Assembly: GCA_026936335.1 (NCBI GenBank)
Contig: JAPMXV010000004.1
Location: 1 to 64,000 of the forward strand
Direction of reading: 5' to 3'
From: Mantamonas sphyraenae STR306
Taxonomy: Eukaryota > Protista > CRuMs
DNA: 64,000 bases
Shown here: positions 1-64,000 of the stretch, in pieces
Layout: each line of letters starts with the position of its first letter
How positions within the stretch are numbered: the stretch's first letter is position 1
Position numbers and translations under genes: made by a program
The notes under the pieces: model-generated
What the model saw: the letters and a program-made list of their open reading frames with translations, nothing else
The model's database searches: none
What the model was told of the DNA's origin: nothing

Positions 1-238
1 CCTAACCCTAACCCTAACCCTAACCCTAACCCTAACCCTAACCCTAACCCTAACCCTAACCCTAACCCTAACCCTAACCCTAACCCTAACCCTAACCCTA
101 ACCCTAACCCTAACCCTAACCCTAACCCTAACCCTAACCCTAACCCTAACCCTAACCCTAACCCTAACCCTAATCCTAACTCTAACCCTACCCTAACCCT
201 AACCCTAACCCTAACCCTAACCCTAACCCTAACCCTAA
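1..238. repeat. Telomeric repeat array (CCCTAA)n = TTAGGG on minus strand; chromosome end
   Basis: Perfect CCCTAA tandem repeat from base 1, with a few degenerate units (tcctaa, ctctaa, cccta) at ~170-190 near the inner edge. Confidence 0.99.
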
Positions 239-508
239 ATTTGGTGATGTATTATTGGTGGTATGATGAGTCCGGTCTATGTCAGGTGAGTTGTGATTGT
301 GATTGCTGGCGGGTGGCTGAGTTGGGTGGTGACATGGGGCAATGGGCAGTGGGTGGGAGTGGTAATGTCGCTGGGGAGTGTCCGTCGTCATGCAACGCCG
401 CGCAGTCATCACTGCCCGTCCGCCTTCAACCAAAGTTTCACCAACACCCACAACAGCATCCACCAGTCCAACACAATCCACATACACTTCAGCACCACCG
501 CTACCACC

Positions 509-3500
509 ATGGACAAAGACTACTCAAGCACTCCGAAGCAACAACACACACCCAACACCTACCCAGCGTGCGTTCTGCCTTCCACTCCGTTTTCTGGCTG
601 CCCGCTTCTCCCGCTTCCATGCCTCCTCCATGCCTCCGTCGCTTCTCTGCACTCCTCCCCTGCATCTCCATTTCCCCGTCACCACCGCCGCTGCCTTCTC
701 CGCTCTTCTCCGATCCCCTCTCCCCTGTCACTGCCCTCCCCGTTGCCAGTTTCTCCGTCTGCCAATCTCCTCCGTTTTTCCCTCTTTGCTCGTTCCAGCT
801 TCCCTTCACCCCTGCTCCTGCCGTGACGGCGTCCATTCCGCCTTCCGCTCACCGTTACCACACCGCCCTGCCCCTCCATGTCTCCTCACAGCTACGGGTA
901 CATGGTCCCTCCCATGGCTGCCCAGCCGTTGCCGAACATGCTGCCCGCCTCTGGCGTACAAAACCCGTACCAGCACCCACAACCACCCATCATCTGGGTG
1001 CCTGTCAACACCCATTCCCAGCAGCACCACGCATATGCTCATCAGGGTCACCCATACTACGCCTACCCTCCTCCGCCGCCTCCTCAGCCGCGACAAACCG
1101 CCCAGATGCACTTCGCTCAGCCTCCGTCGTACCCTCCGCCTGCTCAACCCACCACAAACCACAACCGCGTCCCCAAACGCATCAGCCCTGCCTTTGTCGG
1201 CATCACACGGACCACATCCACCACCATATCGTCGTCCTCCTCCCACCAGGCCACACGGCAGACTGGAGACAGCGGCGACGACGACGCAGACCAGGACACA
1301 CACACACATGACACCGGCGACGTGGAGGACCTGATGTTCCTGAACTTTGGCCATCGTGAACCACTGTCAATCTCCAGCAACACAAAGTGGACGACCAGCT
1401 CATGGATGGAGGCGTACGAAGAAGACGGCGAGGCAAATGACGGACCCCAGCAGCACGTGGACGACGAGTTGGACACTCAGGGCGCACTCAGCTTCGCAGA
1501 CACTGGTGATGCCATGGATGAGGAGGACATGCCGCAAGACGACAGCGACGACGACGCAGACGACATGGAACAGGAGGACAGGTACGAATGGCAGCCGAGA
1601 CGCACAAGCAGAGGCCGCAGACGGCGTCGTAGAAACCACACCAGCCGTACTGATCCACAAGCGATGAAAGGCAGCGGACAGAGCAGGCTCAGGGTCACGG
1701 CTGGCAGTGGCACAGAAACAGGGACGTCGAGCACACGGGCAAGGAGGGCCAAGAACGGAGACAACGGCGCACGGAAGAACGCGTGCGATGACAAGACGAA
1801 CAAGTTGCCAGATGGTGTTGTGCGCAAAGCGTGGAGAGTGGGACCCAGTGACGACCGCAGCCACAGCAACAAGAAGGAGCACACGGCACTGCTGAACCAC
1901 ATGCACACCCTGGCCTCCGAGCATCCCATCGACAGTATCCCAGACCTCATGACCCTGCATGCGCGTGTTGTCGTCTGCCATGGCACCATGAGTACGCTCG
2001 TCCGACAGATTCTGCTCGCTCTGGGCAACATTCCCCTCTCCCAGGGCGACATGGCCTTCTGCCTCACCCTTCTCGGCCGCGAGATGGACCAGCGCGCATG
2101 CAGTGCTGCCATCATTAGCGCTGGTCTGGCCATGGGTGTGACAAAGGCTGGCTTGAAGGTATGCTGGCTGGAGGAGCCACACGACCACGGCGACCCCAAC
2201 TACGCCCTCCTTCACCTGCTCATGACGGAGATGGACACCCTTGGCAACAGGCCCCATCCCACCACCTGGAAGGAGCACGAGCAGACCCAGCTGTGGCTGC
2301 AGGAAGCACGACGCCCTGCTGACAACGACAGCGACCCACACTGGACGCAATGCGACTACGACCACCACCTCACCACCGACAAAGTGGAGACTTGGCATCC
2401 TGAGTCAGTGCGCAGTGGCTGGAACAACGGTCCCAGCGACGAGCGTGGCAGCTGCACGGCGCGGGAGTTCCAGACGCTGCTGGCACACATGAAGGCACGC
2501 GCAGCCAAGCACCCTCGCCATCAGCACACACACGAGCACCAGGCACTGCGTGAGCTGATCAACAACGGTAGCAAGCTGTCTCTGGTGCGACACATCATCC
2601 TGGCGCTGAGCAACGTTGGCGTGCCGCCTGTCGACCTGGCCTTCTTTGTCCGGCTCCTCAGGCCACGCCTCACCTACAAGAAGGTGCAAAATGCCATCAG
2701 CAACACCCTCACTCGCGGCGTCACCGCCCTCTCCCTCAAGATCGCCTGGCTCGACAACCCCAAACCCAGCGACGCCACACTGCACACCCTCCTCCACACC
2801 CTCATCGACCGCATCACACCCCACATCACCACCAGACCCACCACGTTCGACGCCGTCAATGCCCTCGACATCCCCGACCTTGTTCTGCCCGAGTCCACAA
2901 AGGAAGAGATGATGGCCGTGGAGGATGGACTGCCAGATGGCGTCGTGCGCAGTGGGTGGACGTACTGGCGCAAGAGCGAGCGCATGCACAGCAACAAGAA
3001 GGAGCACACGTCACTGCTGAACCACATTCACACTGTGGCCAACGAGCATCCCATCGACGACATCCCTGACCTCATGACACTGCAGGCGCGTGTCGTGGTC
3101 TGCCATGGCACCCTGTTGACGCTGGTCCGACAGATTCAGCTCGCTGTGGGCAACATTCCCCTCTCACAGGGCGACGTGGCCCTCTGCCTCACCCTTCTCG
3201 GCCGCGAGATGGATCAAAAGGCGTGCAGCCTTGCCATCCTCCACGCTGGTTTGGCCGTGGGTGTGACAAAGGCTGGGTTGAAGGTGTGCTGGCTGGAGGA
3301 GCCACACGACCACGGCGACCCCAACTACGCCCTCCTCCACCTGCTCATGACAGAGATGGACACCCTTGGCAACAGGCCCCATCCCACCACCTGGAAGGAG
3401 CACAAGCAGACCCAGCTGTGGCTGCAGAAAGCACGACGCCCTGCCGACAACGACAGCGACCCACACTGGACTCAATGCGACTACGACCACCACCTCCCCA

Positions 3501-4081
3501 CCACCACCACGGTGAATCAGTGGCATCCTGAGTCTGTGTGCAGTGGCTGGAGCAAAGCCTCTCCCAGCGACGAGCGTGGCAGCTGCACGGCGCGGGAGTT
3601 TCAGTCGCTGCTGGCACACATGGAGGCACGCGCAGCCAAGCACCTTCGCCATCAGCACACACACGAGCTCCATGCACTGCGTGAGCTGATTAACAACGGC
3701 AGCCTGAAGTCCCTGGTGCGACACATCATCCTGGCGCTGGGCAACGTTGGCGTGCCGCCTGTCGACCTGGCCTTCTTTGTGCGCCTCCTCAGACCACAAC
3801 TCACTTTCCAGCAGGTACAACCTGCGATCAGCAACACCCTTAACCGCGGCGTTACCTCCCTCTCCCTCAAGATCGCCTGGCTCGACAAACCCAAACCCAG
3901 CGACGCCACACTGCACACCCTCCTCCACACCCTCATCGACCGCATCACACCCCACATCACCACCCGCCCCACCACCACCGCGCTCGTCAACGCCTACCCC
4001 ATCCCCTCCTTCACCCTGCCCAAGCGCAAAGCCCCTTCCTCCTCCTCCTCCTCCTCCTCCAAACGCCAACGCCTCGAATGA
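509..4081 (+). CDS. Telomere-adjacent hypothetical nuclear protein (~1082 aa) with an A-B-A-B internal repeat of an unknown ~185-aa domain; model join(509..567,892..4081)
   Basis: Long ORF 878-4081. Upstream accaccATG at 509, donor gc|GTGCGT at 568, branch-like gctcac at ~847 and acceptor cag at 889-891 give a phase-compatible intron. P/Q/H-rich N-terminus, acidic tract, Arg run, C-terminal KRKAP...KRQRLE bipartite-NLS-like motif. Confidence 0.8.
1805..4020 (+). repeat. Internal tandem duplication, period ~1125 bp (375 aa)
   Basis: LPDGVVR starts at 1805 and again at 2930; long near-identical blocks such as GVTKAGLKVCWLEEPHDHGDPNYALLHLLMTEMDTLGNRPHPTTWKEH occur in both copies. Confidence 0.97.
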
Positions 4082-4110
4082 ACCAACCTTCATTCCCACA
4101 CCCTTTCCAA

Positions 4111-5712
4111 TCACCCTCCCCTCCCCACCCACCCAACCACCCTCTCCATCACCTCATCTGGCAGTGTCACCCACCCTTCCCACCCTCTCTCCTCCACATA
4201 CTCCTCCATCCCTCCACACCCAAACATCACCTCCCTCTCCTTCCCATTCATCACCAACGCCACCTCTATCACCTCATCCACCTGTGCTCCCCACGCAATC
4301 CAATGCCACGCCTTCCTCCACCCTGCCTTCCTCACCATCGCCTCCGTGTCCATCCTCGGCCTCGCGCCCCATGCCCGCAACACCTCAATCACCCTCTCAT
4401 CCCCCTCCCTCACACCCCTCTCCAGCGCAGTCTCCATCCCTCCTTCCCCTGCAAATGTGTCCACTGGCACTCCCCATTCCTTCAACTCTCTCATTTTCTC
4501 CACATCTCCACACTCCACAAACTCTTCATGCTGATTCCTGTTTCTCTCCAACAGTGACTGCAACGCGTCATACCTGACGCCGTGGATGTTCCAGCACGAA
4601 CGATTGCCATTCATCGCCTGCCCCAGTGCTGCTGCGCCTTCTGCCCCGATACTGTTGCTGTTGAGGTTCAGTTTCTGCAAGCTGCTGTTCTCATTCAGTG
4701 CCTGCGCCAATGCTTCTGCTCCATCGTCCCCGATGCTGTTGTGGCTGAGGTACAGAGTCTGCAGGATGCTGTTCCCATTCAGTCCTTGCCCCAGTGCTGC
4801 TGCACCTGCGTCCCCGATGCTGTTGAAGCCAAGGTAAAGTGTCTGCAAGCTGTTGTTCTCATTCAGTGCCTGTCCCAGTGCTGCTGCTCCTTCGTCCTCG
4901 ATGCTGTTGTTTCCGAGGTTCAGACTCTGAAGGCTGCTGTTCTCATTCAGTGCCTGCGCCAATGCTTCTGCTCCATCGTCCCCGATGCTGTTGTGGCTGA
5001 GGTTCAGTGCCTGCAACCTGATGTTCCCATTCAGTCCTTGCCCCAGTGCTGCTGCTCCTTCGTCCTCGATGCTGTTGTTTCCGAGGTTCAGTGTCTGCAA
5101 GCTGCTGTTCTCCCTCAGTAACTGTCCCAGTGCTGCTGCTCCTTCGTCCCCGATCCTGTTGCTACCAAGGTACAGTGTCTGCAAGCTGCTGTTCTGAGCT
5201 AGCGCCTCCCCCAGTGCTGCTGCTCCTTCGTCCCCGATCCTGTTGCTGCCAAGGTACAGTGTCCGCAAGCTGCTGTTCCCACTCAGCGCCTGCGCCAGTG
5301 CTGTTGCTCCTTCTGCCTCAATGCTGTTGTACTCCAGGTCCAGTGTGTGCAAGCTGCTGTTCCCTCCCACTGCCTGTGCCAGCGCTGTTGCTCCTTCTGC
5401 GAGGATGCTGTTGAAACTGAGGTTCAGTGTGTGCAAGTTGCTGTTCCCACTCAGCGCCTGCGCCAGTGCTGTTGCTCCTTCTGCCTCAATGCTGTTGTAC
5501 TCGAGGTCCAGTGTGTGCAAGGTGTTGTTCCCTCTCAGTGCCCGTGCCAGTGCTGTTGCTCCTTCTGCCTCAATGCTGTTGTACTCGAGGTTCAGTGTGT
5601 GCAAGGTGCTGTTCGTCCCCAGTGCCAGCGCAAGTGCTGTTGCCTCGTTGTCTCGTAGATCCTCACCAACAATACACAGCTCCTGTGCTTCGCGTATCAG
5701 CATACCCTCCAT
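4111..5712 (-). CDS. RI-type leucine-rich repeat protein (12 x 28 aa) + degenerate ankyrin repeats + C-terminal F-box-like motif
   Basis: Repeats LxxLxLxxNxIxxxGAxALxxALxxNSS; ankyrin-like TALERGVREGDERVIEVLRAWGAR; terminal LPDEVMERVVGWV. Confidence 0.92.
   Translation of the reverse strand: MEGMLIREAQELCIVGEDLRDNEATALALALGTNSTLHTLNLEYNSIEAEGATALARALRGNNTLHTLDLEYNSIEAEGATALAQALSGNSNLHTLNLSFNSILAEGATALAQAVGGNSSLHTLDLEYNSIEAEGATALAQALSGNSSLRTLYLGSNRIGDEGAAALGEALAQNSSLQTLYLGSNRIGDEGAAALGQLLRENSSLQTLNLGNNSIEDEGAAALGQGLNGNIRLQALNLSHNSIGDDGAEALAQALNENSSLQSLNLGNNSIEDEGAAALGQALNENNSLQTLYLGFNSIGDAGAAALGQGLNGNSILQTLYLSHNSIGDDGAEALAQALNENSSLQKLNLNSNSIGAEGAAALGQAMNGNRSCWNIHGVRYDALQSLLERNRNQHEEFVECGDVEKMRELKEWGVPVDTFAGEGGMETALERGVREGDERVIEVLRAWGARPRMDTEAMVRKAGWRKAWHWIAWGAQVDEVIEVALVMNGKEREVMFGCGGMEEYVEERGWEGWVTLPDEVMERVVGWVGRGG
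4597..5604 (-). repeat. 84-bp tandem repeat array encoding 12 LRRs
   Basis: Recurrent cagtgctg(c/t)tgctccttc and gcaagctgctgttc at 84-bp spacing. Confidence 0.95.
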
Positions 5713-6262
5713 TGTTGTTCTTCATCCTCTTCTTGAGTTGCAAAACGCCACTCCGCATCGCAGTCCCAACCCACCTCTCCCTTTGCCTCCAGTGCACTGC
5801 ACACATGTGCATGGTCCCCGCTTTGCAGCAACGCCACCCAATCATCCACATCTACCAAGCTCATTTCGTCTGCTCTGCTGTTGTGAGCGCGTGCGCACCA
5901 TCTTTGCTCCTCCCTCTCCTTGCCCCCCCTCCCCTCTCCCCTTCCCTCCCAGCCCCTCCTCCCGTGTGTCACTGACCGATGCGCCGTCCTTGCGCATCGC
6001 AAAGTCAGACACTGGACTGCCCGCCCAGCGGTGGCCTGCTGTGGTGCGTCGGGGAGCAGCTTCGCCTCGGCGCCAATCATCCCGCCAGGCAAAAAGCTGG
6101 TTGAACACCAAACACCATTGCCAAAAACAACACACCGACACCCACTCTGTCAACACACATCAACCCACCTTGTCGGTCCATCTTTGTGTTTGTCCCGCCA
6201 GCGACTCGACCGCCGACCGCTACACACACACACTCATTTCCCAATGCCGATTTTCATTCCCG

Positions 6263-7864
6263 TCACCACACAAAGTTCGCAGACGGGTACGGCAGAATCC
6301 CCGCAGCCTTCATGGCCAGCGACGTCGCGATGCCCCCACCAAAAATCCCGGCTGCAGCGAGCATTCCCTTCAGCTGCAGCTGCGACGTCCCGCTCAGGCC
6401 GTTCCCGCTCGTGCACCCTCCTGCCAGACGCGCCCCAAACAGAAACAGGAACCCGCCCATGAAATAGGCAATCACGCTGCCAGCATCATACTTCATCGGC
6501 TCCAGCACCGCGTCGGTCATCGACGAGCTCATCCACGACGCCAGCGCTGCCCCGAGCGCCATCCCGCCTTGCTGCATCGCCTTGGGGCTGTACATGAGGC
6601 GCTTGTAGTACGGAATCGAGTGCACGTCCACCTTGGGTGCCAGCTTGTGCACCGTGTGTCCGCTCACTGCCACGTACACCGAGCTTGCGCCCAGCAGACC
6701 CCCGCTCAGCATGATCGTCGGCAGCTGCAGCAGACCCACAAAGATGCCTCCCATGATACCCGAGTACGCAAACTTGTTCATCGTGAACCAGTTGGCCCCG
6801 GTCACGTACTCCTTCACGCTGTCCGCGTTCTCCACATAGTCCACCAGCATGCCGATCTCTGCCCCGCTTGGCGACACAACCTCCGACACTGCTGCCAGTC
6901 CGCCCAGCGCCAAAGCCATCACCACGCCCACCTTCCACATCGACCGTTCATCCTTGACTCCCAGCATCCCGTCCATTGTCAACGGACCCAAGTTCCACGC
7001 GTTGTAGAAGCCAGACGCGTGGATGCGGTCGCTCAGCAGCGAGTACACCGTCACTCCTGCGTAGGCACCTGCAATGATGATCCAAGCGTAGTGCTGTCCG
7101 GCGCCCACCTGCACTGCCATCGTGCCAGGGCACGACCCGCTGATGGCCATGCCAGCGCCAAGCATCAGCGATCCCACTGCCACAGGCACCACGTGGAATT
7201 TCTGTGTATGTGTATGTGTGTGTGTGTGTGTGTGTGTGTTGTCCATCGTGTGTCAGCATCTCTTCCAATCATCTCCACAACCCCCGACATCGACAGCATC
7301 AACGTGGTGCACCCCTGTTTGCTTCAGCAAAGCACAGTATCTCCACACACAACAGCCGATCTCACCGTCCCTGTCCCTGTCCCGTCACCCTCCTCACGCA
7401 TCCTGAGCATCGCGAGCACTCCGGACTGATGTCCGGACAACAATCCGCCCGTTCGCTCTTTCCGCTCCTTCCGTCCTCTCCCCACACCACCACGCTCCCA
7501 CGTGACAACCTACACCTGGGTCGCGCTTGTACTTGCCCATAGCCAGCAGCAGAGCCACACACAGCATGCCCACTGCCGACCCCACCGCGAAAAACTTGAA
7601 CATAGTAAATCCTTCCAGCATAAACGTCATCCGGATGACCCCAGGCAAGTTCACCTTGCTCTTCTCCATCACCAGTCCAAAGAAGATGCCCACCAGCATG
7701 CCGATCGCTCCTCGGTATGCCCAGCTTTGCTGCACCTCGGCCATGCTCGGCTTTTCCTTCTCCCCACCCGCCTGTACTGTGGCTGTGTTCCGTTCCACCT
7801 TGCGCTGTGTTGCTGTATTTGCCATGTCACTCTCTTCTGCCAGCAAGTGTTGCTTTTCGTCCAT
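6263..7864 (-). CDS. YeeE/YedE (TsuA-like) sulfur/thiosulfate transporter, two Sulf_transp halves, one intron (~7202-7513)
   Basis: Motifs GMAISGSCPG and FLFGARLAGGCTSGNGLSG; multiple TM helices; ORFs 7394-7864 and 6263-7246 join in phase via a GTAGGT...gctgac...(AC)n CAG intron. Confidence 0.88.
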
Positions 7865-8390
7865 CTATGCGTTGGTTACCCCGACGCACGCGAACCTCCT
7901 TCCACTTTTCTCCATTTCGCCCAAACGTCCGGAGACACCTCCCGCCCATCTCCCTCCTCTCCCATCCCATCTCCCTCCTCTCCTCCCCCCACCCTCCCCC
8001 AAACCACACCCTCTCTGCGTAACCCTCGTTTCCTCCAGCCCTTGCCCGCCCCGTGCCCTGGACAGCACCTTGCCTCGTGATCTTCGAATCATCTTCGAAG
8101 CACCGCCTCCGCATGCAACCCCATCCATCCGGTTGCCCTCCAACTCCTGCGACGCAGACATGAACGTTTCAACCGCCATCGCATCAACCACTGCGCTCTT
8201 GTGGTTGCACACCGTCACCGTCCATCCAAACACCACCCGCTGCATCCCCTTCCCGCCCGTCGCCAACCACCTCTGTCTCGTTCACCATCTCCACCCACCA
8301 CCCACGCCATCCCCCCCCTCCCCCCCCCCCCCCCCCCATTCCCCAATTCCCCCGTACCTCCATCGCCGCGCTGGCGCACCCAACGCCACC

Positions 8391-9280
8391 ATGTCCTCCT
8401 CCTCCTCCTCCTCCTCCCCCACCCCTCCCTCAACCCCTCCACCACAACCACCACCAATCCCTCCACCCGCTCCACCCGCCTCGACGAATACGACTACCAG
8501 CCCGAAGACTTTTACGACTCGGACGACGACGACCTCCATTTCCACACAGACCGAAACGCCGACGACCTCGACGACGACATCGACGACCAAGCGACCCTCT
8601 ACCAACTCCAACAAGACCTCGAATGGCAAGAAACCGTCCAGCACGAAGAAGCCATGGATCCGCAGGCCCAGGCGGACCAGGAAGACGAACTCGAGCAGCA
8701 AAAGCAACGCTGGCAAATCCTCTCCCAGCTCTACCACGACTCTTCCTCAGACGACGAAGCAGACGACACCCCAACACCCTCCTCCTCCTCCTCCTCCTCC
8801 ATCCCGGCCACGGCCAGCTCACCTTCCACTTCCGTCCCGTTTCTCTCCAACGACGAGCTCCTCTACGATCCGCAACGTGACGACCACGACGACGCATGGG
8901 TGCAGCGCAAGCTCGGCAACCATGACTCCAACGGCGTCGCCCAGTGCCCCGCCTGCTTTGCCGAACTCTCCTTCCTTGTCCAGCGCCACCAGACCTACCC
9001 GACCCAGGTCCGCGCATACAAGGTCACGCCCAACTGCCACATTCTCACAGACAGGATATACATTGTGCGATCCGACAAGCCCACCACTCCCACCTCCGGC
9101 CCTGCCCTCACCATCAACAACGCCTCCGTCCCCGAACAGCTCTACCGCGACGCCTCCCTTGGCCCCACCGACGAGGCCTACCACCCGGTCGACTGTGCAG
9201 AGTGTGACACGCGCGTCGGCATCCTCAGTCTTGATGACGGCGCCTACCGCTTCTTCAACGTCCTCGTTTCGGACGAATGA
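8391..9280 (+). CDS. EAPP: E2F-associated phosphoprotein (EAPP); apparent one-base frameshift in the C run at ~8416-8420
   Basis: LLYDPQRDDHDDAWV, QCPACF...QRH, YHPVDCAEC...YRFFNVLVS match Eapp_C; the ATG at 8391 is out of frame by one base. Confidence 0.88.
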
Positions 9281-9292
9281 ACAGCTTTCCAG

Positions 9293-10228
9293 TCACTCCA
9301 GCCACCTCAGCACTCCTCTCACAATCTCTGCTTCCCCCAGCCCCATCAACACCAGCATTTCCGCACGTTCCCGCCGCCGCCACACCCTCACCACTTCTGC
9401 ATGCCCCGCCTCCTCTGCCAGCTCCAACGCAGCCGGGTCCATCCTCGCCCCGTGCTCCAGCAGCACTTCCATTGCCTCCACCTGGCCCTCCTTGCACGCC
9501 CCCTTTAACGCCGTCATTTGGTCACACCGCGGCCCGTAGAAACGCGTTCCGTCCACACTCGGCCCCAGCGTCAGCAGCGAACGCAGCCCGTCCACGTTCC
9601 CTTCCTCCGCCGCCGCCACAAACACATCCAGACACGCCCTGTTCCGCTCCACTGCGCTCTGCACCCTGCGCCGTGCCGCACGGCTCATCCCCTTGTTCCC
9701 ATCCAACCCCAGCAGCAGAAGCGCCCGGTTCTTCTCAAACGCTCCAAACAGCGCCTCCGCTCCCACGTCCGTCAGCCCGTTGCCAAACAAATACAGCTGC
9801 TGCAACGTGCGGTTCTCTTCCAGAGCACGTGCAATCCTCTTGGCTCCCTCGTCCCCCACCTTGTTGTCACTCGCCCGCAGCACTTTCAGCGTCGAACAGC
9901 CGAGAAGCGCTGCCACCCCGGCTCCTCCCAACCGGTTCCGGTCCACAAACACCTGCTCCACGCTCGTCTCTCCTCGCATGCTCTCTGCCAGTGTCCGTGC
10001 CCCCTCCTTCGTAAGCTTGTTTCCGTCCACACTCACCACCTTGACGTCTCGCCGCCCGCTCACAAACGCCCCGACAAACGTCGCCGCCAAATCGGACAGG
10101 CCCGTCCGCAGCAGATACAGCCTCTCCACGCGCTGTCCACTCGCCTCCACCTCGTCCAGCACCACCTGCACTCCCTCGTCCCCCAGCACCTCCCCACTCA
10201 AGTCTACCTCGCACTCAAGGCTCGACAT
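9293..10228 (-). CDS. LRR + ankyrin protein, paralog of 4111-5712
   Basis: RI-type LRRs (LQQLYLFGNGLTDVGAEAL), ankyrin TALKGACKEGQVEAMEVLLEHGAR, shared ERNR linker; ATG at 10228 (MSSLECE). Confidence 0.88.
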   Translation of the reverse strand: MSSLECEVDLSGEVLGDEGVQVVLDEVEASGQRVERLYLLRTGLSDLAATFVGAFVSGRRDVKVVSVDGNKLTKEGARTLAESMRGETSVEQVFVDRNRLGGAGVAALLGCSTLKVLRASDNKVGDEGAKRIARALEENRTLQQLYLFGNGLTDVGAEALFGAFEKNRALLLLGLDGNKGMSRAARRRVQSAVERNRACLDVFVAAAEEGNVDGLRSLLTLGPSVDGTRFYGPRCDQMTALKGACKEGQVEAMEVLLEHGARMDPAALELAEEAGHAEVVRVWRRRERAEMLVLMGLGEAEIVRGVLRWLE

Positions 10229-10272
10229 CTCTTTGCCTCCACCGGCGCCTCCAGCGAATCTCAAAAAACACC

Positions 10273-11382
10273 ATGGACCAGCCCCTGTTTGGAGAAGAAA
10301 AGAAAAAGGCACGTGCTTATTCCCCCCTCCCCTCCCCTTTCACCCTCCCTCCTCCTCCCCCCTTCCTACCCCCCTCCTACCGTCCCCAACCCCCCCCCCC
10401 CCCGCATTCACTCTCTGCCGCCCCACACCTTCTGCCACCTCCCACACATCCCCTCGGCCCTCACCTACCCTCTCTCTCCTCTCCTAACCCGCTTGCTCCT
10501 CTACCCCGTCGCCCTGTCCGCTCTGTGCATCCGTTCTCCCGCAGACAAAGTACACCAAGCTTGCCGTGTACTTCCTCCTCACGGCTTTCGTCCTCGTACG
10601 TCCCGTCCTTCCATGCGCCCGACCTCCCCGCTCCCACACACATCCTCCTTGCCCGTCTATGTCCTCCTCCCCGTCCTTTTCCTCCAATCAATCCGTCCTC
10701 TCCCCCCGCTCCCCACCTCCTGCCCATCACTCGGCCCGCCCTCCCGTCCACTACGCTCCCCCCTCCCCCCATCCCTCACACACGTCCTCCTCCCGCCCGT
10801 CTCCAGGAAACCATCATTGTGGCCATTATCAAGGGCCTCGATGAGCAGGGCCACTGGTACCACTTCTTCATGGCCGCCATTGTCCTCCTCAACCTCGGAT
10901 CCTTTGTCCTCCTCGTACGTCGTCCCGTCCACCCGTCTCCACCCACAAACACACAAACACCTCCCTCTACTCACACCCCATTCTGCACACAGGTCCGCTG
11001 GTGGAACCGCGGCGACCTCGACGAAAAGTTTGTCCGTCTCATCGCCCTCCTCGGCTTCATCACCCTCGTTTCATGTGTCGCTGCGCAATTCTACCTTTTC
11101 CAGCCTCCCCCCGCCAGCGATTCCTGGTACGTTGCCCTTCTCCCTGCCGCTACACCTTCCCCGCATCCTCCCTCGGCCCCACCTCAACCCCGTCCTCCCG
11201 CACCCCCGTCCTCTCGTCCTCTACCCATGCTGACCCCAATCCCACTTTGCCATCTGCCCCACAGCAAACAAGGACTTTTCCGCGGCACCGACAGCCGCTG
11301 CTTTCCCACCTGCCCCACCGACTTTTGCCTCAACCTCCGCTCCGGCTCCTGCTTCAACTGCACCATCGTCACCCAGCAATAG
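10273..11382 (+). CDS. TMEM243: TMEM243 (DUF2678)-like membrane protein with Cys-rich tail; 5 exons, first intron GC-AG
   Basis: Spliced model MDQPLFGEEKKK|TKYTKLAVYFLLTAFVL|ETIIV...FVLL|VRWWNRGDLDEKFVRLI...; PLFGE and W..GDL..KF..LI match TMEM243; three GTACGT donors plus one GCACGT. Confidence 0.8.
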   Translation: MDQPLFGEEKKKARAYSPLPSPFTLPPPPPFLPPSYRPQPPPPPHSLSAAPHLLPPPTHPLGPHLPSLSSPNPLAPLPRRPVRSVHPFSRRQSTPSLPCTSSSRLSSSYVPSFHAPDLPAPTHILLARLCPPPRPFPPINPSSPPAPHLLPITRPALPSTTLPPPPIPHTRPPPARLQETIIVAIIKGLDEQGHWYHFFMAAIVLLNLGSFVLLVRRPVHPSPPTNTQTPPSTHTPFCTQVRWWNRGDLDEKFVRLIALLGFITLVSCVAAQFYLFQPPPASDSWYVALLPAATPSPHPPSAPPQPRPPAPPSSRPLPMLTPIPLCHLPHSKQGLFRGTDSRCFPTCPTDFCLNLRSGSCFNCTIVTQQ

Positions 11383-11399
11383 ACCCCCAAACCAACACA

Positions 11400-12701
11400 A
11401 TGGCCTTCCCCGTTTCCCTCATCGTCGCCCTCGGTGCTGTGGTCACCCTCGCCCTCGTCTTTGTCCTCTCCACCATCCTTTTTGTCGTCAATTTCGCAAA
11501 GCTCCTCTCAAACAGCGACTCTGCTTCCCCACGCGTCCTCAAAGCCTACCCGTTCATCGTTCTCCTTGTCGCCGTCGTTTTCTTCCGTGTCCTCCCTCCC
11601 CAGGCCGAAAAGGCCATCAACGGCGTCCACGGCGAGCTCATTTCTGTCCGCCCTGACGCCCAGGCCTTTCACAACTCTCTCGACGTCGTCGACATGCACG
11701 CAGACAGCCTCCTGTGGGGCCGCGACCTCAACAAGCGATCCGCTGCCGCGCACGTCGACGTCCCTCGCCTCATCGAAGGCAACGTCGCCGTCCAGGGCTT
11801 CACCATCGTCTCCAAGGTGCCTGCCATCATGAACATGCACAAAAACTCAAACAAGACCGTCGATGGCGTCGCCGTCGTCGCAAGCGCCTCCATGTGGCCA
11901 CTTGACACCCTCCACAACCTCACCAAGCGCGCCGTCTACCAGTGCGACCAGCTCCACAAGTTTGCCAAAGCCAGCAACGGCCGCCTGCGCATCCTCAAGA
12001 CTGCCAACGACCTCACCGAGTACATGACTGCCCGCAACCACCCGGACAACAACCGAAACCTCACCGCCGGCTTCCTCGGCATCGAGGGCGCCCACTGCCT
12101 GTCCAACAACCTCGCCAGCCTCGACCTTCTCTTTGACGCCGGCGTCCGCATGGTTGGCCTCACCCACTTTTTCGACAACGAACTGGGCGGCAGTGCACAT
12201 GGCGAGGAACGCTACGGCCTGACTCAGTTTGGCGTCCAAGTCCTCCGCCGATGCGAGGAGCTTGGCATGCTCGTCGACCTCGCACACGCCAGCCCGGCGG
12301 TCGTCGACGACGTCATTCGCCTCGCCAAGCGCCCCTTTGTCACCTCCCACACAGGTGTCTACGAGACCTGCCCATCTCCACGCAACCTCAAGGACGCGCA
12401 GCTTCGCGGCATCGCAAACAGCGGCGGCATCATCAGCATCGCCTACTTTGACGACGCCATCTGCGGCAAGGATGTCCACAGCATTGTCCGTGCCATCCAA
12501 CACGCCGTGTCTGTCGTCGGGCCCGAGCACGTCAGTCTCGGCTCCGACTTTGACGGCGCCGTGAAAACTCCCTGGGACACCTCCAAGCTCGCCTACATCA
12601 CTCAGGCCCTCATCGACGCAGGCATGGACAAGAACCACATCCGTCTCATCATGGGCCAAAACGCCATTCGCGTCCTGACCCAGGCCCTCCCCCAAAACTA
12701 A
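11400..12701 (+). CDS. Membrane dipeptidase (peptidase M19) with N-terminal TM segments
   Basis: DMHADSLLW, LGIEGAH, VDLAHAS, SHTG, RNLKD and LGSDFDG motifs; intronless. Confidence 0.93.
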   Translation: MAFPVSLIVALGAVVTLALVFVLSTILFVVNFAKLLSNSDSASPRVLKAYPFIVLLVAVVFFRVLPPQAEKAINGVHGELISVRPDAQAFHNSLDVVDMHADSLLWGRDLNKRSAAAHVDVPRLIEGNVAVQGFTIVSKVPAIMNMHKNSNKTVDGVAVVASASMWPLDTLHNLTKRAVYQCDQLHKFAKASNGRLRILKTANDLTEYMTARNHPDNNRNLTAGFLGIEGAHCLSNNLASLDLLFDAGVRMVGLTHFFDNELGGSAHGEERYGLTQFGVQVLRRCEELGMLVDLAHASPAVVDDVIRLAKRPFVTSHTGVYETCPSPRNLKDAQLRGIANSGGIISIAYFDDAICGKDVHSIVRAIQHAVSVVGPEHVSLGSDFDGAVKTPWDTSKLAYITQALIDAGMDKNHIRLIMGQNAIRVLTQALPQN

Positions 12702-12743
12702 ACTCCTGCTGCTCCATTCCTCCTCTCTCTCTTCCCTCTTCTC

Positions 12744-13661
12744 TCAATCCTCCGCCCCGCGGATCATCTTCATCAGTTGCGCAATCGTCGCATTCTTGAT
12801 CTCCTTCATCTGCTCCAGCTTGTGCAGCTGGTTCACCAGCCGTTGTTGCTCCCCAGACGTTTTCTGCGACTGCTCCAGCTGCCCTGTTGCAAGCTCCAGC
12901 CGCTGCATCAGATGTTCAATCATCTCATCCTTCAGTTCGTCCCTCATCTTCAGCTCCTCGTTCTGCTGGATCAGCTGCGCCACAATCGACTGCACCTGCG
13001 GGTCGCTCGCGTTCAGCTGATCAACAAGCTCCTCGTCTGCTCCCTCCAGCTCGAATGTCACCTCCTCCCCGCCCTCCTCCCCGTCCTCATCGTCGCTCTC
13101 TGCATCCTGTGCCCGTGCACCCTCCTCCGCCTGCCCCTCCTCTCCTCCCTCTCCCTCCCGCCCGTACGCGCCCTCCCCGTTTTGCATCCTGTTCAGAAAC
13201 GACACCGCGCTGCTCGGCGTCGTCAGGAACGACAGGCCCTGGAACCACGTCTCAAACAGCCGATGCGAGTCTGTCACCACCGTAATCGACCTGTGCACCT
13301 CCCCTTCCGGCAGGCCCCTGTCCAGCACCAGCCGAAACGTCGGCAACGCCTGGTCCCGCGGCGTGCTTTCGCCTAACTCCCCGCGTGTCAGCCTCCCCCC
13401 GTCCTCGCTCTCCCTCGGCCCTCACCACACATGAACAAACCCACCATACTCAATGTGATCCACGTTTGGCAACCACACCTTCAAACTCGTGTTTGCTGCC
13501 GACCGCGTCAGATGCAGATGCGACAGGTCCTCGTCCAGCTGCAACCAGTACGGCACCAGCGACCCGCCATCCTCCAGCAGCATGTATGCCCCTTCCTTCA
13601 TTCTCTCCACTGCCATGCGCAGCCGCAGAAACTTGCGAAATACCGGCGACGGGCTCGACAT
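12744..13661 (-). CDS. PH-domain (PLC-type) + coiled-coil protein, one intron
   Basis: MKEGAYML...WLQLDEDL...IEYG|ESTP...SITVVTDSHRLFETWFQGLSFL; GTGGGT...gctgac...TAG intron in phase. Confidence 0.72.
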
Positions 13662-13711
13662 CGCTCTCCTGCTCTTTCTGCCTCCACCCGCGCGCACACA
13701 CACCCACCACA

Positions 13712-14919
13712 ATGGCCAAAACAACCACACAGTCGCCCGCAAAGCGCCAAAAGGTCGAACAACCTGACGACGCAAAGCCCTCCACGGGCGACGACCAGCC
13801 CGTCAAAAAGACGGTTGCCCAAAAGATCCTCGAGGCCAAGCGCGCCGAGGAGGCCGCCAAGAAAGACCCTCCTTCTCCCAGCGCTTCTTCCGCCTCTTCT
13901 TCTTCCGCCTCCTCTTCCTCCTCCTCCTCCTCCGACGCCTCCAACGGCAAAAAGAAGAAAAAGGGCGCCGAGGTCAAGCTTGATCCGGAAGTTGCCAAGA
14001 AACTGCTCGCCTTCAAGGAAGAAACCGCCAAGCGCGCACACACCGTCATCACAAAGACCATGCCTGCAAAGATTCTCGAGCTCTCCCAACTTGTCGAGGT
14101 GCGTCCCTCCGCCCTTGTCCTCCCTTGCCTTTCCAAAAGACATGCGCCGGCTCCCGCCTTCCGCCTTTCGCCGCTCACCCGCCACACCACCCACACACCC
14201 ACTGCACAACTGCCCCGCAGCAAGCCGAACAGCTCCTTACCGAAGAGCGAGCCCAGGCACGCGAAACAGAAATCATGGCCATGGCTGAAGAGCACCGCCG
14301 CCGTGTCGAAGAGCACGCCGCGCGCAAAGGACGCCTCGGCAAACGCAAGCGCGCAGACACTGCCAGCGAAGAGGCACAGGCCGAAGAGGCCGGCGAGACA
14401 AACAACGACGACGACGACGACGCAAGCGACGCCAGCGACTATGGAGACGTCATCCCGTTCAAGGGCACCGTCAGCAGCAACTCACAGGTCGTCGCCCTCC
14501 TCGGCCTCTTCAAAGAGGAGTGCCTCTCCATGTGCCAAATCCTCAACGTCGTCAAGCTCTGGGCCACCCAGCAGCTGCCCAAGATCGAGGACGGCAACAA
14601 CTTTGGCGTCGGCGTCATCGAAGAGGTTCTCGGCGAGCTTGCACGCGCCGAAGACAGCGCCTACACCGCCCTCGACAGCGTCTCCCGCTACCACCTCAAC
14701 CGTGGCCGCATGGTCAACCTCTATCTCAAGAACCCCCACGTCGAGGACTACCTCCACGCCATCTACGAGATGGACGAGAAGCAGGTCCTCAACGTCCGCT
14801 TCGGCACAAAGGATCTCCGCAACAACCACGCCATCCTCCACGACATGCTCGCCAAGAACATGGACAAGCTCCAAAAGCCTCGTAGCGACAAGGAAACCTA
14901 CTCGGGCATCTTCCTGTGA
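13712..14919 (+). CDS. PSME3: Proteasome activator PA28 (PSME3/REGgamma-like), one intron (14099-14220)
   Basis: Activation loop LPKIEDGNNFGVGV; PHVEDY; LRNNHAILHD...KLQKPRS; N-terminal MPAKILEL. Confidence 0.92.
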
Positions 14920-14935
14920 TCCACAAATTCATTCA

Positions 14936-15661
14936 TTACAACCCACCGTCCTCCAAACCCCGCGCAAGCTTCTCCAGTTCGTCCTGCTCCTGCTCGTCCG
15001 CCACCCGTTGCTGACGCGCCAGTCCCAGCTGCCTCTGCTCCGCATCATACAGCTTCTCCAGGATATCCTTTGGCGGCGTCGCTCCGAAATGCACCGCCTG
15101 CGCAATCGCCACCTCGTCTGCCACGCGCGCAAACATCAGGGCTTTCTTGTGCGCCTTGTCGGCCAGTTCGTACGCCTCCTCCTCGCTGTGCCCTGCCTTC
15201 ATCAGCTCCAGTTGCTTCTCCACAAACGCGTACGACGACGGCTTCTTTCCGTCCCCTTCAATCAGCCGAAACACCTCCACCTGCGTCTCCTCGTTCCGCC
15301 GCAGGTACTTCTCGTGCAGACGGTCCTCTTCATACACAATTGCCTCTGGGTTTGCCACACGATACGGCGACGGCGTCGGCGGGATTCGCTTCACCGTCTC
15401 CAACCACTTTGGTTCCCTGCTCCACACCCCTGTGTCCAGCAGACCCTGCACACGCGTCAAAATCGTCCCACGCTTCGACTACACACACACAGGCCGTGTC
15501 AGCCACCATTACACACCCCCCACTCTCTGCCTCGGCCCCCTCCCACATGCGCGAAATCCCGCCACCCGCCCCCTTGTTCCCCTAACCCCTGTCACCACTC
15601 CCTGCCCTTCCATCCTCTCACCACCTCCCCTCCTCTTTCTTCCTTCCCACTTCCTCACCAT
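14936..15661 (-). CDS. MRPS23: Mitochondrial ribosomal protein mS23-like; first coding exon is ATG only
   Basis: GTILTRVQGLL...EPKWLETVKRIPP, IVYEEDRL, FVEKQLELMKAGHSEEEAY; ATG|GTGAGG at 15661-15659, acceptor TAG at 15479-15481. Confidence 0.8.
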
Positions 15662-15733
15662 TCTCGCAATGCTTTGCCCCAACCTCCGCTCCCTCTCACC
15701 AACCCAACCAAAACCCCCGCCAACCCCCACACC

Positions 15734-18700
15734 ATGGATCCCACACAAGACCTCATCGCCGTTGGCAATCCCAACAAACGCAGACGCTCCAGCTCCATCT
15801 CCTCGACCCCCTCCATCCCCGACCAGAAACGCCAGCGCACCTCCACCGGTGGGTCCTCGGCTCCTCCGGCCTTGGCACACATCCAAGCCGTCTCTGCACA
15901 GCTTTCCGACAAGGACCTCGGCCGCTGGCTCGCCTCCCTCTGGGACCACGTCGGCACGGGGCCCACTCCTCGTCGCACCCCATACCTCGCCCTTGTCTAC
16001 CTCCTCAAGACCCGGCCCAAAGCCTTCAGCACCCAGGACTTTCTCAAACACGTCCGCCACGAGCTCTCCAGGCCACACAACTCCTCCCTCGCCTCCCTCG
16101 CCGCAAACATCCTCTACGTCGTCCTCAAGAACAAGTCCTCCTGGCCAGACTTTATTGCCGACGCCTTTGTCAAGGACTCCTTCCACCAGCGCCTCTGGGT
16201 CGACGTCCCGGCCAATGAGCCCTTTGTCCGCCTCGCCACCACCTGTACACACTCCTCCGAAACCCGCTTCCCCAGCGACCACTTCCGCTCCTCCGTCCTC
16301 GCAAAGGTCCGCCAGGAGATGACCCTCGCCCTCGGCCAAAACGCTCTCGCCGGCTCCACCACGGGCAACGAAGCCGCAAAGGTCCTCCGCCAATTCGAAC
16401 ACATCCCTGCCATCCGTGCCCTCGCCACACAATCTCTCTGCTCCCAAATCGACTCCCTCGGACGCGCCACCCTCAAACGCAGCCTCCGCACCGCCTGGCT
16501 CGCCCTTGCAAACGCCCTCAAGCGCCAGGCCCTCCTCCCAGACGACATCCCGCTTGTCAAGCGCCTCCTCGCCCTCAACTACAACCACCAGCACCTGTTT
16601 GACCCCTACAAACAAGCCCTCGCCTCCCTCATGCTCCGCACCGACCTCCGCACCCTCGTCCTCACCCAACTCCTCTCCAACGCTGCAGACACCCTCTGTG
16701 AACAGCGTGCCTCCTCCTCCTCCTCCTCCTCATCTTCCTCCTCCTCTCAACCCTCCCTAACCACTTCCATCAAACTCATCTCCCACGCCATCACCGCCGC
16801 CAGCGAGCCAAACCAACCCGCCACCACCCATCTCGCAGACGCCATCCTCTCCCTCGTCTCCACACACGCTCAAAACGACAACCAAGACTCCCTCCAAGCC
16901 CTCCACGATGTCATCACAACCATCCTTGACCACCTCCACACACAACTCGACCTCCTCGCTTGCGCAGACAGATTGATCTCCGCCACCGCCGCCGACACCC
17001 TCTCTCCGGCCACCTTGCCCCTACTCCTCGACATTTGGACCTCCATCCTCATCGCTGCCGTCCCTCGCTCCCTCCTTGACTCCTCCTCCTCCTCCTCCCA
17101 GCAGCAGCAACAACCATCCCAAGCACGCCAGGCCTCCCATACCTTTCTCCTTCGCCACAGGGACCTGCTGCGCACCCTCGTTCCCTGGTGTGCCTCGTTG
17201 TCACTCCCTCCAGCCACCATTCTGCACCACCTCCGCAAACCCCTCTTCCTCCTCCCACCCTCTGCCTACGCCCACACTCCTGGCTCTACACAAGCGCGCG
17301 CCCTTTCCTTTCTCACCTCTGTCTGTCCCCTCACCGGCGACGTCCTCCTCACCCTCTGTACACTTGCCCACCACGACGACCACTCCAAAGTCCTCCTCCT
17401 CGACATGCTCGATCTCGCCGTCCCCAACTTTGCTCGCCTGCGTCCCCTCTTGCCCATCACCGTCCCCGAATGGTTTGCACCTGACCAAGACGTCCCAGGC
17501 GCCATTTTGGCATGTGTCGCAGGCGAAATCAAGGTCGGCTCACGCTCCCTCTGGCCTCAGGCTCGTGTCTGGCAAGCCATCGAGGCTCTGCTCATCCTCG
17601 GCGCCTGTGCAGGCGAAACCGTAGGTGCACAGGTGTGGCACAATCTCCCCACCGTACGCATCCTTCTCCAAATGGTCCTCAAGCAACGCTACGCCTACAC
17701 ACACGACCAGCTCGACGTCGAGAGCACCCTCGCCGCAGAAGAAGACGAGGCCCGCGTACAGGCTGCCTCGGACGCTCAGAACAAGTCTGACTACATGTGG
17801 ATGGACCGTTCCATGCTTCGCTGCGCTCCGCCAGATGTCCTCGCTCGCATCGAAGCAAACGCACGCAATCTCCGCCTCACCCTCTTTCTCTGCCAATGCC
17901 GCAATCCAGACTTTCTCGTGCGCACCATCGAGCGCGAGGGCTTCCACGAGGCCATTGCCTGGCTCAAGCCCATCATTGCCACCGACCCCGTCATGCTCAG
18001 CGTCCTCCCTCCGCAAAGCCTCTGCGAAATCCTCCTCAACACCGTGCGCCTCCTCGTCCGCGGCCAAGAGGCCGACGTCGGTCTCATCCCGCAGCTCCTC
18101 GCCCGCATCAAGAGTGTCACCCAGCAGGGCGACGTCGACCATGTCCGCGACCTCTTTGCCCTCTTCCTCCGCTCCCTCGCAGACAAGAGCGCAAAGATCT
18201 GCCTCCTCAACATCCTCTACAACCTCAACACCCAGAATTACATGACCGACCGTCTCGGTGGCGCAGAACCCTACGTCTGGCTCAACAACCTCATCACCTT
18301 TACCCGCAGCCAGCCGCAATTCAACGCCATGGCCGCAGAGTGCGTCGTCGACGCCATCTTTCGCGAGTGCGAACCAGAAGTTTTCGTCTACTACCTGGGC
18401 CACCTCACAGGCAGTGCAAACCACGGCCGTCTCACCGTCCATGGCAAAAACACACACGTCTGCATCATCCTCGGCCGCCTTGTACAGCGCCGACGTCAGG
18501 TCTCCCGCATGCTCCTTGGCGACGCTCGCTTCATGGCTGCCTGTGTCGGCATTGTACGCGATGCAATCAACACCATCGGCTACGGTGTTGTCCCTGTCGA
18601 CCAGCTTGACGACGCGCACGCCGTCCTCGAATGTGGCGACAAGCGTCTCCCGTCCGAAGTCTTTCACGCTGCCGTTGCCGTCGTGGCACACGCTGCACGC

Positions 18701-21025
18701 GCAGGCGTCCAGGACAAGGTCGAGGAGATTGCAGAGTGTGTGCGCAGCGGCAAACAGCATCTCGACGTCGCCGAAAAGGTTGCTCTTCTCCAGGCCGGCC
18801 ACGCAGACGCCCTTTCCTGGCTTGCCAGCCCTCACGAATCCCTCGAGGCAGCCTGCCACACCGGCATTTCCATCGACTTGTCCACCATGCTCTTGGCCCA
18901 GCTGTTTTCAGACACACACAACGACCCGCTCGCAAATGCCACCCGCCGACACAAGCTCGCTCTCCGCCGCATGATCTCTCGCTGTGCACCTCGCCTCGGC
19001 AACGACCAAGCGCGTGCGTGGTCCGATCGCCTCGGTGCCGTCGCCCCAACCAAACCCTCTGCAGATCCCATGGACGTCCATCACGTGTCCTCCTCCGCAC
19101 ACTCTGTCTCCGCTCCATCCTCCTCCTCCTCCTCCTCCTCCTCCTCATCCGCGCCACGTCCCAAACCACAACCGTCTTCCCCTCCTCCCGACTGGGCCTC
19201 TGTCCACTGTGACCCCGGCTCCTGGACAGAGATCGGTGCCCGCCAACTCGAACCGTTTCTGGACGCAAAGATGCACGCGGGTCTCCTCGACGTCGAGTGG
19301 GTCGTAGCCTGCCTCACAGCCATGGAGGAGCAGGACCAGGTCGACGCCGGCGCAAAGGGCGCCTTTGGCCTCCTCCTCGACACCCTGTGCCGCCTCGATG
19401 GAAACGTCAGCCACCCGGCCACCCTCGCCTGGGTTCTGCGCACACACACACACACCTGGGCCACACGCTCCATGCTCGTGCGCATGATTGAACGCACGCC
19501 CGTGCCCATTCTTCGCACACACATGTCCACCATCCTCGCAGGCAGCCACCACCAGCACACCGCCCCGTCTGTGCTCCTCGATCTCCTCGAGGCATGCGTC
19601 AACCTGCCCCGCCTCTCCAGCGCACAGCGCCTGGGACAAGAGGCCCTCCACGCAAGCTTGATCACTCTCCGCGCACCCAGTGTCCGACGCGTCTGCGACT
19701 GGATCGTCCACGACCACTCAACATCCTCTGCCTCTCGTTCCAGCCAACCCTGGCGCCTCTCTCTGCTCGTCCATGCTGCACAGCAGCGCAACGAGCTGCT
19801 CATTGTGGCCATCGAGCATCTCCTCAGCAACACCCGCGCACCAGTCCTGCGCCATGCCATGCGCCGTTCTCGCCACACTCCGCTCCTTCCGCAGGAGGAG
19901 CTCGTCTACCGCCTTTACCTCGCCTTCCCCATGCTCAGCGTCCACATGCCTTCGCCCTCCCTCCTCCACCACGTCCCTGACATCGCCCAGAGCTCCCAGC
20001 TCGACAAGCAGCTCCATCGTGCCGTCAAGGCCCTCCTCCTCCCTGCTACAAGCGCCACAGCCTATGTTGTTTGCAAACAACTCGCTCTCGAGCACCCGGG
20101 CGTCATCACACGTTACCTGCCCACCGTCCTCTCCCTCCTCCGTGGCCGTGTCCAGGGCACCCTCGAGGAATTTGTCGCAGCCGACAGCCAACGGCTCTTC
20201 CTCCGCGTCCTCGGCGTTGTCGAGAGTCTGCGTCCGGGCATCTACGACGAGCGATCCCTCATGCACACCGTTTGCGAGATCTACCTCGAGCTCCTCGCAA
20301 CCCTCAACGAACCCCACCCTCTCTTTCGCCCACTCCTCGCCAAACTCACCGATTTCCTCACCGTCTACCGTCGTCACCGCGAGCTCGAGGCCACCGAGGT
20401 CCTCTCCGACTATTCCTCCGAGCTCCAATGGCTTGCACGTGTCTTTGACGACCACGAGCCCATCCTCCTCCTTGTCGCCGCCCTCCAGGGCTCCTCCGAC
20501 GCCACATCTGCTTCGACCGCCCTCGACATGGACTCGGCCCAGATTGACAAGGTCGCCCGTGAATTGGAGCAGGCCCAGCTGTCCAAGGTCCGTCGCAGCG
20601 ACGGCATCCAACTGGAGCAGGGCAAGGAGGGCACCACCAACATGGCCGTCCTGCGCGCCCTCCAGACCCTGCAGACCCTCGAAGAGATCAGCGCACGCAT
20701 GCCCGAGGTCATTGTGCCCTTTGGCGACAGCGTCATTGCCCTCCTCGACGCTCCCGATGGTCCTGTCCGCGACCTTGCCCACCTCCTCGTCGGGCGCCTC
20801 CTTCATGTCGATCCCACAAGCCGTGCCCTCGTTGCCGCAAAGCTCATCCACTGTCTCCAAGGCGACCTCCAAGTCGTCCGCAAGAGTGTCGAGACCCTCG
20901 CTGCAAACGTCCACTTTCTGCACGACCACGGGCCAGAACTCATGCTCGCTGTCTTTCGCCTGGGCACAAGCGTTGAGCGCGAACTTCGCGGCATGGTTTG
21001 GAAGCGCATGCTTGTCCACTTGTGA
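15734..21025 (+). CDS. INTS1: Integrator complex subunit 1, ~1763 aa, intronless
   Basis: WPDFIADAFVKDSFHQRLWVD, LCQCRNPDFL...WL...LPPQSLCEILL and CKQLALEHPGVITRYLP...LLRGR match recalled INTS1 blocks. The first ~780 aa of the 2546-aa ORF overlap other genes and are spurious. Confidence 0.88.
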   Translation: MDPTQDLIAVGNPNKRRRSSSISSTPSIPDQKRQRTSTGGSSAPPALAHIQAVSAQLSDKDLGRWLASLWDHVGTGPTPRRTPYLALVYLLKTRPKAFSTQDFLKHVRHELSRPHNSSLASLAANILYVVLKNKSSWPDFIADAFVKDSFHQRLWVDVPANEPFVRLATTCTHSSETRFPSDHFRSSVLAKVRQEMTLALGQNALAGSTTGNEAAKVLRQFEHIPAIRALATQSLCSQIDSLGRATLKRSLRTAWLALANALKRQALLPDDIPLVKRLLALNYNHQHLFDPYKQALASLMLRTDLRTLVLTQLLSNAADTLCEQRASSSSSSSSSSSSQPSLTTSIKLISHAITAASEPNQPATTHLADAILSLVSTHAQNDNQDSLQALHDVITTILDHLHTQLDLLACADRLISATAADTLSPATLPLLLDIWTSILIAAVPRSLLDSSSSSSQQQQQPSQARQASHTFLLRHRDLLRTLVPWCASLSLPPATILHHLRKPLFLLPPSAYAHTPGSTQARALSFLTSVCPLTGDVLLTLCTLAHHDDHSKVLLLDMLDLAVPNFARLRPLLPITVPEWFAPDQDVPGAILACVAGEIKVGSRSLWPQARVWQAIEALLILGACAGETVGAQVWHNLPTVRILLQMVLKQRYAYTHDQLDVESTLAAEEDEARVQAASDAQNKSDYMWMDRSMLRCAPPDVLARIEANARNLRLTLFLCQCRNPDFLVRTIEREGFHEAIAWLKPIIATDPVMLSVLPPQSLCEILLNTVRLLVRGQEADVGLIPQLLARIKSVTQQGDVDHVRDLFALFLRSLADKSAKICLLNILYNLNTQNYMTDRLGGAEPYVWLNNLITFTRSQPQFNAMAAECVVDAIFRECEPEVFVYYLGHLTGSANHGRLTVHGKNTHVCIILGRLVQRRRQVSRMLLGDARFMAACVGIVRDAINTIGYGVVPVDQLDDAHAVLECGDKRLPSEVFHAAVAVVAHAARAGVQDKVEEIAECVRSGKQHLDVAEKVALLQAGHADALSWLASPHESLEAACHTGISIDLSTMLLAQLFSDTHNDPLANATRRHKLALRRMISRCAPRLGNDQARAWSDRLGAVAPTKPSADPMDVHHVSSSAHSVSAPSSSSSSSSSSSAPRPKPQPSSPPPDWASVHCDPGSWTEIGARQLEPFLDAKMHAGLLDVEWVVACLTAMEEQDQVDAGAKGAFGLLLDTLCRLDGNVSHPATLAWVLRTHTHTWATRSMLVRMIERTPVPILRTHMSTILAGSHHQHTAPSVLLDLLEACVNLPRLSSAQRLGQEALHASLITLRAPSVRRVCDWIVHDHSTSSASRSSQPWRLSLLVHAAQQRNELLIVAIEHLLSNTRAPVLRHAMRRSRHTPLLPQEELVYRLYLAFPMLSVHMPSPSLLHHVPDIAQSSQLDKQLHRAVKALLLPATSATAYVVCKQLALEHPGVITRYLPTVLSLLRGRVQGTLEEFVAADSQRLFLRVLGVVESLRPGIYDERSLMHTVCEIYLELLATLNEPHPLFRPLLAKLTDFLTVYRRHRELEATEVLSDYSSELQWLARVFDDHEPILLLVAALQGSSDATSASTALDMDSAQIDKVARELEQAQLSKVRRSDGIQLEQGKEGTTNMAVLRALQTLQTLEEISARMPEVIVPFGDSVIALLDAPDGPVRDLAHLLVGRLLHVDPTSRALVAAKLIHCLQGDLQVVRKSVETLAANVHFLHDHGPELMLAVFRLGTSVERELRGMVWKRMLVHL

Positions 21026-21121
21026 GGCCGGGCCGGCAATTGCTCGGCAATTCACGCAGTTCACGCAAAAAAAAAACCTGGATTGCTGCTCCTTCCCTCC
21101 CCCAATCCAATCCAAAAGCAA

Positions 21122-22385
21122 ATGGAAGACGCTCCGTTTTGGCTCCGCCTTCTCCTCGTGTTGGTGTTTGCCACGCTCACGGCTTCCTTCGTGGGCTACC
21201 AGGCGTTGCTGCCTGTGCTTGAGGCAAAGGGCATCTACGCATGGCTGTGCCCAGGTGGTGTCGGCGGTTGCAAGGAACAGACACTGCAACTGGGCTCCCT
21301 CTTCATCTACGGCGTCGTGTTTGCCAACCTCACCACTCTGCCCTGGTCCTTGTTCGTCAACAAGGTCGGTCCACGCGTCAGCTCGCTTGCAGCAGGTGCC
21401 TTCGCCGCAATTGCCTGCACCATGTTTGCCCTGGCCGGTCCTTCCACTGGGTGGATGTTCAAAGCATCCTTTGCCATTCTCGGTCTCGTCCCGGCGGGAT
21501 CTCTCTTCCCGGCAATATTCACCTTGCCTGCACAAAAACCGGATCATGCCGGCGCCATCACCGCCCTCCTCATCGCCATGTTCGACACCAGTGCAGGCGT
21601 GTTCCTCATCTTCCGTGCCACCTACGAATCCATGGGCGATTCTTTCTCCATTCAGTGGGCGTTCATCATCCTCGGCATCCTCATCATCGTCATGGGTGCT
21701 CTCGTTGTCCTTCGTCTCCTACCCGAAGGAACCCGAGTACGAGCCTGTGGGCGACGACAAGCAGGCTAGCCAGTGGGAACGCATCAAAGATGTGCTGAAA
21801 CAGCCTTTGTACTGGATCATTACTGCTTGGCTTGCCTGCTACATGCTCGCCAAGTATTTTTACGTGACCACCCTCACCAGCCAGTTCCAATCCATCGCCA
21901 CCAGCCAGGAACAAGTCGACACGGCAAATCTAGTCTTTAGCATCATGCTGCCTGTTTCCTTTGTCTTCTCCCCTCTCATCGGCTGGTTCACCGACGGCTC
22001 GATCGCCGAACGCTTTGGCAAACGTGTCTCTGTTCTCCTCCTCGCCTGCGCCACGCTGCTCATGTGTCTCTTTTCCATCATCAAAGTGATGTGGGTCCAA
22101 TATGCGATGATGGTCATGCTTGTCTGGACCCGCACCTGGGTCTTTGCCCTCTGCCCCACTCTCCTTGGCACCGCCTTCTCACCAGATCTCGGGCTCACCC
22201 TCTACGCAGGCATGCTGGTCATCGGCGCCACCGTGTCCACCATCCAGTACCCCCTCTTTGACTGGACGTTGTCTCAGTTGGCTGGGGACTTCACCATCCC
22301 CAACATCATCGTTTGCGGTGCCAGCGTCGCCTCAGGCATTGCTCTGTGGCTGACACTGCGCCAGAACCCGCAATACAACTTTTGA
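21122..22385 (+). CDS. MFS transporter (SLC43/FMP42-like); apparent +1 frameshift at ~21710
   Basis: GYQALLPVLEAKGIYAWLC...CKEQTLQL, KVGPR, ~12 TM segments split across two frames (21083-21769 and to 22385). Confidence 0.82.
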
Positions 22386-22448
22386 CCCGATGCTTTCTTT
22401 CTTTATCCTCTCCATCCTCCCATCCTCCCATCCTCTCCATCCCCTCCC

Positions 22449-23642
22449 TCACCCAGAGGACGACTTTTGCGCCTGACGCGCTTCGTTCCTCGCCTTCTGC
22501 TTCTGCTCTGCCCCCTTGACCAGTTCCTCCAGCTCACCCCGCTCCGCAAGTGTTTTGCACATGTTGATCAGGAACGGGATATAGTTGTGTTTGCGTCGGA
22601 TGTTCTCCTTCTTCCACCCGTCAAACTTGGCCTCCTCCGCCGCGATGCTCGCCTCCAGCTCTGCGATCTGTTCTGCGTACGCATCTTCGCCCTCCGCCTC
22701 GCTCAGGCTCTTCAGCTCCGCCAGCTGTTCTGTGTACACATCCACCCGGTTGCGAATCAGCGCCATCAGGTTGAAGCGGATCTCCCCCGAGTACCCGGCG
22801 ATCCGTTTCTCAATCGTCTCCTTTGCCAGAGACAGCCAGTCGTTGTTCTCCACATCCCCAACGCGGATCGGTCCCGCCTTCAGGCCGTCCAGCTCGTACA
22901 GTGCGTTGCCCACCGGCACAAAGCTGATAAAGTGGAACGCGTCGTCGTCCTTCGACGCGGGCTTCTCCTCCAGAACCACAGGTTCCGGACGCGAGAAGCT
23001 GTTGTGCACCTCCCGCAACATGTCGTTGTCCCCAATGGCCAGTCCGCGCGCCTGTGTCCCCGCCGCCCACGTCCCATTCCATCCCTTTGTGTCAGCCCTC
23101 CGCCTGCCCACACTGCCATTTCCCCACCTCGCCTCGAATTGGCTTGGGAGGGCACTCACCTCGTAGTCGTCCCCCAGCTCCAAGCACAGGTTCTTAAACT
23201 TCTCCAGCTTCTCCCCAATCTCAATCTCCTCGCAGTTCAGCAGGATCGACAGGATGGCCTGTGTCGCGCATGCATTGTTGATCACCTGTGCGCCGGAAAC
23301 CAGGCGGCGGAATCCCTGCGTCAGCTTCGCGCGCGCAAACACCGTCTCTGTTCACACTCTCCCGCCCTCCACACGCCCTTGCCCCCGCCCCTTTGTCCCT
23401 ATCTCCTTCCCTACCTGTCGTGCAAAGATGGCTGGGCTGTCCTCCGTCTCTGGTTTGCGCTCGTCGTTCTCCTGCTGCCACTTGAACAGAAAGATGAGCC
23501 CGTACACAGGCTTCATCTGCTCCAGCACCTCGTCGTCCAGCAGGTACAGCTCCTCCACCTGGCATCCCTGCACCCCAAACTTTTCGATCAGCTCCGTAAA
23601 CACGCCCGGGTCTGACTCGATCGTCGTCCAACTGCTGCTCAT
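22449..23642 (-). CDS. UCHL5: Ubiquitin C-terminal hydrolase UCH37/UCHL5, two introns
   Basis: [53 protein letters not shown]. Confidence 0.96.
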
Positions 23643-23754
23643 CCTCTGCGTTTCGTTTCTGCTCGGCGGCTGTGGGCGAGACCGCGCAGTCGCTCCTTCT
23701 CCGTCTGCCCCAACACATCTCCAACACCACACACCACACACCACCTTCTCAACC

Positions 23755-24975
23755 ATGCGCCGCAAGCCGTCCAGCAACGACTTTCAGATGATGATCAACG
23801 GCGGCGATCTGTCCGACGGCGGCAATAGCAGCGGCAAGGCAAGCGACAGCGAGTCCACTCGCCCCGCCAAGCCCATCCCTGCTTCTCCCGCGCCCCAGCG
23901 CGTCACAAAGACCGCCCATAGCGACACAGCCAACAACAACAACAACAATGGCAACAACGGCAACAACAACAACAACAGTACGTTCCCTCACATCGCCCCG
24001 TCTTGCCCTTTCCAGCCACTCCAGCCCAGCCCCCCGCTTCGTCCGTTGCCACGTCATTTTCCCCTCGGCCCCCATGCGCCCCGCTGACCCCGCCTCCTCT
24101 CATCCGCCACCTCCAGACGGTGCCCACAATCTCCTCTCGTCCATGGTCGGCAACTCATCTGGCGCACAGCTCGGCATTGCCATGGGCAGCACTCTTCTTG
24201 GGAATGCAAACCAGATGCTCCAGGATCCCAGCTCAGGTGTATGTTTTGCCATGCCCAACCCCATCCCCCACACTCTCTCCCCACTCTCTCACACCAACCC
24301 CCCCCCCCCCATCCCCCCCTCCGTCCCTCCCCACTTCAGCTCAATCGCTACGTAAACATGCACGGCATCAAGTACTATTTCAACGTGGACAACCAGTACG
24401 TCCTCAACAAACTCCGTCTCATCCTGTTCCCCTTCCGCAACACAACTTGGAAACGCAAGGCTGCCGAGGCCAGCGCAGACGCGCCCCGTTGGCTCGCCCC
24501 TCGCCACGACCTCAACGCACCCGACCTGTACATCCCCACCATGGCCTTTGTCACCTACGTCCTCCTCATCTCTGTCGTCCTCGGCCAGTCCGGCACCTTC
24601 CATCCGGCCCTCCTCGGCTCCACCTTTACAGCTGGCCTCATTGCCATGGGCCTCGAGATCGCCCTCTACAAGGCCGTCTTCTTTGTCCTCCAGGTCCACG
24701 CACCCATCCCACTCCTCGATCTCCTTGCCTACTCCGCCTACAAGTACGTCGGCATCGTTGTCAACATCAGCCTTGGCCTCCTCCTCGGCAGCATCGTCTA
24801 CTACGTTTCCCTCCTTGCCACAACCCTCAGCGTCGGTCTCTTTCTCAGCAAGACTCTCCAGGCCATCATTGTCGACGGTCCCAACCAACGCACACGTTCC
24901 TACCTCCTCTTTGGCATCATGCTCCTCCAGTTTCCCCTCGCCTGGTTCATGGGTGTCAGTGCAAGCCTCCTCTGA
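23755..24975 (+). CDS. YIF1: YIF1 family ER-Golgi protein, two introns
   Basis: [51 protein letters not shown]. Confidence 0.95.
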
Positions 24976-25026
24976 TCCCCTGATCCCAAATGAACCCTCG
25001 CCTCCCTTTCATTCCTTCCCTTCTCT

Positions 25027-26652
25027 TCACCTCGCTGCCGAACTGCGCCTCTGACTCGACCCGGCTGCTGCCGAATGCGGCCGCCTCGGCTTCCGCTCCC
25101 GCTTTGGCCTTCCGCCCGCTGCCAGCCTGTCCTGCACCCGCTCTTGCGTCGACCGTGTTGAATCTTTCGACCGCATCGATGAGGACGTTGACGGACGCAC
25201 CCGAGCTCCGCTTCCACCCCCCACCTGCGGCACCCACGCCTCGATCCCGTCCGAATTCTTCTTCTTCTTCGCCTTGCCCTTGCCCTTGCCCTCTGCCTTT
25301 CCCGCGTCCATCTCCTCCACCTCTTCCTCATCCACAACCTCATCCACCACATCCTGAAGAAACAAGTCCATGCGGCTGGTGCGCGGTGAATCCGTCCCGG
25401 CTTGTGTTGCAGCCATCATCACCTCCAACGTGTTCTGCTCCCGCGACGACTCCCGCAACAGCTGATCCAACACCCTCCGAGGCAAATTGGCCCCACTGCT
25501 TGCCAGTGAGCTGCTCTGGTCCAATTGCTGCAACCGGGCCAGCCGCTGGTCGATCTCTCTCAGCCGCTGCTTCTCCTGCCTCTCCTGCCGCTGCACTGTC
25601 AGCACGTCGTTCGCCGTGTTGCCCGAGTACGCCGATGGCAACGCTGTGAACCGTGTAATCACACTCTTGGACGGCGAATCCTCCGGCAATGGCTGGCTCA
25701 CAATGCTCTTGTCCTGCCACTCTTCCGCAGGCACCAGTCTCTGCAGCCTGGCCTCAATTTCCACCAGCCGTTCGTGTTGCTCTGCTGTCAATCCATACAA
25801 TCCAATGCTCTGGTCCGCTGCATCCTTCAGCTTTGGATCCACCAGCGTGAACCCGCTCACCGTCGACGTGTTTGTTGCCTCGCTCGCCACACTCCTTGCA
25901 TCCGACCCCACCAGAGATGCCTCGCTTGTGCGTGCCAACACCATGTCAAACACTCTGTCGTCCACCCGCAGCAATTCCTCAATCCGACGCAACTCCGCTC
26001 GTGTCAGCTGGTCCGCCGCTCGTGTCGCTCGCGTTCCGGCAATCTCCACGTTCCGCTTCACAAAATCCTTCTTTGACGCCGACGACGACGCAGACGACGT
26101 GCTCTTTTCGCTCCGTGCGCTCGATGGCCTCTCTCGACGTGTCCGTCCGCTCTTGCTGCTGCTTCCGCCCTTTGCGCTCGCGGGCCGTTTCTTCTTGGCG
26201 GGCGTTCCCTTGTTCCTGCTCCCACTCGACGACCCGACCATTTCCGGGTCCAGCTGTGCCAGTCGTGCGTCCAATGCCTCAATAGCCTCCATTCCCTCCT
26301 GATACCGTGATTCTGCCTCCATGTCCTCCTTCGCTTCAGACGTTCCCAGGTTCCGCGACCAGAACGCCATCGCCCCGCCAGGCTGCACCTCTGCCGCCCA
26401 CCTCTCCTCGAAATCCTCCGGAAACTCCACCAGTGGCTCCCCGTCCTCGTCATTCTTTGTGCGAAGCGACTCTACAAACGCTTGCAATTCAGACCGCCGG
26501 CTGTCCTGCGCCGCCTGGTAGTTGTCAAGAATGCTCACCACGCTCTCCTCATCCTCCTCACGCTGCCGAGTCCACGCCTGCTCCCTGTCCTCCAGCTGAT
26601 CCAACGCCTCCTGCGTCAGTTCCGTCAAAAACATCGACGACGACGACGACAT
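25027..26652 (-). CDS. FSIP1-like coiled-coil protein
   Basis: KDFVKRNVEIA, RLVEIEARLQRL and RLREIDQRLARL resemble recalled FSIP1 blocks; start uncertain (26652 or 26703). Confidence 0.6.
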   Translation of the reverse strand: MSSSSSMFLTELTQEALDQLEDREQAWTRQREEDEESVVSILDNYQAAQDSRRSELQAFVESLRTKNDEDGEPLVEFPEDFEERWAAEVQPGGAMAFWSRNLGTSEAKEDMEAESRYQEGMEAIEALDARLAQLDPEMVGSSSGSRNKGTPAKKKRPASAKGGSSSKSGRTRRERPSSARSEKSTSSASSSASKKDFVKRNVEIAGTRATRAADQLTRAELRRIEELLRVDDRVFDMVLARTSEASLVGSDARSVASEATNTSTVSGFTLVDPKLKDAADQSIGLYGLTAEQHERLVEIEARLQRLVPAEEWQDKSIVSQPLPEDSPSKSVITRFTALPSAYSGNTANDVLTVQRQERQEKQRLREIDQRLARLQQLDQSSSLASSGANLPRRVLDQLLRESSREQNTLEVMMAATQAGTDSPRTSRMDLFLQDVVDEVVDEEEVEEMDAGKAEGKGKGKAKKKKNSDGIEAWVPQVGGGSGARVRPSTSSSMRSKDSTRSTQERVQDRLAAGGRPKRERKPRRPHSAAAGSSQRRSSAAR

Positions 26653-26723
26653 GTCCTTCCTTTTGCCCAGCACGCGCCCACCCAGCACATCCCCCTTCAA
26701 CACATTCCATCACACCTCCATCC

Positions 26724-27395
26724 ATGAGCCGATCCAACGCATCTCTCGACGATTGGAGCCCCGAACGCAACGTCGTTCTCGTCCACATGAGCAGGAGTCC
26801 ATGGTGGCCCGCCGTGCGTTGGAGTCCCGACGCTGCCCCGCCTTCTGTCCGCCGTCTCTTTTCACAGTCCTCCGGCACCGTCCACATCTACCGTTTCTTC
26901 CAATCCCTCGACTATGCTGTCGTCAAACCATCCCAGACCTGTGAATATTCCAAGGAGAACCTCGACAAACTCATCACACCCACCCAGCTCAAGCGCAAGG
27001 GCCTCCAGCGAGCCATCCAACATGCAAACGACTTTCTCGCTGGCTCCTGGTCCTTTCCCATCGTCGTGTACACTGGCGCCTCCTCCAAAGACAGCTCCCC
27101 TCCAAAGCCACCCTCCGCAAAGACTTCCAGCGCCAAAAGCACCTCCACCGCCTCAAAGACGACCATCACCAACAGCAGAACCAAGACCACCGCCTCCAAA
27201 CCCTCCACCAAAAAGACAAAGCGCGAGTGGCATCTCACCTTGTACCCCATGGCCCGCGACGACATGTCCTGGGCCGCCAAGCAGCAGCTTCCTGATCACA
27301 AGCGCCAACGCCTCGCCCGCACTTCTGACGACGCCGTACAAAGGAGGCAACGCGTCCAGCAGAAGCTCGCCCTATGGACACGAGGAGGATACTGA
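26724..27395 (+). CDS. PWWP-domain protein
   Basis: VLVHMSRSPWWPAVRW...YRFFQSLDYAVV followed by a basic low-complexity tail. Confidence 0.85.
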   Translation: MSRSNASLDDWSPERNVVLVHMSRSPWWPAVRWSPDAAPPSVRRLFSQSSGTVHIYRFFQSLDYAVVKPSQTCEYSKENLDKLITPTQLKRKGLQRAIQHANDFLAGSWSFPIVVYTGASSKDSSPPKPPSAKTSSAKSTSTASKTTITNSRTKTTASKPSTKKTKREWHLTLYPMARDDMSWAAKQQLPDHKRQRLARTSDDAVQRRQRVQQKLALWTRGGY

Positions 27396-27412
27396 TGCAC
27401 ACCCGCTTTCAT

Positions 27413-28594
27413 TCATGTATCCCTCTCAGCAAGCACTTGAAACAACTCTTCCTCCTCCTCCTCCTCCTCCTCCTCTTCCTCCTCCCCCAGCCGCACACGA
27501 GCATACGCATCCTCCCGCTCCCGCATCAGCAACCGCTCTCGTTCCTCCTGCGTCCCGTCTGCACCTCCCCTGCCTGCCGTCTTGCCCGTGTTGTACAGGT
27601 AGATGGAGATCGACACAATCACTGCCGCCAGGTCAAACTGCAGCGTAATGGTGTGACCAAACGCCAGCCAGCTCACTGCAGCCGTGAAAAAGATGGCCAC
27701 ACCCGATGCAAACACCTTGACGATGTTGTTCAGGTGCTTGATGACCAGTGCCGTCACCAACCCCAGCACCACCTGGTTGCCCAGAACCAGCCACACGGGG
27801 CCCCGGAAGCCGTCCAGGAAGCCCCGTTCGTTGAGACGGTCGAAATCTGTAAATGCGAGTGCCAATGTGTTGAAGAACACCCCCCATGAGGCCAGCAGCA
27901 CGTTCTGGAACCAGATGCTGTCCTCGCGCCGCCGTTTCATCAACAGTTCCGTAAACACGCCCGAGAAACCACTTAGCGTGGTCATCACAAGCACCAACAG
28001 CCATCCCCACCCATTAAACGTGGCCACAGCCGTTTCTGTGTGTGACACCGCACGTGTACCGCAGTGGCCCGCCGGTAGCTGCGAAACCATCACCCCCGTG
28101 CACAGCAGCGCCATGGCGCTCCATTGGATCTGCGACAGATGGCGCTTCAGAATCACTCGTGACAACACGCCAATCGAGATGATGCGCAGATTCGACAGGA
28201 TCTGCACCGTCGACGGGTCAAAGTGGGTCAAGAGCAGATACACCAAGTTGTTGTCAACCACGTAGATCAAGCCCGGCACAGCATACTTGGCATACTCCAC
28301 CCGATCAAAGTGCACCCTTGGCCGGTGCTTCGAACCCACTGGGTGCCGACGCAGCAGCAGCAACAGTATCACCAACGACACAAGACCTTTCAGCACCTCG
28401 CTCAGCAGCGTCACGCTGATGAACATGTACTCGTAGCTTCCGTTCACCTTGCTGTTCTCCACAAGCAGTGCCTGCGAGCTGTCCACCACCGTCAACATGG
28501 CCACCGCCGCAGCATCGGCTGCCCGTTGGCCCACCATCCCTGTTCGACTTGCCACACCCTGCGCCGCCGCAATTGCAAATAGCATGAATTGCAT
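27413..28594 (-). CDS. Nucleotide-sugar transporter (SLC35A/CMP-sialic acid-like)
   Basis: YAVPGLIYVVDNNL, QILSNLRI, SGFSGVFTELLMK, IKHLNNIVKVFA. Confidence 0.93.
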   Translation of the reverse strand: MQFMLFAIAAAQGVASRTGMVGQRAADAAAVAMLTVVDSSQALLVENSKVNGSYEYMFISVTLLSEVLKGLVSLVILLLLLRRHPVGSKHRPRVHFDRVEYAKYAVPGLIYVVDNNLVYLLLTHFDPSTVQILSNLRIISIGVLSRVILKRHLSQIQWSAMALLCTGVMVSQLPAGHCGTRAVSHTETAVATFNGWGWLLVLVMTTLSGFSGVFTELLMKRRREDSIWFQNVLLASWGVFFNTLALAFTDFDRLNERGFLDGFRGPVWLVLGNQVVLGLVTALVIKHLNNIVKVFASGVAIFFTAAVSWLAFGHTITLQFDLAAVIVSISIYLYNTGKTAGRGGADGTQEERERLLMREREDAYARVRLGEEEEEEEEEEEEELFQVLAERDT

Positions 28595-28666
28595 GTCCTC
28601 TCCGTGCCCACCATGTCTGCAACTTCACATTCTCCTCTACATTTGCCTTGCCGATCCCTCCAAAAC

Positions 28667-31600
28667 TCACGCATCGTCCTTGAAAAACACTCGCGCTCCC
28701 GTAAACGAAAAGTACAGCAGCTCCAGCTCTTGCTCAAAGCTCTGCAGCTTGCGCAGCGTCAGACGCAGCGACTGCACGCTCTCGTCCTCGCCTCGCTTCT
28801 TCTTTTGGATCGTTTCGTTGTGCTTGGCCTGCTCGCTCTCGTAGCGCTCATGCACGCTGTCGAACCAGTGCAGCGAGTCAAACAGGTCGTTCTGGTCCAG
28901 CAGCTTCAGGATGTACGCCACACCAATAGCAAACCCGTCGTCCGTGAACGACGCCTCCTTGCCCTTCTTGGTCAGCTTCTCCTTCTCCACCAGCATGTGT
29001 GCGCAGTAGTTGATTGTCAGCGGCGGCACAATGATGTAGAACGCGTGCATGTGCTTGTTCTTCACGTCTCGGAACGACGATGCAAACACATTCACAAGCT
29101 TCTTCAGGTACTCTGTTCCCTCGCTGAAGTTCTCCGACAGGTTCTGGATGATGCTGTCCAGGTTCTCCGCCGCCTGCACCGTTCGTTCGCTCAGGCCCGC
29201 CGACGACGACGACTCTCCAAACGACGCCAGCTTCTTCAGATCCGGCACAAACCGGATGGCATTGGCACAGTAGTGCAGACCGCCTGCGCGGATCATGCGA
29301 ATGTAGCCCAGTGTGTTGCCAATCTCCGTGATCAGGATGCGGAACTGGTCCAGGAACGACAGGCCGTCGTCCGTCACACCCAGCTTGCGGATCTCCTTGT
29401 TGAATTTCTCCGCACGCTCAAAAGGATACTGGTTGTTCAGCTCCTCCTTGTGGTTGCGGTAGAACTTGATGTCGTTCAGCAGACGCGACTTGATCTGGTC
29501 GTCAAACAGAAACTGCGAAAAGATGACAAACTTCTGGCGCAGGAAGTGGAACGTAAAGTTCACCGTCGTGTTCATGATACCCGTGCCGTGCGTGCGGATG
29601 CTGTTGGCAATGTGGCGGATGTTGATCGTGTGCAGGTGCTTGTTGTCCGACTCCCGCTCAATGAAGATCTGGTTGTTCAGGTTGTAGTTGTACCGCGACA
29701 CAAAGATGTGAATGTTGCGCATGATTTCCAGCACGTCCAGTCCCTGCTCCAGCGTCGCTCCGGGCAGAAACACCTCGGCCAGCTTCAGGCCGTACTTTTC
29801 CAGCGCCAGGTTGCGCATCTCCTCGTACGTCTTCCAGTCCTGCGGCGTCAGTGTGGTCAGATTGTAGAACGTCGTGTCCAGGTAGTGTGTCACCTGGCCC
29901 TTGATGTCCAGCCAGCGATCAAAGAACGGCAGCGGCCGAATGCGCAGAAACTGCGTCAGGTCCTTCATGCCGTTCTGGTACGGGTTGCGCTCGCTCACCT
30001 GCAAGTGCGAGTGGATGTGCAGGCGCAGGTCCGTCTCGATGTCCATGCACAGCGGCTTGACAATCGTGTCCTCGATCATGGTTTCCAGTGTTTCGATGTA
30101 GCGGTTGAGCAGGTCGTGCGGCGACTCGCAGTGCTGCACTCCCTTGAGCACAGGCACGGGGTCACGCAGTGCAGTCACAAGGTACGTCAGGTTGGACGCC
30201 TTGGACGGCCGCTCGTAGATGTCTGCAAACATCGCCGGGTACATGTCCCTGCTCCAGTACATGAAGCTTGTGTCGCACGCCGTGTGCATCAGCATCTGCA
30301 GATCCGACAGAAAGTCCAGCTTGGTGATCTGCTGGTACAGTGCCTCCCACTCCACGTCGCGGAACAGGCCGTGTGGACGCAGCACCTCCAGGGCAAGCTG
30401 CAGGATGTTGCGTCGCTGGTGTGTCAGTGCACCACTGAGCATGTGCAAGGCTACCTGTGCTGCACTCAGGGCGTCTGCCTTGGCGTCGGTCATCTTGCGG
30501 CCACCCGACAGCTTCTCCTTGGCCACGCCAAAGGCGTGCTGCAGATCGATGCTCAGCTGCTGGATCATGTACGACAGGTTGTTGGCAATGACGTTGGAGC
30601 GCCTGTGGTATGTAAACTCGATGGCCTTGAGCGTCTGCATGAGCTCTGCGATGCAGCGCACGTGCGAAGAAAAGAAGGGCGCCTCCATGGCCTGGTGCAT
30701 AAACACCATGCTCTTGAGCAGGTTCAGGATCTGGTTAGCCAACACCACGCCCTGGATGAACAGGGACATGCGCGTGATGAGGATGTCACGCACGTCCTCG
30801 TCTGTGCTCAGGTTGGATTCCATGCGCACCATCCACGTGGCCGTACGCACGTACAGCTCGTTTGTGTCCTTGGCAAAGTTGCTGTCCAGGCTCTTGATCA
30901 GTTCTTTGTGGAAGGCGCTGGTCTTTGTGTTGCTCAGGGTTTTCACCATGGCCGGCACGCGGTTCTTGAGAAACTCTGCAGGCAACCAGATGGCCGAGCC
31001 GTACAGGTGCACCAGAGGCACCTGCTTGTACATGTCCCACAGCGCACGGAAGTACTTCTTGTCTTCTTTGTTGCGGTACAGTTGGTAGTAGAACACATAC
31101 AGGCCGCAGAAGCCCACAAACTGGCGCCGCTCGTCGGTTTCGCTCGTGTCGCCGATCTTGGCGGCAAACTCCTGCAGCAGGTGCTGCAGGCAAAACTTAA
31201 ACTCGTTGTGCAGGACTTGGTTGCTGCGCACATCCACGAGGCCATAGTGGTCGTACTCTTGCTCCACACACGTCTGGAAGATCATGTTGCACAGCAGCTC
31301 GCCCTCCACCTTGAGCACGTACTTTTCCATCTGCCTCATGACGTCGTCATCGACATCGTACCGCGACGGCTCCAGTTTGATCGACTTCATCATGCGCTTG
31401 TAGTGAGCCCACTGCGTTTGCAGATGGTAGTTCTGTGCAATGACCTCGTCCAGCGTGATCAAAATGGTAAACGCGTGCGCAATGGCCTTGAAGCAGCTCA
31501 CAAAGTGGACGCCTGTACAGCCAGTGGACACGGGAGGTGCGTACACACGCCAGTGTGAGGGGGAGGACATGCGGCGGGGAAGTGTGTATGTGGCGGCAGA

Positions 31601-32481
31601 CGGGCAGCGTGTGAGCGGATGCAGCTGGAATTCGCCCGGAACAGCGCGGCCGAACCAGCGCGTGGATGTGTGAAATGTGGCCCCCCGAAAACCTACCTTT
31701 GAAGCTGGCCTTGTACAGGCGCTGGTCGACATGAAAGAGCGACGCCAGCTGACGCACGAGATTGCGCACCACGTCGTAGATGCGCTCCACATACTCGCTG
31801 AGATGCATAAAGAAGGGCATCATGCGGCCAATCTCAAGCTGCACGTCGCCCTCGTGCACCGTTTCGCCTTCCAGGCGCTCGCCAAACATGGCCAGCACGG
31901 GATACAGTTCGTTCTCGGCCTGTGTGCATGTGCACATGCGTCACGTGCGCGGTGCAGTCCTCGTGTAAGTCTGTCTGTGCACTGCGCCGTGCTCGGCCTC
32001 GCACCCTCGCAGCGCCAGCAAGAGGACAAGAAGAGGGCTTTTTGGCTACAGCCCTCGAACGACACGTACCTCGTTTTCCAGCTCATGCACCTCCATCATG
32101 AGCGAGCTGAGCACGTGGATGATCTTGTTGAACACGCGGTTGGTGGTGCGCACCAGTTCAAACACGTTGGTCTGCTCGTACGCCTGCACCTCGAGGGCAA
32201 TGGGGTCGCACGTCGCATCCCAGATTTCGCTCAGCGACTCGTTCAGCTCCTCCTCGATGCCCACCAGCTTCTGCGAGTACTCGTCGGCAAACTTGATCAG
32301 CTTGCGCTCCTGGATCTTGGTCACCTTTTGACCTGTGCATGGTGTGTCAGACCGCTGAGCGCTGTACTCGTGCCAACGTTGGCCCGCACTCTCTCCTCCC
32401 CTTACGTGTTGTTCCATCGTCAAACTCGTCGTACACATACTCGTCCGCATTGCTGCTGCTGCTGCTGCTGCTGCTGCTCAT
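28667..32481 (-). CDS. WASHC4: WASH complex subunit 4 (SWIP), three introns
   Basis: TLEQGLDVLEIMRNIHIFVSRYNYNLNNQIFIE, IRTHGTGIMNTTVNF, FTDDGFAIGVAYILKLL; exons join via GT-AG introns. Confidence 0.96.
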
Positions 32482-32585
32482 GGCGGACCTGAGGAAAAGG
32501 ACGTGTGTGGCTGGTCTGGGCCTGCCCGCGCAGCAGGAAACAATCCAATCCAATGCAATGGTCCATTCCATTCACTTCTCACTTC

Positions 32586-32647
32586 TCACAACTCTGCCTC
32601 CTCATCACCCTCCTCACCTGCACCTGCGCTGCTGCTGCTCGATGAAC

Positions 32648-32679
<32 letters not shown>

Positions 32680-34892
32680 GATTGCATCTTCTTCTTCTTC
32701 CACGCATGGGCAAGCGCAAGCAACTTGTTGTGCGACTGCGACGCACTCTCGTCTGGAAACACATACTCTGCGTACTCCTCCCATCCTGCGTCGCTGCCAT
32801 CGTCTGCTTTGAGCAACCGTCGCTTCTTCACCTTGCGCGGCAGTCGCTCACGGATCTTCTTCTCGCTCTCCTCATCGCCACACTGCTTCTCAAACGCATG
32901 CCAGTTCTCCAGCAGCGTCGCACGCTGTTCCTTCTTGTCGTTGCCCTTGAGATACTCGTCGGCGCGTTCAAACACGGCCCGTGTCTTGTCCACCATGCTT
33001 GCGCCCACCTCCTCCACACTGCTCTCAAACTGTGCGTAGCTCAGCCACACCTTGACGTGCTTTGTGCGCTGCAGCAGACGCTCGTACAGGTCGCGCACCA
33101 CGTCGTTGTCTCCGTTCTCCACCTCAAAGTCAATGTATGCCTTCCACAGCACCTCCGGCATGTCCAGCAGCGGCTGGTCGATGGCCAGCTCGTACACCTC
33201 CCGCGCACGCTGGTTCTCTCCCAGCGACCGCTCCAGCTCTGCGTACTTTGTCCACGCCTTGCAATTCGACGGATCAAACATCAGGTATTGGTCATACAGC
33301 TTGCGGCATCGGTCGATGTTGCCCAGTTGCAGCTCCATCTCAATGTACCCGCGAAACACCTTGTCCTTAGGCTGCACGCCGATGGCATGGCCCAACACCT
33401 TGCGTGCCGCCTCCAGGTCCAGCTGCCGCACCTCAAAGTGGGCAAAGTTGAGCCACAGCTTGCCAAAGGTGAACTTCTTGTGCGGCACCGCCTTGACGGC
33501 CATTTTGTACACCGCCCGTGTGCGTTCCACATCCTCGCACACAAGCTCCTCATACAGCGCATAGTTCAGCCACAGGTAGATGTACCGCCTCCAGTAGCGC
33601 TTCTCCTCCACAGGCGGCAGGTTGGCAATGGCCTGCTCGTACACGTTTCGCACCCGCTCCCGGTCGCCGTTGGTCTCCTCCAAACGGATGTAGTCGAACC
33701 ACACGTCGTAATTCAGCGGATCCTCCTTCACCTGTTCCTCGTACTGGAAGCGGCGCTTGTTGAGAATCACCTCCTCAATGCCCTCCTTGTCGCCGTGCTG
33801 CTTCTCAAACGCCATAAAGTTGGCGTACAGCTCACGCGCCTTGTTCTTGGCAATGTTGTCCAGGGCAAACGTGTAGATGGCCCTCGCCCGTTCGTACTCT
33901 TTGCACCGCGTCTCAAACTCGGCAAACTCCACAAACAGCTGCTCCTTGGGCTCGTCCGCAAACAGATCGACGGCCCGCTCAAACACCCCGCGCGCACGTT
34001 CGATCTGCCCCTGCTTCTCCTCAAACCGGGCGTACTTGACAAACGCCTTTACGTTTGCGTGGCAACGCACGTAGCGTTCAAACACCTGCCGTGCCCTGTC
34101 AAACTCCCGGTAGCGCACTTCCAGCTTGATGTACGCCAGCCACGACGGCTCGGTCGGCTCCCACTCCATCCATCGCTCAAACACCTGCCTTGCCGCTGCC
34201 ACGTTGCCCAGCATCTCCTCCATAAACGCGTACTTGTACCACAGTCGATCCACACGCGGCAGATACGCCACAGCGCGGTCAAACACATTGCGCGCGTGGT
34301 TGACGAACCCGTGCCGCATCTCCATGTCCACGTAGTAGATCCTGTCAACGTCGCATCATCAGTCCCGTCGTGTGTCCAACGGTGTTACCACCCAGTCCCG
34401 TGTCAGAGTGTGACCATGTGTGTGTGTGTGCGTTGACGTTGGAGAACGAACCACCCAACGCGCGCGCGCATGTTCCGTCCCACCTGCCCTGTCACCGAGG
34501 CGATGTGCATGCACATGGTTCACTTACCAATACGTGTGGTTGGTGTAGTCGACCTCAATGGCCCGTTCCCACACCGAGCGACATCGCTTAAACTCCCCCT
34601 GGGACTCTTCCCAGCGTGCGTACTTGAGCCAGGCGTACTTGTTGCGCTTGTCCTTGCGCAGGCTGTTCTCAAACTCCACTCGTTTGTGCGTTTGGTACTC
34701 CTTCAACTCCTCCTCATCCATCACCTTGCTCTTTGGTGCTCGGTACTCTGCACTCTGCTTCTCCTGCGACTCGCGGATGATCTGCTCTGCTGTGATTTGC
34801 TTCTTGGCCGGCGCCTTGTTCTTCACCGCCCCGCTGCGCGACTTGGGCTGCAGCCACGACGGCGTCTCATCCTTCTTCCGGCTCGACGACAT
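32586..34892 (-). CDS. CRNKL1: Crooked neck / Clf1 / Syf3 splicing factor (HAT repeats), one intron
   Basis: VKNKAPAKKQITAEQI, EKRYWRRYIYLW, PHKKFTFGKLW, LDMPEVLWKAYIDFE. Confidence 0.97.
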
Positions 34893-35025
34893 CGGGAGTG
34901 ACGCGTGGGACTGGGGAAGGGGAAAGGAGGAGAGGGGAAAAGGGGATTGTGCTGGTGTGCCGGGCGCCGCGCACCTCCACCCACCACAATCCCCCCCTCC
35001 GTCACGAACTGTGCCCTGAGCAGCC

Positions 35026-36132
35026 ATGAGCACCGATTTGTACAGAGAAGCGGTCACTCGCTACCAAGCGCTCAAGCTGAAGCGGCGCCAGGAGGCCATG
35101 ATTGAGGAGCAGGCGCTGGCCATGGTGCAGGGCGATGTGCAAGTGGAGAGCGAAGAAGCCGAGGAGCAATCGTCGGCGTCGACAGAGGAGACGACGACGA
35201 CGTCCTCCTCCTCTTCTTCCTCCACCTCAGAGATGGATACAGCAGCAGCCGCCGCCGAGAGTGGGAATGGACGTACGGATGGGAGACAGGTGGACACGAG
35301 CGCGCTGAAAGCAGAGGACGAAGCCGAAGCCAAGGAAATCGCAGGCATGCTGACGCAGGCGGCAGAGGAGGGCAACCTCAAGGCACTCACTCTGCTGGCG
35401 TATCTGTACGACACGGGCGACGAAGGAGTGGTCGAGTGTGACACTGTGCGTTCGTTGGATTTGTACAAAGCGGCAGCGGCCATGGACGATGTCGTGTCGC
35501 AAATCAACGTGGCAGAAAAGTACATGTGTGGCGTCGGCGTGGATGTGGACCTGGCTGCGGCACGACAGTACTGGCAGCTGGCCCTAAGCACAGTCAACGC
35601 ACACATGAGCCTCGGTGGCGTCACCACAGACCTGGTCTTTCAGTCGGACATCATCCACACCTTTACGGCCTTTATGACGCTGCGTGGCTACGGCAACACA
35701 CAGGAGAAGGAGGCACAAGGTGAGTCGAGTGGCAACAGCAGCGGCGAGAGCACCAGCGTCGCTGGTGGTGGTGGTGGTGGTGCCGTGAGTCAGGAGCAGC
35801 GTGACACAGCCATGCTGTACCTGTGGGAGCCCGCCAGCAATGGCTTTCCGCTGGCACTGCTGTGTCAGGGACTGCTTGTGGAGGACGGGCTGATGGACGG
35901 AGACAACGCAGAGAGTTACTACGTGCAGGCCAGTGCACCCGAAGGCATCTACCAACACTTCCTCTTCAACGACTTTGTGGCGTGGCAGATCCGACGCGCC
36001 GAAGAGGAGCAGGATGTCGACGCCATGAAGCTGCTTGCTGTCTGTTTCCGTTACGGTGTTTTGGATGTGAACCCCGACGAGGAGAGGGCGAATGAGATGG
36101 CAGCACAGGCTGCGAGCCTGCAGACCCAATAG
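35026..36132 (+). CDS. Sel1-like repeat protein
   Basis: AAEEGNLKALTLLAYLYDTG, YMCGVGVDVDLAAARQYW, AMKLLAVCFRYG. Confidence 0.8.
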   Translation: MSTDLYREAVTRYQALKLKRRQEAMIEEQALAMVQGDVQVESEEAEEQSSASTEETTTTSSSSSSSTSEMDTAAAAAESGNGRTDGRQVDTSALKAEDEAEAKEIAGMLTQAAEEGNLKALTLLAYLYDTGDEGVVECDTVRSLDLYKAAAAMDDVVSQINVAEKYMCGVGVDVDLAAARQYWQLALSTVNAHMSLGGVTTDLVFQSDIIHTFTAFMTLRGYGNTQEKEAQGESSGNSSGESTSVAGGGGGGAVSQEQRDTAMLYLWEPASNGFPLALLCQGLLVEDGLMDGDNAESYYVQASAPEGIYQHFLFNDFVAWQIRRAEEEQDVDAMKLLAVCFRYGVLDVNPDEERANEMAAQAASLQTQ

Positions 36133-36153
36133 AAACTGAATTGCTCGCTTTCA

Positions 36154-37878
36154 ATGCACGCTCGTCGAACGCAGTCGTCCAGCAACCACGTTGTACAATC
36201 ACAAGGGAAGGACGCAGCGGGTCTGTTTGACCAGGCATACAAGGACGCACTGGAAGGGGCGCAGCTGGAAGAGGAGGCGTTGCAGAGTGACCCCGTGCAC
36301 ATTCTTAAGCTTCAGGTGGCCCATCAGTTGTACAGGCACGCGCTCAATGATATGCGTGTGGTGGCTGGGTTGGGGGACGACAAAGGGGATGGGAGGCTGG
36401 AAGGGGTGACGGAGGAACAGCACGAACGAGCGGGCAAGCTGGTGGGCCAGCTGCAGGAACGGGTGCAGGACGTGGCTGCCCAGCTGCAGGCATTTGGTGT
36501 CGATGTGAATGAAGACGAGGGCTCACAAGGCAACCAAGGCCAAGGGGAGGAGGATGATGATGACAACACGGCGTCGTCCTCGTGGACAAGCAGCTGGTTT
36601 GGAGGCGCTGGGAACAAGGGAGACGACGACACATCGGGCAACAGCGGCAAGGGACGAGAGCAATCCCAAGGCCCACGGCTGTCCAACAAGGAGTACATTG
36701 TGCATCCGAGCATCAAGATCAAACGCAAGGGCGAGCAGGCAGACGACGGCCGTGCGAAAATGGAAACCACAAACTCGAGCACACGTGTGCGCGTCAGTCA
36801 AAGCAGCCCCAAAAGCACAGGAAGCAGCAGTGGCAACAGCAGTGGCAGTGGCAGTGGCAATGGCAGCAGCAGCAGCAGCAGCAGCAGCAGTGGCACGGGT
36901 GGAAGCAAAGAAACCTCAAAGGTGGCACAGGAGGCACAGGAGGCAGACGACGCAGAAGAACGGATGCGTGCCATCATGAAGAACATCGACCCAAAGATGG
37001 CAACTATGATTGCCGACGAGGTGCTGGAGGGCAGCCCTGGAGTGGCGTGGGAGGACATTGTCGGGTTGGACGATGTCAAGCGGCTCCTGAACGAGATGGT
37101 GGTGTATCCACTGCAACGACCGGACATCTTTACGGGCATCATTGCACCTCCACGTGGCCTGCTGCTGTTTGGACCTCCGGGCACAGGCAAGACGCTGCTG
37201 GCCAAGGCGATTGCCTCGCAGACCAACGCCCGCTTCATGTCCCTGTCTGCGTCTTCGCTCACCTCCAAGTTCTTTGGTGAGGGCGAAAAGATGGTGCGTG
37301 CTGCCTTTGCGGTGGCCAAGGCCATCCAGCCCACCGTCATGTTCTTTGACGAGGTCGATGCCTTGCTGAGTGCGCGTGGCAGTGGCAACGAACACGAGGC
37401 CAGCCGCAGGCTGAAAACCGAGTTTTTGGTGCATTTGGACGGCGTGTCGAGCAATGCCGACGACGACCAGGTGACAGTGATTGGGGCTACGAATCTGCCG
37501 GCTGAGCTTGACGAGGCTGCACGCAGGCGCTTCACCAAACGTGTGTATGTGCCTCTGCCCGACGCAGACACGCGTGCCAAGATCATTCTGTTGCATCTCA
37601 ACGACCAGGCGGTGGGACTGGACGAGAGCGAGCTGCAGGGCATTGCCGAACTCACCGAAGGCTACTCGCCAGCCGATCTCAAAGGCGTGTGCAAAGAGGC
37701 TGCCATGCAGCCCGTGCGTGAGCTCCAAGGCGACATTGTCAAGATTGGCAGTCGTGACGACCTGCGTCCCGTGGGCTACGACGATTTCGTGGTTGCTGTG
37801 GCCAACGTGCGCCCCAGTGTCTCTCAAGAGTCTCTGGCCGCCTACGAGGAGTTTGCATCTCAGTATGGTTCCAAGTGA
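36154..37878 (+). CDS. Spastin/fidgetin-like microtubule-severing AAA ATPase
   Basis: GLLLFGPPGTGKT, FFDEVDALL, EASRRLKTEFLV, GATN.P.ELDEAARRRF, Vps4_C-like RPSVS; MIT-like N-terminus. Confidence 0.92.
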   Translation: MHARRTQSSSNHVVQSQGKDAAGLFDQAYKDALEGAQLEEEALQSDPVHILKLQVAHQLYRHALNDMRVVAGLGDDKGDGRLEGVTEEQHERAGKLVGQLQERVQDVAAQLQAFGVDVNEDEGSQGNQGQGEEDDDDNTASSSWTSSWFGGAGNKGDDDTSGNSGKGREQSQGPRLSNKEYIVHPSIKIKRKGEQADDGRAKMETTNSSTRVRVSQSSPKSTGSSSGNSSGSGSGNGSSSSSSSSSGTGGSKETSKVAQEAQEADDAEERMRAIMKNIDPKMATMIADEVLEGSPGVAWEDIVGLDDVKRLLNEMVVYPLQRPDIFTGIIAPPRGLLLFGPPGTGKTLLAKAIASQTNARFMSLSASSLTSKFFGEGEKMVRAAFAVAKAIQPTVMFFDEVDALLSARGSGNEHEASRRLKTEFLVHLDGVSSNADDDQVTVIGATNLPAELDEAARRRFTKRVYVPLPDADTRAKIILLHLNDQAVGLDESELQGIAELTEGYSPADLKGVCKEAAMQPVRELQGDIVKIGSRDDLRPVGYDDFVVAVANVRPSVSQESLAAYEEFASQYGSK

Positions 37879-37910
37879 GCAAGCATACACATTAATTCGA
37901 TGCTTCGGGA

Positions 37911-40617
37911 TCACACACTTTGGGTGTCTTCGGCGTGCGGCAACGTGTACAGGTGGCGCATGGTGGGACGGCCGTGCGGACAGGCCCACGGATGTTCCAG
38001 TGTGCTCATGTTGCTGATGATCTGCTTCATGCGCTTCGGTTGCAGCGCGGTGCCAATCATGACGGCCTTGCGACAGGCCCGTGAGGCAATCATCGCGTTG
38101 ACCCGCGATGGACGCACCATCACGCCCGGACGCTCCTTCAGCAATGCAATCATCTCAAACACGTCGCTGGCGCCAAACTGTGTGTTTTTGCTGAACGGCC
38201 GCTTCGTCAGCATGAGGCTGCCGTCGTCGCCCTTGGTAAAGTCGAATCCGTTGGCCCGAAAGATGTCCATGTTGTCCTTTACAATGAGCTCATCCACCTT
38301 GGTCAGTCCCAGCGACTTGCCCGAGATCAGCGGCTGTGTGTTGATTGTCGTCGACGCCTGCAGCTGCTCGTAGTTGTACTTTTCGTCGGTTGCGTGTTGG
38401 TCCACAATGAACAGGTCGCGTTGCCGCTTGGCCACAATGAAGCCCAGGTTGAACTGGCCCACAATGTCCATGTGCTCAAAGTCCGACTTTTCAAATCGAA
38501 AGTTGCCACCCTCTTCACCTTCATCCTGCGACGACGGCGACGACGACGACGACGACGTGCCTTCCAGCGCCATTGTCTGCTCATACATCGTGTGTTCCCG
38601 CACACGTGCTCGCTTGCTGTCCTGCTGTGCGTCCTGAGGTTCGTCATCGCCCAGATCCTTGCGTTTCAGCATAGCCATAGCGAGGCTGCTGCGCGCATCG
38701 TCAAATGATGCGCTGTGTCTGCTCACAATCATTTCCTTGGCTTCCTGCTCCTCTTGTGCCCATATTTGCTGTGCAATGCGCCACACGTCCAAATCCGAAT
38801 GTGCTGCTGGCTGTTCAGCCTGTGCTTGCTCTTCCTCCGCCTGTACATCTGCCTCTGAGACCACTTCCGCGTGCTCAGCCCCCTGCGCAACAAGTCGCTC
38901 CCTCTCGCTCCCATGCGTCATGCTTTGTTGCTGGATGCTTCTTAGCGTCAACTCTTCCAATTCGTCAGGTACACTGAGATTGCGCCTGAGCTTGCGCGTT
39001 TTCCGCTCATTCACGGGCTGCTTGCCAAATGCAAACGAGTTGAGTGACAGATCTGAGCCTGAACTTGCGCTTGTCGATGTTGCAGATGTGCTCCTGCGTG
39101 CGCGTGGAGGACGTCGCTTGGACGGCGACGCCACACTGCTGCTGTCGGATTGGGTCGATCGTGATCTCGTCGCACGCAGCGGCACAACAGCCATAGCATC
39201 CCCAGGGTGATCGACAAAGTCGTCATCGTCTTTGTCTTCATCATCTGTACCACTGTCTCCGTGTTCGTTGTCCTCCTCCTCCTCCTCCTCGGTGACAACT
39301 GTGGAGACGCTGTCGGGACGTCTCCCATCGCTGCGATTGCTATTCCTACTGCTGGTGGTGCTCCCTCTGCTGCGTGTGGCCATGAATGATCCCACTTCCA
39401 CCAACATCCCATCCTCCAAGGGGTTTTCCTGTGCATGCCTCTGCACAAACTCGCTCAGCAATGGCTGGTGCTGAAACACATTCTGCATAGGCGTGTACAG
39501 CACAGTCAGCTGTTCACGCACCGCCTCCAACAGCTGCTCTTCGTGGTGCACAAACACCTCGCGCTTGTCTGGCGTCACGTTGACGTCGCAGGCGCTGGGG
39601 TCCATGTGCACATCCAACACCAGCACAGGCCACTGGTTCTTTACAAACTGCCTGTACAACGCATTGATCTCCCGTCCCAGACGCGGTAAATCCACAGGAC
39701 GTCCGTTGAGATAGAAAAACTGGCGGTCAGACGCACTGCGACCTGCGTTCTGCACCGCTTTCGACACGACCCCCACCACGCGAATCGTTTCGGCCGCACC
39801 CACAGTCGACGACGACGACGACGACGACGCAGATGCGGGTCCCACCTCCACGGTGCATTCAAAGTCGGCCAGCGACTGGAGTAATTTGGCGCCAAACACG
39901 TTGGCGACGTTCTGGCGCAGTGTCTGGTTGGCTGGTTTTGTGATCACCTGCGAGGTGCTCCTGTGCGTGGGCGTCAGCAAGCGGACAGAGGCGGCAGGAT
40001 ACATCGGATGGACTCTCTTACCCATTGGGAGTGGTGTTGCTGCACGATATGCGTGTGTGTGTAGAGATGAGGGCATACGCCTGGACGGAACGCAGCAGTT
40101 TCCCGTATTCCCGTTTGAGGTTCTTGATCAGATCCTTGTGGCGGACAGGAAGGCGGGCAAACAGGTTCTCCAGAGCCATGGTGGTGCCTGGTTCACGCAC
40201 GCAGGGGCTCTTTTCCACAAGGGAGCCTGTGGCGTCGAAGCGCAGCTGAAAGGCGACGTCGTCGGTGGCCACACGGGTCAGGCAGGTGAGCGAAGCGACG
40301 GCGGCAAGGCTGCTCAAGGCCTCTCCGCGGAAGCCAAAGGTGCGCAGGGAGCCCAGGTCGTCAAAGGAGCTGAGTTTGCTGGTGGCATGTGGATGGGCAA
40401 TATCTGCGTGGTCCTCGCTGGCAATGCCACTTCCGTTGTCGCTGACCTGGAGCAATTCGGCGCCGTAGTTCTTGAGCTTGATTTCCACCGAGGTGGCGCC
40501 TGCGTCGAGGGCATTCTCAATCAGCTCCTTGGCTGCGCCACTGAGGTTGACAATGACCTGGTCGGCACAGATGCGATGCACAGCCGCAGAGTCGATGGAC
40601 TCCACCCGCCGGGCCAT
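37911..40617 (-). CDS. PMS2: Mismatch repair endonuclease PMS2 (yeast Pms1), one intron near 40020
   Basis: KELIENALDAGA, TFGFRGEALSSL, DQHATDEKYNYE, ACRKAVMIG, CPHGRPT. Confidence 0.97.
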
Positions 40618-40624
40618 CCACGCA

Positions 40625-40971
40625 ATGTTGTTGTCCAAGAAGCGCAAACGGGGCAAGCAGCATGCTGGCAATGTGTTTGGCACGCAGACACAGGACCCGA
40701 GCAAGCGTGCGGAGCGTGTAGTGGCCCCTGTGTCGTTGTCGGCGCTGGGGACACACGCACAGGATGCAGAGGGGGCGGAAGAGGAAGAGGCCACCAAACG
40801 CCAGCGAGTGGAGGAAGATGCAGACGACGACGCCCTGGACGCATACATGAACAGTGTCAACAGCCACGCCATGGAGCAGCTGAAGGATTCGTTGGAGAGT
40901 GCAGAGAAGGAGCGTGTGGCCGGAGGGAATCTGAGTGTGGAGGATGGGGAGGAAGAAGAGGAGGAGTGGCG

Positions 40972-41006
<35 letters not shown>

Positions 41007-42790
41007 ACGACGGTGAACAACAAGGCGACGAGGATGACGTAGACGGTAATGGCCAAGGCCCATGGCAGGTGGAGGAGTTGGATGCAGTGGATCACAGCAA
41101 GATGGCGTACGAGGCGTACGAACGGGACGGGTATGTGGAGCACAGTGAGGTGCGGGAGTGGACGGAAGAGGAGGTGGTGGAGTGGCGACAAGCAAACGAG
41201 GTGCAGGTGCATGCGACGGGAGTGAAACACGCACAGCTGCCTCGCCCATGCCGTACGTTTGAGCAGATGAATCTGGAACACAGGCTGAGTGTGGAGATTG
41301 CCAAGGAGGGGCTGAGGACACCCACGGTGATTCAGAGTGCGGCGGTGCCGGTGATTCGAAGTGGACACGACGTCATTGGCACGGCCAAGACAGGCTCTGG
41401 TAAGACGTTGGCGTATGTGTGGCCCATGTTGGCCCATATCATGGCACAGCGAGAGGTGGGGCGTGGCGAGGGTCCGATTGCTCTTCTGGTCGCCCCGACC
41501 CGGGAACTGGCACAGCAGATTCACAGCGAGTGCAAGCGGTTTGCACGCGTGTACAACCTGCGCTGTTGCAACGCATACGGAGGCATCTCGGGAAAGCAGC
41601 AGTACGTGGAACTGAAGGCTGGCACAGAGGTGGTGGTGGGTACGCCGGGACGAATCATCTCCCTCATGCGCAAGCATCTGCTCAAGACATCGCGCATCAC
41701 CTTTCTGGTGCTCGATGAGGCGGACAAAATGTTTGAGATGCGCTTTGAGGCGCAGGTGCGTTCCATTGTGGGCCAATTGCGTCCGGATCGGCAGACGGTG
41801 CTGCTCAGTGCCACGTTCCGAGGCAAGCTGCAACAGTTGGCCCGCGAGGTGTTGCGTGATCCCGTGCGTATTGTGGTGGGCGGACAAGGAGAGGTGAACA
41901 TGGATGTGAAGCAGAGTGTGTACTTGATGGCGGACGATGCGGAAAAGTGGGATTGGCTGCGAGGCCGACTGGACCGCTTTGTGGAAGCCGGCAGTGTGGT
42001 GGTGTTTGTGGCACAGCGAGCACGTGTGGACACGCTGGTGGCTCGCATCGAAAGTCAAACAACAGTGGCATGTGTGGGTGTGCACGGGGAGAAAGAGCAG
42101 AGCGAGCGCACCCGGCTGATCAAGGCCTTTCGGCGTGGCGAGGTGCCTGTGCTTGTGGCCACCGACGTGGCAGCACGCGGCCTCGACGTACAGAGTGTCA
42201 AGACGGTTGTGTGCTACGACGAGGCTCGGGACCAGGACACACATGTGCACCGTGTGGGACGCACAGGACGAGGCGGGAGCCAGGATGGGCAAGCGCATGT
42301 GCTGGTTACCATGCGTCAGAACGCGTATGCTGGTCATCTGGTTCATGTCATGACAAAGAGTGGCCAACAGGTGCCTCGTGCCCTGTTGGAGCTCGCACGT
42401 AGCCACAAGCGCTTCCAGGAGCCGAAGAGTGCATCGGGTGGCGGACATGGGGGCGATGGAGGTGCACGCAGTAGCAAGGATGGGTGGTCGGAAGACAGCA
42501 AGACGCAGTTTGTGGGTGGTGGCACCCTCAGCACAGTGGACGATGCTTGGCGTGACGCACAGGCTTGGTGGCAGGGAGAGCAGAAGCAGAAAGAACAAGG
42601 ACAGGTGCAGCAGGTGGTACAACAACAGCAGCAACAGCAGCAAGTGGACGAGGCAAGGAGAAAGGCGATGGAAATCGCACGAAAGATGGCTGCATTTCCC
42701 AGCGGCTCATTGACACAATCTCAGCAGGATCAGCAGGATCAGTCGTTGTCATCATCCAGCAGCAACTCATCGAGGCCAAACAACTTCTGA
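40625..42790 (+). CDS. DDX42: DEAD-box helicase DDX42 (SF3b125)
   Basis: AKTGSGKT, PTRELA, DEADKMF..QVRSI..RPDRQT..SAT, HRVGRTGR; DALDAYM and VDHSK N-terminal motifs. Confidence 0.88.
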
Positions 42791-44343
42791 CAGGCGTAGC
42801 AGGCAGGGGGAAGGGCATCGTCATCGTCGCCGTCGTTGTCATTGCCGCCCTGCGCAGTTGCATCGCCCTCCCCGTCGCCAATATCCTGGTTATTCACAAT
42901 GACGTTGAGGGCACCATCGACCACGGTGGCACTGCTGACAAAGAGGGCATCGCGTTGGGGCAGATGGTCGCTGGCGGTGATAGGGGCGCTGCAAAAGGTG
43001 CAGCGTGGCACGGAGGAGACGTCGCCATTGTGTTTCACCAGGGCTTCGTCAGCCAAATGCATCTTTTCGCCCGTGCGCATGACAGTAAACGCCGTGGAAG
43101 AGTTCTCCGCCTGCAGCTCATTCATGAGATCGAGGATGAGGCCGTTGATGCTCGCGCCACGTCCTGCCACCTGTTGCACCCAATGCGGAGGCAATTGTGG
43201 CTGCAATGACCACCAGCGGCATGCGTATGCCATGGCCTTGCGTGGAAGTTTGTGAAACGGACGCAACACAGGCACGCCGTCGCCCCACCGGTTGTCGACG
43301 GCAGCGACCTCCACCCCCAGGGTGCTCGCACGGCCCTTGCTCACGTCGGACAACACCGTGGCTGCCGTTTGGTCCAGACACGTGCCTACAATCACAGCCG
43401 AGCACTCATGCTTGTGTGCATATGCACGCAATAGCCTCATGCGAGCCACACGCACCCAATCTTCCCTCGCCGTCTGGTTTTCCAGGCTCGCCAACTTGTC
43501 TGCCACACTCTGTGTGCTTTCACTCCCTTCCAACGCCTCCTCCAGTGCCATGACATGCAGTTGCGTCTGCACTCCAGTCGCCTCCACGCTTGTGTGCACC
43601 TGTTCCAGCCACGTGGCCCGTGCGTCGTCACTCAGCCCCGTTCCCGCCCCGCTTTCGTCCACATGCACCACGTGCATCTCCAGTTGCATCGGGTTGTACT
43701 CTGTGTCGATTGTGGCTTGGTGCAGCATGTGTACCAGTGTGCTGCAGGAGACGTGTGAGGGATCCGCGGCGTGTGTTTGCAAGAAGCGGACTTCCACCGC
43801 CCTGCATCTGTACTCACCTCGATGACTGGCCCCCGCTCATGCCCACCACCACACGGTGCTCCCTTCCGTTGCGCAGGCCATTGCTCATCAGATTGCTACG
43901 CAGCTGCTTCATCATGTCGCTTGTGCAGCATGCCCTGTGGGGGCAAGGGCGCCGAAAAGAGCAGGGGCGGCGTGTGAGTGGATCGCCGAAATCGCTCGCT
44001 TTCACAACACACACACAGACACGGAGACTTACTGGCACGAGGCACAGTTCCGCAGGACAATGACGGGCGTTGCGTTCTTGCACTTGTAACACAGTTTGCG
44101 AGCGCGAACGAGACCACGTATGCGCTCACGCTCTGCGCGTTCCTCGTCCGTCTCGTTGGCACTGTTGGTGGTGTCTGTACGCACGCCCCGCCTCTTCTTC
44201 TGCTTTGCCCTCCGGTTCTGCTTCTTCTTAACCCCAGCCTCTCTTTGCTCCTCCACCTCCTCCACCTCCTCCTGCTGTTCTGCCTGCTCCAGCTGCAGAT
44301 GCAACTGCGACTTGAAAGCCTCGTCGCCCTCACATCCACTCAT
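42739..44343 (-). CDS. CTU2: Cytoplasmic tRNA 2-thiolation protein 2, two introns
   Basis: CYKCK, VVGMSGGQSS|STL, LSDVSKGRA, STAFTVMRTGEK, CTFCSAP, CYAC. Confidence 0.88.
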
Positions 44344-44478
44344 TTGGGGGGTGGGAGGGTTGTCTGCAAATGCCACGCATGGATCCACGTGTCAGGCTCG
44401 TGCCAGGGCCAGGAAAAACTCAACGTCGAAGAAGCCTCGCAGGTGGCGCCAACCCATCATTCACTCACTCTTTTGAGA

Positions 44479-45264
44479 ATGTTCTGTCGAGCCACGCGCA
44501 CGATGCGACAGAAGCATTCCAGCGCTTCAAGAGCAGTCGCCAGAGTGGCCTCTGTGGATGCAAGCATGAACAATGGACCGCCGGCTGCTGGGGCCATCGA
44601 TACACACTGCAGTCTGGACGGGTTGTTTGTCCCGGTGACGGGCATGGAAGGATTTGCACACGACAACGCAAACCAGGTTGTCAAGGATGCTGTGGCCCGA
44701 CTGCCATCAGGCACACACGATCTACCGCCTGTGCTCGGGGCCCCACGATTGCACCGCAGCGACGGAAGCGATTCCAGCGTGGTGCACATGACTGTGGAAG
44801 CCCAGGTGGCACGTGACCACCCGTTGTTCGACAACCACTTCCCAGCCCCACACCGGGCCCTTCTTCCGGGCGCCGTGCAAACACAACTCATGCTCCAAGC
44901 ATGTGCCACCCTCCTCGAGAGCCTGCTGGTGGACGTCAACAACCACGTCGCCAGCAAGGAGCGCAACCACTTCCTTGCTCTCGACTTTCTCCACACCAAG
45001 TCGGCCAAATTTCGCAAGCCCATCCACCCGGGCAGCAAGCTCACCCTCAACGTCACCATCGACCTCGCCAGTGTCTCGCCTGCATTCCAGGCTCGCTCTC
45101 CCATCCATCGTCGCCTTTTTACCCAGGGCATTGTCGAAAACGTCCGTCTCAACTCTGCAACCCCGGCCATCCAGTGCCACCTGTATATGGACAAGATTGG
45201 CGGAAAATCCTCCCTCGCTGCAAATCTGGAGACTCAGGGCGTGTGGAAGATCGAGAGGAGGTGA
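44479..45264 (+). CDS. FabZ/FabA-like hot-dog dehydratase with presequence-like N-terminus
   Basis: HPLFDNHFPAPHRALLPGAVQTQLMLQA and AKFRKPIHPG; Arg/Ser/Ala-rich N-terminus MFCRATRTMRQKHSSASRAVAR. Confidence 0.78.
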   Translation: MFCRATRTMRQKHSSASRAVARVASVDASMNNGPPAAGAIDTHCSLDGLFVPVTGMEGFAHDNANQVVKDAVARLPSGTHDLPPVLGAPRLHRSDGSDSSVVHMTVEAQVARDHPLFDNHFPAPHRALLPGAVQTQLMLQACATLLESLLVDVNNHVASKERNHFLALDFLHTKSAKFRKPIHPGSKLTLNVTIDLASVSPAFQARSPIHRRLFTQGIVENVRLNSATPAIQCHLYMDKIGGKSSLAANLETQGVWKIERR

Positions 45265-45337
45265 ATGAGGCGGACGTTGGAACTACATTCCAGTGGAAGG
45301 TTTCCTTTTCCTTCTTCCGGCGCACACGAGCGCAGAC

Positions 45338-47724
45338 TCACTTTGCAGAAGCAATCCTGGCCAATGGAGAGCGCAGGGGCGAAGGTGCATGCTGTGCATG
45401 AATGCGTGGCGAACGCAGAGGCGATTGCAGACGCTGTCGAAGCACAGGAGATTGGAGCGCGGCACCGGCACGTTTGCGGGGCGTATGTACGGGCGACCCA
45501 AAGTGCACCGAGTTGTCCAATGCGTTCTCCTGGTTGTCTTCCATCGTCTCCTGCACCATCTCCTTCTTGGCCATTGGAGACTGCAGTGCCACCAGCACCG
45601 ACTTTTCCAAGGCTTCTCCACCTGATTCTTCCTGCACCTCATCCACAACCACTTCCTTCTCCTCTTCCTTCTCCTCTTCCTTCTCCTCTTCCTTCTCCTC
45701 TTCCTTCTCCTCTTCCTTCTCCTCTTCCTTCTCGTCCGCCACAGCATCCAGCTTGCCCATGAGACTCATCTCGACACACTCACCGTCGGTAGGAGACATC
45801 ATCAACGTCTCGTCGTCACCCTGGCTTTCAATCACGATGCCAGCGTCGGCTTCACGACGCCCACTCTGCACAGGGGTGGCAAAGTCCAGAAAGGTGCGGT
45901 AATCCTGGTCGTTGGCCTCTGTGGGCGAAAACAGCCGTCGTGCTTCGGGGGACAGCAGCGGAGTGCGCTCAGACACCCTTCGCGACGCACGTTCCATGGG
46001 TGTGCGCATGTGGTGCCGATTGCGCACCACAGACGCACTCACAGCAAGGGCACTGGATGACACACGCTGTCGCTTGTGATCAGGTTCGGGTGAAGTCGCC
46101 TCACCTTCACCTTGCTGCTGCTGCTGCTGCTGCTGCGATTCCTCCTGCCCCTCCTCCTCGTCCTCCTCGTCCTTGGACGCGCCGTCAAACATCATCATTT
46201 GCTTCAGTGGCGTGGCCACATTGGTGACAAAGCGGTCGAGCAGACCCGACCCGCCACCGCCACCGCCACCAGCAACGTCGGACGAGGAGGTCTTGCGCTT
46301 GCGTGTGGACCACACAAACATGTTGGAGAGACGGGAGGTGGCCACAGGAGTGGCGGGCACACGGATGCCCTCCTGAGCCAACTCCTCTCGCCTTCGCTTG
46401 CGTGCACTCTGTTGCATGGCACGCATGTGTTCGGCCTCCTGCATCTGGATGGCCACCACCTGTTCCACGGCGGCCAGTTCCGTGCGCAGATCCATGGCAA
46501 ACACCTGTTCCATCAGCGCATCACTGCCCACCACATCCACGGGGATTTTGAGCAGCACAGGCAGCAGGGTTCCCAGACCCTGGCTTGCGTTGGCCTGCAG
46601 CCGTTCCGCACACAGGTGCATCACACCCAGGCACACCTTGTACAGCGCCATCTGCCCTTCAAACATAAACACGTCCCAGATGCGCATCACTGTGCTCCAA
46701 TTCTTCATGTTGGTGAACATGGACAGCACCCAATTGGTCACATACATCAATGGGTGCACCTGATGTTCGTCCAACAACGCAAACACCTGCGGCGCCTCCA
46801 CCTCCAGCAGCCGCTCAAACACACTCGCAAAGTGTTTCAGCTCCTTCATCGATGGTTCGTAGAAGCCGTGCAAGTGATGCTCCAGCATCCACGCCACCGT
46901 CCAGAATGCATTGGCAGGCTCCATGTGCATCAGCAGGGTGGCGGCCACAAAGCTCATGCCCTGGCAGTAGCCCACCTCTTCGTCGTAGCATGCGTACGCA
47001 CGAAGTACGTCGTACAACATGGCACGTCCCACGCTCCCTTCGCCGTCAAACAGCCGGTGGTGGTAGCACGTGCGCGGCAGGTCCAGCTTGATCTGGTTGG
47101 CTGTCCGTTCCATCTCCCGATCCCCGTCTTCCAATCGTTTGTCCGACACAGCCACACATGCCTCATACTTGGCCTGTCGGTCCTCTTCACTTCCATACTG
47201 CTCCAGTTGTGCCATCCTCGCCCACACTTCCCCTCGCAGTTGGTGTGCCACACCGTGTTTGATCCTGCGCCCCAATCGTTCCCGTCCTTGTTCGCCCTCG
47301 TATCTCGACCACTGTGCCACCACCTTGTTCCACCTTCCCTCGTGCAGTCGATTCACCTTGTCTCGCGATGTTGGGCTCATGCTGCGTATGTTTGCACGAG
47401 GTGATGATCACGTCCCACCACTGTGTCAGGTGACCGTTTACGCAAAGGGCGCGCGACTCAACCTTTGTCTTGTCACTTCTCACCATTCCATCTCACGTGT
47501 GCTTCCCCCCCCCTCACCCGTCTCCCTTCCCTCCCATCCTATTTCTCACTCCATCTCCCACCGTGTGTCACTCACCACATCATGTCATTGGCCAGCTGCA
47601 GCTCCACCGGCTCGTCGTCAAGAATCCGCCAGCCAAAATGGTCGTACACCACGCTGGGTCTCTTCTCCTCCTCCTGCGTGTGGTCATCAAAGTCCACGTC
47701 GATGCTGTCGATAAGACTCTCCAT
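45338..47724 (-). CDS. TBC-domain Rab GAP with an upstream exon (MESLID...VVYDHFGWRI)
   Basis: IKLDLPRT, VGYCQGMSFVAATLL, RIWDVFMFEG; exon ~47576-47724 joins in phase via GTGAGT...CAG. Confidence 0.9.
45650..45735 (-). repeat. 12-bp tandem repeat encoding (KEEE)n within the TBC gene
   Basis: (ttccttctcctc) repeated about 7 times. Confidence 0.92.
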
Positions 47725-48225
47725 CTCGTTGGTTGGGAACTGTGATTGATGTGTGATTGCTTGCCTTCGCCCTCGCCCACCCAGAACAATCAGTGCTGGA
47801 TATAGTTACCGGCGTTCTTTATGATGACGTGGACGTCGGTCGTTCCCCCGGCCAAGACTGAATCCTGTTCCGTGCCGCGTATCAAATTTTGGCACGGAAT
47901 CCAAGCAGGAAGTGGACAAAGGCGGCAGCCTCGATTTCCAGCCTCGCTGCGCCGCGCTTTTTTCGTCGGCAGCGGGGTTGGCTGCTGCCTTGCCCATATC
48001 TCACCCTCGACATGTTGCGGGTAATCCCTCCCCCCATCCCTCCATGCATGCCTTTCCCACCCCATTCGCTGTGTTTCCCTCTTTCTGTCTACTTTTGTTC
48101 GCCCTCCAGCCCGGACCTGCATGTTGGCCGCTTTGCCAAGAGCAAAAGCACACTCTCCCTCCATCGACATGAACACAATCACCCATTCCGTACGCTCTCT
48201 TCTCTCTTTGTTTGTCATTCTTGCT

Positions 48226-51989
<3,764 letters not shown>

Positions 51990-51997
51990 TTGTGTCG

Positions 51998-53839
51998 TCA
52001 CCCTTCCTCCTCACCACTGCTGCTGCTACTGCTGCTACTGCTGCTTCCTGCTGTCTCACTCTCCCCTTGCTCCATCGTAGTCGTCGTCGTCGTTGTGGTC
52101 GTCGTCGTGGTGGTCGACCATGACGAGGTGTCATCCCCATCCTCGGGGGTGTTTCCCATCCCCCTCTCCAGGTCCTCACTGTCAATGCTGCTCACACTCT
52201 CTGTGCGCACACTGCCCACAGAGATCTGGTTGACCATCAGATTCGCACTGCTGCCTCCCACGCGTCCATACATGGCTTCCTGTGCCTTTTTGATGGCCTC
52301 TGTGATGGCATCCACCCATTCCTCCTTCTCCTCTGCCGTCGACGTGTACAGCACAAACGTACCACTCGTCGACATGATCTGAAACTGGTTGGTGCGTTTG
52401 CCCTCGTCCGGGATGTCGCTGATTCGTGCTGCCTGCAGGTTGATCTCCCCCTTGTACTCGTACAGGTCCCCAAACGTCGCCTTGCTCGCATACACCAGCA
52501 GGTCGGAAAACAGGAAGAACGTGCGCAGCTTGTCCGCTCCCCGCTTGGACGAACTCGGCTTCTTGTACAGCTTGCCTTCCTTGAGAAACTTCCGCGACGG
52601 CGAGATCAGAGCCTGGAACCGCTTGCCTGTCAGACGCCCCTGCAGTTCCACAATGCTTTGCATGTTCTCTGCGTCTCGTTTGCTCTCGTTGATGTTCTTG
52701 GCTACAGCCACCACCGCTTCCAGGGCTCGTTCCAGATCCGCCAGATCCCCGTGATCCTCCTCCGTGTGCTTCACCAGATCCCGCAGCAGCATTTCGTACC
52801 GTGGCACTCGTTGCACAGGGGTAATCAGGAACGCAGCCAGATCCCTTCCGGCCAGCGATGGGATGTTCTTCACAGAAGCAATGTAGTTCACGTACTCCGG
52901 GTCCTTCTCGCACACCTTTAGCTGCTTCATCGCGTTGTCAAAGTTGTTGATGTACTGTGTGTACATCTTCAGGTAGGGTGACTGCACATGCATCGTACTG
53001 GGTGTCAGCATACAGTACGTCTCTCCTGCCGTCCTGCCTTTGCCCCACAACGTCCCTCTCCCTACCATTTCCACAAACACCTTGCCCACAAACGGGTCCT
53101 CCTTCTCATACTCTTTCTCCAGCGACTGCAGCAGTGTCTTGTTAAAGTCGTAGATCAGTTCGATGTTTGTGAAAATCGCCTGCACGTGCTCAGGCGTGAA
53201 CTTTTTCATCACCGTGCCCGCCCGGTACTTGATCGGCTGATAGAAAATCTGTGTGCGATGTGTGTGTATGTATGCGTGTATGCGTGTGTGTGACCATGGT
53301 AAGCACCCTTCCCATCTCTAAACCGTGCCGTGGCGTGGGCCCTCACATGGCCGCCTCCATTTCCCAACCTCCCTTCCTTCCTTTCGTCCTTCTCACACCG
53401 TCTCCCCGTCCTCCCCACCCCTCCCCAACCCCTCCCCACCCCGCCTCCCGCTTACCTTGGTCATCACCTTGAGTCCATCCACATATGTCTTTTCCGTGGA
53501 CATGATCTCCCCCACCACCTGCTTGCGATGGGCCTGTCGCTTCTCCTGCTTGCGTTTTGCCTTGGCCTCCTCGTCCTCCTCTTCCTCACCCACCCTCTTG
53601 TCCTTCCCACTGCTCTCCTGTGTTGGCGTCTGTGTCTGTGTCTGTGTCTGTGTCTCCTGCTCCTCTTGTGCCTCCTGCACCTCTTCAGGCCCTTCCTGTG
53701 TTTGTTGCTCTTCCTGCTCTTCTTCCACAATCTCTTTTACATTCTCCTCTTCCACCTGCTCTTCCTCCTCTTTCGCCTCTTCCATCTTGGGTGTGGGCGT
53801 ACTCGACGGTGGTAGCTCCCATGGGTTGCGTCTGGACAT
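51998..53839 (-). CDS. DH-PH RhoGEF (FGD-like), two introns
   Basis: EIMSTEKTYVDGL, IFTNIE, LITPVQRVPRYEMLL, FFLFSDLLVY, EKEEWVDAI. Confidence 0.95.
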
Positions 53840-53888
53840 GTCGAACGAGTTTGGAGGCAGCAGCGCAGCGACGAAATCCTTCAGTCCT

Positions 53889-56800
53889 TCATTGGCCCCC
53901 CACACACTCCATCACCACATCCACACACCTCGGATCGACCCCCCATGCCACCAACTGCACCTGTTGTGCCCACGCATCCCCCTCTTCCTCGTCCTCCATG
54001 GCCTCCAGCGCAGCATGCACTCGATCCGGTGTGGGCAGACCGTGCATCCGCAGCATGGCGACAAACCGCCCTGTGCCCTCGCCTGGCAATTCCCATCCTC
54101 GATAGTACGCCTTCAATGCCTCCTTGTCTCTCGTGCTCACTTGCACCTGGGCCTCCACACGCTGCAGCACACTCTCCAAAAACGTGCTCTGCACCAGCGG
54201 TTCTGCCGTGAATGCCTGCTGCTGCATCTCTACCTCCTTGCCATTGCCTTGGTTTCGTCCTGGCCTTCGCGACGGATGTACGTGACGGTAGTACGCATGC
54301 AACAGCAAAAGGTTGGCCAGCTGTTGGCTGTCTTCCATCGCACTGCTGCCCACACGCTGTTCCATCTCTTGTACCATGTGTTGCAATTGCAGGTATGTCT
54401 GGAGAATGCCTGCCTTCTCCCGTGCCAGACACTCGTACAACACTGCCGTCATAAATGCACCCTCCTTTCGTGACGCCGCTCGCTCTGCACGCATTCCTTG
54501 CGGCATCTGCAGCTCCGCCTCGTACTGTGCCTCTTCCTCCTCTGCAGCCGCCCCTTCAGCCTCTGTCCACATGCCTCCGTCGTCGCAAAAGTGCCGTGCA
54601 AACGCAAGCACGTTTGCATCGTCCGAGAACGCAGCCACAAACTCGTCCTTGCGACGGCGTGCCTGTGCCCCTCCTCCTGCGCCAAACCGTTGCTTGGGAA
54701 ACGATCGCGACAGCAGAGAGCGTGATCCATGTGCATCCTGTTCGTAGGACAAGTAGCCTGTCTTGCGCTTGACATAGATCACAGGACGCTCCTGAAGTGC
54801 AGCTGCATGCTGCGGATTGTCCATGCTCAGGCTGCACGGCCAGTACCGAGCACTGTCGACGGCAATGCGACGCACATGCGCAAATTCGGGCAACAAACAC
54901 GGAGCCACACGTTCCACACGTGGACCCTGACCAGGCAGACTGTCTGGCGTCTCCAACTCGATCTCCAGCGGCATAAACACAGGCTGCATCGTGTCCACGT
55001 CACGTACCTCCACACACCGTTGCTCCAGTGCCATCACATACAGGTGCCGTAACGCCTGCATGTGGTACTGGCCGTCGTGGACGCTCATGGGGAACTGCGG
55101 GTACAACGAACACACCAACGCCGCGATTGCGTGTCACTCGTGCCCAGAGTGTACCTGCCTGCACCCACAAACAACAGTCCGAGTGCCATGTGCAGACACA
55201 TGTGCTCACCATAGTTGCGTTCTCCCGCAGGCGCCACCAGGTAGCGTCGGATCCACCGCATCACCGTCACGTTGCCCGTGCCTGCCATGACCATGGCCAG
55301 GGACAACAGACACACGTGGATGATGGCCCTCGATGTCGGCACCTTGCCGTACTCCCGCTCCAACTGCTCCACCAGCCCCAACAGTACATCAAAGGCATCC
55401 TGGTGCCCCGAACCAGCATAACGAAGACCGATGGCAAAGCAAGCCCCTGCCACCGCATTGTCCTGCACCCTCTGCACATGCTCCACATCAATCTCTGCAC
55501 GCAGCAGCTCCGCAGGCTCCATGTCACCACACCGTTCCAGAGTGCTGCGCACCACGGCAGGAACCTGACTGACCACCCACTCTGTGCTTGCCTCGATCCC
55601 CTGCCACAGGATCAGGTTGCGTGCCAACACACGCAGCAACACAACGTCCGGTCGCACGTAGTCCAGCAGGAACAGCGTGTTGGGCAACTCCACCATGGCC
55701 GCCATGGCCGACGACTCGCTGCGCAGGTACATCAGCCCCAACGCAAGGATGGCACCGGGTGCAGTCACGTCCACGTTGACGTTGGGTCCCTCACGCACAC
55801 GCGAACACTTGTGTGTGTTCGCGGTTGAGTCTGCCACATCCGCCACATCTGCCATCATCTCCATACTGCGAGCAATCGTTGCGCCTCCACTGCTGCCCGA
55901 TGCCACCGCCTCGCCCATGTCCTGTCCACCCAGAATGTACTTGCGCAGCCTGTCTTCCACCTTGAGATCGCCCAGACTGGAGGCCACCGTGCCTCCCTTG
56001 GCCAAAGTAACCCACCCCAAGGCCATCCCTGCCGCCAGTGCCTGCGATTCCCTGTCTTGTTCCTTGTCTGTGCTCGGACGCTTGCCAATCTCCCCAAGCA
56101 GCACCTCGGTCACACGATGGTGTGCACTGCCCTGGTACAGGAGGCCCACCCCCATCACAGCTGCACTCTGCACCAGAAACGGCACATCCAGGTCCACCGT
56201 CGTCGGCGGCAGCAGCGTGGGCACGTGGATGCACAGCATCTTGCTCACCGCAGTGTTCATCGTGCCACGGTACGCTGCTGCCATGCCCAACAACACACCC
56301 ACGTTGGTCACCTGGTCGCTTGCCTTGAGGTAATCAAAGATGTCTGTCAGTGCAAGCTCCTTCAAGTGTCCCAGCAAGCCCAGGGCCATCACCACTCCTG
56401 CGTGGCTGTTGCTCGGACTATCTGGTTTGTTGTACACAATCCATGTGCGTGTGATCCGGTTGTTGCCAGGGGCCAATCGCAATCCTGTTGCCACGCCATT
56501 GTGGAACTCTGCCCATGCTGTCTGGCCCTCTGCCCACTGTGCCTCGTCCAGACGGATGCGCGCGTGATTGCCCGGCAGGATGCCACTAAAGTCCATCTCG
56601 GGCACAGCCAGTGCTTCTGTAAGTGGCGCCGTTGCCGTGGCAAACGTCAGCATGCCACGTCCCACACTCGATGCCATCTTGCGCACTGCAATTTCGGCCA
56701 ATCGCGTCTGCTGCTGTTTGATCAGGTCGCCATCGTTGACTTCGGGGCCCAGCGACGCACGCAGAAGCACAGCACGCGTCACATCCATCAAACGTTGCAC

Positions 56801-59800
56801 CTCCTCCACGCGCCGATCCCTGCTGAACCGCATGCGCACCCACTCCTGTGGCAGCTCACACCCGGTCACTGTGTCTCCCTGGCCTTCGCCTCCTCGTCCG
56901 CTGGACCCTCCATTCGCCCCACTGCCACCACCACCACCTCCAGCCACAGCTGCACTCGAGGGTCCGTCTCCATCGCCTCCATCCTCTGGGCCACGATGGC
57001 TGCCTGCTCGCCCATGTGTGGTGTCGTGCGTCGATGTCAATCCAATGATGGCCGACAGGGTGCTGTGTGTCGCATCCTGCCCACCCTGTGCCGTGCCTTG
57101 CAGATGCAACCCGGATGAGGACGACGAGCCCGACGAGTGTCCACTCCATCCGTGCTGAGTCTGCGTCGTCGTCTTTGTGCTGCCCTTGCCACCACCTCGT
57201 GTGACGTCGTCCATGTCTGCCTCTCCGTCCTTGCGGAACTGCAGTGCCAAGTCCTCGCGTCCAATCATGGTGTATGTGGCTGCTGGCCATGTGTCCAGCG
57301 GATCGCGTCTGCACGTGCTCATGGCCTCCTTCAAGGGCATGGCCACGCCCAGGGGAAGACACTCCACGTCCTCCAGGGTGAACTGTTCCACATACATGGC
57401 ATTCACCACCCTGTGTGCATGGCTGTGCAACAACACTTCGCTGCCCGACGCCATGCCCCGTCCTCCCGCCCCCAGCATCAGCGTCGTATTGCCCATCAGC
57501 ATGGACACAAGCCCGGACGACGACGCAGACAATGACATCGACGATGACGACGTCGCTCGGTGGCCATTGCCACCTTGGGTTGTCTCGGGCGACATGAAAC
57601 TGACTGGGCTTGTGATGCCCACGCCACCTGTGGTTTCGTCACCCTTGCTAGTGCTGCTGTTGTTGTTGTTTCCTCCCTCCAATGTATCCTCAATGGGTGC
57701 AAACATGTGCACCGGCGTCTTGCTGCTGCTGCGTGACGTCGCACGTGTGTCGTCGTGGCTGTTGGCAGACGTTCCTGACGCGTCAGCAATCATCACATCT
57801 GCCAGCTCGCCAAAGCTTGTGCTGTGCGGCAGATACGAATCGCCGCTGTGGTTGGCCCCAACGGCCATTAGGGCGGCTGCAGGCGTGGAGCTGCGTGACA
57901 TGGATCGGTTGGCTGCATAGTGGCTGGTGGCCACATCCACACCGGCCGCTTCGTTGTCCGACAGCACATCGAAGAAGAGACACACCTTGCGTGTGAGCTG
58001 GCAAGGGAGACCGGCCGTGGTGACGTACTTGGAGGAACCGGCATCCAGGGTGGCTGCTGCGCTGCCGCTCGGGTTGCGAAACCATTGGGCGTCGCTGACC
58101 AGAGGGAAGCTGTGGGTTGCCCCACGCATGCGGGTGACCATCCAGCCATATACGTCGGGAGGGGGCATGATGAGACCCGATTCGTGCACGTGGTACACTG
58201 CCTGTTCTTCCTGGGCCTGTTGTGCGTGCGCACTGAGCCCCATGCCGGCAAACACCTCGCTCTCCTCGCTGTACAGTCGTGCATGGTCTCGCACGTAATG
58301 GTCCAGATAGGCCACAGCCACATCGCCCACTTGGTGGGCCATGCACACCAGTAGGCGTGCGAGCTTGGCCTGTTGCGGACGAAGCAGCATGTTCAGCTTC
58401 TGGTTTTCGTACAACAGGTGCAACGCAGTCATCACCTCTGCATGGCGTGTCTCCAATTCCGACATCTGTGTGGAATGCATCAGTGTCGTCATGGTGTCCT
58501 CGTCGAGCAGAGTCTCCCACTCGCCTTGCGTCGTGTCTCGTGGCTCCAGTACAGCCTGCAAGCTGGGCATACTTGCCATGGATGCGTGGTACTCACTGCC
58601 CAGCAACTGTGCCCATGCATCGCCATCCTCATTGTCGTTGCTTGGGCCAGTTGCATGTGCCGCGCCACCGATGGCACGCATGATCTGTGCAAACACAAGC
58701 CATTCGCGTTCAGCCAACAGTGTGTGTGCGTGGCTGGTGCGACCCAGGCTCATGTCCCGTGCACAGCATACCACCGTGCTGGCAATGTTCATGAGCGTGT
58801 GTGCAGACACGACATAGCCGAGCACATCCAAACACTGCTGCACCAGCGACGACGTCACGGCACACGGAATGCTGCAGCGCACCTCGTGCCCGCTGTTCAG
58901 GTAGAGTGTCAGCCTGTTGGACACAGCTTGGGACAGCGCCACCACCCCGACGGTGTCTGCATCCAGCACAATCGGTTGCCACTCCTCTTTGTCTTTGTGT
59001 TGCTGCGACGTCCCATGCCCCTCCTTCTCCTGCGCGCCTGCTCCACCTTGGGTCTCTGTGGCATCCTGCCCATCAACACTGGCCACGCTGTTCATGCTCA
59101 TGTCCAGACCACTGTCGCTCTGGTCCATGTCCATGCCTGAGCTCTGATCCATGTCGCTGCTGCTCTGGTCCATGTCGCTGTTGCTGACTGCACTCGTGTC
59201 CATGTCACTGTTGCCGTCTGTGTCATCGTTCTGCACTTGCACACCAGAAACGTCCACCACCACCGCATCCTCTTGCCCCGTGCCAGCCTTGGTTTTGAAC
59301 AGCCCTGCTGCTGCTTCCAGCTCGTCTTGAGGCACAGTGCATGTGGCAAACGGACTGTTGCCCACATGCAAGCGCATGTCACCGCGTGTGCCGAGCACCA
59401 ACAGATCCAAGGGGTTTGTCTGCCACGCTTGCTGCTCCGCCACACGCGGACGCGTTGCCTGAACCGCCACAGCATCCGCCACATCGTCCAACACAAAGCA
59501 CACACGCATGGGCTCGTCAACCGACAGATTGATGGCCACCAGTCGCTGTGTGTCTGCATACACCATGCACAGCAGCGGTTCGTTGTTGCAATCGTGTGTC
59601 ACAAACACCTTGCTCACGCACACCTCGCTCTCCTCGCTCCACTGCAACTCCATATACACCTCTGGGTCAATGGCTCCATGGTCGTCTTCCCCCAGTGTCT
59701 CGTTCAGAGTGTCGCTACTGCCTGTGCTGTTCATCGTAACGCTCCCACTCATGTCCCCAGCTGACGACACACTCAGGCCCGTCTCCTCCTCGCCTCCATC

Positions 59801-61226
59801 GTCTGTGCGGCCACCATTCCCAGCTCCGCCTCCCTGTGTTGCCTCCTGCGTCTCTAGAAAGGTACGTCGGAAGCTGCGTCGCTGATATGCATCGTTGCTC
59901 CTGCGAAGCAGCCAGACGGCGTGCAGACACCGAGCGGTGTCGTAGGTCATCAGAAACGGAAACACGGGTGAAGAGAAACACACCTGCAGGTGTGGGTTGC
60001 TCACAAACCCGCTCAGGGTCTCTTGCGCGGGGATGGCAGGCACTGCGTCTGCGTGCACGCGTGCAAACGATGCCGTAGAGGCATCCAGGCTGTCCACTTG
60101 CTCGCCTGCACTCAAGTCCAACAGAGGACGCTCTGGGTCGGCAAAAAGAAACTCAAAGTAGCTGAGGGGCTTGACCTCGTCCAGTGGATGGGCCAGGCTG
60201 AACAGCAGTGGCAGACTGTCGCCGACTGCTGCTCTCTCCTCCCCACCACCCTCGTTGTCATTGTCGTGGCTGCTACGATGTCGTTCCAACAGAAGCCCTC
60301 GCGGCAGCACGTGCATGGCCGCCATCTTGCAAGGGAAGGGCACGGTGAACATCGCCCCGCTGTTTGTGTACACACTCAGGCTCTGTGCATGGAGAACACA
60401 CAGAGACAATCCGGCCCATTCGTGGCTGCGCAGGGTCGCTGCTGATGGCATTGTTGCACTGCTGCTGTTGTGGTGGTGGGATGCACTGCGTTGCTGAGAG
60501 TCGTGCCGTCCTGCCTCACTTGCGGTCGTAGAGTTGACCCCCCCTCCTCCTCCACGCCTCTGGGTCCCCATACTGCTCCCTTCACCTTCATGCTGGTCCA
60601 GCGAGGCATCCAGAAACGACGAGTACAAGGTTTGCGGCTCCACAGAGCCGCCCGTGCGTTCCAACACCGCCTGTGGATCTGGCAACAGCTCAGCAGGCCC
60701 ATGTGACGACCCATTGTGTGTGGATGAACTCATGTTCCCTGCTGTGGTTTCTGTATGTTCTGCTGTGCCGCTGGTCAGCCCTGTGTCTTCGCTGAAGAAG
60801 CGAGTCCACCCTGCGTCCTGGATATCTGCTGCTGTGCTGTAGCTGGCCGTCACACGCTGTCCATGCATAACCACCACCCGTCTCTTTCCAATCACCAACT
60901 CTTGGTCATAGCTCCCTCCCTCCTGCGACGCGTACAACACCCGCCGCGAATTTGGCGCCATCTTGCCCAGGCCCTGGCTGCCCTGTGCCTGTTCAAAGCC
61001 CAACAGCGCCAATTCAAGCGTACGATGTGGGCCCTGTATCAGCTCACTCGATGCTTGCCTGTATGCGTGCGTGTGTGCGTGTGTGCATGTGTGTGAGGCC
61101 CTGTCAGCCGTGATCCTGATTCGAGCGCACCAATTCCAGACGGCTCTCGCTTGGGATGCAGGAACAACGGGCGTTGAAGGGAAGACGGAGGTGGACGGGC
61201 GCACATGGGCATCATGTCACATACAT
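53889..61226 (-). CDS. ANAPC1: Anaphase-promoting complex subunit 1; one-base frameshift at ~55131; 5' intron 61059-61224
   Basis: LFSLAHPLDE, EFHNGVATGL, PC repeats, NVDVTAPGAILALGLMYL, YHMQALRHLYV, VAPCLLPE. Confidence 0.93.
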
Positions 61227-61244
61227 TCTGTGTTTGGCAGTTTG

Positions 61245-62259
61245 CTACTCGTTGCGTTGGAGGGCTTTTCGCAGGGCGTCCGTGCGCTCCAAGGCGTGGT
61301 CCATACACTGTTCAAACACATCCTTGGTGAAGCCCACTCCTCCTGGTTTGTACACACCACACAGCTTGCCCTGCTCATTGAACACCACAGATAGGCGAGT
61401 GTCCAGCAGCAGTTCCTCTTCGTTGGTTGGGTCCGCAAGCAAGACGCCGTCAAACATGCCAAAGGAGGCGGCCAGTGGCACGTACGCAAGCTCCAGTGAC
61501 CGACATGCCTCTTCTCGCCTGTCTGCCACAACTTCCCCTGTGTCCTTGAGTTGGATGCTTGGCAGGCGCACTGGGTGGGTGAGTGAGTGAGTGAGTGTCT
61601 GTGTCAGTGATGGTGGTGGGGTGCACGGACCAGTGTCCTCCACACACGCTGGCAAGGGGGACATTACCATCCAACAAGGCAGCCATCAATGCCAGCAACG
61701 CAGCGTCGTTGACATTGCCATCATGGTCAATACAAACGAGGTCCACGTGGAGGACCCAAACAAGCCCACTGGCCTCGTCCACAAGCTGAGTCTTGTCCAA
61801 GGCCCCCGATGCGTCCACAATGTCCTGCAGGAACTCAGTCACCGTGTCTGCTTCCTCAGATGGCTTGCCAATGCGGAAGCGTGACGAACACAAGGGTGAC
61901 AGGGTGGTGGATACCACTGTGTGTGGGGGCAGGGAGAGAGGGAGCGGGTGGTGAGTGAGTGTGCAGGCAAGCTGTGCCACGCTCCTCCTTTCCCATGGCT
62001 TACCAACAAATCCGTGGACATTCTCATCGTCCAATGGCTTGGCCACCTCTGCTTTGATGCCTGCCACAATGGTTGTGTTGCCCACCTTGGCCAAGGCACT
62101 GCCGTCGCTGGAGGAGACCACGCCTGTGCTGACCACCGAGTCTCGAAACTTGAGCAGGGCCCTACCGTCTGCACGCACCTCCTTCTCCACAAATGCCTTG
62201 TGGTATGACTTGGGATGCACCTTGCGGAACACCTCCTCGGCATCTCGTTCCGACGACAT
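61245..62259 (-). CDS. EXOSC8: Exosome subunit RRP43, two introns
   Basis: RADGR..FR, DGSALAKVGNTTIVAGIKAE, DLVCIDHDGNV.DA, LLADPTNEEE, KPGG. Confidence 0.9.
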
Positions 62260-62323
62260 CGATGGGGGGGTGTGTGTCGTTGGCGTTGGTCGTGCACGCT
62301 GTCCCACACAAGCCAATTGCCCC

Positions 62324-62805
62324 ATGTCTGTGCAGGATGTGATGCAGCTGAGTCTGGCCTTGGTGGGCAGTGTCCTCCTGGTCGCTCTTTTGGGCTTCCT
62401 GGGTGAGTTGACCCCACTCGGTGGACCCACCGACAGAGCACGCGGGGAAAGCCCTCTCTTGCGTCACGATGAACAGATCAAACACCCTGCGCACACACGT
62501 ACACTCCCCACACATTCCTCACACCCTCACACGCATTTGTATGCACGCGCACATGCGACCGTGTCTCTCCACACATGATCGCATTCCACTGGCTGTGTTG
62601 GGCCTCTGTGCCGCACTCTGTGTGTTTCCCCGTGGTCCATTCCTCCGGCCTACACACAGGATGGTATGTTCTCTGGAACCTGTACCTGTCCCAAATCGAC
62701 CCACTGCGCGAACTCATTGGCCTCAAACCGCTCAAGAAGAAGATGTACAAAGACGAGGCGGATATGCACGAGCAAACGGGGGGCGGGAAGAAGAAAACCA
62801 CTTGA
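62324..62805 (+). CDS. SMIM13: SMIM13 (DUF4750)-like small membrane protein, one intron
   Basis: TM exon ...LLGFL|G joined to WYVLWNLYLSQIDPLRELIG, resembling the recalled GWYFVWHLFLSKF..LRELVG. Confidence 0.72.
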
Positions 62806-62839
62806 TTCCCACCATTCCATCATTGTTTGTGTGTGTGTG

Positions 62840-63782
62840 TCAATCCCGTTGAACACGGGGCAGCATGTGTTTTGCCGAAGAGGAGGCAGATGAGGAGGAG
62901 GAGGAGGAGGAGGAGGAGGGGGCCATGGGATTGGCAAACGCGGTGAGTGCCTGTGCGCTGGCCTGCTCTCTGTCCTGTTGGCCTCCGAGCTGGCCATGAC
63001 TTGCCAGCTTGGGCTTCGTTGACCCACCCTGCTGTTTGTCACCCTTGTTGCGTACTTTGAAGTGCATGCGAAGGGTAAACACCTTTCGCTCCTTGTCCCA
63101 CGAGGTGTGGAACTTGCCCCGTGTCTTGTCCACCTCCATGTTGGGGATGCGGAATGCCACCGTTGTGTATGGCGGTCCTGCAAACAACAGGTACTGATAC
63201 TTGGGGTCGGGTCGGTCTACACGCTGTTCAAACGCACTCATGAAGCGGTGGCGCGGTTGGAAGCCACGGTTGATCTCGGGAAAGTCCACCTCGAAGATCA
63301 GCGACTTTTGTCCCGACGTCTTGTCCACCTGTTTGGTCACACGGTATCCTGGTGTGCCAATGGTGTGTACCTTTTCCCTGCGTGTGCGTTGGGCCACTCT
63401 GAAGGGTGTTGGTGTCGTTTTGTGGTGTCAGTCGCCCGCCCGTGTCTGGTTCTCTTCTCCTCCCCCTCTCACTCTCTCCCTGTGTGTGTTTCTGTGTGTG
63501 GTTGAATGGCCGCAACCATAAAACATACGGGGCTGCTTCTGTCTCTCGCTCCTTGGCTTCACGAAGAGCTGTGTGGGATCAATAGGAACAGGGTCAGCCT
63601 TCCGGGACGGCGTTGCACCGCACACACGTTGTACACCATCCCACCACCCTACCTCGTCGCTTCAGTCCCTCTTGATGCCTCCTTCCCTGTGTGTGTGCCA
63701 GATAGGAAGCCTCGTTTGTGTGCAGAGTGAGGCACAGCTTGCACTCGTAGCTTCCGTAGTTGTTGCGCATAAAATACGGGTC
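62840..63782 (-). CDS. SF3A2: Splicing factor SF3A2 (Prp11); 5' exon(s) not identified, probably beyond the window
   Basis: Exons DPYFMRNNYGSYECKLCLTLHTNEASYLAHTQGRRH and IGTPGYRVTKQ...PRHRFMSAFEQ. Confidence 0.95.
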
Positions 63783-64000
63783 CTGTGGATGGGGATGTGC
63801 CCATGTAAGTCTCCATCCACGCTCTGTATGCTACACAGCTGCACATGCACCGGACACTGAGCATGGTCCATTCGTCTGGACCGCAACGGCGATGGTGTCA
63901 AGTCGCATGGGCGCGCTTTCCGTTGCTTTCCACGCGTCCCACAACCACCCACACTCCCTCACACCCAACCCATGGTCGCCCCGTGCATATGTACCACTCC

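Follow-up and report, generated by a model that had tools for sequence, protein, structure and literature searches.

In microsporidia, transcripts are known to start in upstream genes or to end in downstream genes (PMC3629993, where Williams 2005 and Corradi 2008 are cited), and in Cryptosporidium UTRs overlap irrespective of strand (PMC11761812). In Giardia and Naegleria some stop codons also serve as poly(A) signals and 3' UTRs are ultrashort, which has been described as a hallmark of compaction in protist genomes (PMC11529991). Mantamonads are a deep-branching eukaryotic lineage placed close to the base of Amorphea, and in the paper describing the genome of Mantamonas sphyraenae the words intergenic, UTR, overlap and compact are absent. 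We analyzed a stretch of this genome of 64,000 nt (contig JAPMXV010000004.1, positions 1 to 64,000; the window), for which five stop-to-start spacers of 8-49 nt between genes on the same strand had been reported. Gap and hexamer statistics were taken from 264 kb of the same contig, while strand orders were counted in the 64-kb window. The explanation that we favor, with a probability of about 60%, is that the short spacers are a consequence of genome compaction, with single-gene transcription units that abut or slightly overlap, very short UTRs and promoters situated inside upstream genes.

Tandem junctions in the window

All five spacer strings quoted in the original prediction are present at their positions, and four of them hold with valid starts. 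The first separates a TMEM243-like gene (10273-11382, plus strand) from a membrane dipeptidase gene (11400-12701, plus strand; Peptidase_M19, Pfam E = 5e-68) by 17 nt (11383-11399). Splice sites read in the sequence, Pfam and coding potential give the TMEM243-like gene five exons (10273-10308, 10545-10595, 10807-10914, 10993-11126 and 11265-11382), with the intron donors GTACGT (three times) and GCACGT (once). Because intron 4 (138 nt) is in phase, this gene stops at the TAG at 11380 whether the intron is spliced or not. The TMEM243 and RhoGEF genes were searched with profiles one exon at a time; exon 4 of the former matched DUF2678/TMEM243 (PF10856) with E = 0.0019, which is under the gathering score. 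Coding potential peaks on exons 3 and 4, and the tail of about 90 aa past the family profile has a negative coding score. Translation of the dipeptidase from the ATG at 11400 gives a hydrophobic N-terminal anchor, the next in-frame ATG comes only at codon 98, and 86-90% of the 433-aa protein is covered by homology to bacterial dipeptidases of about 388 aa; this coverage and the lack of any other ATG before codon 98 fix the start at 11400.

At the second junction a Sel1-repeat gene (35026-36132, plus strand; Pfam Sel1, 368 aa) ends with TAG at 36130-36132, and 21 nt later (36133-36153) a gene for an AAA ATPase of the Fidgetin-like-1/spastin type begins in the same frame, with one stop between the two ORFs (36154-37878, plus strand; Pfam AAA, AAA_lid_3 and Vps4_C; best relatives FIGL1 and spastin). 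After the ATG at 36154 the next one is codon 66, and this initial stretch of 66 codons has a coding score of +10.5. A single Sel1-AAA gene with an intron across the stop was considered and rejected, as the sole donor candidate, GTGAAC, is poor and the coding potential of the Sel1 gene continues up to the stop. Word searches with the dipeptidase and the AAA ATPase returned no mantamonad relatives and no transcript-derived proteins, and were useful only for placing N-termini. A search for contigs encoding the AAA ATPase gave no record, and one for sequencing runs matching positions 49500-55499 gave none.

The other three junctions lie on the minus strand, in a chain that holds genes for an RRP43-like exosome subunit, APC1, a RhoGEF-PH protein and an F-box-like protein. 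The RRP43-like gene (61245-62463; RNase_PH and RNase_PH_C, with an intron of about 100 nt) ends with TAG at 61247. The 18-nt spacer that was proposed to follow it (61227-61244) exists only if the APC1 start codon is split, since translation from the ATG at 61226 ends after MYVT unless AT/GTATGT is divided by a 166-nt intron ending ACAG/G. The simpler start, the ATG at 60961, fits the N-terminus of Pfam ANAPC1 (residue 98 of the ORF corresponds to profile position 14, and the ATG is residue 86). The 18-nt spacer is doubtful, and the interval is probably one of 283 nt of CA-rich non-coding DNA (60962-61244, minus strand). APC1 itself (53889-60961, minus strand; Pfam APC1_C, APC1_3rd, Apc1_MidN and ANAPC1) has a 60-nt GT-AG intron at 55154-55095 and is followed, after 49 nt (53840-53888), by the RhoGEF-PH gene (51998-53839, minus strand; Pfam RhoGEF and PH), with exon 1 starting from the ATG at 53839 and the main exon at 53317-51998. 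The acidic first exon was assigned to this gene because RhoGEF profile positions 1-22 lie on it and continue with positions 27-180 on the next exon. A second ATG 18 codons downstream would widen the spacer to 103 nt at most. Between the RhoGEF TGA at 52000 and the ATG at 51989 of the F-box-like gene (50729-51989, minus strand; at least two ORF pieces, with a weak F-box match, E = 0.15) there are 8 nt (51990-51997), or 35 nt at most if an alternative ATG nine codons downstream is used.

These gene models could be at fault, with real starts well downstream or upstream stops spliced out, in which case the spacers would be ordinary. The RRP43-APC1 interval (283 instead of 18 nt) is probably such a case, the F-box-like and RhoGEF genes have the alternative ATGs 9 and 18 codons downstream, the stop-poor C-rich strand lets ORFs run on, and the TMEM243 tail of about 90 aa scores negative. 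We nevertheless consider such an artefact very improbable. Start-codon checks ruled out true starts well downstream at four of the five junctions, and the alternative ATGs still give only 35 and 103 nt. The starts of the dipeptidase and the AAA ATPase are fixed, as are those of six genes outside the window (GH2, LRR, IDO, HDDC2, F-box and WD40), by a signal peptide, by domain onset or by there being no other ATG. Convergent gaps, which need no start calls, are equally small.

Gene packing and strand order

Segments with coding potential make up 79% of the 264 kb. Tandem spacers within the window measure 8, 17, 21, 49 and 72 nt, all within the distance of up to about 100 nt by which same-strand neighbors in operons are recognized; the longest, absent from the original prediction, lies between the genes for SWIP (WASH complex subunit 7) and a nucleotide-sugar transporter (28595-28666, minus strand). 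Eight further Pfam-distinct tight tandem pairs and one Pfam-unchecked pair, with spacers of 10-75 nt, were found in the 264 kb outside the window. Short spacers are not peculiar to the genes of the original prediction, and convergent gaps are just as short: the median of 38 stop-to-stop gaps is 58.5 nt, 30 of them are below 125 nt and five are overlaps. According to ORF coordinates, the coding sequences of the convergent DDX42 and CTU2 genes overlap by 52 nt (42739-42790). Head-to-head starts can be similarly close. Those of PMS2 and DDX42 (40615-40627; ATG 40617 on the minus strand and ATG 40625 on the plus strand) are 7 nt apart, with the PMS2 start fixed by HATPase_c_3 beginning at residue 25, and the ATGs of the LRR-Ank and TMEM243 genes are 44 nt apart. 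Very small gaps are found in tandem, convergent and divergent arrangements alike. Divergent gaps between coding segments are larger in general (median about 528 nt, an upper bound), which indicates that promoters usually do occupy space and that the very tight tandem cases are somewhat special. No operon mechanism explains the tight convergent and head-to-head pairs, so initiation and termination in or beside coding sequence must exist anyway.

Among the 30 adjacencies of the window there are 17 strand switches and no excess of co-directed neighbors, and gene orientation looks random. The same-strand chain pointed out in the original prediction is real and comprises seven or eight genes, yet its length is unremarkable (P = 0.1-0.2 by chance for the long minus-strand run), as a run of at least seven among 31 randomly oriented genes is expected with P = 0.19 and one of at least five with P = 0.64.

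Rfam and tRNA scans of the window revealed no non-coding RNA genes. The C-rich strand is so poor in stops that open frames run on, and a 2579-aa ORF at 13286-21025 conceals three genes. Annotation of this genome is affected, as long open frames on the C-rich strand are misleading.

The spacer ends rich in ACAC(A) to which attention had been drawn are real, but they reflect a general CA/TG-rich, A/C-rich composition of non-coding DNA. In the 100 nt before start codons there is a 3-4 fold enrichment of ACACA, its complement TGTGT is likewise enriched, and CAAAC is enriched only about 2 fold; ACACA/CAAAC was rejected as a defined start-proximal signal and is read as A/C-rich, CA-repeat-like composition. 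Upstream genes of tight pairs showed no composition suggestive of a promoter in their final 40 codons, which resembled the ends of convergent genes in coding score, A+C, C and G+C content (P = 0.2-0.7, at low power).

A candidate poly(A) signal at stop codons

The hexamer AATG[AG]A was present 0-45 nt past the stop at 32 of 112 stops, compared with 3.05 ± 1.74 for random stop triplets. Counted in bins of -20 to 0, 0 to 20 and 20 to 40 nt from the stop, it occurred 6, 19 and 11 times (0.72 expected per bin), and in convergent pairs alone 3, 11 and 3 times (0.38 expected). AATAAA and TGTAA were not enriched near stops. In coding sequence AATGAA is depleted on the sense strand (6 occurrences against 31.0 ± 5.3 after codon shuffling) and not on the antisense strand (20 against 14.9). 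AATG[AG]A is for these reasons our candidate for the poly(A) signal, a 3' signal beside or fused with the stop and avoided within coding sequence, as is characteristic of compact genomes. The strict hexamer marks only about a third of genes, some 60-70% being without it; among the upstream genes of tight tandem pairs, 6 of 15 have it within 45 nt past the stop, a rate as for all genes. At four of the 112 stops the TGA lies inside AATGAA ("dual-use" stops), and one of these is the APC1 TGA, overlapped by AATGAA at 53888-53893 (minus strand). The hexamer is located on or after the downstream ATG in three pairs, namely RhoGEF and F-box-like, an unnamed gene and GH2, and a TAF1C-like gene and WD40. 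In the first of these, AATGGA at 51985-51990 (minus strand), 10 nt past the RhoGEF stop, includes the ATG of the F-box-like gene, so that a putative poly(A) signal would share its letters with a start codon. Near the TMEM243, Sel1 and RRP43 stops there are loose variants only.

With compaction as the cause of the short spacers, each gene would be its own transcription unit, with a 3' end specified by a signal of the AAUGAA/AAUGGA type that overlies the stop codon or lies up to about 45 nt past it, and 3' UTRs would measure a few tens of nt. A signal so close to the stop implies that the upstream message of a tight pair would end within the spacer or a few codons into the next gene. The start site of the downstream gene would lie at the very end of the upstream gene or inside it, the 5' leader would be very short, and adjacent units would touch or share tens of bases. 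Two-gene read-through RNAs would arise occasionally as by-products, and a cap-proximal copy of the hexamer in the downstream message would presumably be ignored. We infer these transcript starts, ends and overlaps, as well as hexamer-directed cleavage. The embedded promoters and nested transcription that had been proposed beside operons fit our tests, since genes are tightly packed in all orientations, there is no bias towards co-direction, and the candidate 3' signal follows upstream genes of tight pairs at the same rate as other genes.

The operon-like polycistronic mRNAs of the original prediction gained no support. Without trans-splicing, some tight pairs could give stable poly(A)+ RNAs with two ORFs, either beside internal monocistronic RNAs or with the downstream ORF translated from the bicistronic RNA, and the pairs without a strong hexamer, TMEM243-dipeptidase and Sel1-AAA ATPase, would be the likeliest sites. 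The spacers of 8-21 nt are in accordance with this, as is the finding that the TMEM243, Sel1 and RRP43 stops are followed by no strict AATG[AG]A, and such transcripts have precedents: the similarly compact Cryptosporidium parvum has 201 of them, involving about 10% of its genes (PMC11761812), and green algae have hundreds (PMC7896298). We still regard them as a rather unlikely explanation, with roughly one chance in five. Absence of the strict hexamer at three junctions is hardly informative when some 60-70% of all genes lack it, and co-directed genes are not in excess. The upstream ORFs, with lengths from 368 to about 2400 codons, make leaky scanning or reinitiation implausible. Bypass by scanning calls for a short upstream ORF with few or weak ATGs, whereas internal ATGs are present in all of TMEM243-like (five exons), Sel1 (368 aa), RhoGEF (several exons) and APC1 (about 2400 aa).

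Trans-spliced operons, too, would be expected to carry a poly(A) signal between the cistrons, so that its presence argues against mature bicistronic mRNAs only. In such operons the precursor would be cut at the AAUGAA-type signal and a spliced leader would cap the downstream cistron. The spacers are of lengths known from Oikopleura (23-30 nt) and Ciona (no intercistronic DNA) (PMC1488885), and acceptor-like C-rich tracts ending in AG directly precede some ATGs, as in the last TMEM243 codons. Several observations make this improbable. Tightness is not confined to same-strand pairs and orientation is random; there is no AG in three of the four shortest spacers of the window, nor in one 45-nt spacer outside it, and two AG-less spacers (RhoGEF to F-box-like and VPS9 to IDO) follow a purine-rich stretch. 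With the hexamer at or past the ATG of the second gene, a single precursor could yield just one of the two mRNAs. Among the papers searched, none links spliced-leader trans-splicing with CRuMs; Rfam found nothing in the window, which weighs little as spliced-leader RNAs are lineage-specific. It is equally improbable, in our estimate, that tight pairs are truly co-transcribed with AAUGAA/AAUGGA serving both as the upstream poly(A) signal and as the downstream AUG, processed through an unknown spliced leader or by another route; if it were so, operon processing in eukaryotes would be extended to a new lineage and possibly by a new mode.

Comparison with operons and compact genomes

Operons of Ciona, Oikopleura and C. 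elegans also have same-strand neighbors 0-100 nt apart and a poly(A) signal of the upstream cistron (PMC1488885), whereas Mantamonas is not known to have a spliced leader, is tight in all orientations and has genes in random order by strand. Polycistronic nuclear mRNAs of green algae likewise carry two ORFs very close on one strand (PMC7896298), but these rely on leaky scanning past an upstream ORF (PMC11291117), and the upstream ORFs of Mantamonas run to hundreds or thousands of codons and contain many ATGs.

To call the arrangement an undescribed expression system, as the original prediction did, is too strong, since the architecture matches that of Giardia, microsporidia, Cryptosporidium and Naegleria, and the data do not at present point to a new expression mechanism. 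With microsporidia, Giardia, Cryptosporidium and nucleomorphs it shares gaps of tens of bases in all orientations, UTRs that would extend into neighbors and promoters that would lie in upstream genes. Those are genomes of reduced parasites or endosymbionts, while Mantamonas is free-living and phagotrophic, its gene set is rich (Integrator, WASH, APC/C) and its short spliceosomal introns are many, and its transcript overlap is predicted here from sequence. If this is true, Giardia-like packing occurs in a free-living, intron-bearing and gene-rich protist, with promoters within neighboring genes and with AAUGAA as a non-canonical poly(A) signal that is fused to stops and sometimes to starts, which bears on the limits of compaction without parasitism and on the insulation between RNA polymerase II units. 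The candidate hexamer on or just past the stop codon resembles the dual-use stops of Giardia, Spironucleus and Naegleria, although it is AAUGAA/AAUGGA, recognized by sequence statistics, and theirs is AGURAA or AAUAAA. In some tandem pairs it includes the start codon of the next gene, of which we found no description in PMC11529991. In comparison with the known systems only two things are new, namely the hexamer and the lineage, that of a CRuMs protist which is free-living and contains introns.

Stop-to-start spacers in the window

The original prediction, that same-strand genes separated by spacers of 8-21 nt are candidates for operon-like polycistronic or nested transcription, is largely right as an observation. 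All quoted junction strings were found at their coordinates, and the short spacers hold at four of the five junctions (upstream gene first: TMEM243-dipeptidase, Sel1-AAA ATPase, RhoGEF-F-box-like and APC1-RhoGEF), where true starts far downstream were not found, while RRP43-APC1 is weak. TMEM243 has five exons and C-rich introns that are open in frame, and because its intron 4 (138 nt) is in phase, TAG at 11380 is the stop whether spliced or not, which leaves 17 nt to the dipeptidase. When exons were searched against Pfam one by one, each unjoined, exon 4 matched DUF2678/TMEM243 (E=0.0019). The tail of this gene (11127-11382) runs about 90 aa past the end of the family profile, is rich in Cys and Pro and has a negative coding score; the stretch directly 5' of the dipeptidase gene may owe its translation solely to the rarity of stops on that strand. 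The dipeptidase ATG begins a hydrophobic anchor, and the next in-frame ATG is codon 98, past the onset of bacterial dipeptidase homology. For this M19 dipeptidase (11400-12701, +) all 120 listed best relatives are bacterial or metagenomic (48-54% identity), with no eukaryotes among them, and those that are named belong mostly to Acidobacteriota. The gene is thus a candidate for bacterial transfer followed by acquisition of an N-terminal membrane anchor.

The 21-nt spacer between Sel1 and the AAA ATPase (fidgetin-like/spastin-type) is unambiguous, and codons 1-66 of the latter score as coding. These two genes lie in the same frame with a single stop between them (TAG; stop and spacer at 36130-36153), as do VPS9 and IDO outside the window in segment L014 (TGA; L014:8807-8854); stop-codon read-through at either place would fuse two proteins. 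RhoGEF and F-box-like are 8 nt apart (35 nt with the second ATG), and APC1 and RhoGEF 49 nt (103 nt with the second ATG). Exon 1, which is acidic, belongs to RhoGEF, because profile positions 1-22 lie in it and 27-180 in the next exon. At RRP43-APC1, ATG 61226 yields only four codons before a stop if it is not intron-split as AT|GTATGT (166 nt, donor GTATGT); alternatively, the plain ATG 60961 agrees with the ANAPC1 profile at the N-terminus, and the gap is then 283 nt, CA-rich and CA-repeat-rich. The start of APC1 is therefore ambiguous within 60962-61226 (-). An artefact of gene models, which is most improbable as a general explanation of the spacers, likely applies only here.

Gene packing along contig 4

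The window is the initial 64 kb of contig 4 (402,514 bp) in an assembly of 25.06 Mb and 78 contigs (published as 25 Mb with 9,416 predicted genes, PMC10492846). Its DNA is about 60% G+C and holds about 31 genes, among which Pfam identifies Integrator subunit 1, WASH complex subunit 7, APC1, PMS2, DDX42, CTU2, CRNKL1, PA28 and others. Introns are 60-240 nt long and GT-AG, with a single GC-AG exception in TMEM243 (10309-10544, donor GCACGT). The C-rich strand carries long open frames that mislead: one of 2579 aa (13286-21025, +) is not a single gene, its first 2 kb containing PA28 (~13988-14919, +) and mitochondrial ribosomal protein S23 (14936-15478, -), tail to tail with a gap of 16 nt, and Integrator subunit 1 starts only beyond ~15.5 kb.

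We extended the sample to 264 kb with the adjoining 200 kb of contig 4 (C4), choosing ORFs by codon log-likelihood under a model trained on those genes of the window that have Pfam support, that is, with our own picker and no curated annotation. Tight spacing is not peculiar to the genes first named, since outside the window different Pfam families meet at a minimum of eight further same-strand junctions: Alg9-HDDC2 (75 nt), GTPase-F-box paralogues 1-2 (67 nt), GTPase-F-box paralogue 2-LRR (68 nt), VPS9-IDO (45 nt), an unnamed gene-GH2 (37 nt), GH2-Ras-like (63 nt), TAF1C-like-WD40 (10 nt) and CAP-Gly/transglutaminase-F-box (73 nt). Most of their downstream starts are pinned by a signal peptide or domain onset. 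A ninth junction (C4:243536 to 243592, 55 nt) is Pfam-unchecked. The two tandem paralogues (L012:2127-8109, C4:176127-182112, +) each have an EF-Tu-like GTPase joined to an F-box-like domain at the C-terminus, an unusual pairing.

Packing is equally visible in other orientations. Convergent stop-to-stop gaps, which are independent of start-codon calls, have a median of 58.5 nt in 38 pairs (264 kb); 30 are below 125 nt and five are overlaps, DDX42/CTU2 by 52 nt. The start codons of PMS2 and DDX42 stand head to head 7 nt apart, the former being fixed by an ATPase domain at residue 25, and the interval between LRR-Ank and TMEM243 is 44 nt. Measured between coding segments, divergent gaps are wider than convergent ones (median ~528 nt, an upper bound). 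Gene orientation is random, with strand switches at 17/30 adjacencies in the window and P=0.19 for a same-strand run of at least seven among 31 genes. Head-to-head and tail-to-tail tightness is beyond any operon mechanism, so transcription must already start and end inside or beside coding sequence.

A candidate poly(A) hexamer

In the first 100 nt 3' of stops AATGAA is enriched 12.8-fold and AATGGA 7.2-fold, with no enrichment of AATAAA or TGTAA. The strict hexamer AATG[AG]A has only 169 copies in 528 kb (both strands), yet at the 112 gene-end stops called by our picker in the 264 kb we counted 6, 19 and 11 in bins -20..0, 0..20 and 20..40 nt against 0.72 expected per bin. Convergent pairs alone, which are free of confounding by downstream start codons, gave 3, 11 and 3 against 0.38. 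Between -5 and +45 it occurs at 32 of 112 stops, compared with 3.05 +/- 1.74 at random stop triplets (maximum 10, 1000 trials), and at four "dual-use" stops AATGAA spans the TGA. Within 208 kb of coding sequence AATGAA is depleted 5-fold on the sense strand (6 copies against 31.0 +/- 5.3 after codon shuffling); the antisense strand has no depletion (20 against 14.9). Copies at gene 3' ends lie at 4077, 9276 and 24989 (+) and at 4094, 6258, 14933/14937, 25013, 27413 and 53893 (-), and further ones across C4:64001-264000 (segments L001-L020). Enrichment together with sense depletion is the signature of AATGAA, and more weakly AATGGA, as a candidate non-canonical poly(A) signal, and a poly(A) signal of such signature is known from compact protists (PMC11529991). 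One of the six sense copies (36508-36513, +) falls within the AAA ATPase ORF, 118 codons from its start and 378 nt past the Sel1 stop; it may mark a distal 3' end of Sel1 or a site of premature cleavage.

Transcription of abutting genes

At tight pairs the strict hexamer follows the stop within 45 nt in 6/15 upstream genes, a rate as in all genes. It overlaps the stop of APC1; past RhoGEF, AATGGA at +10 contains the ATG of F-box-like; the GH2 start codon, validated by a signal peptide, sits within AATGAA; and at the TAF1C-like-WD40 junction AATGAA is found 20 nt into WD40. The most likely 3' end of an upstream message is thus at the junction or some tens of bases inside its neighbor, which counts against obligate mature bicistronic mRNAs. 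Where the upstream ORF is hundreds to thousands of codons long, reinitiation or leaky scanning past it is implausible (for leaky scanning, compare PMC11291117). Operons resolved by a spliced leader are untouched by this argument, because there too a poly(A) signal stands at the junction (PMC1488885); the absence of AG from several spacers, the lack of a known leader in CRuMs and the random orientation speak against them, and although none is decisive we consider such operons rather improbable.

The reading we prefer, with a probability of roughly 60% and resting on sequence features, is that each gene would be its own transcription unit with ultrashort UTRs, abutting or slightly overlapping its neighbor, the upstream transcript ending at or some tens of bases beyond the junction and the downstream promoter being embedded in the upstream gene. 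A test of composition over the final 40 codons of upstream genes turned up nothing promoter-like. Read-through bicistronic RNAs alongside single-gene RNAs, as in Cryptosporidium, are unlikely, if less so than operons. Of the earlier interpretation, nested promoters are better supported and a new expression system is unsupported. The most distinctive feature is the non-canonical candidate poly(A) hexamer. Precedents for abutting or overlapping units exist in microsporidia (PMC3629993), Giardia and Naegleria (PMC11529991) and Cryptosporidium (PMC11761812), and M. sphyraenae would appear to bring this known compact-genome architecture to a new lineage that is free-living, intron-rich and deep-branching.
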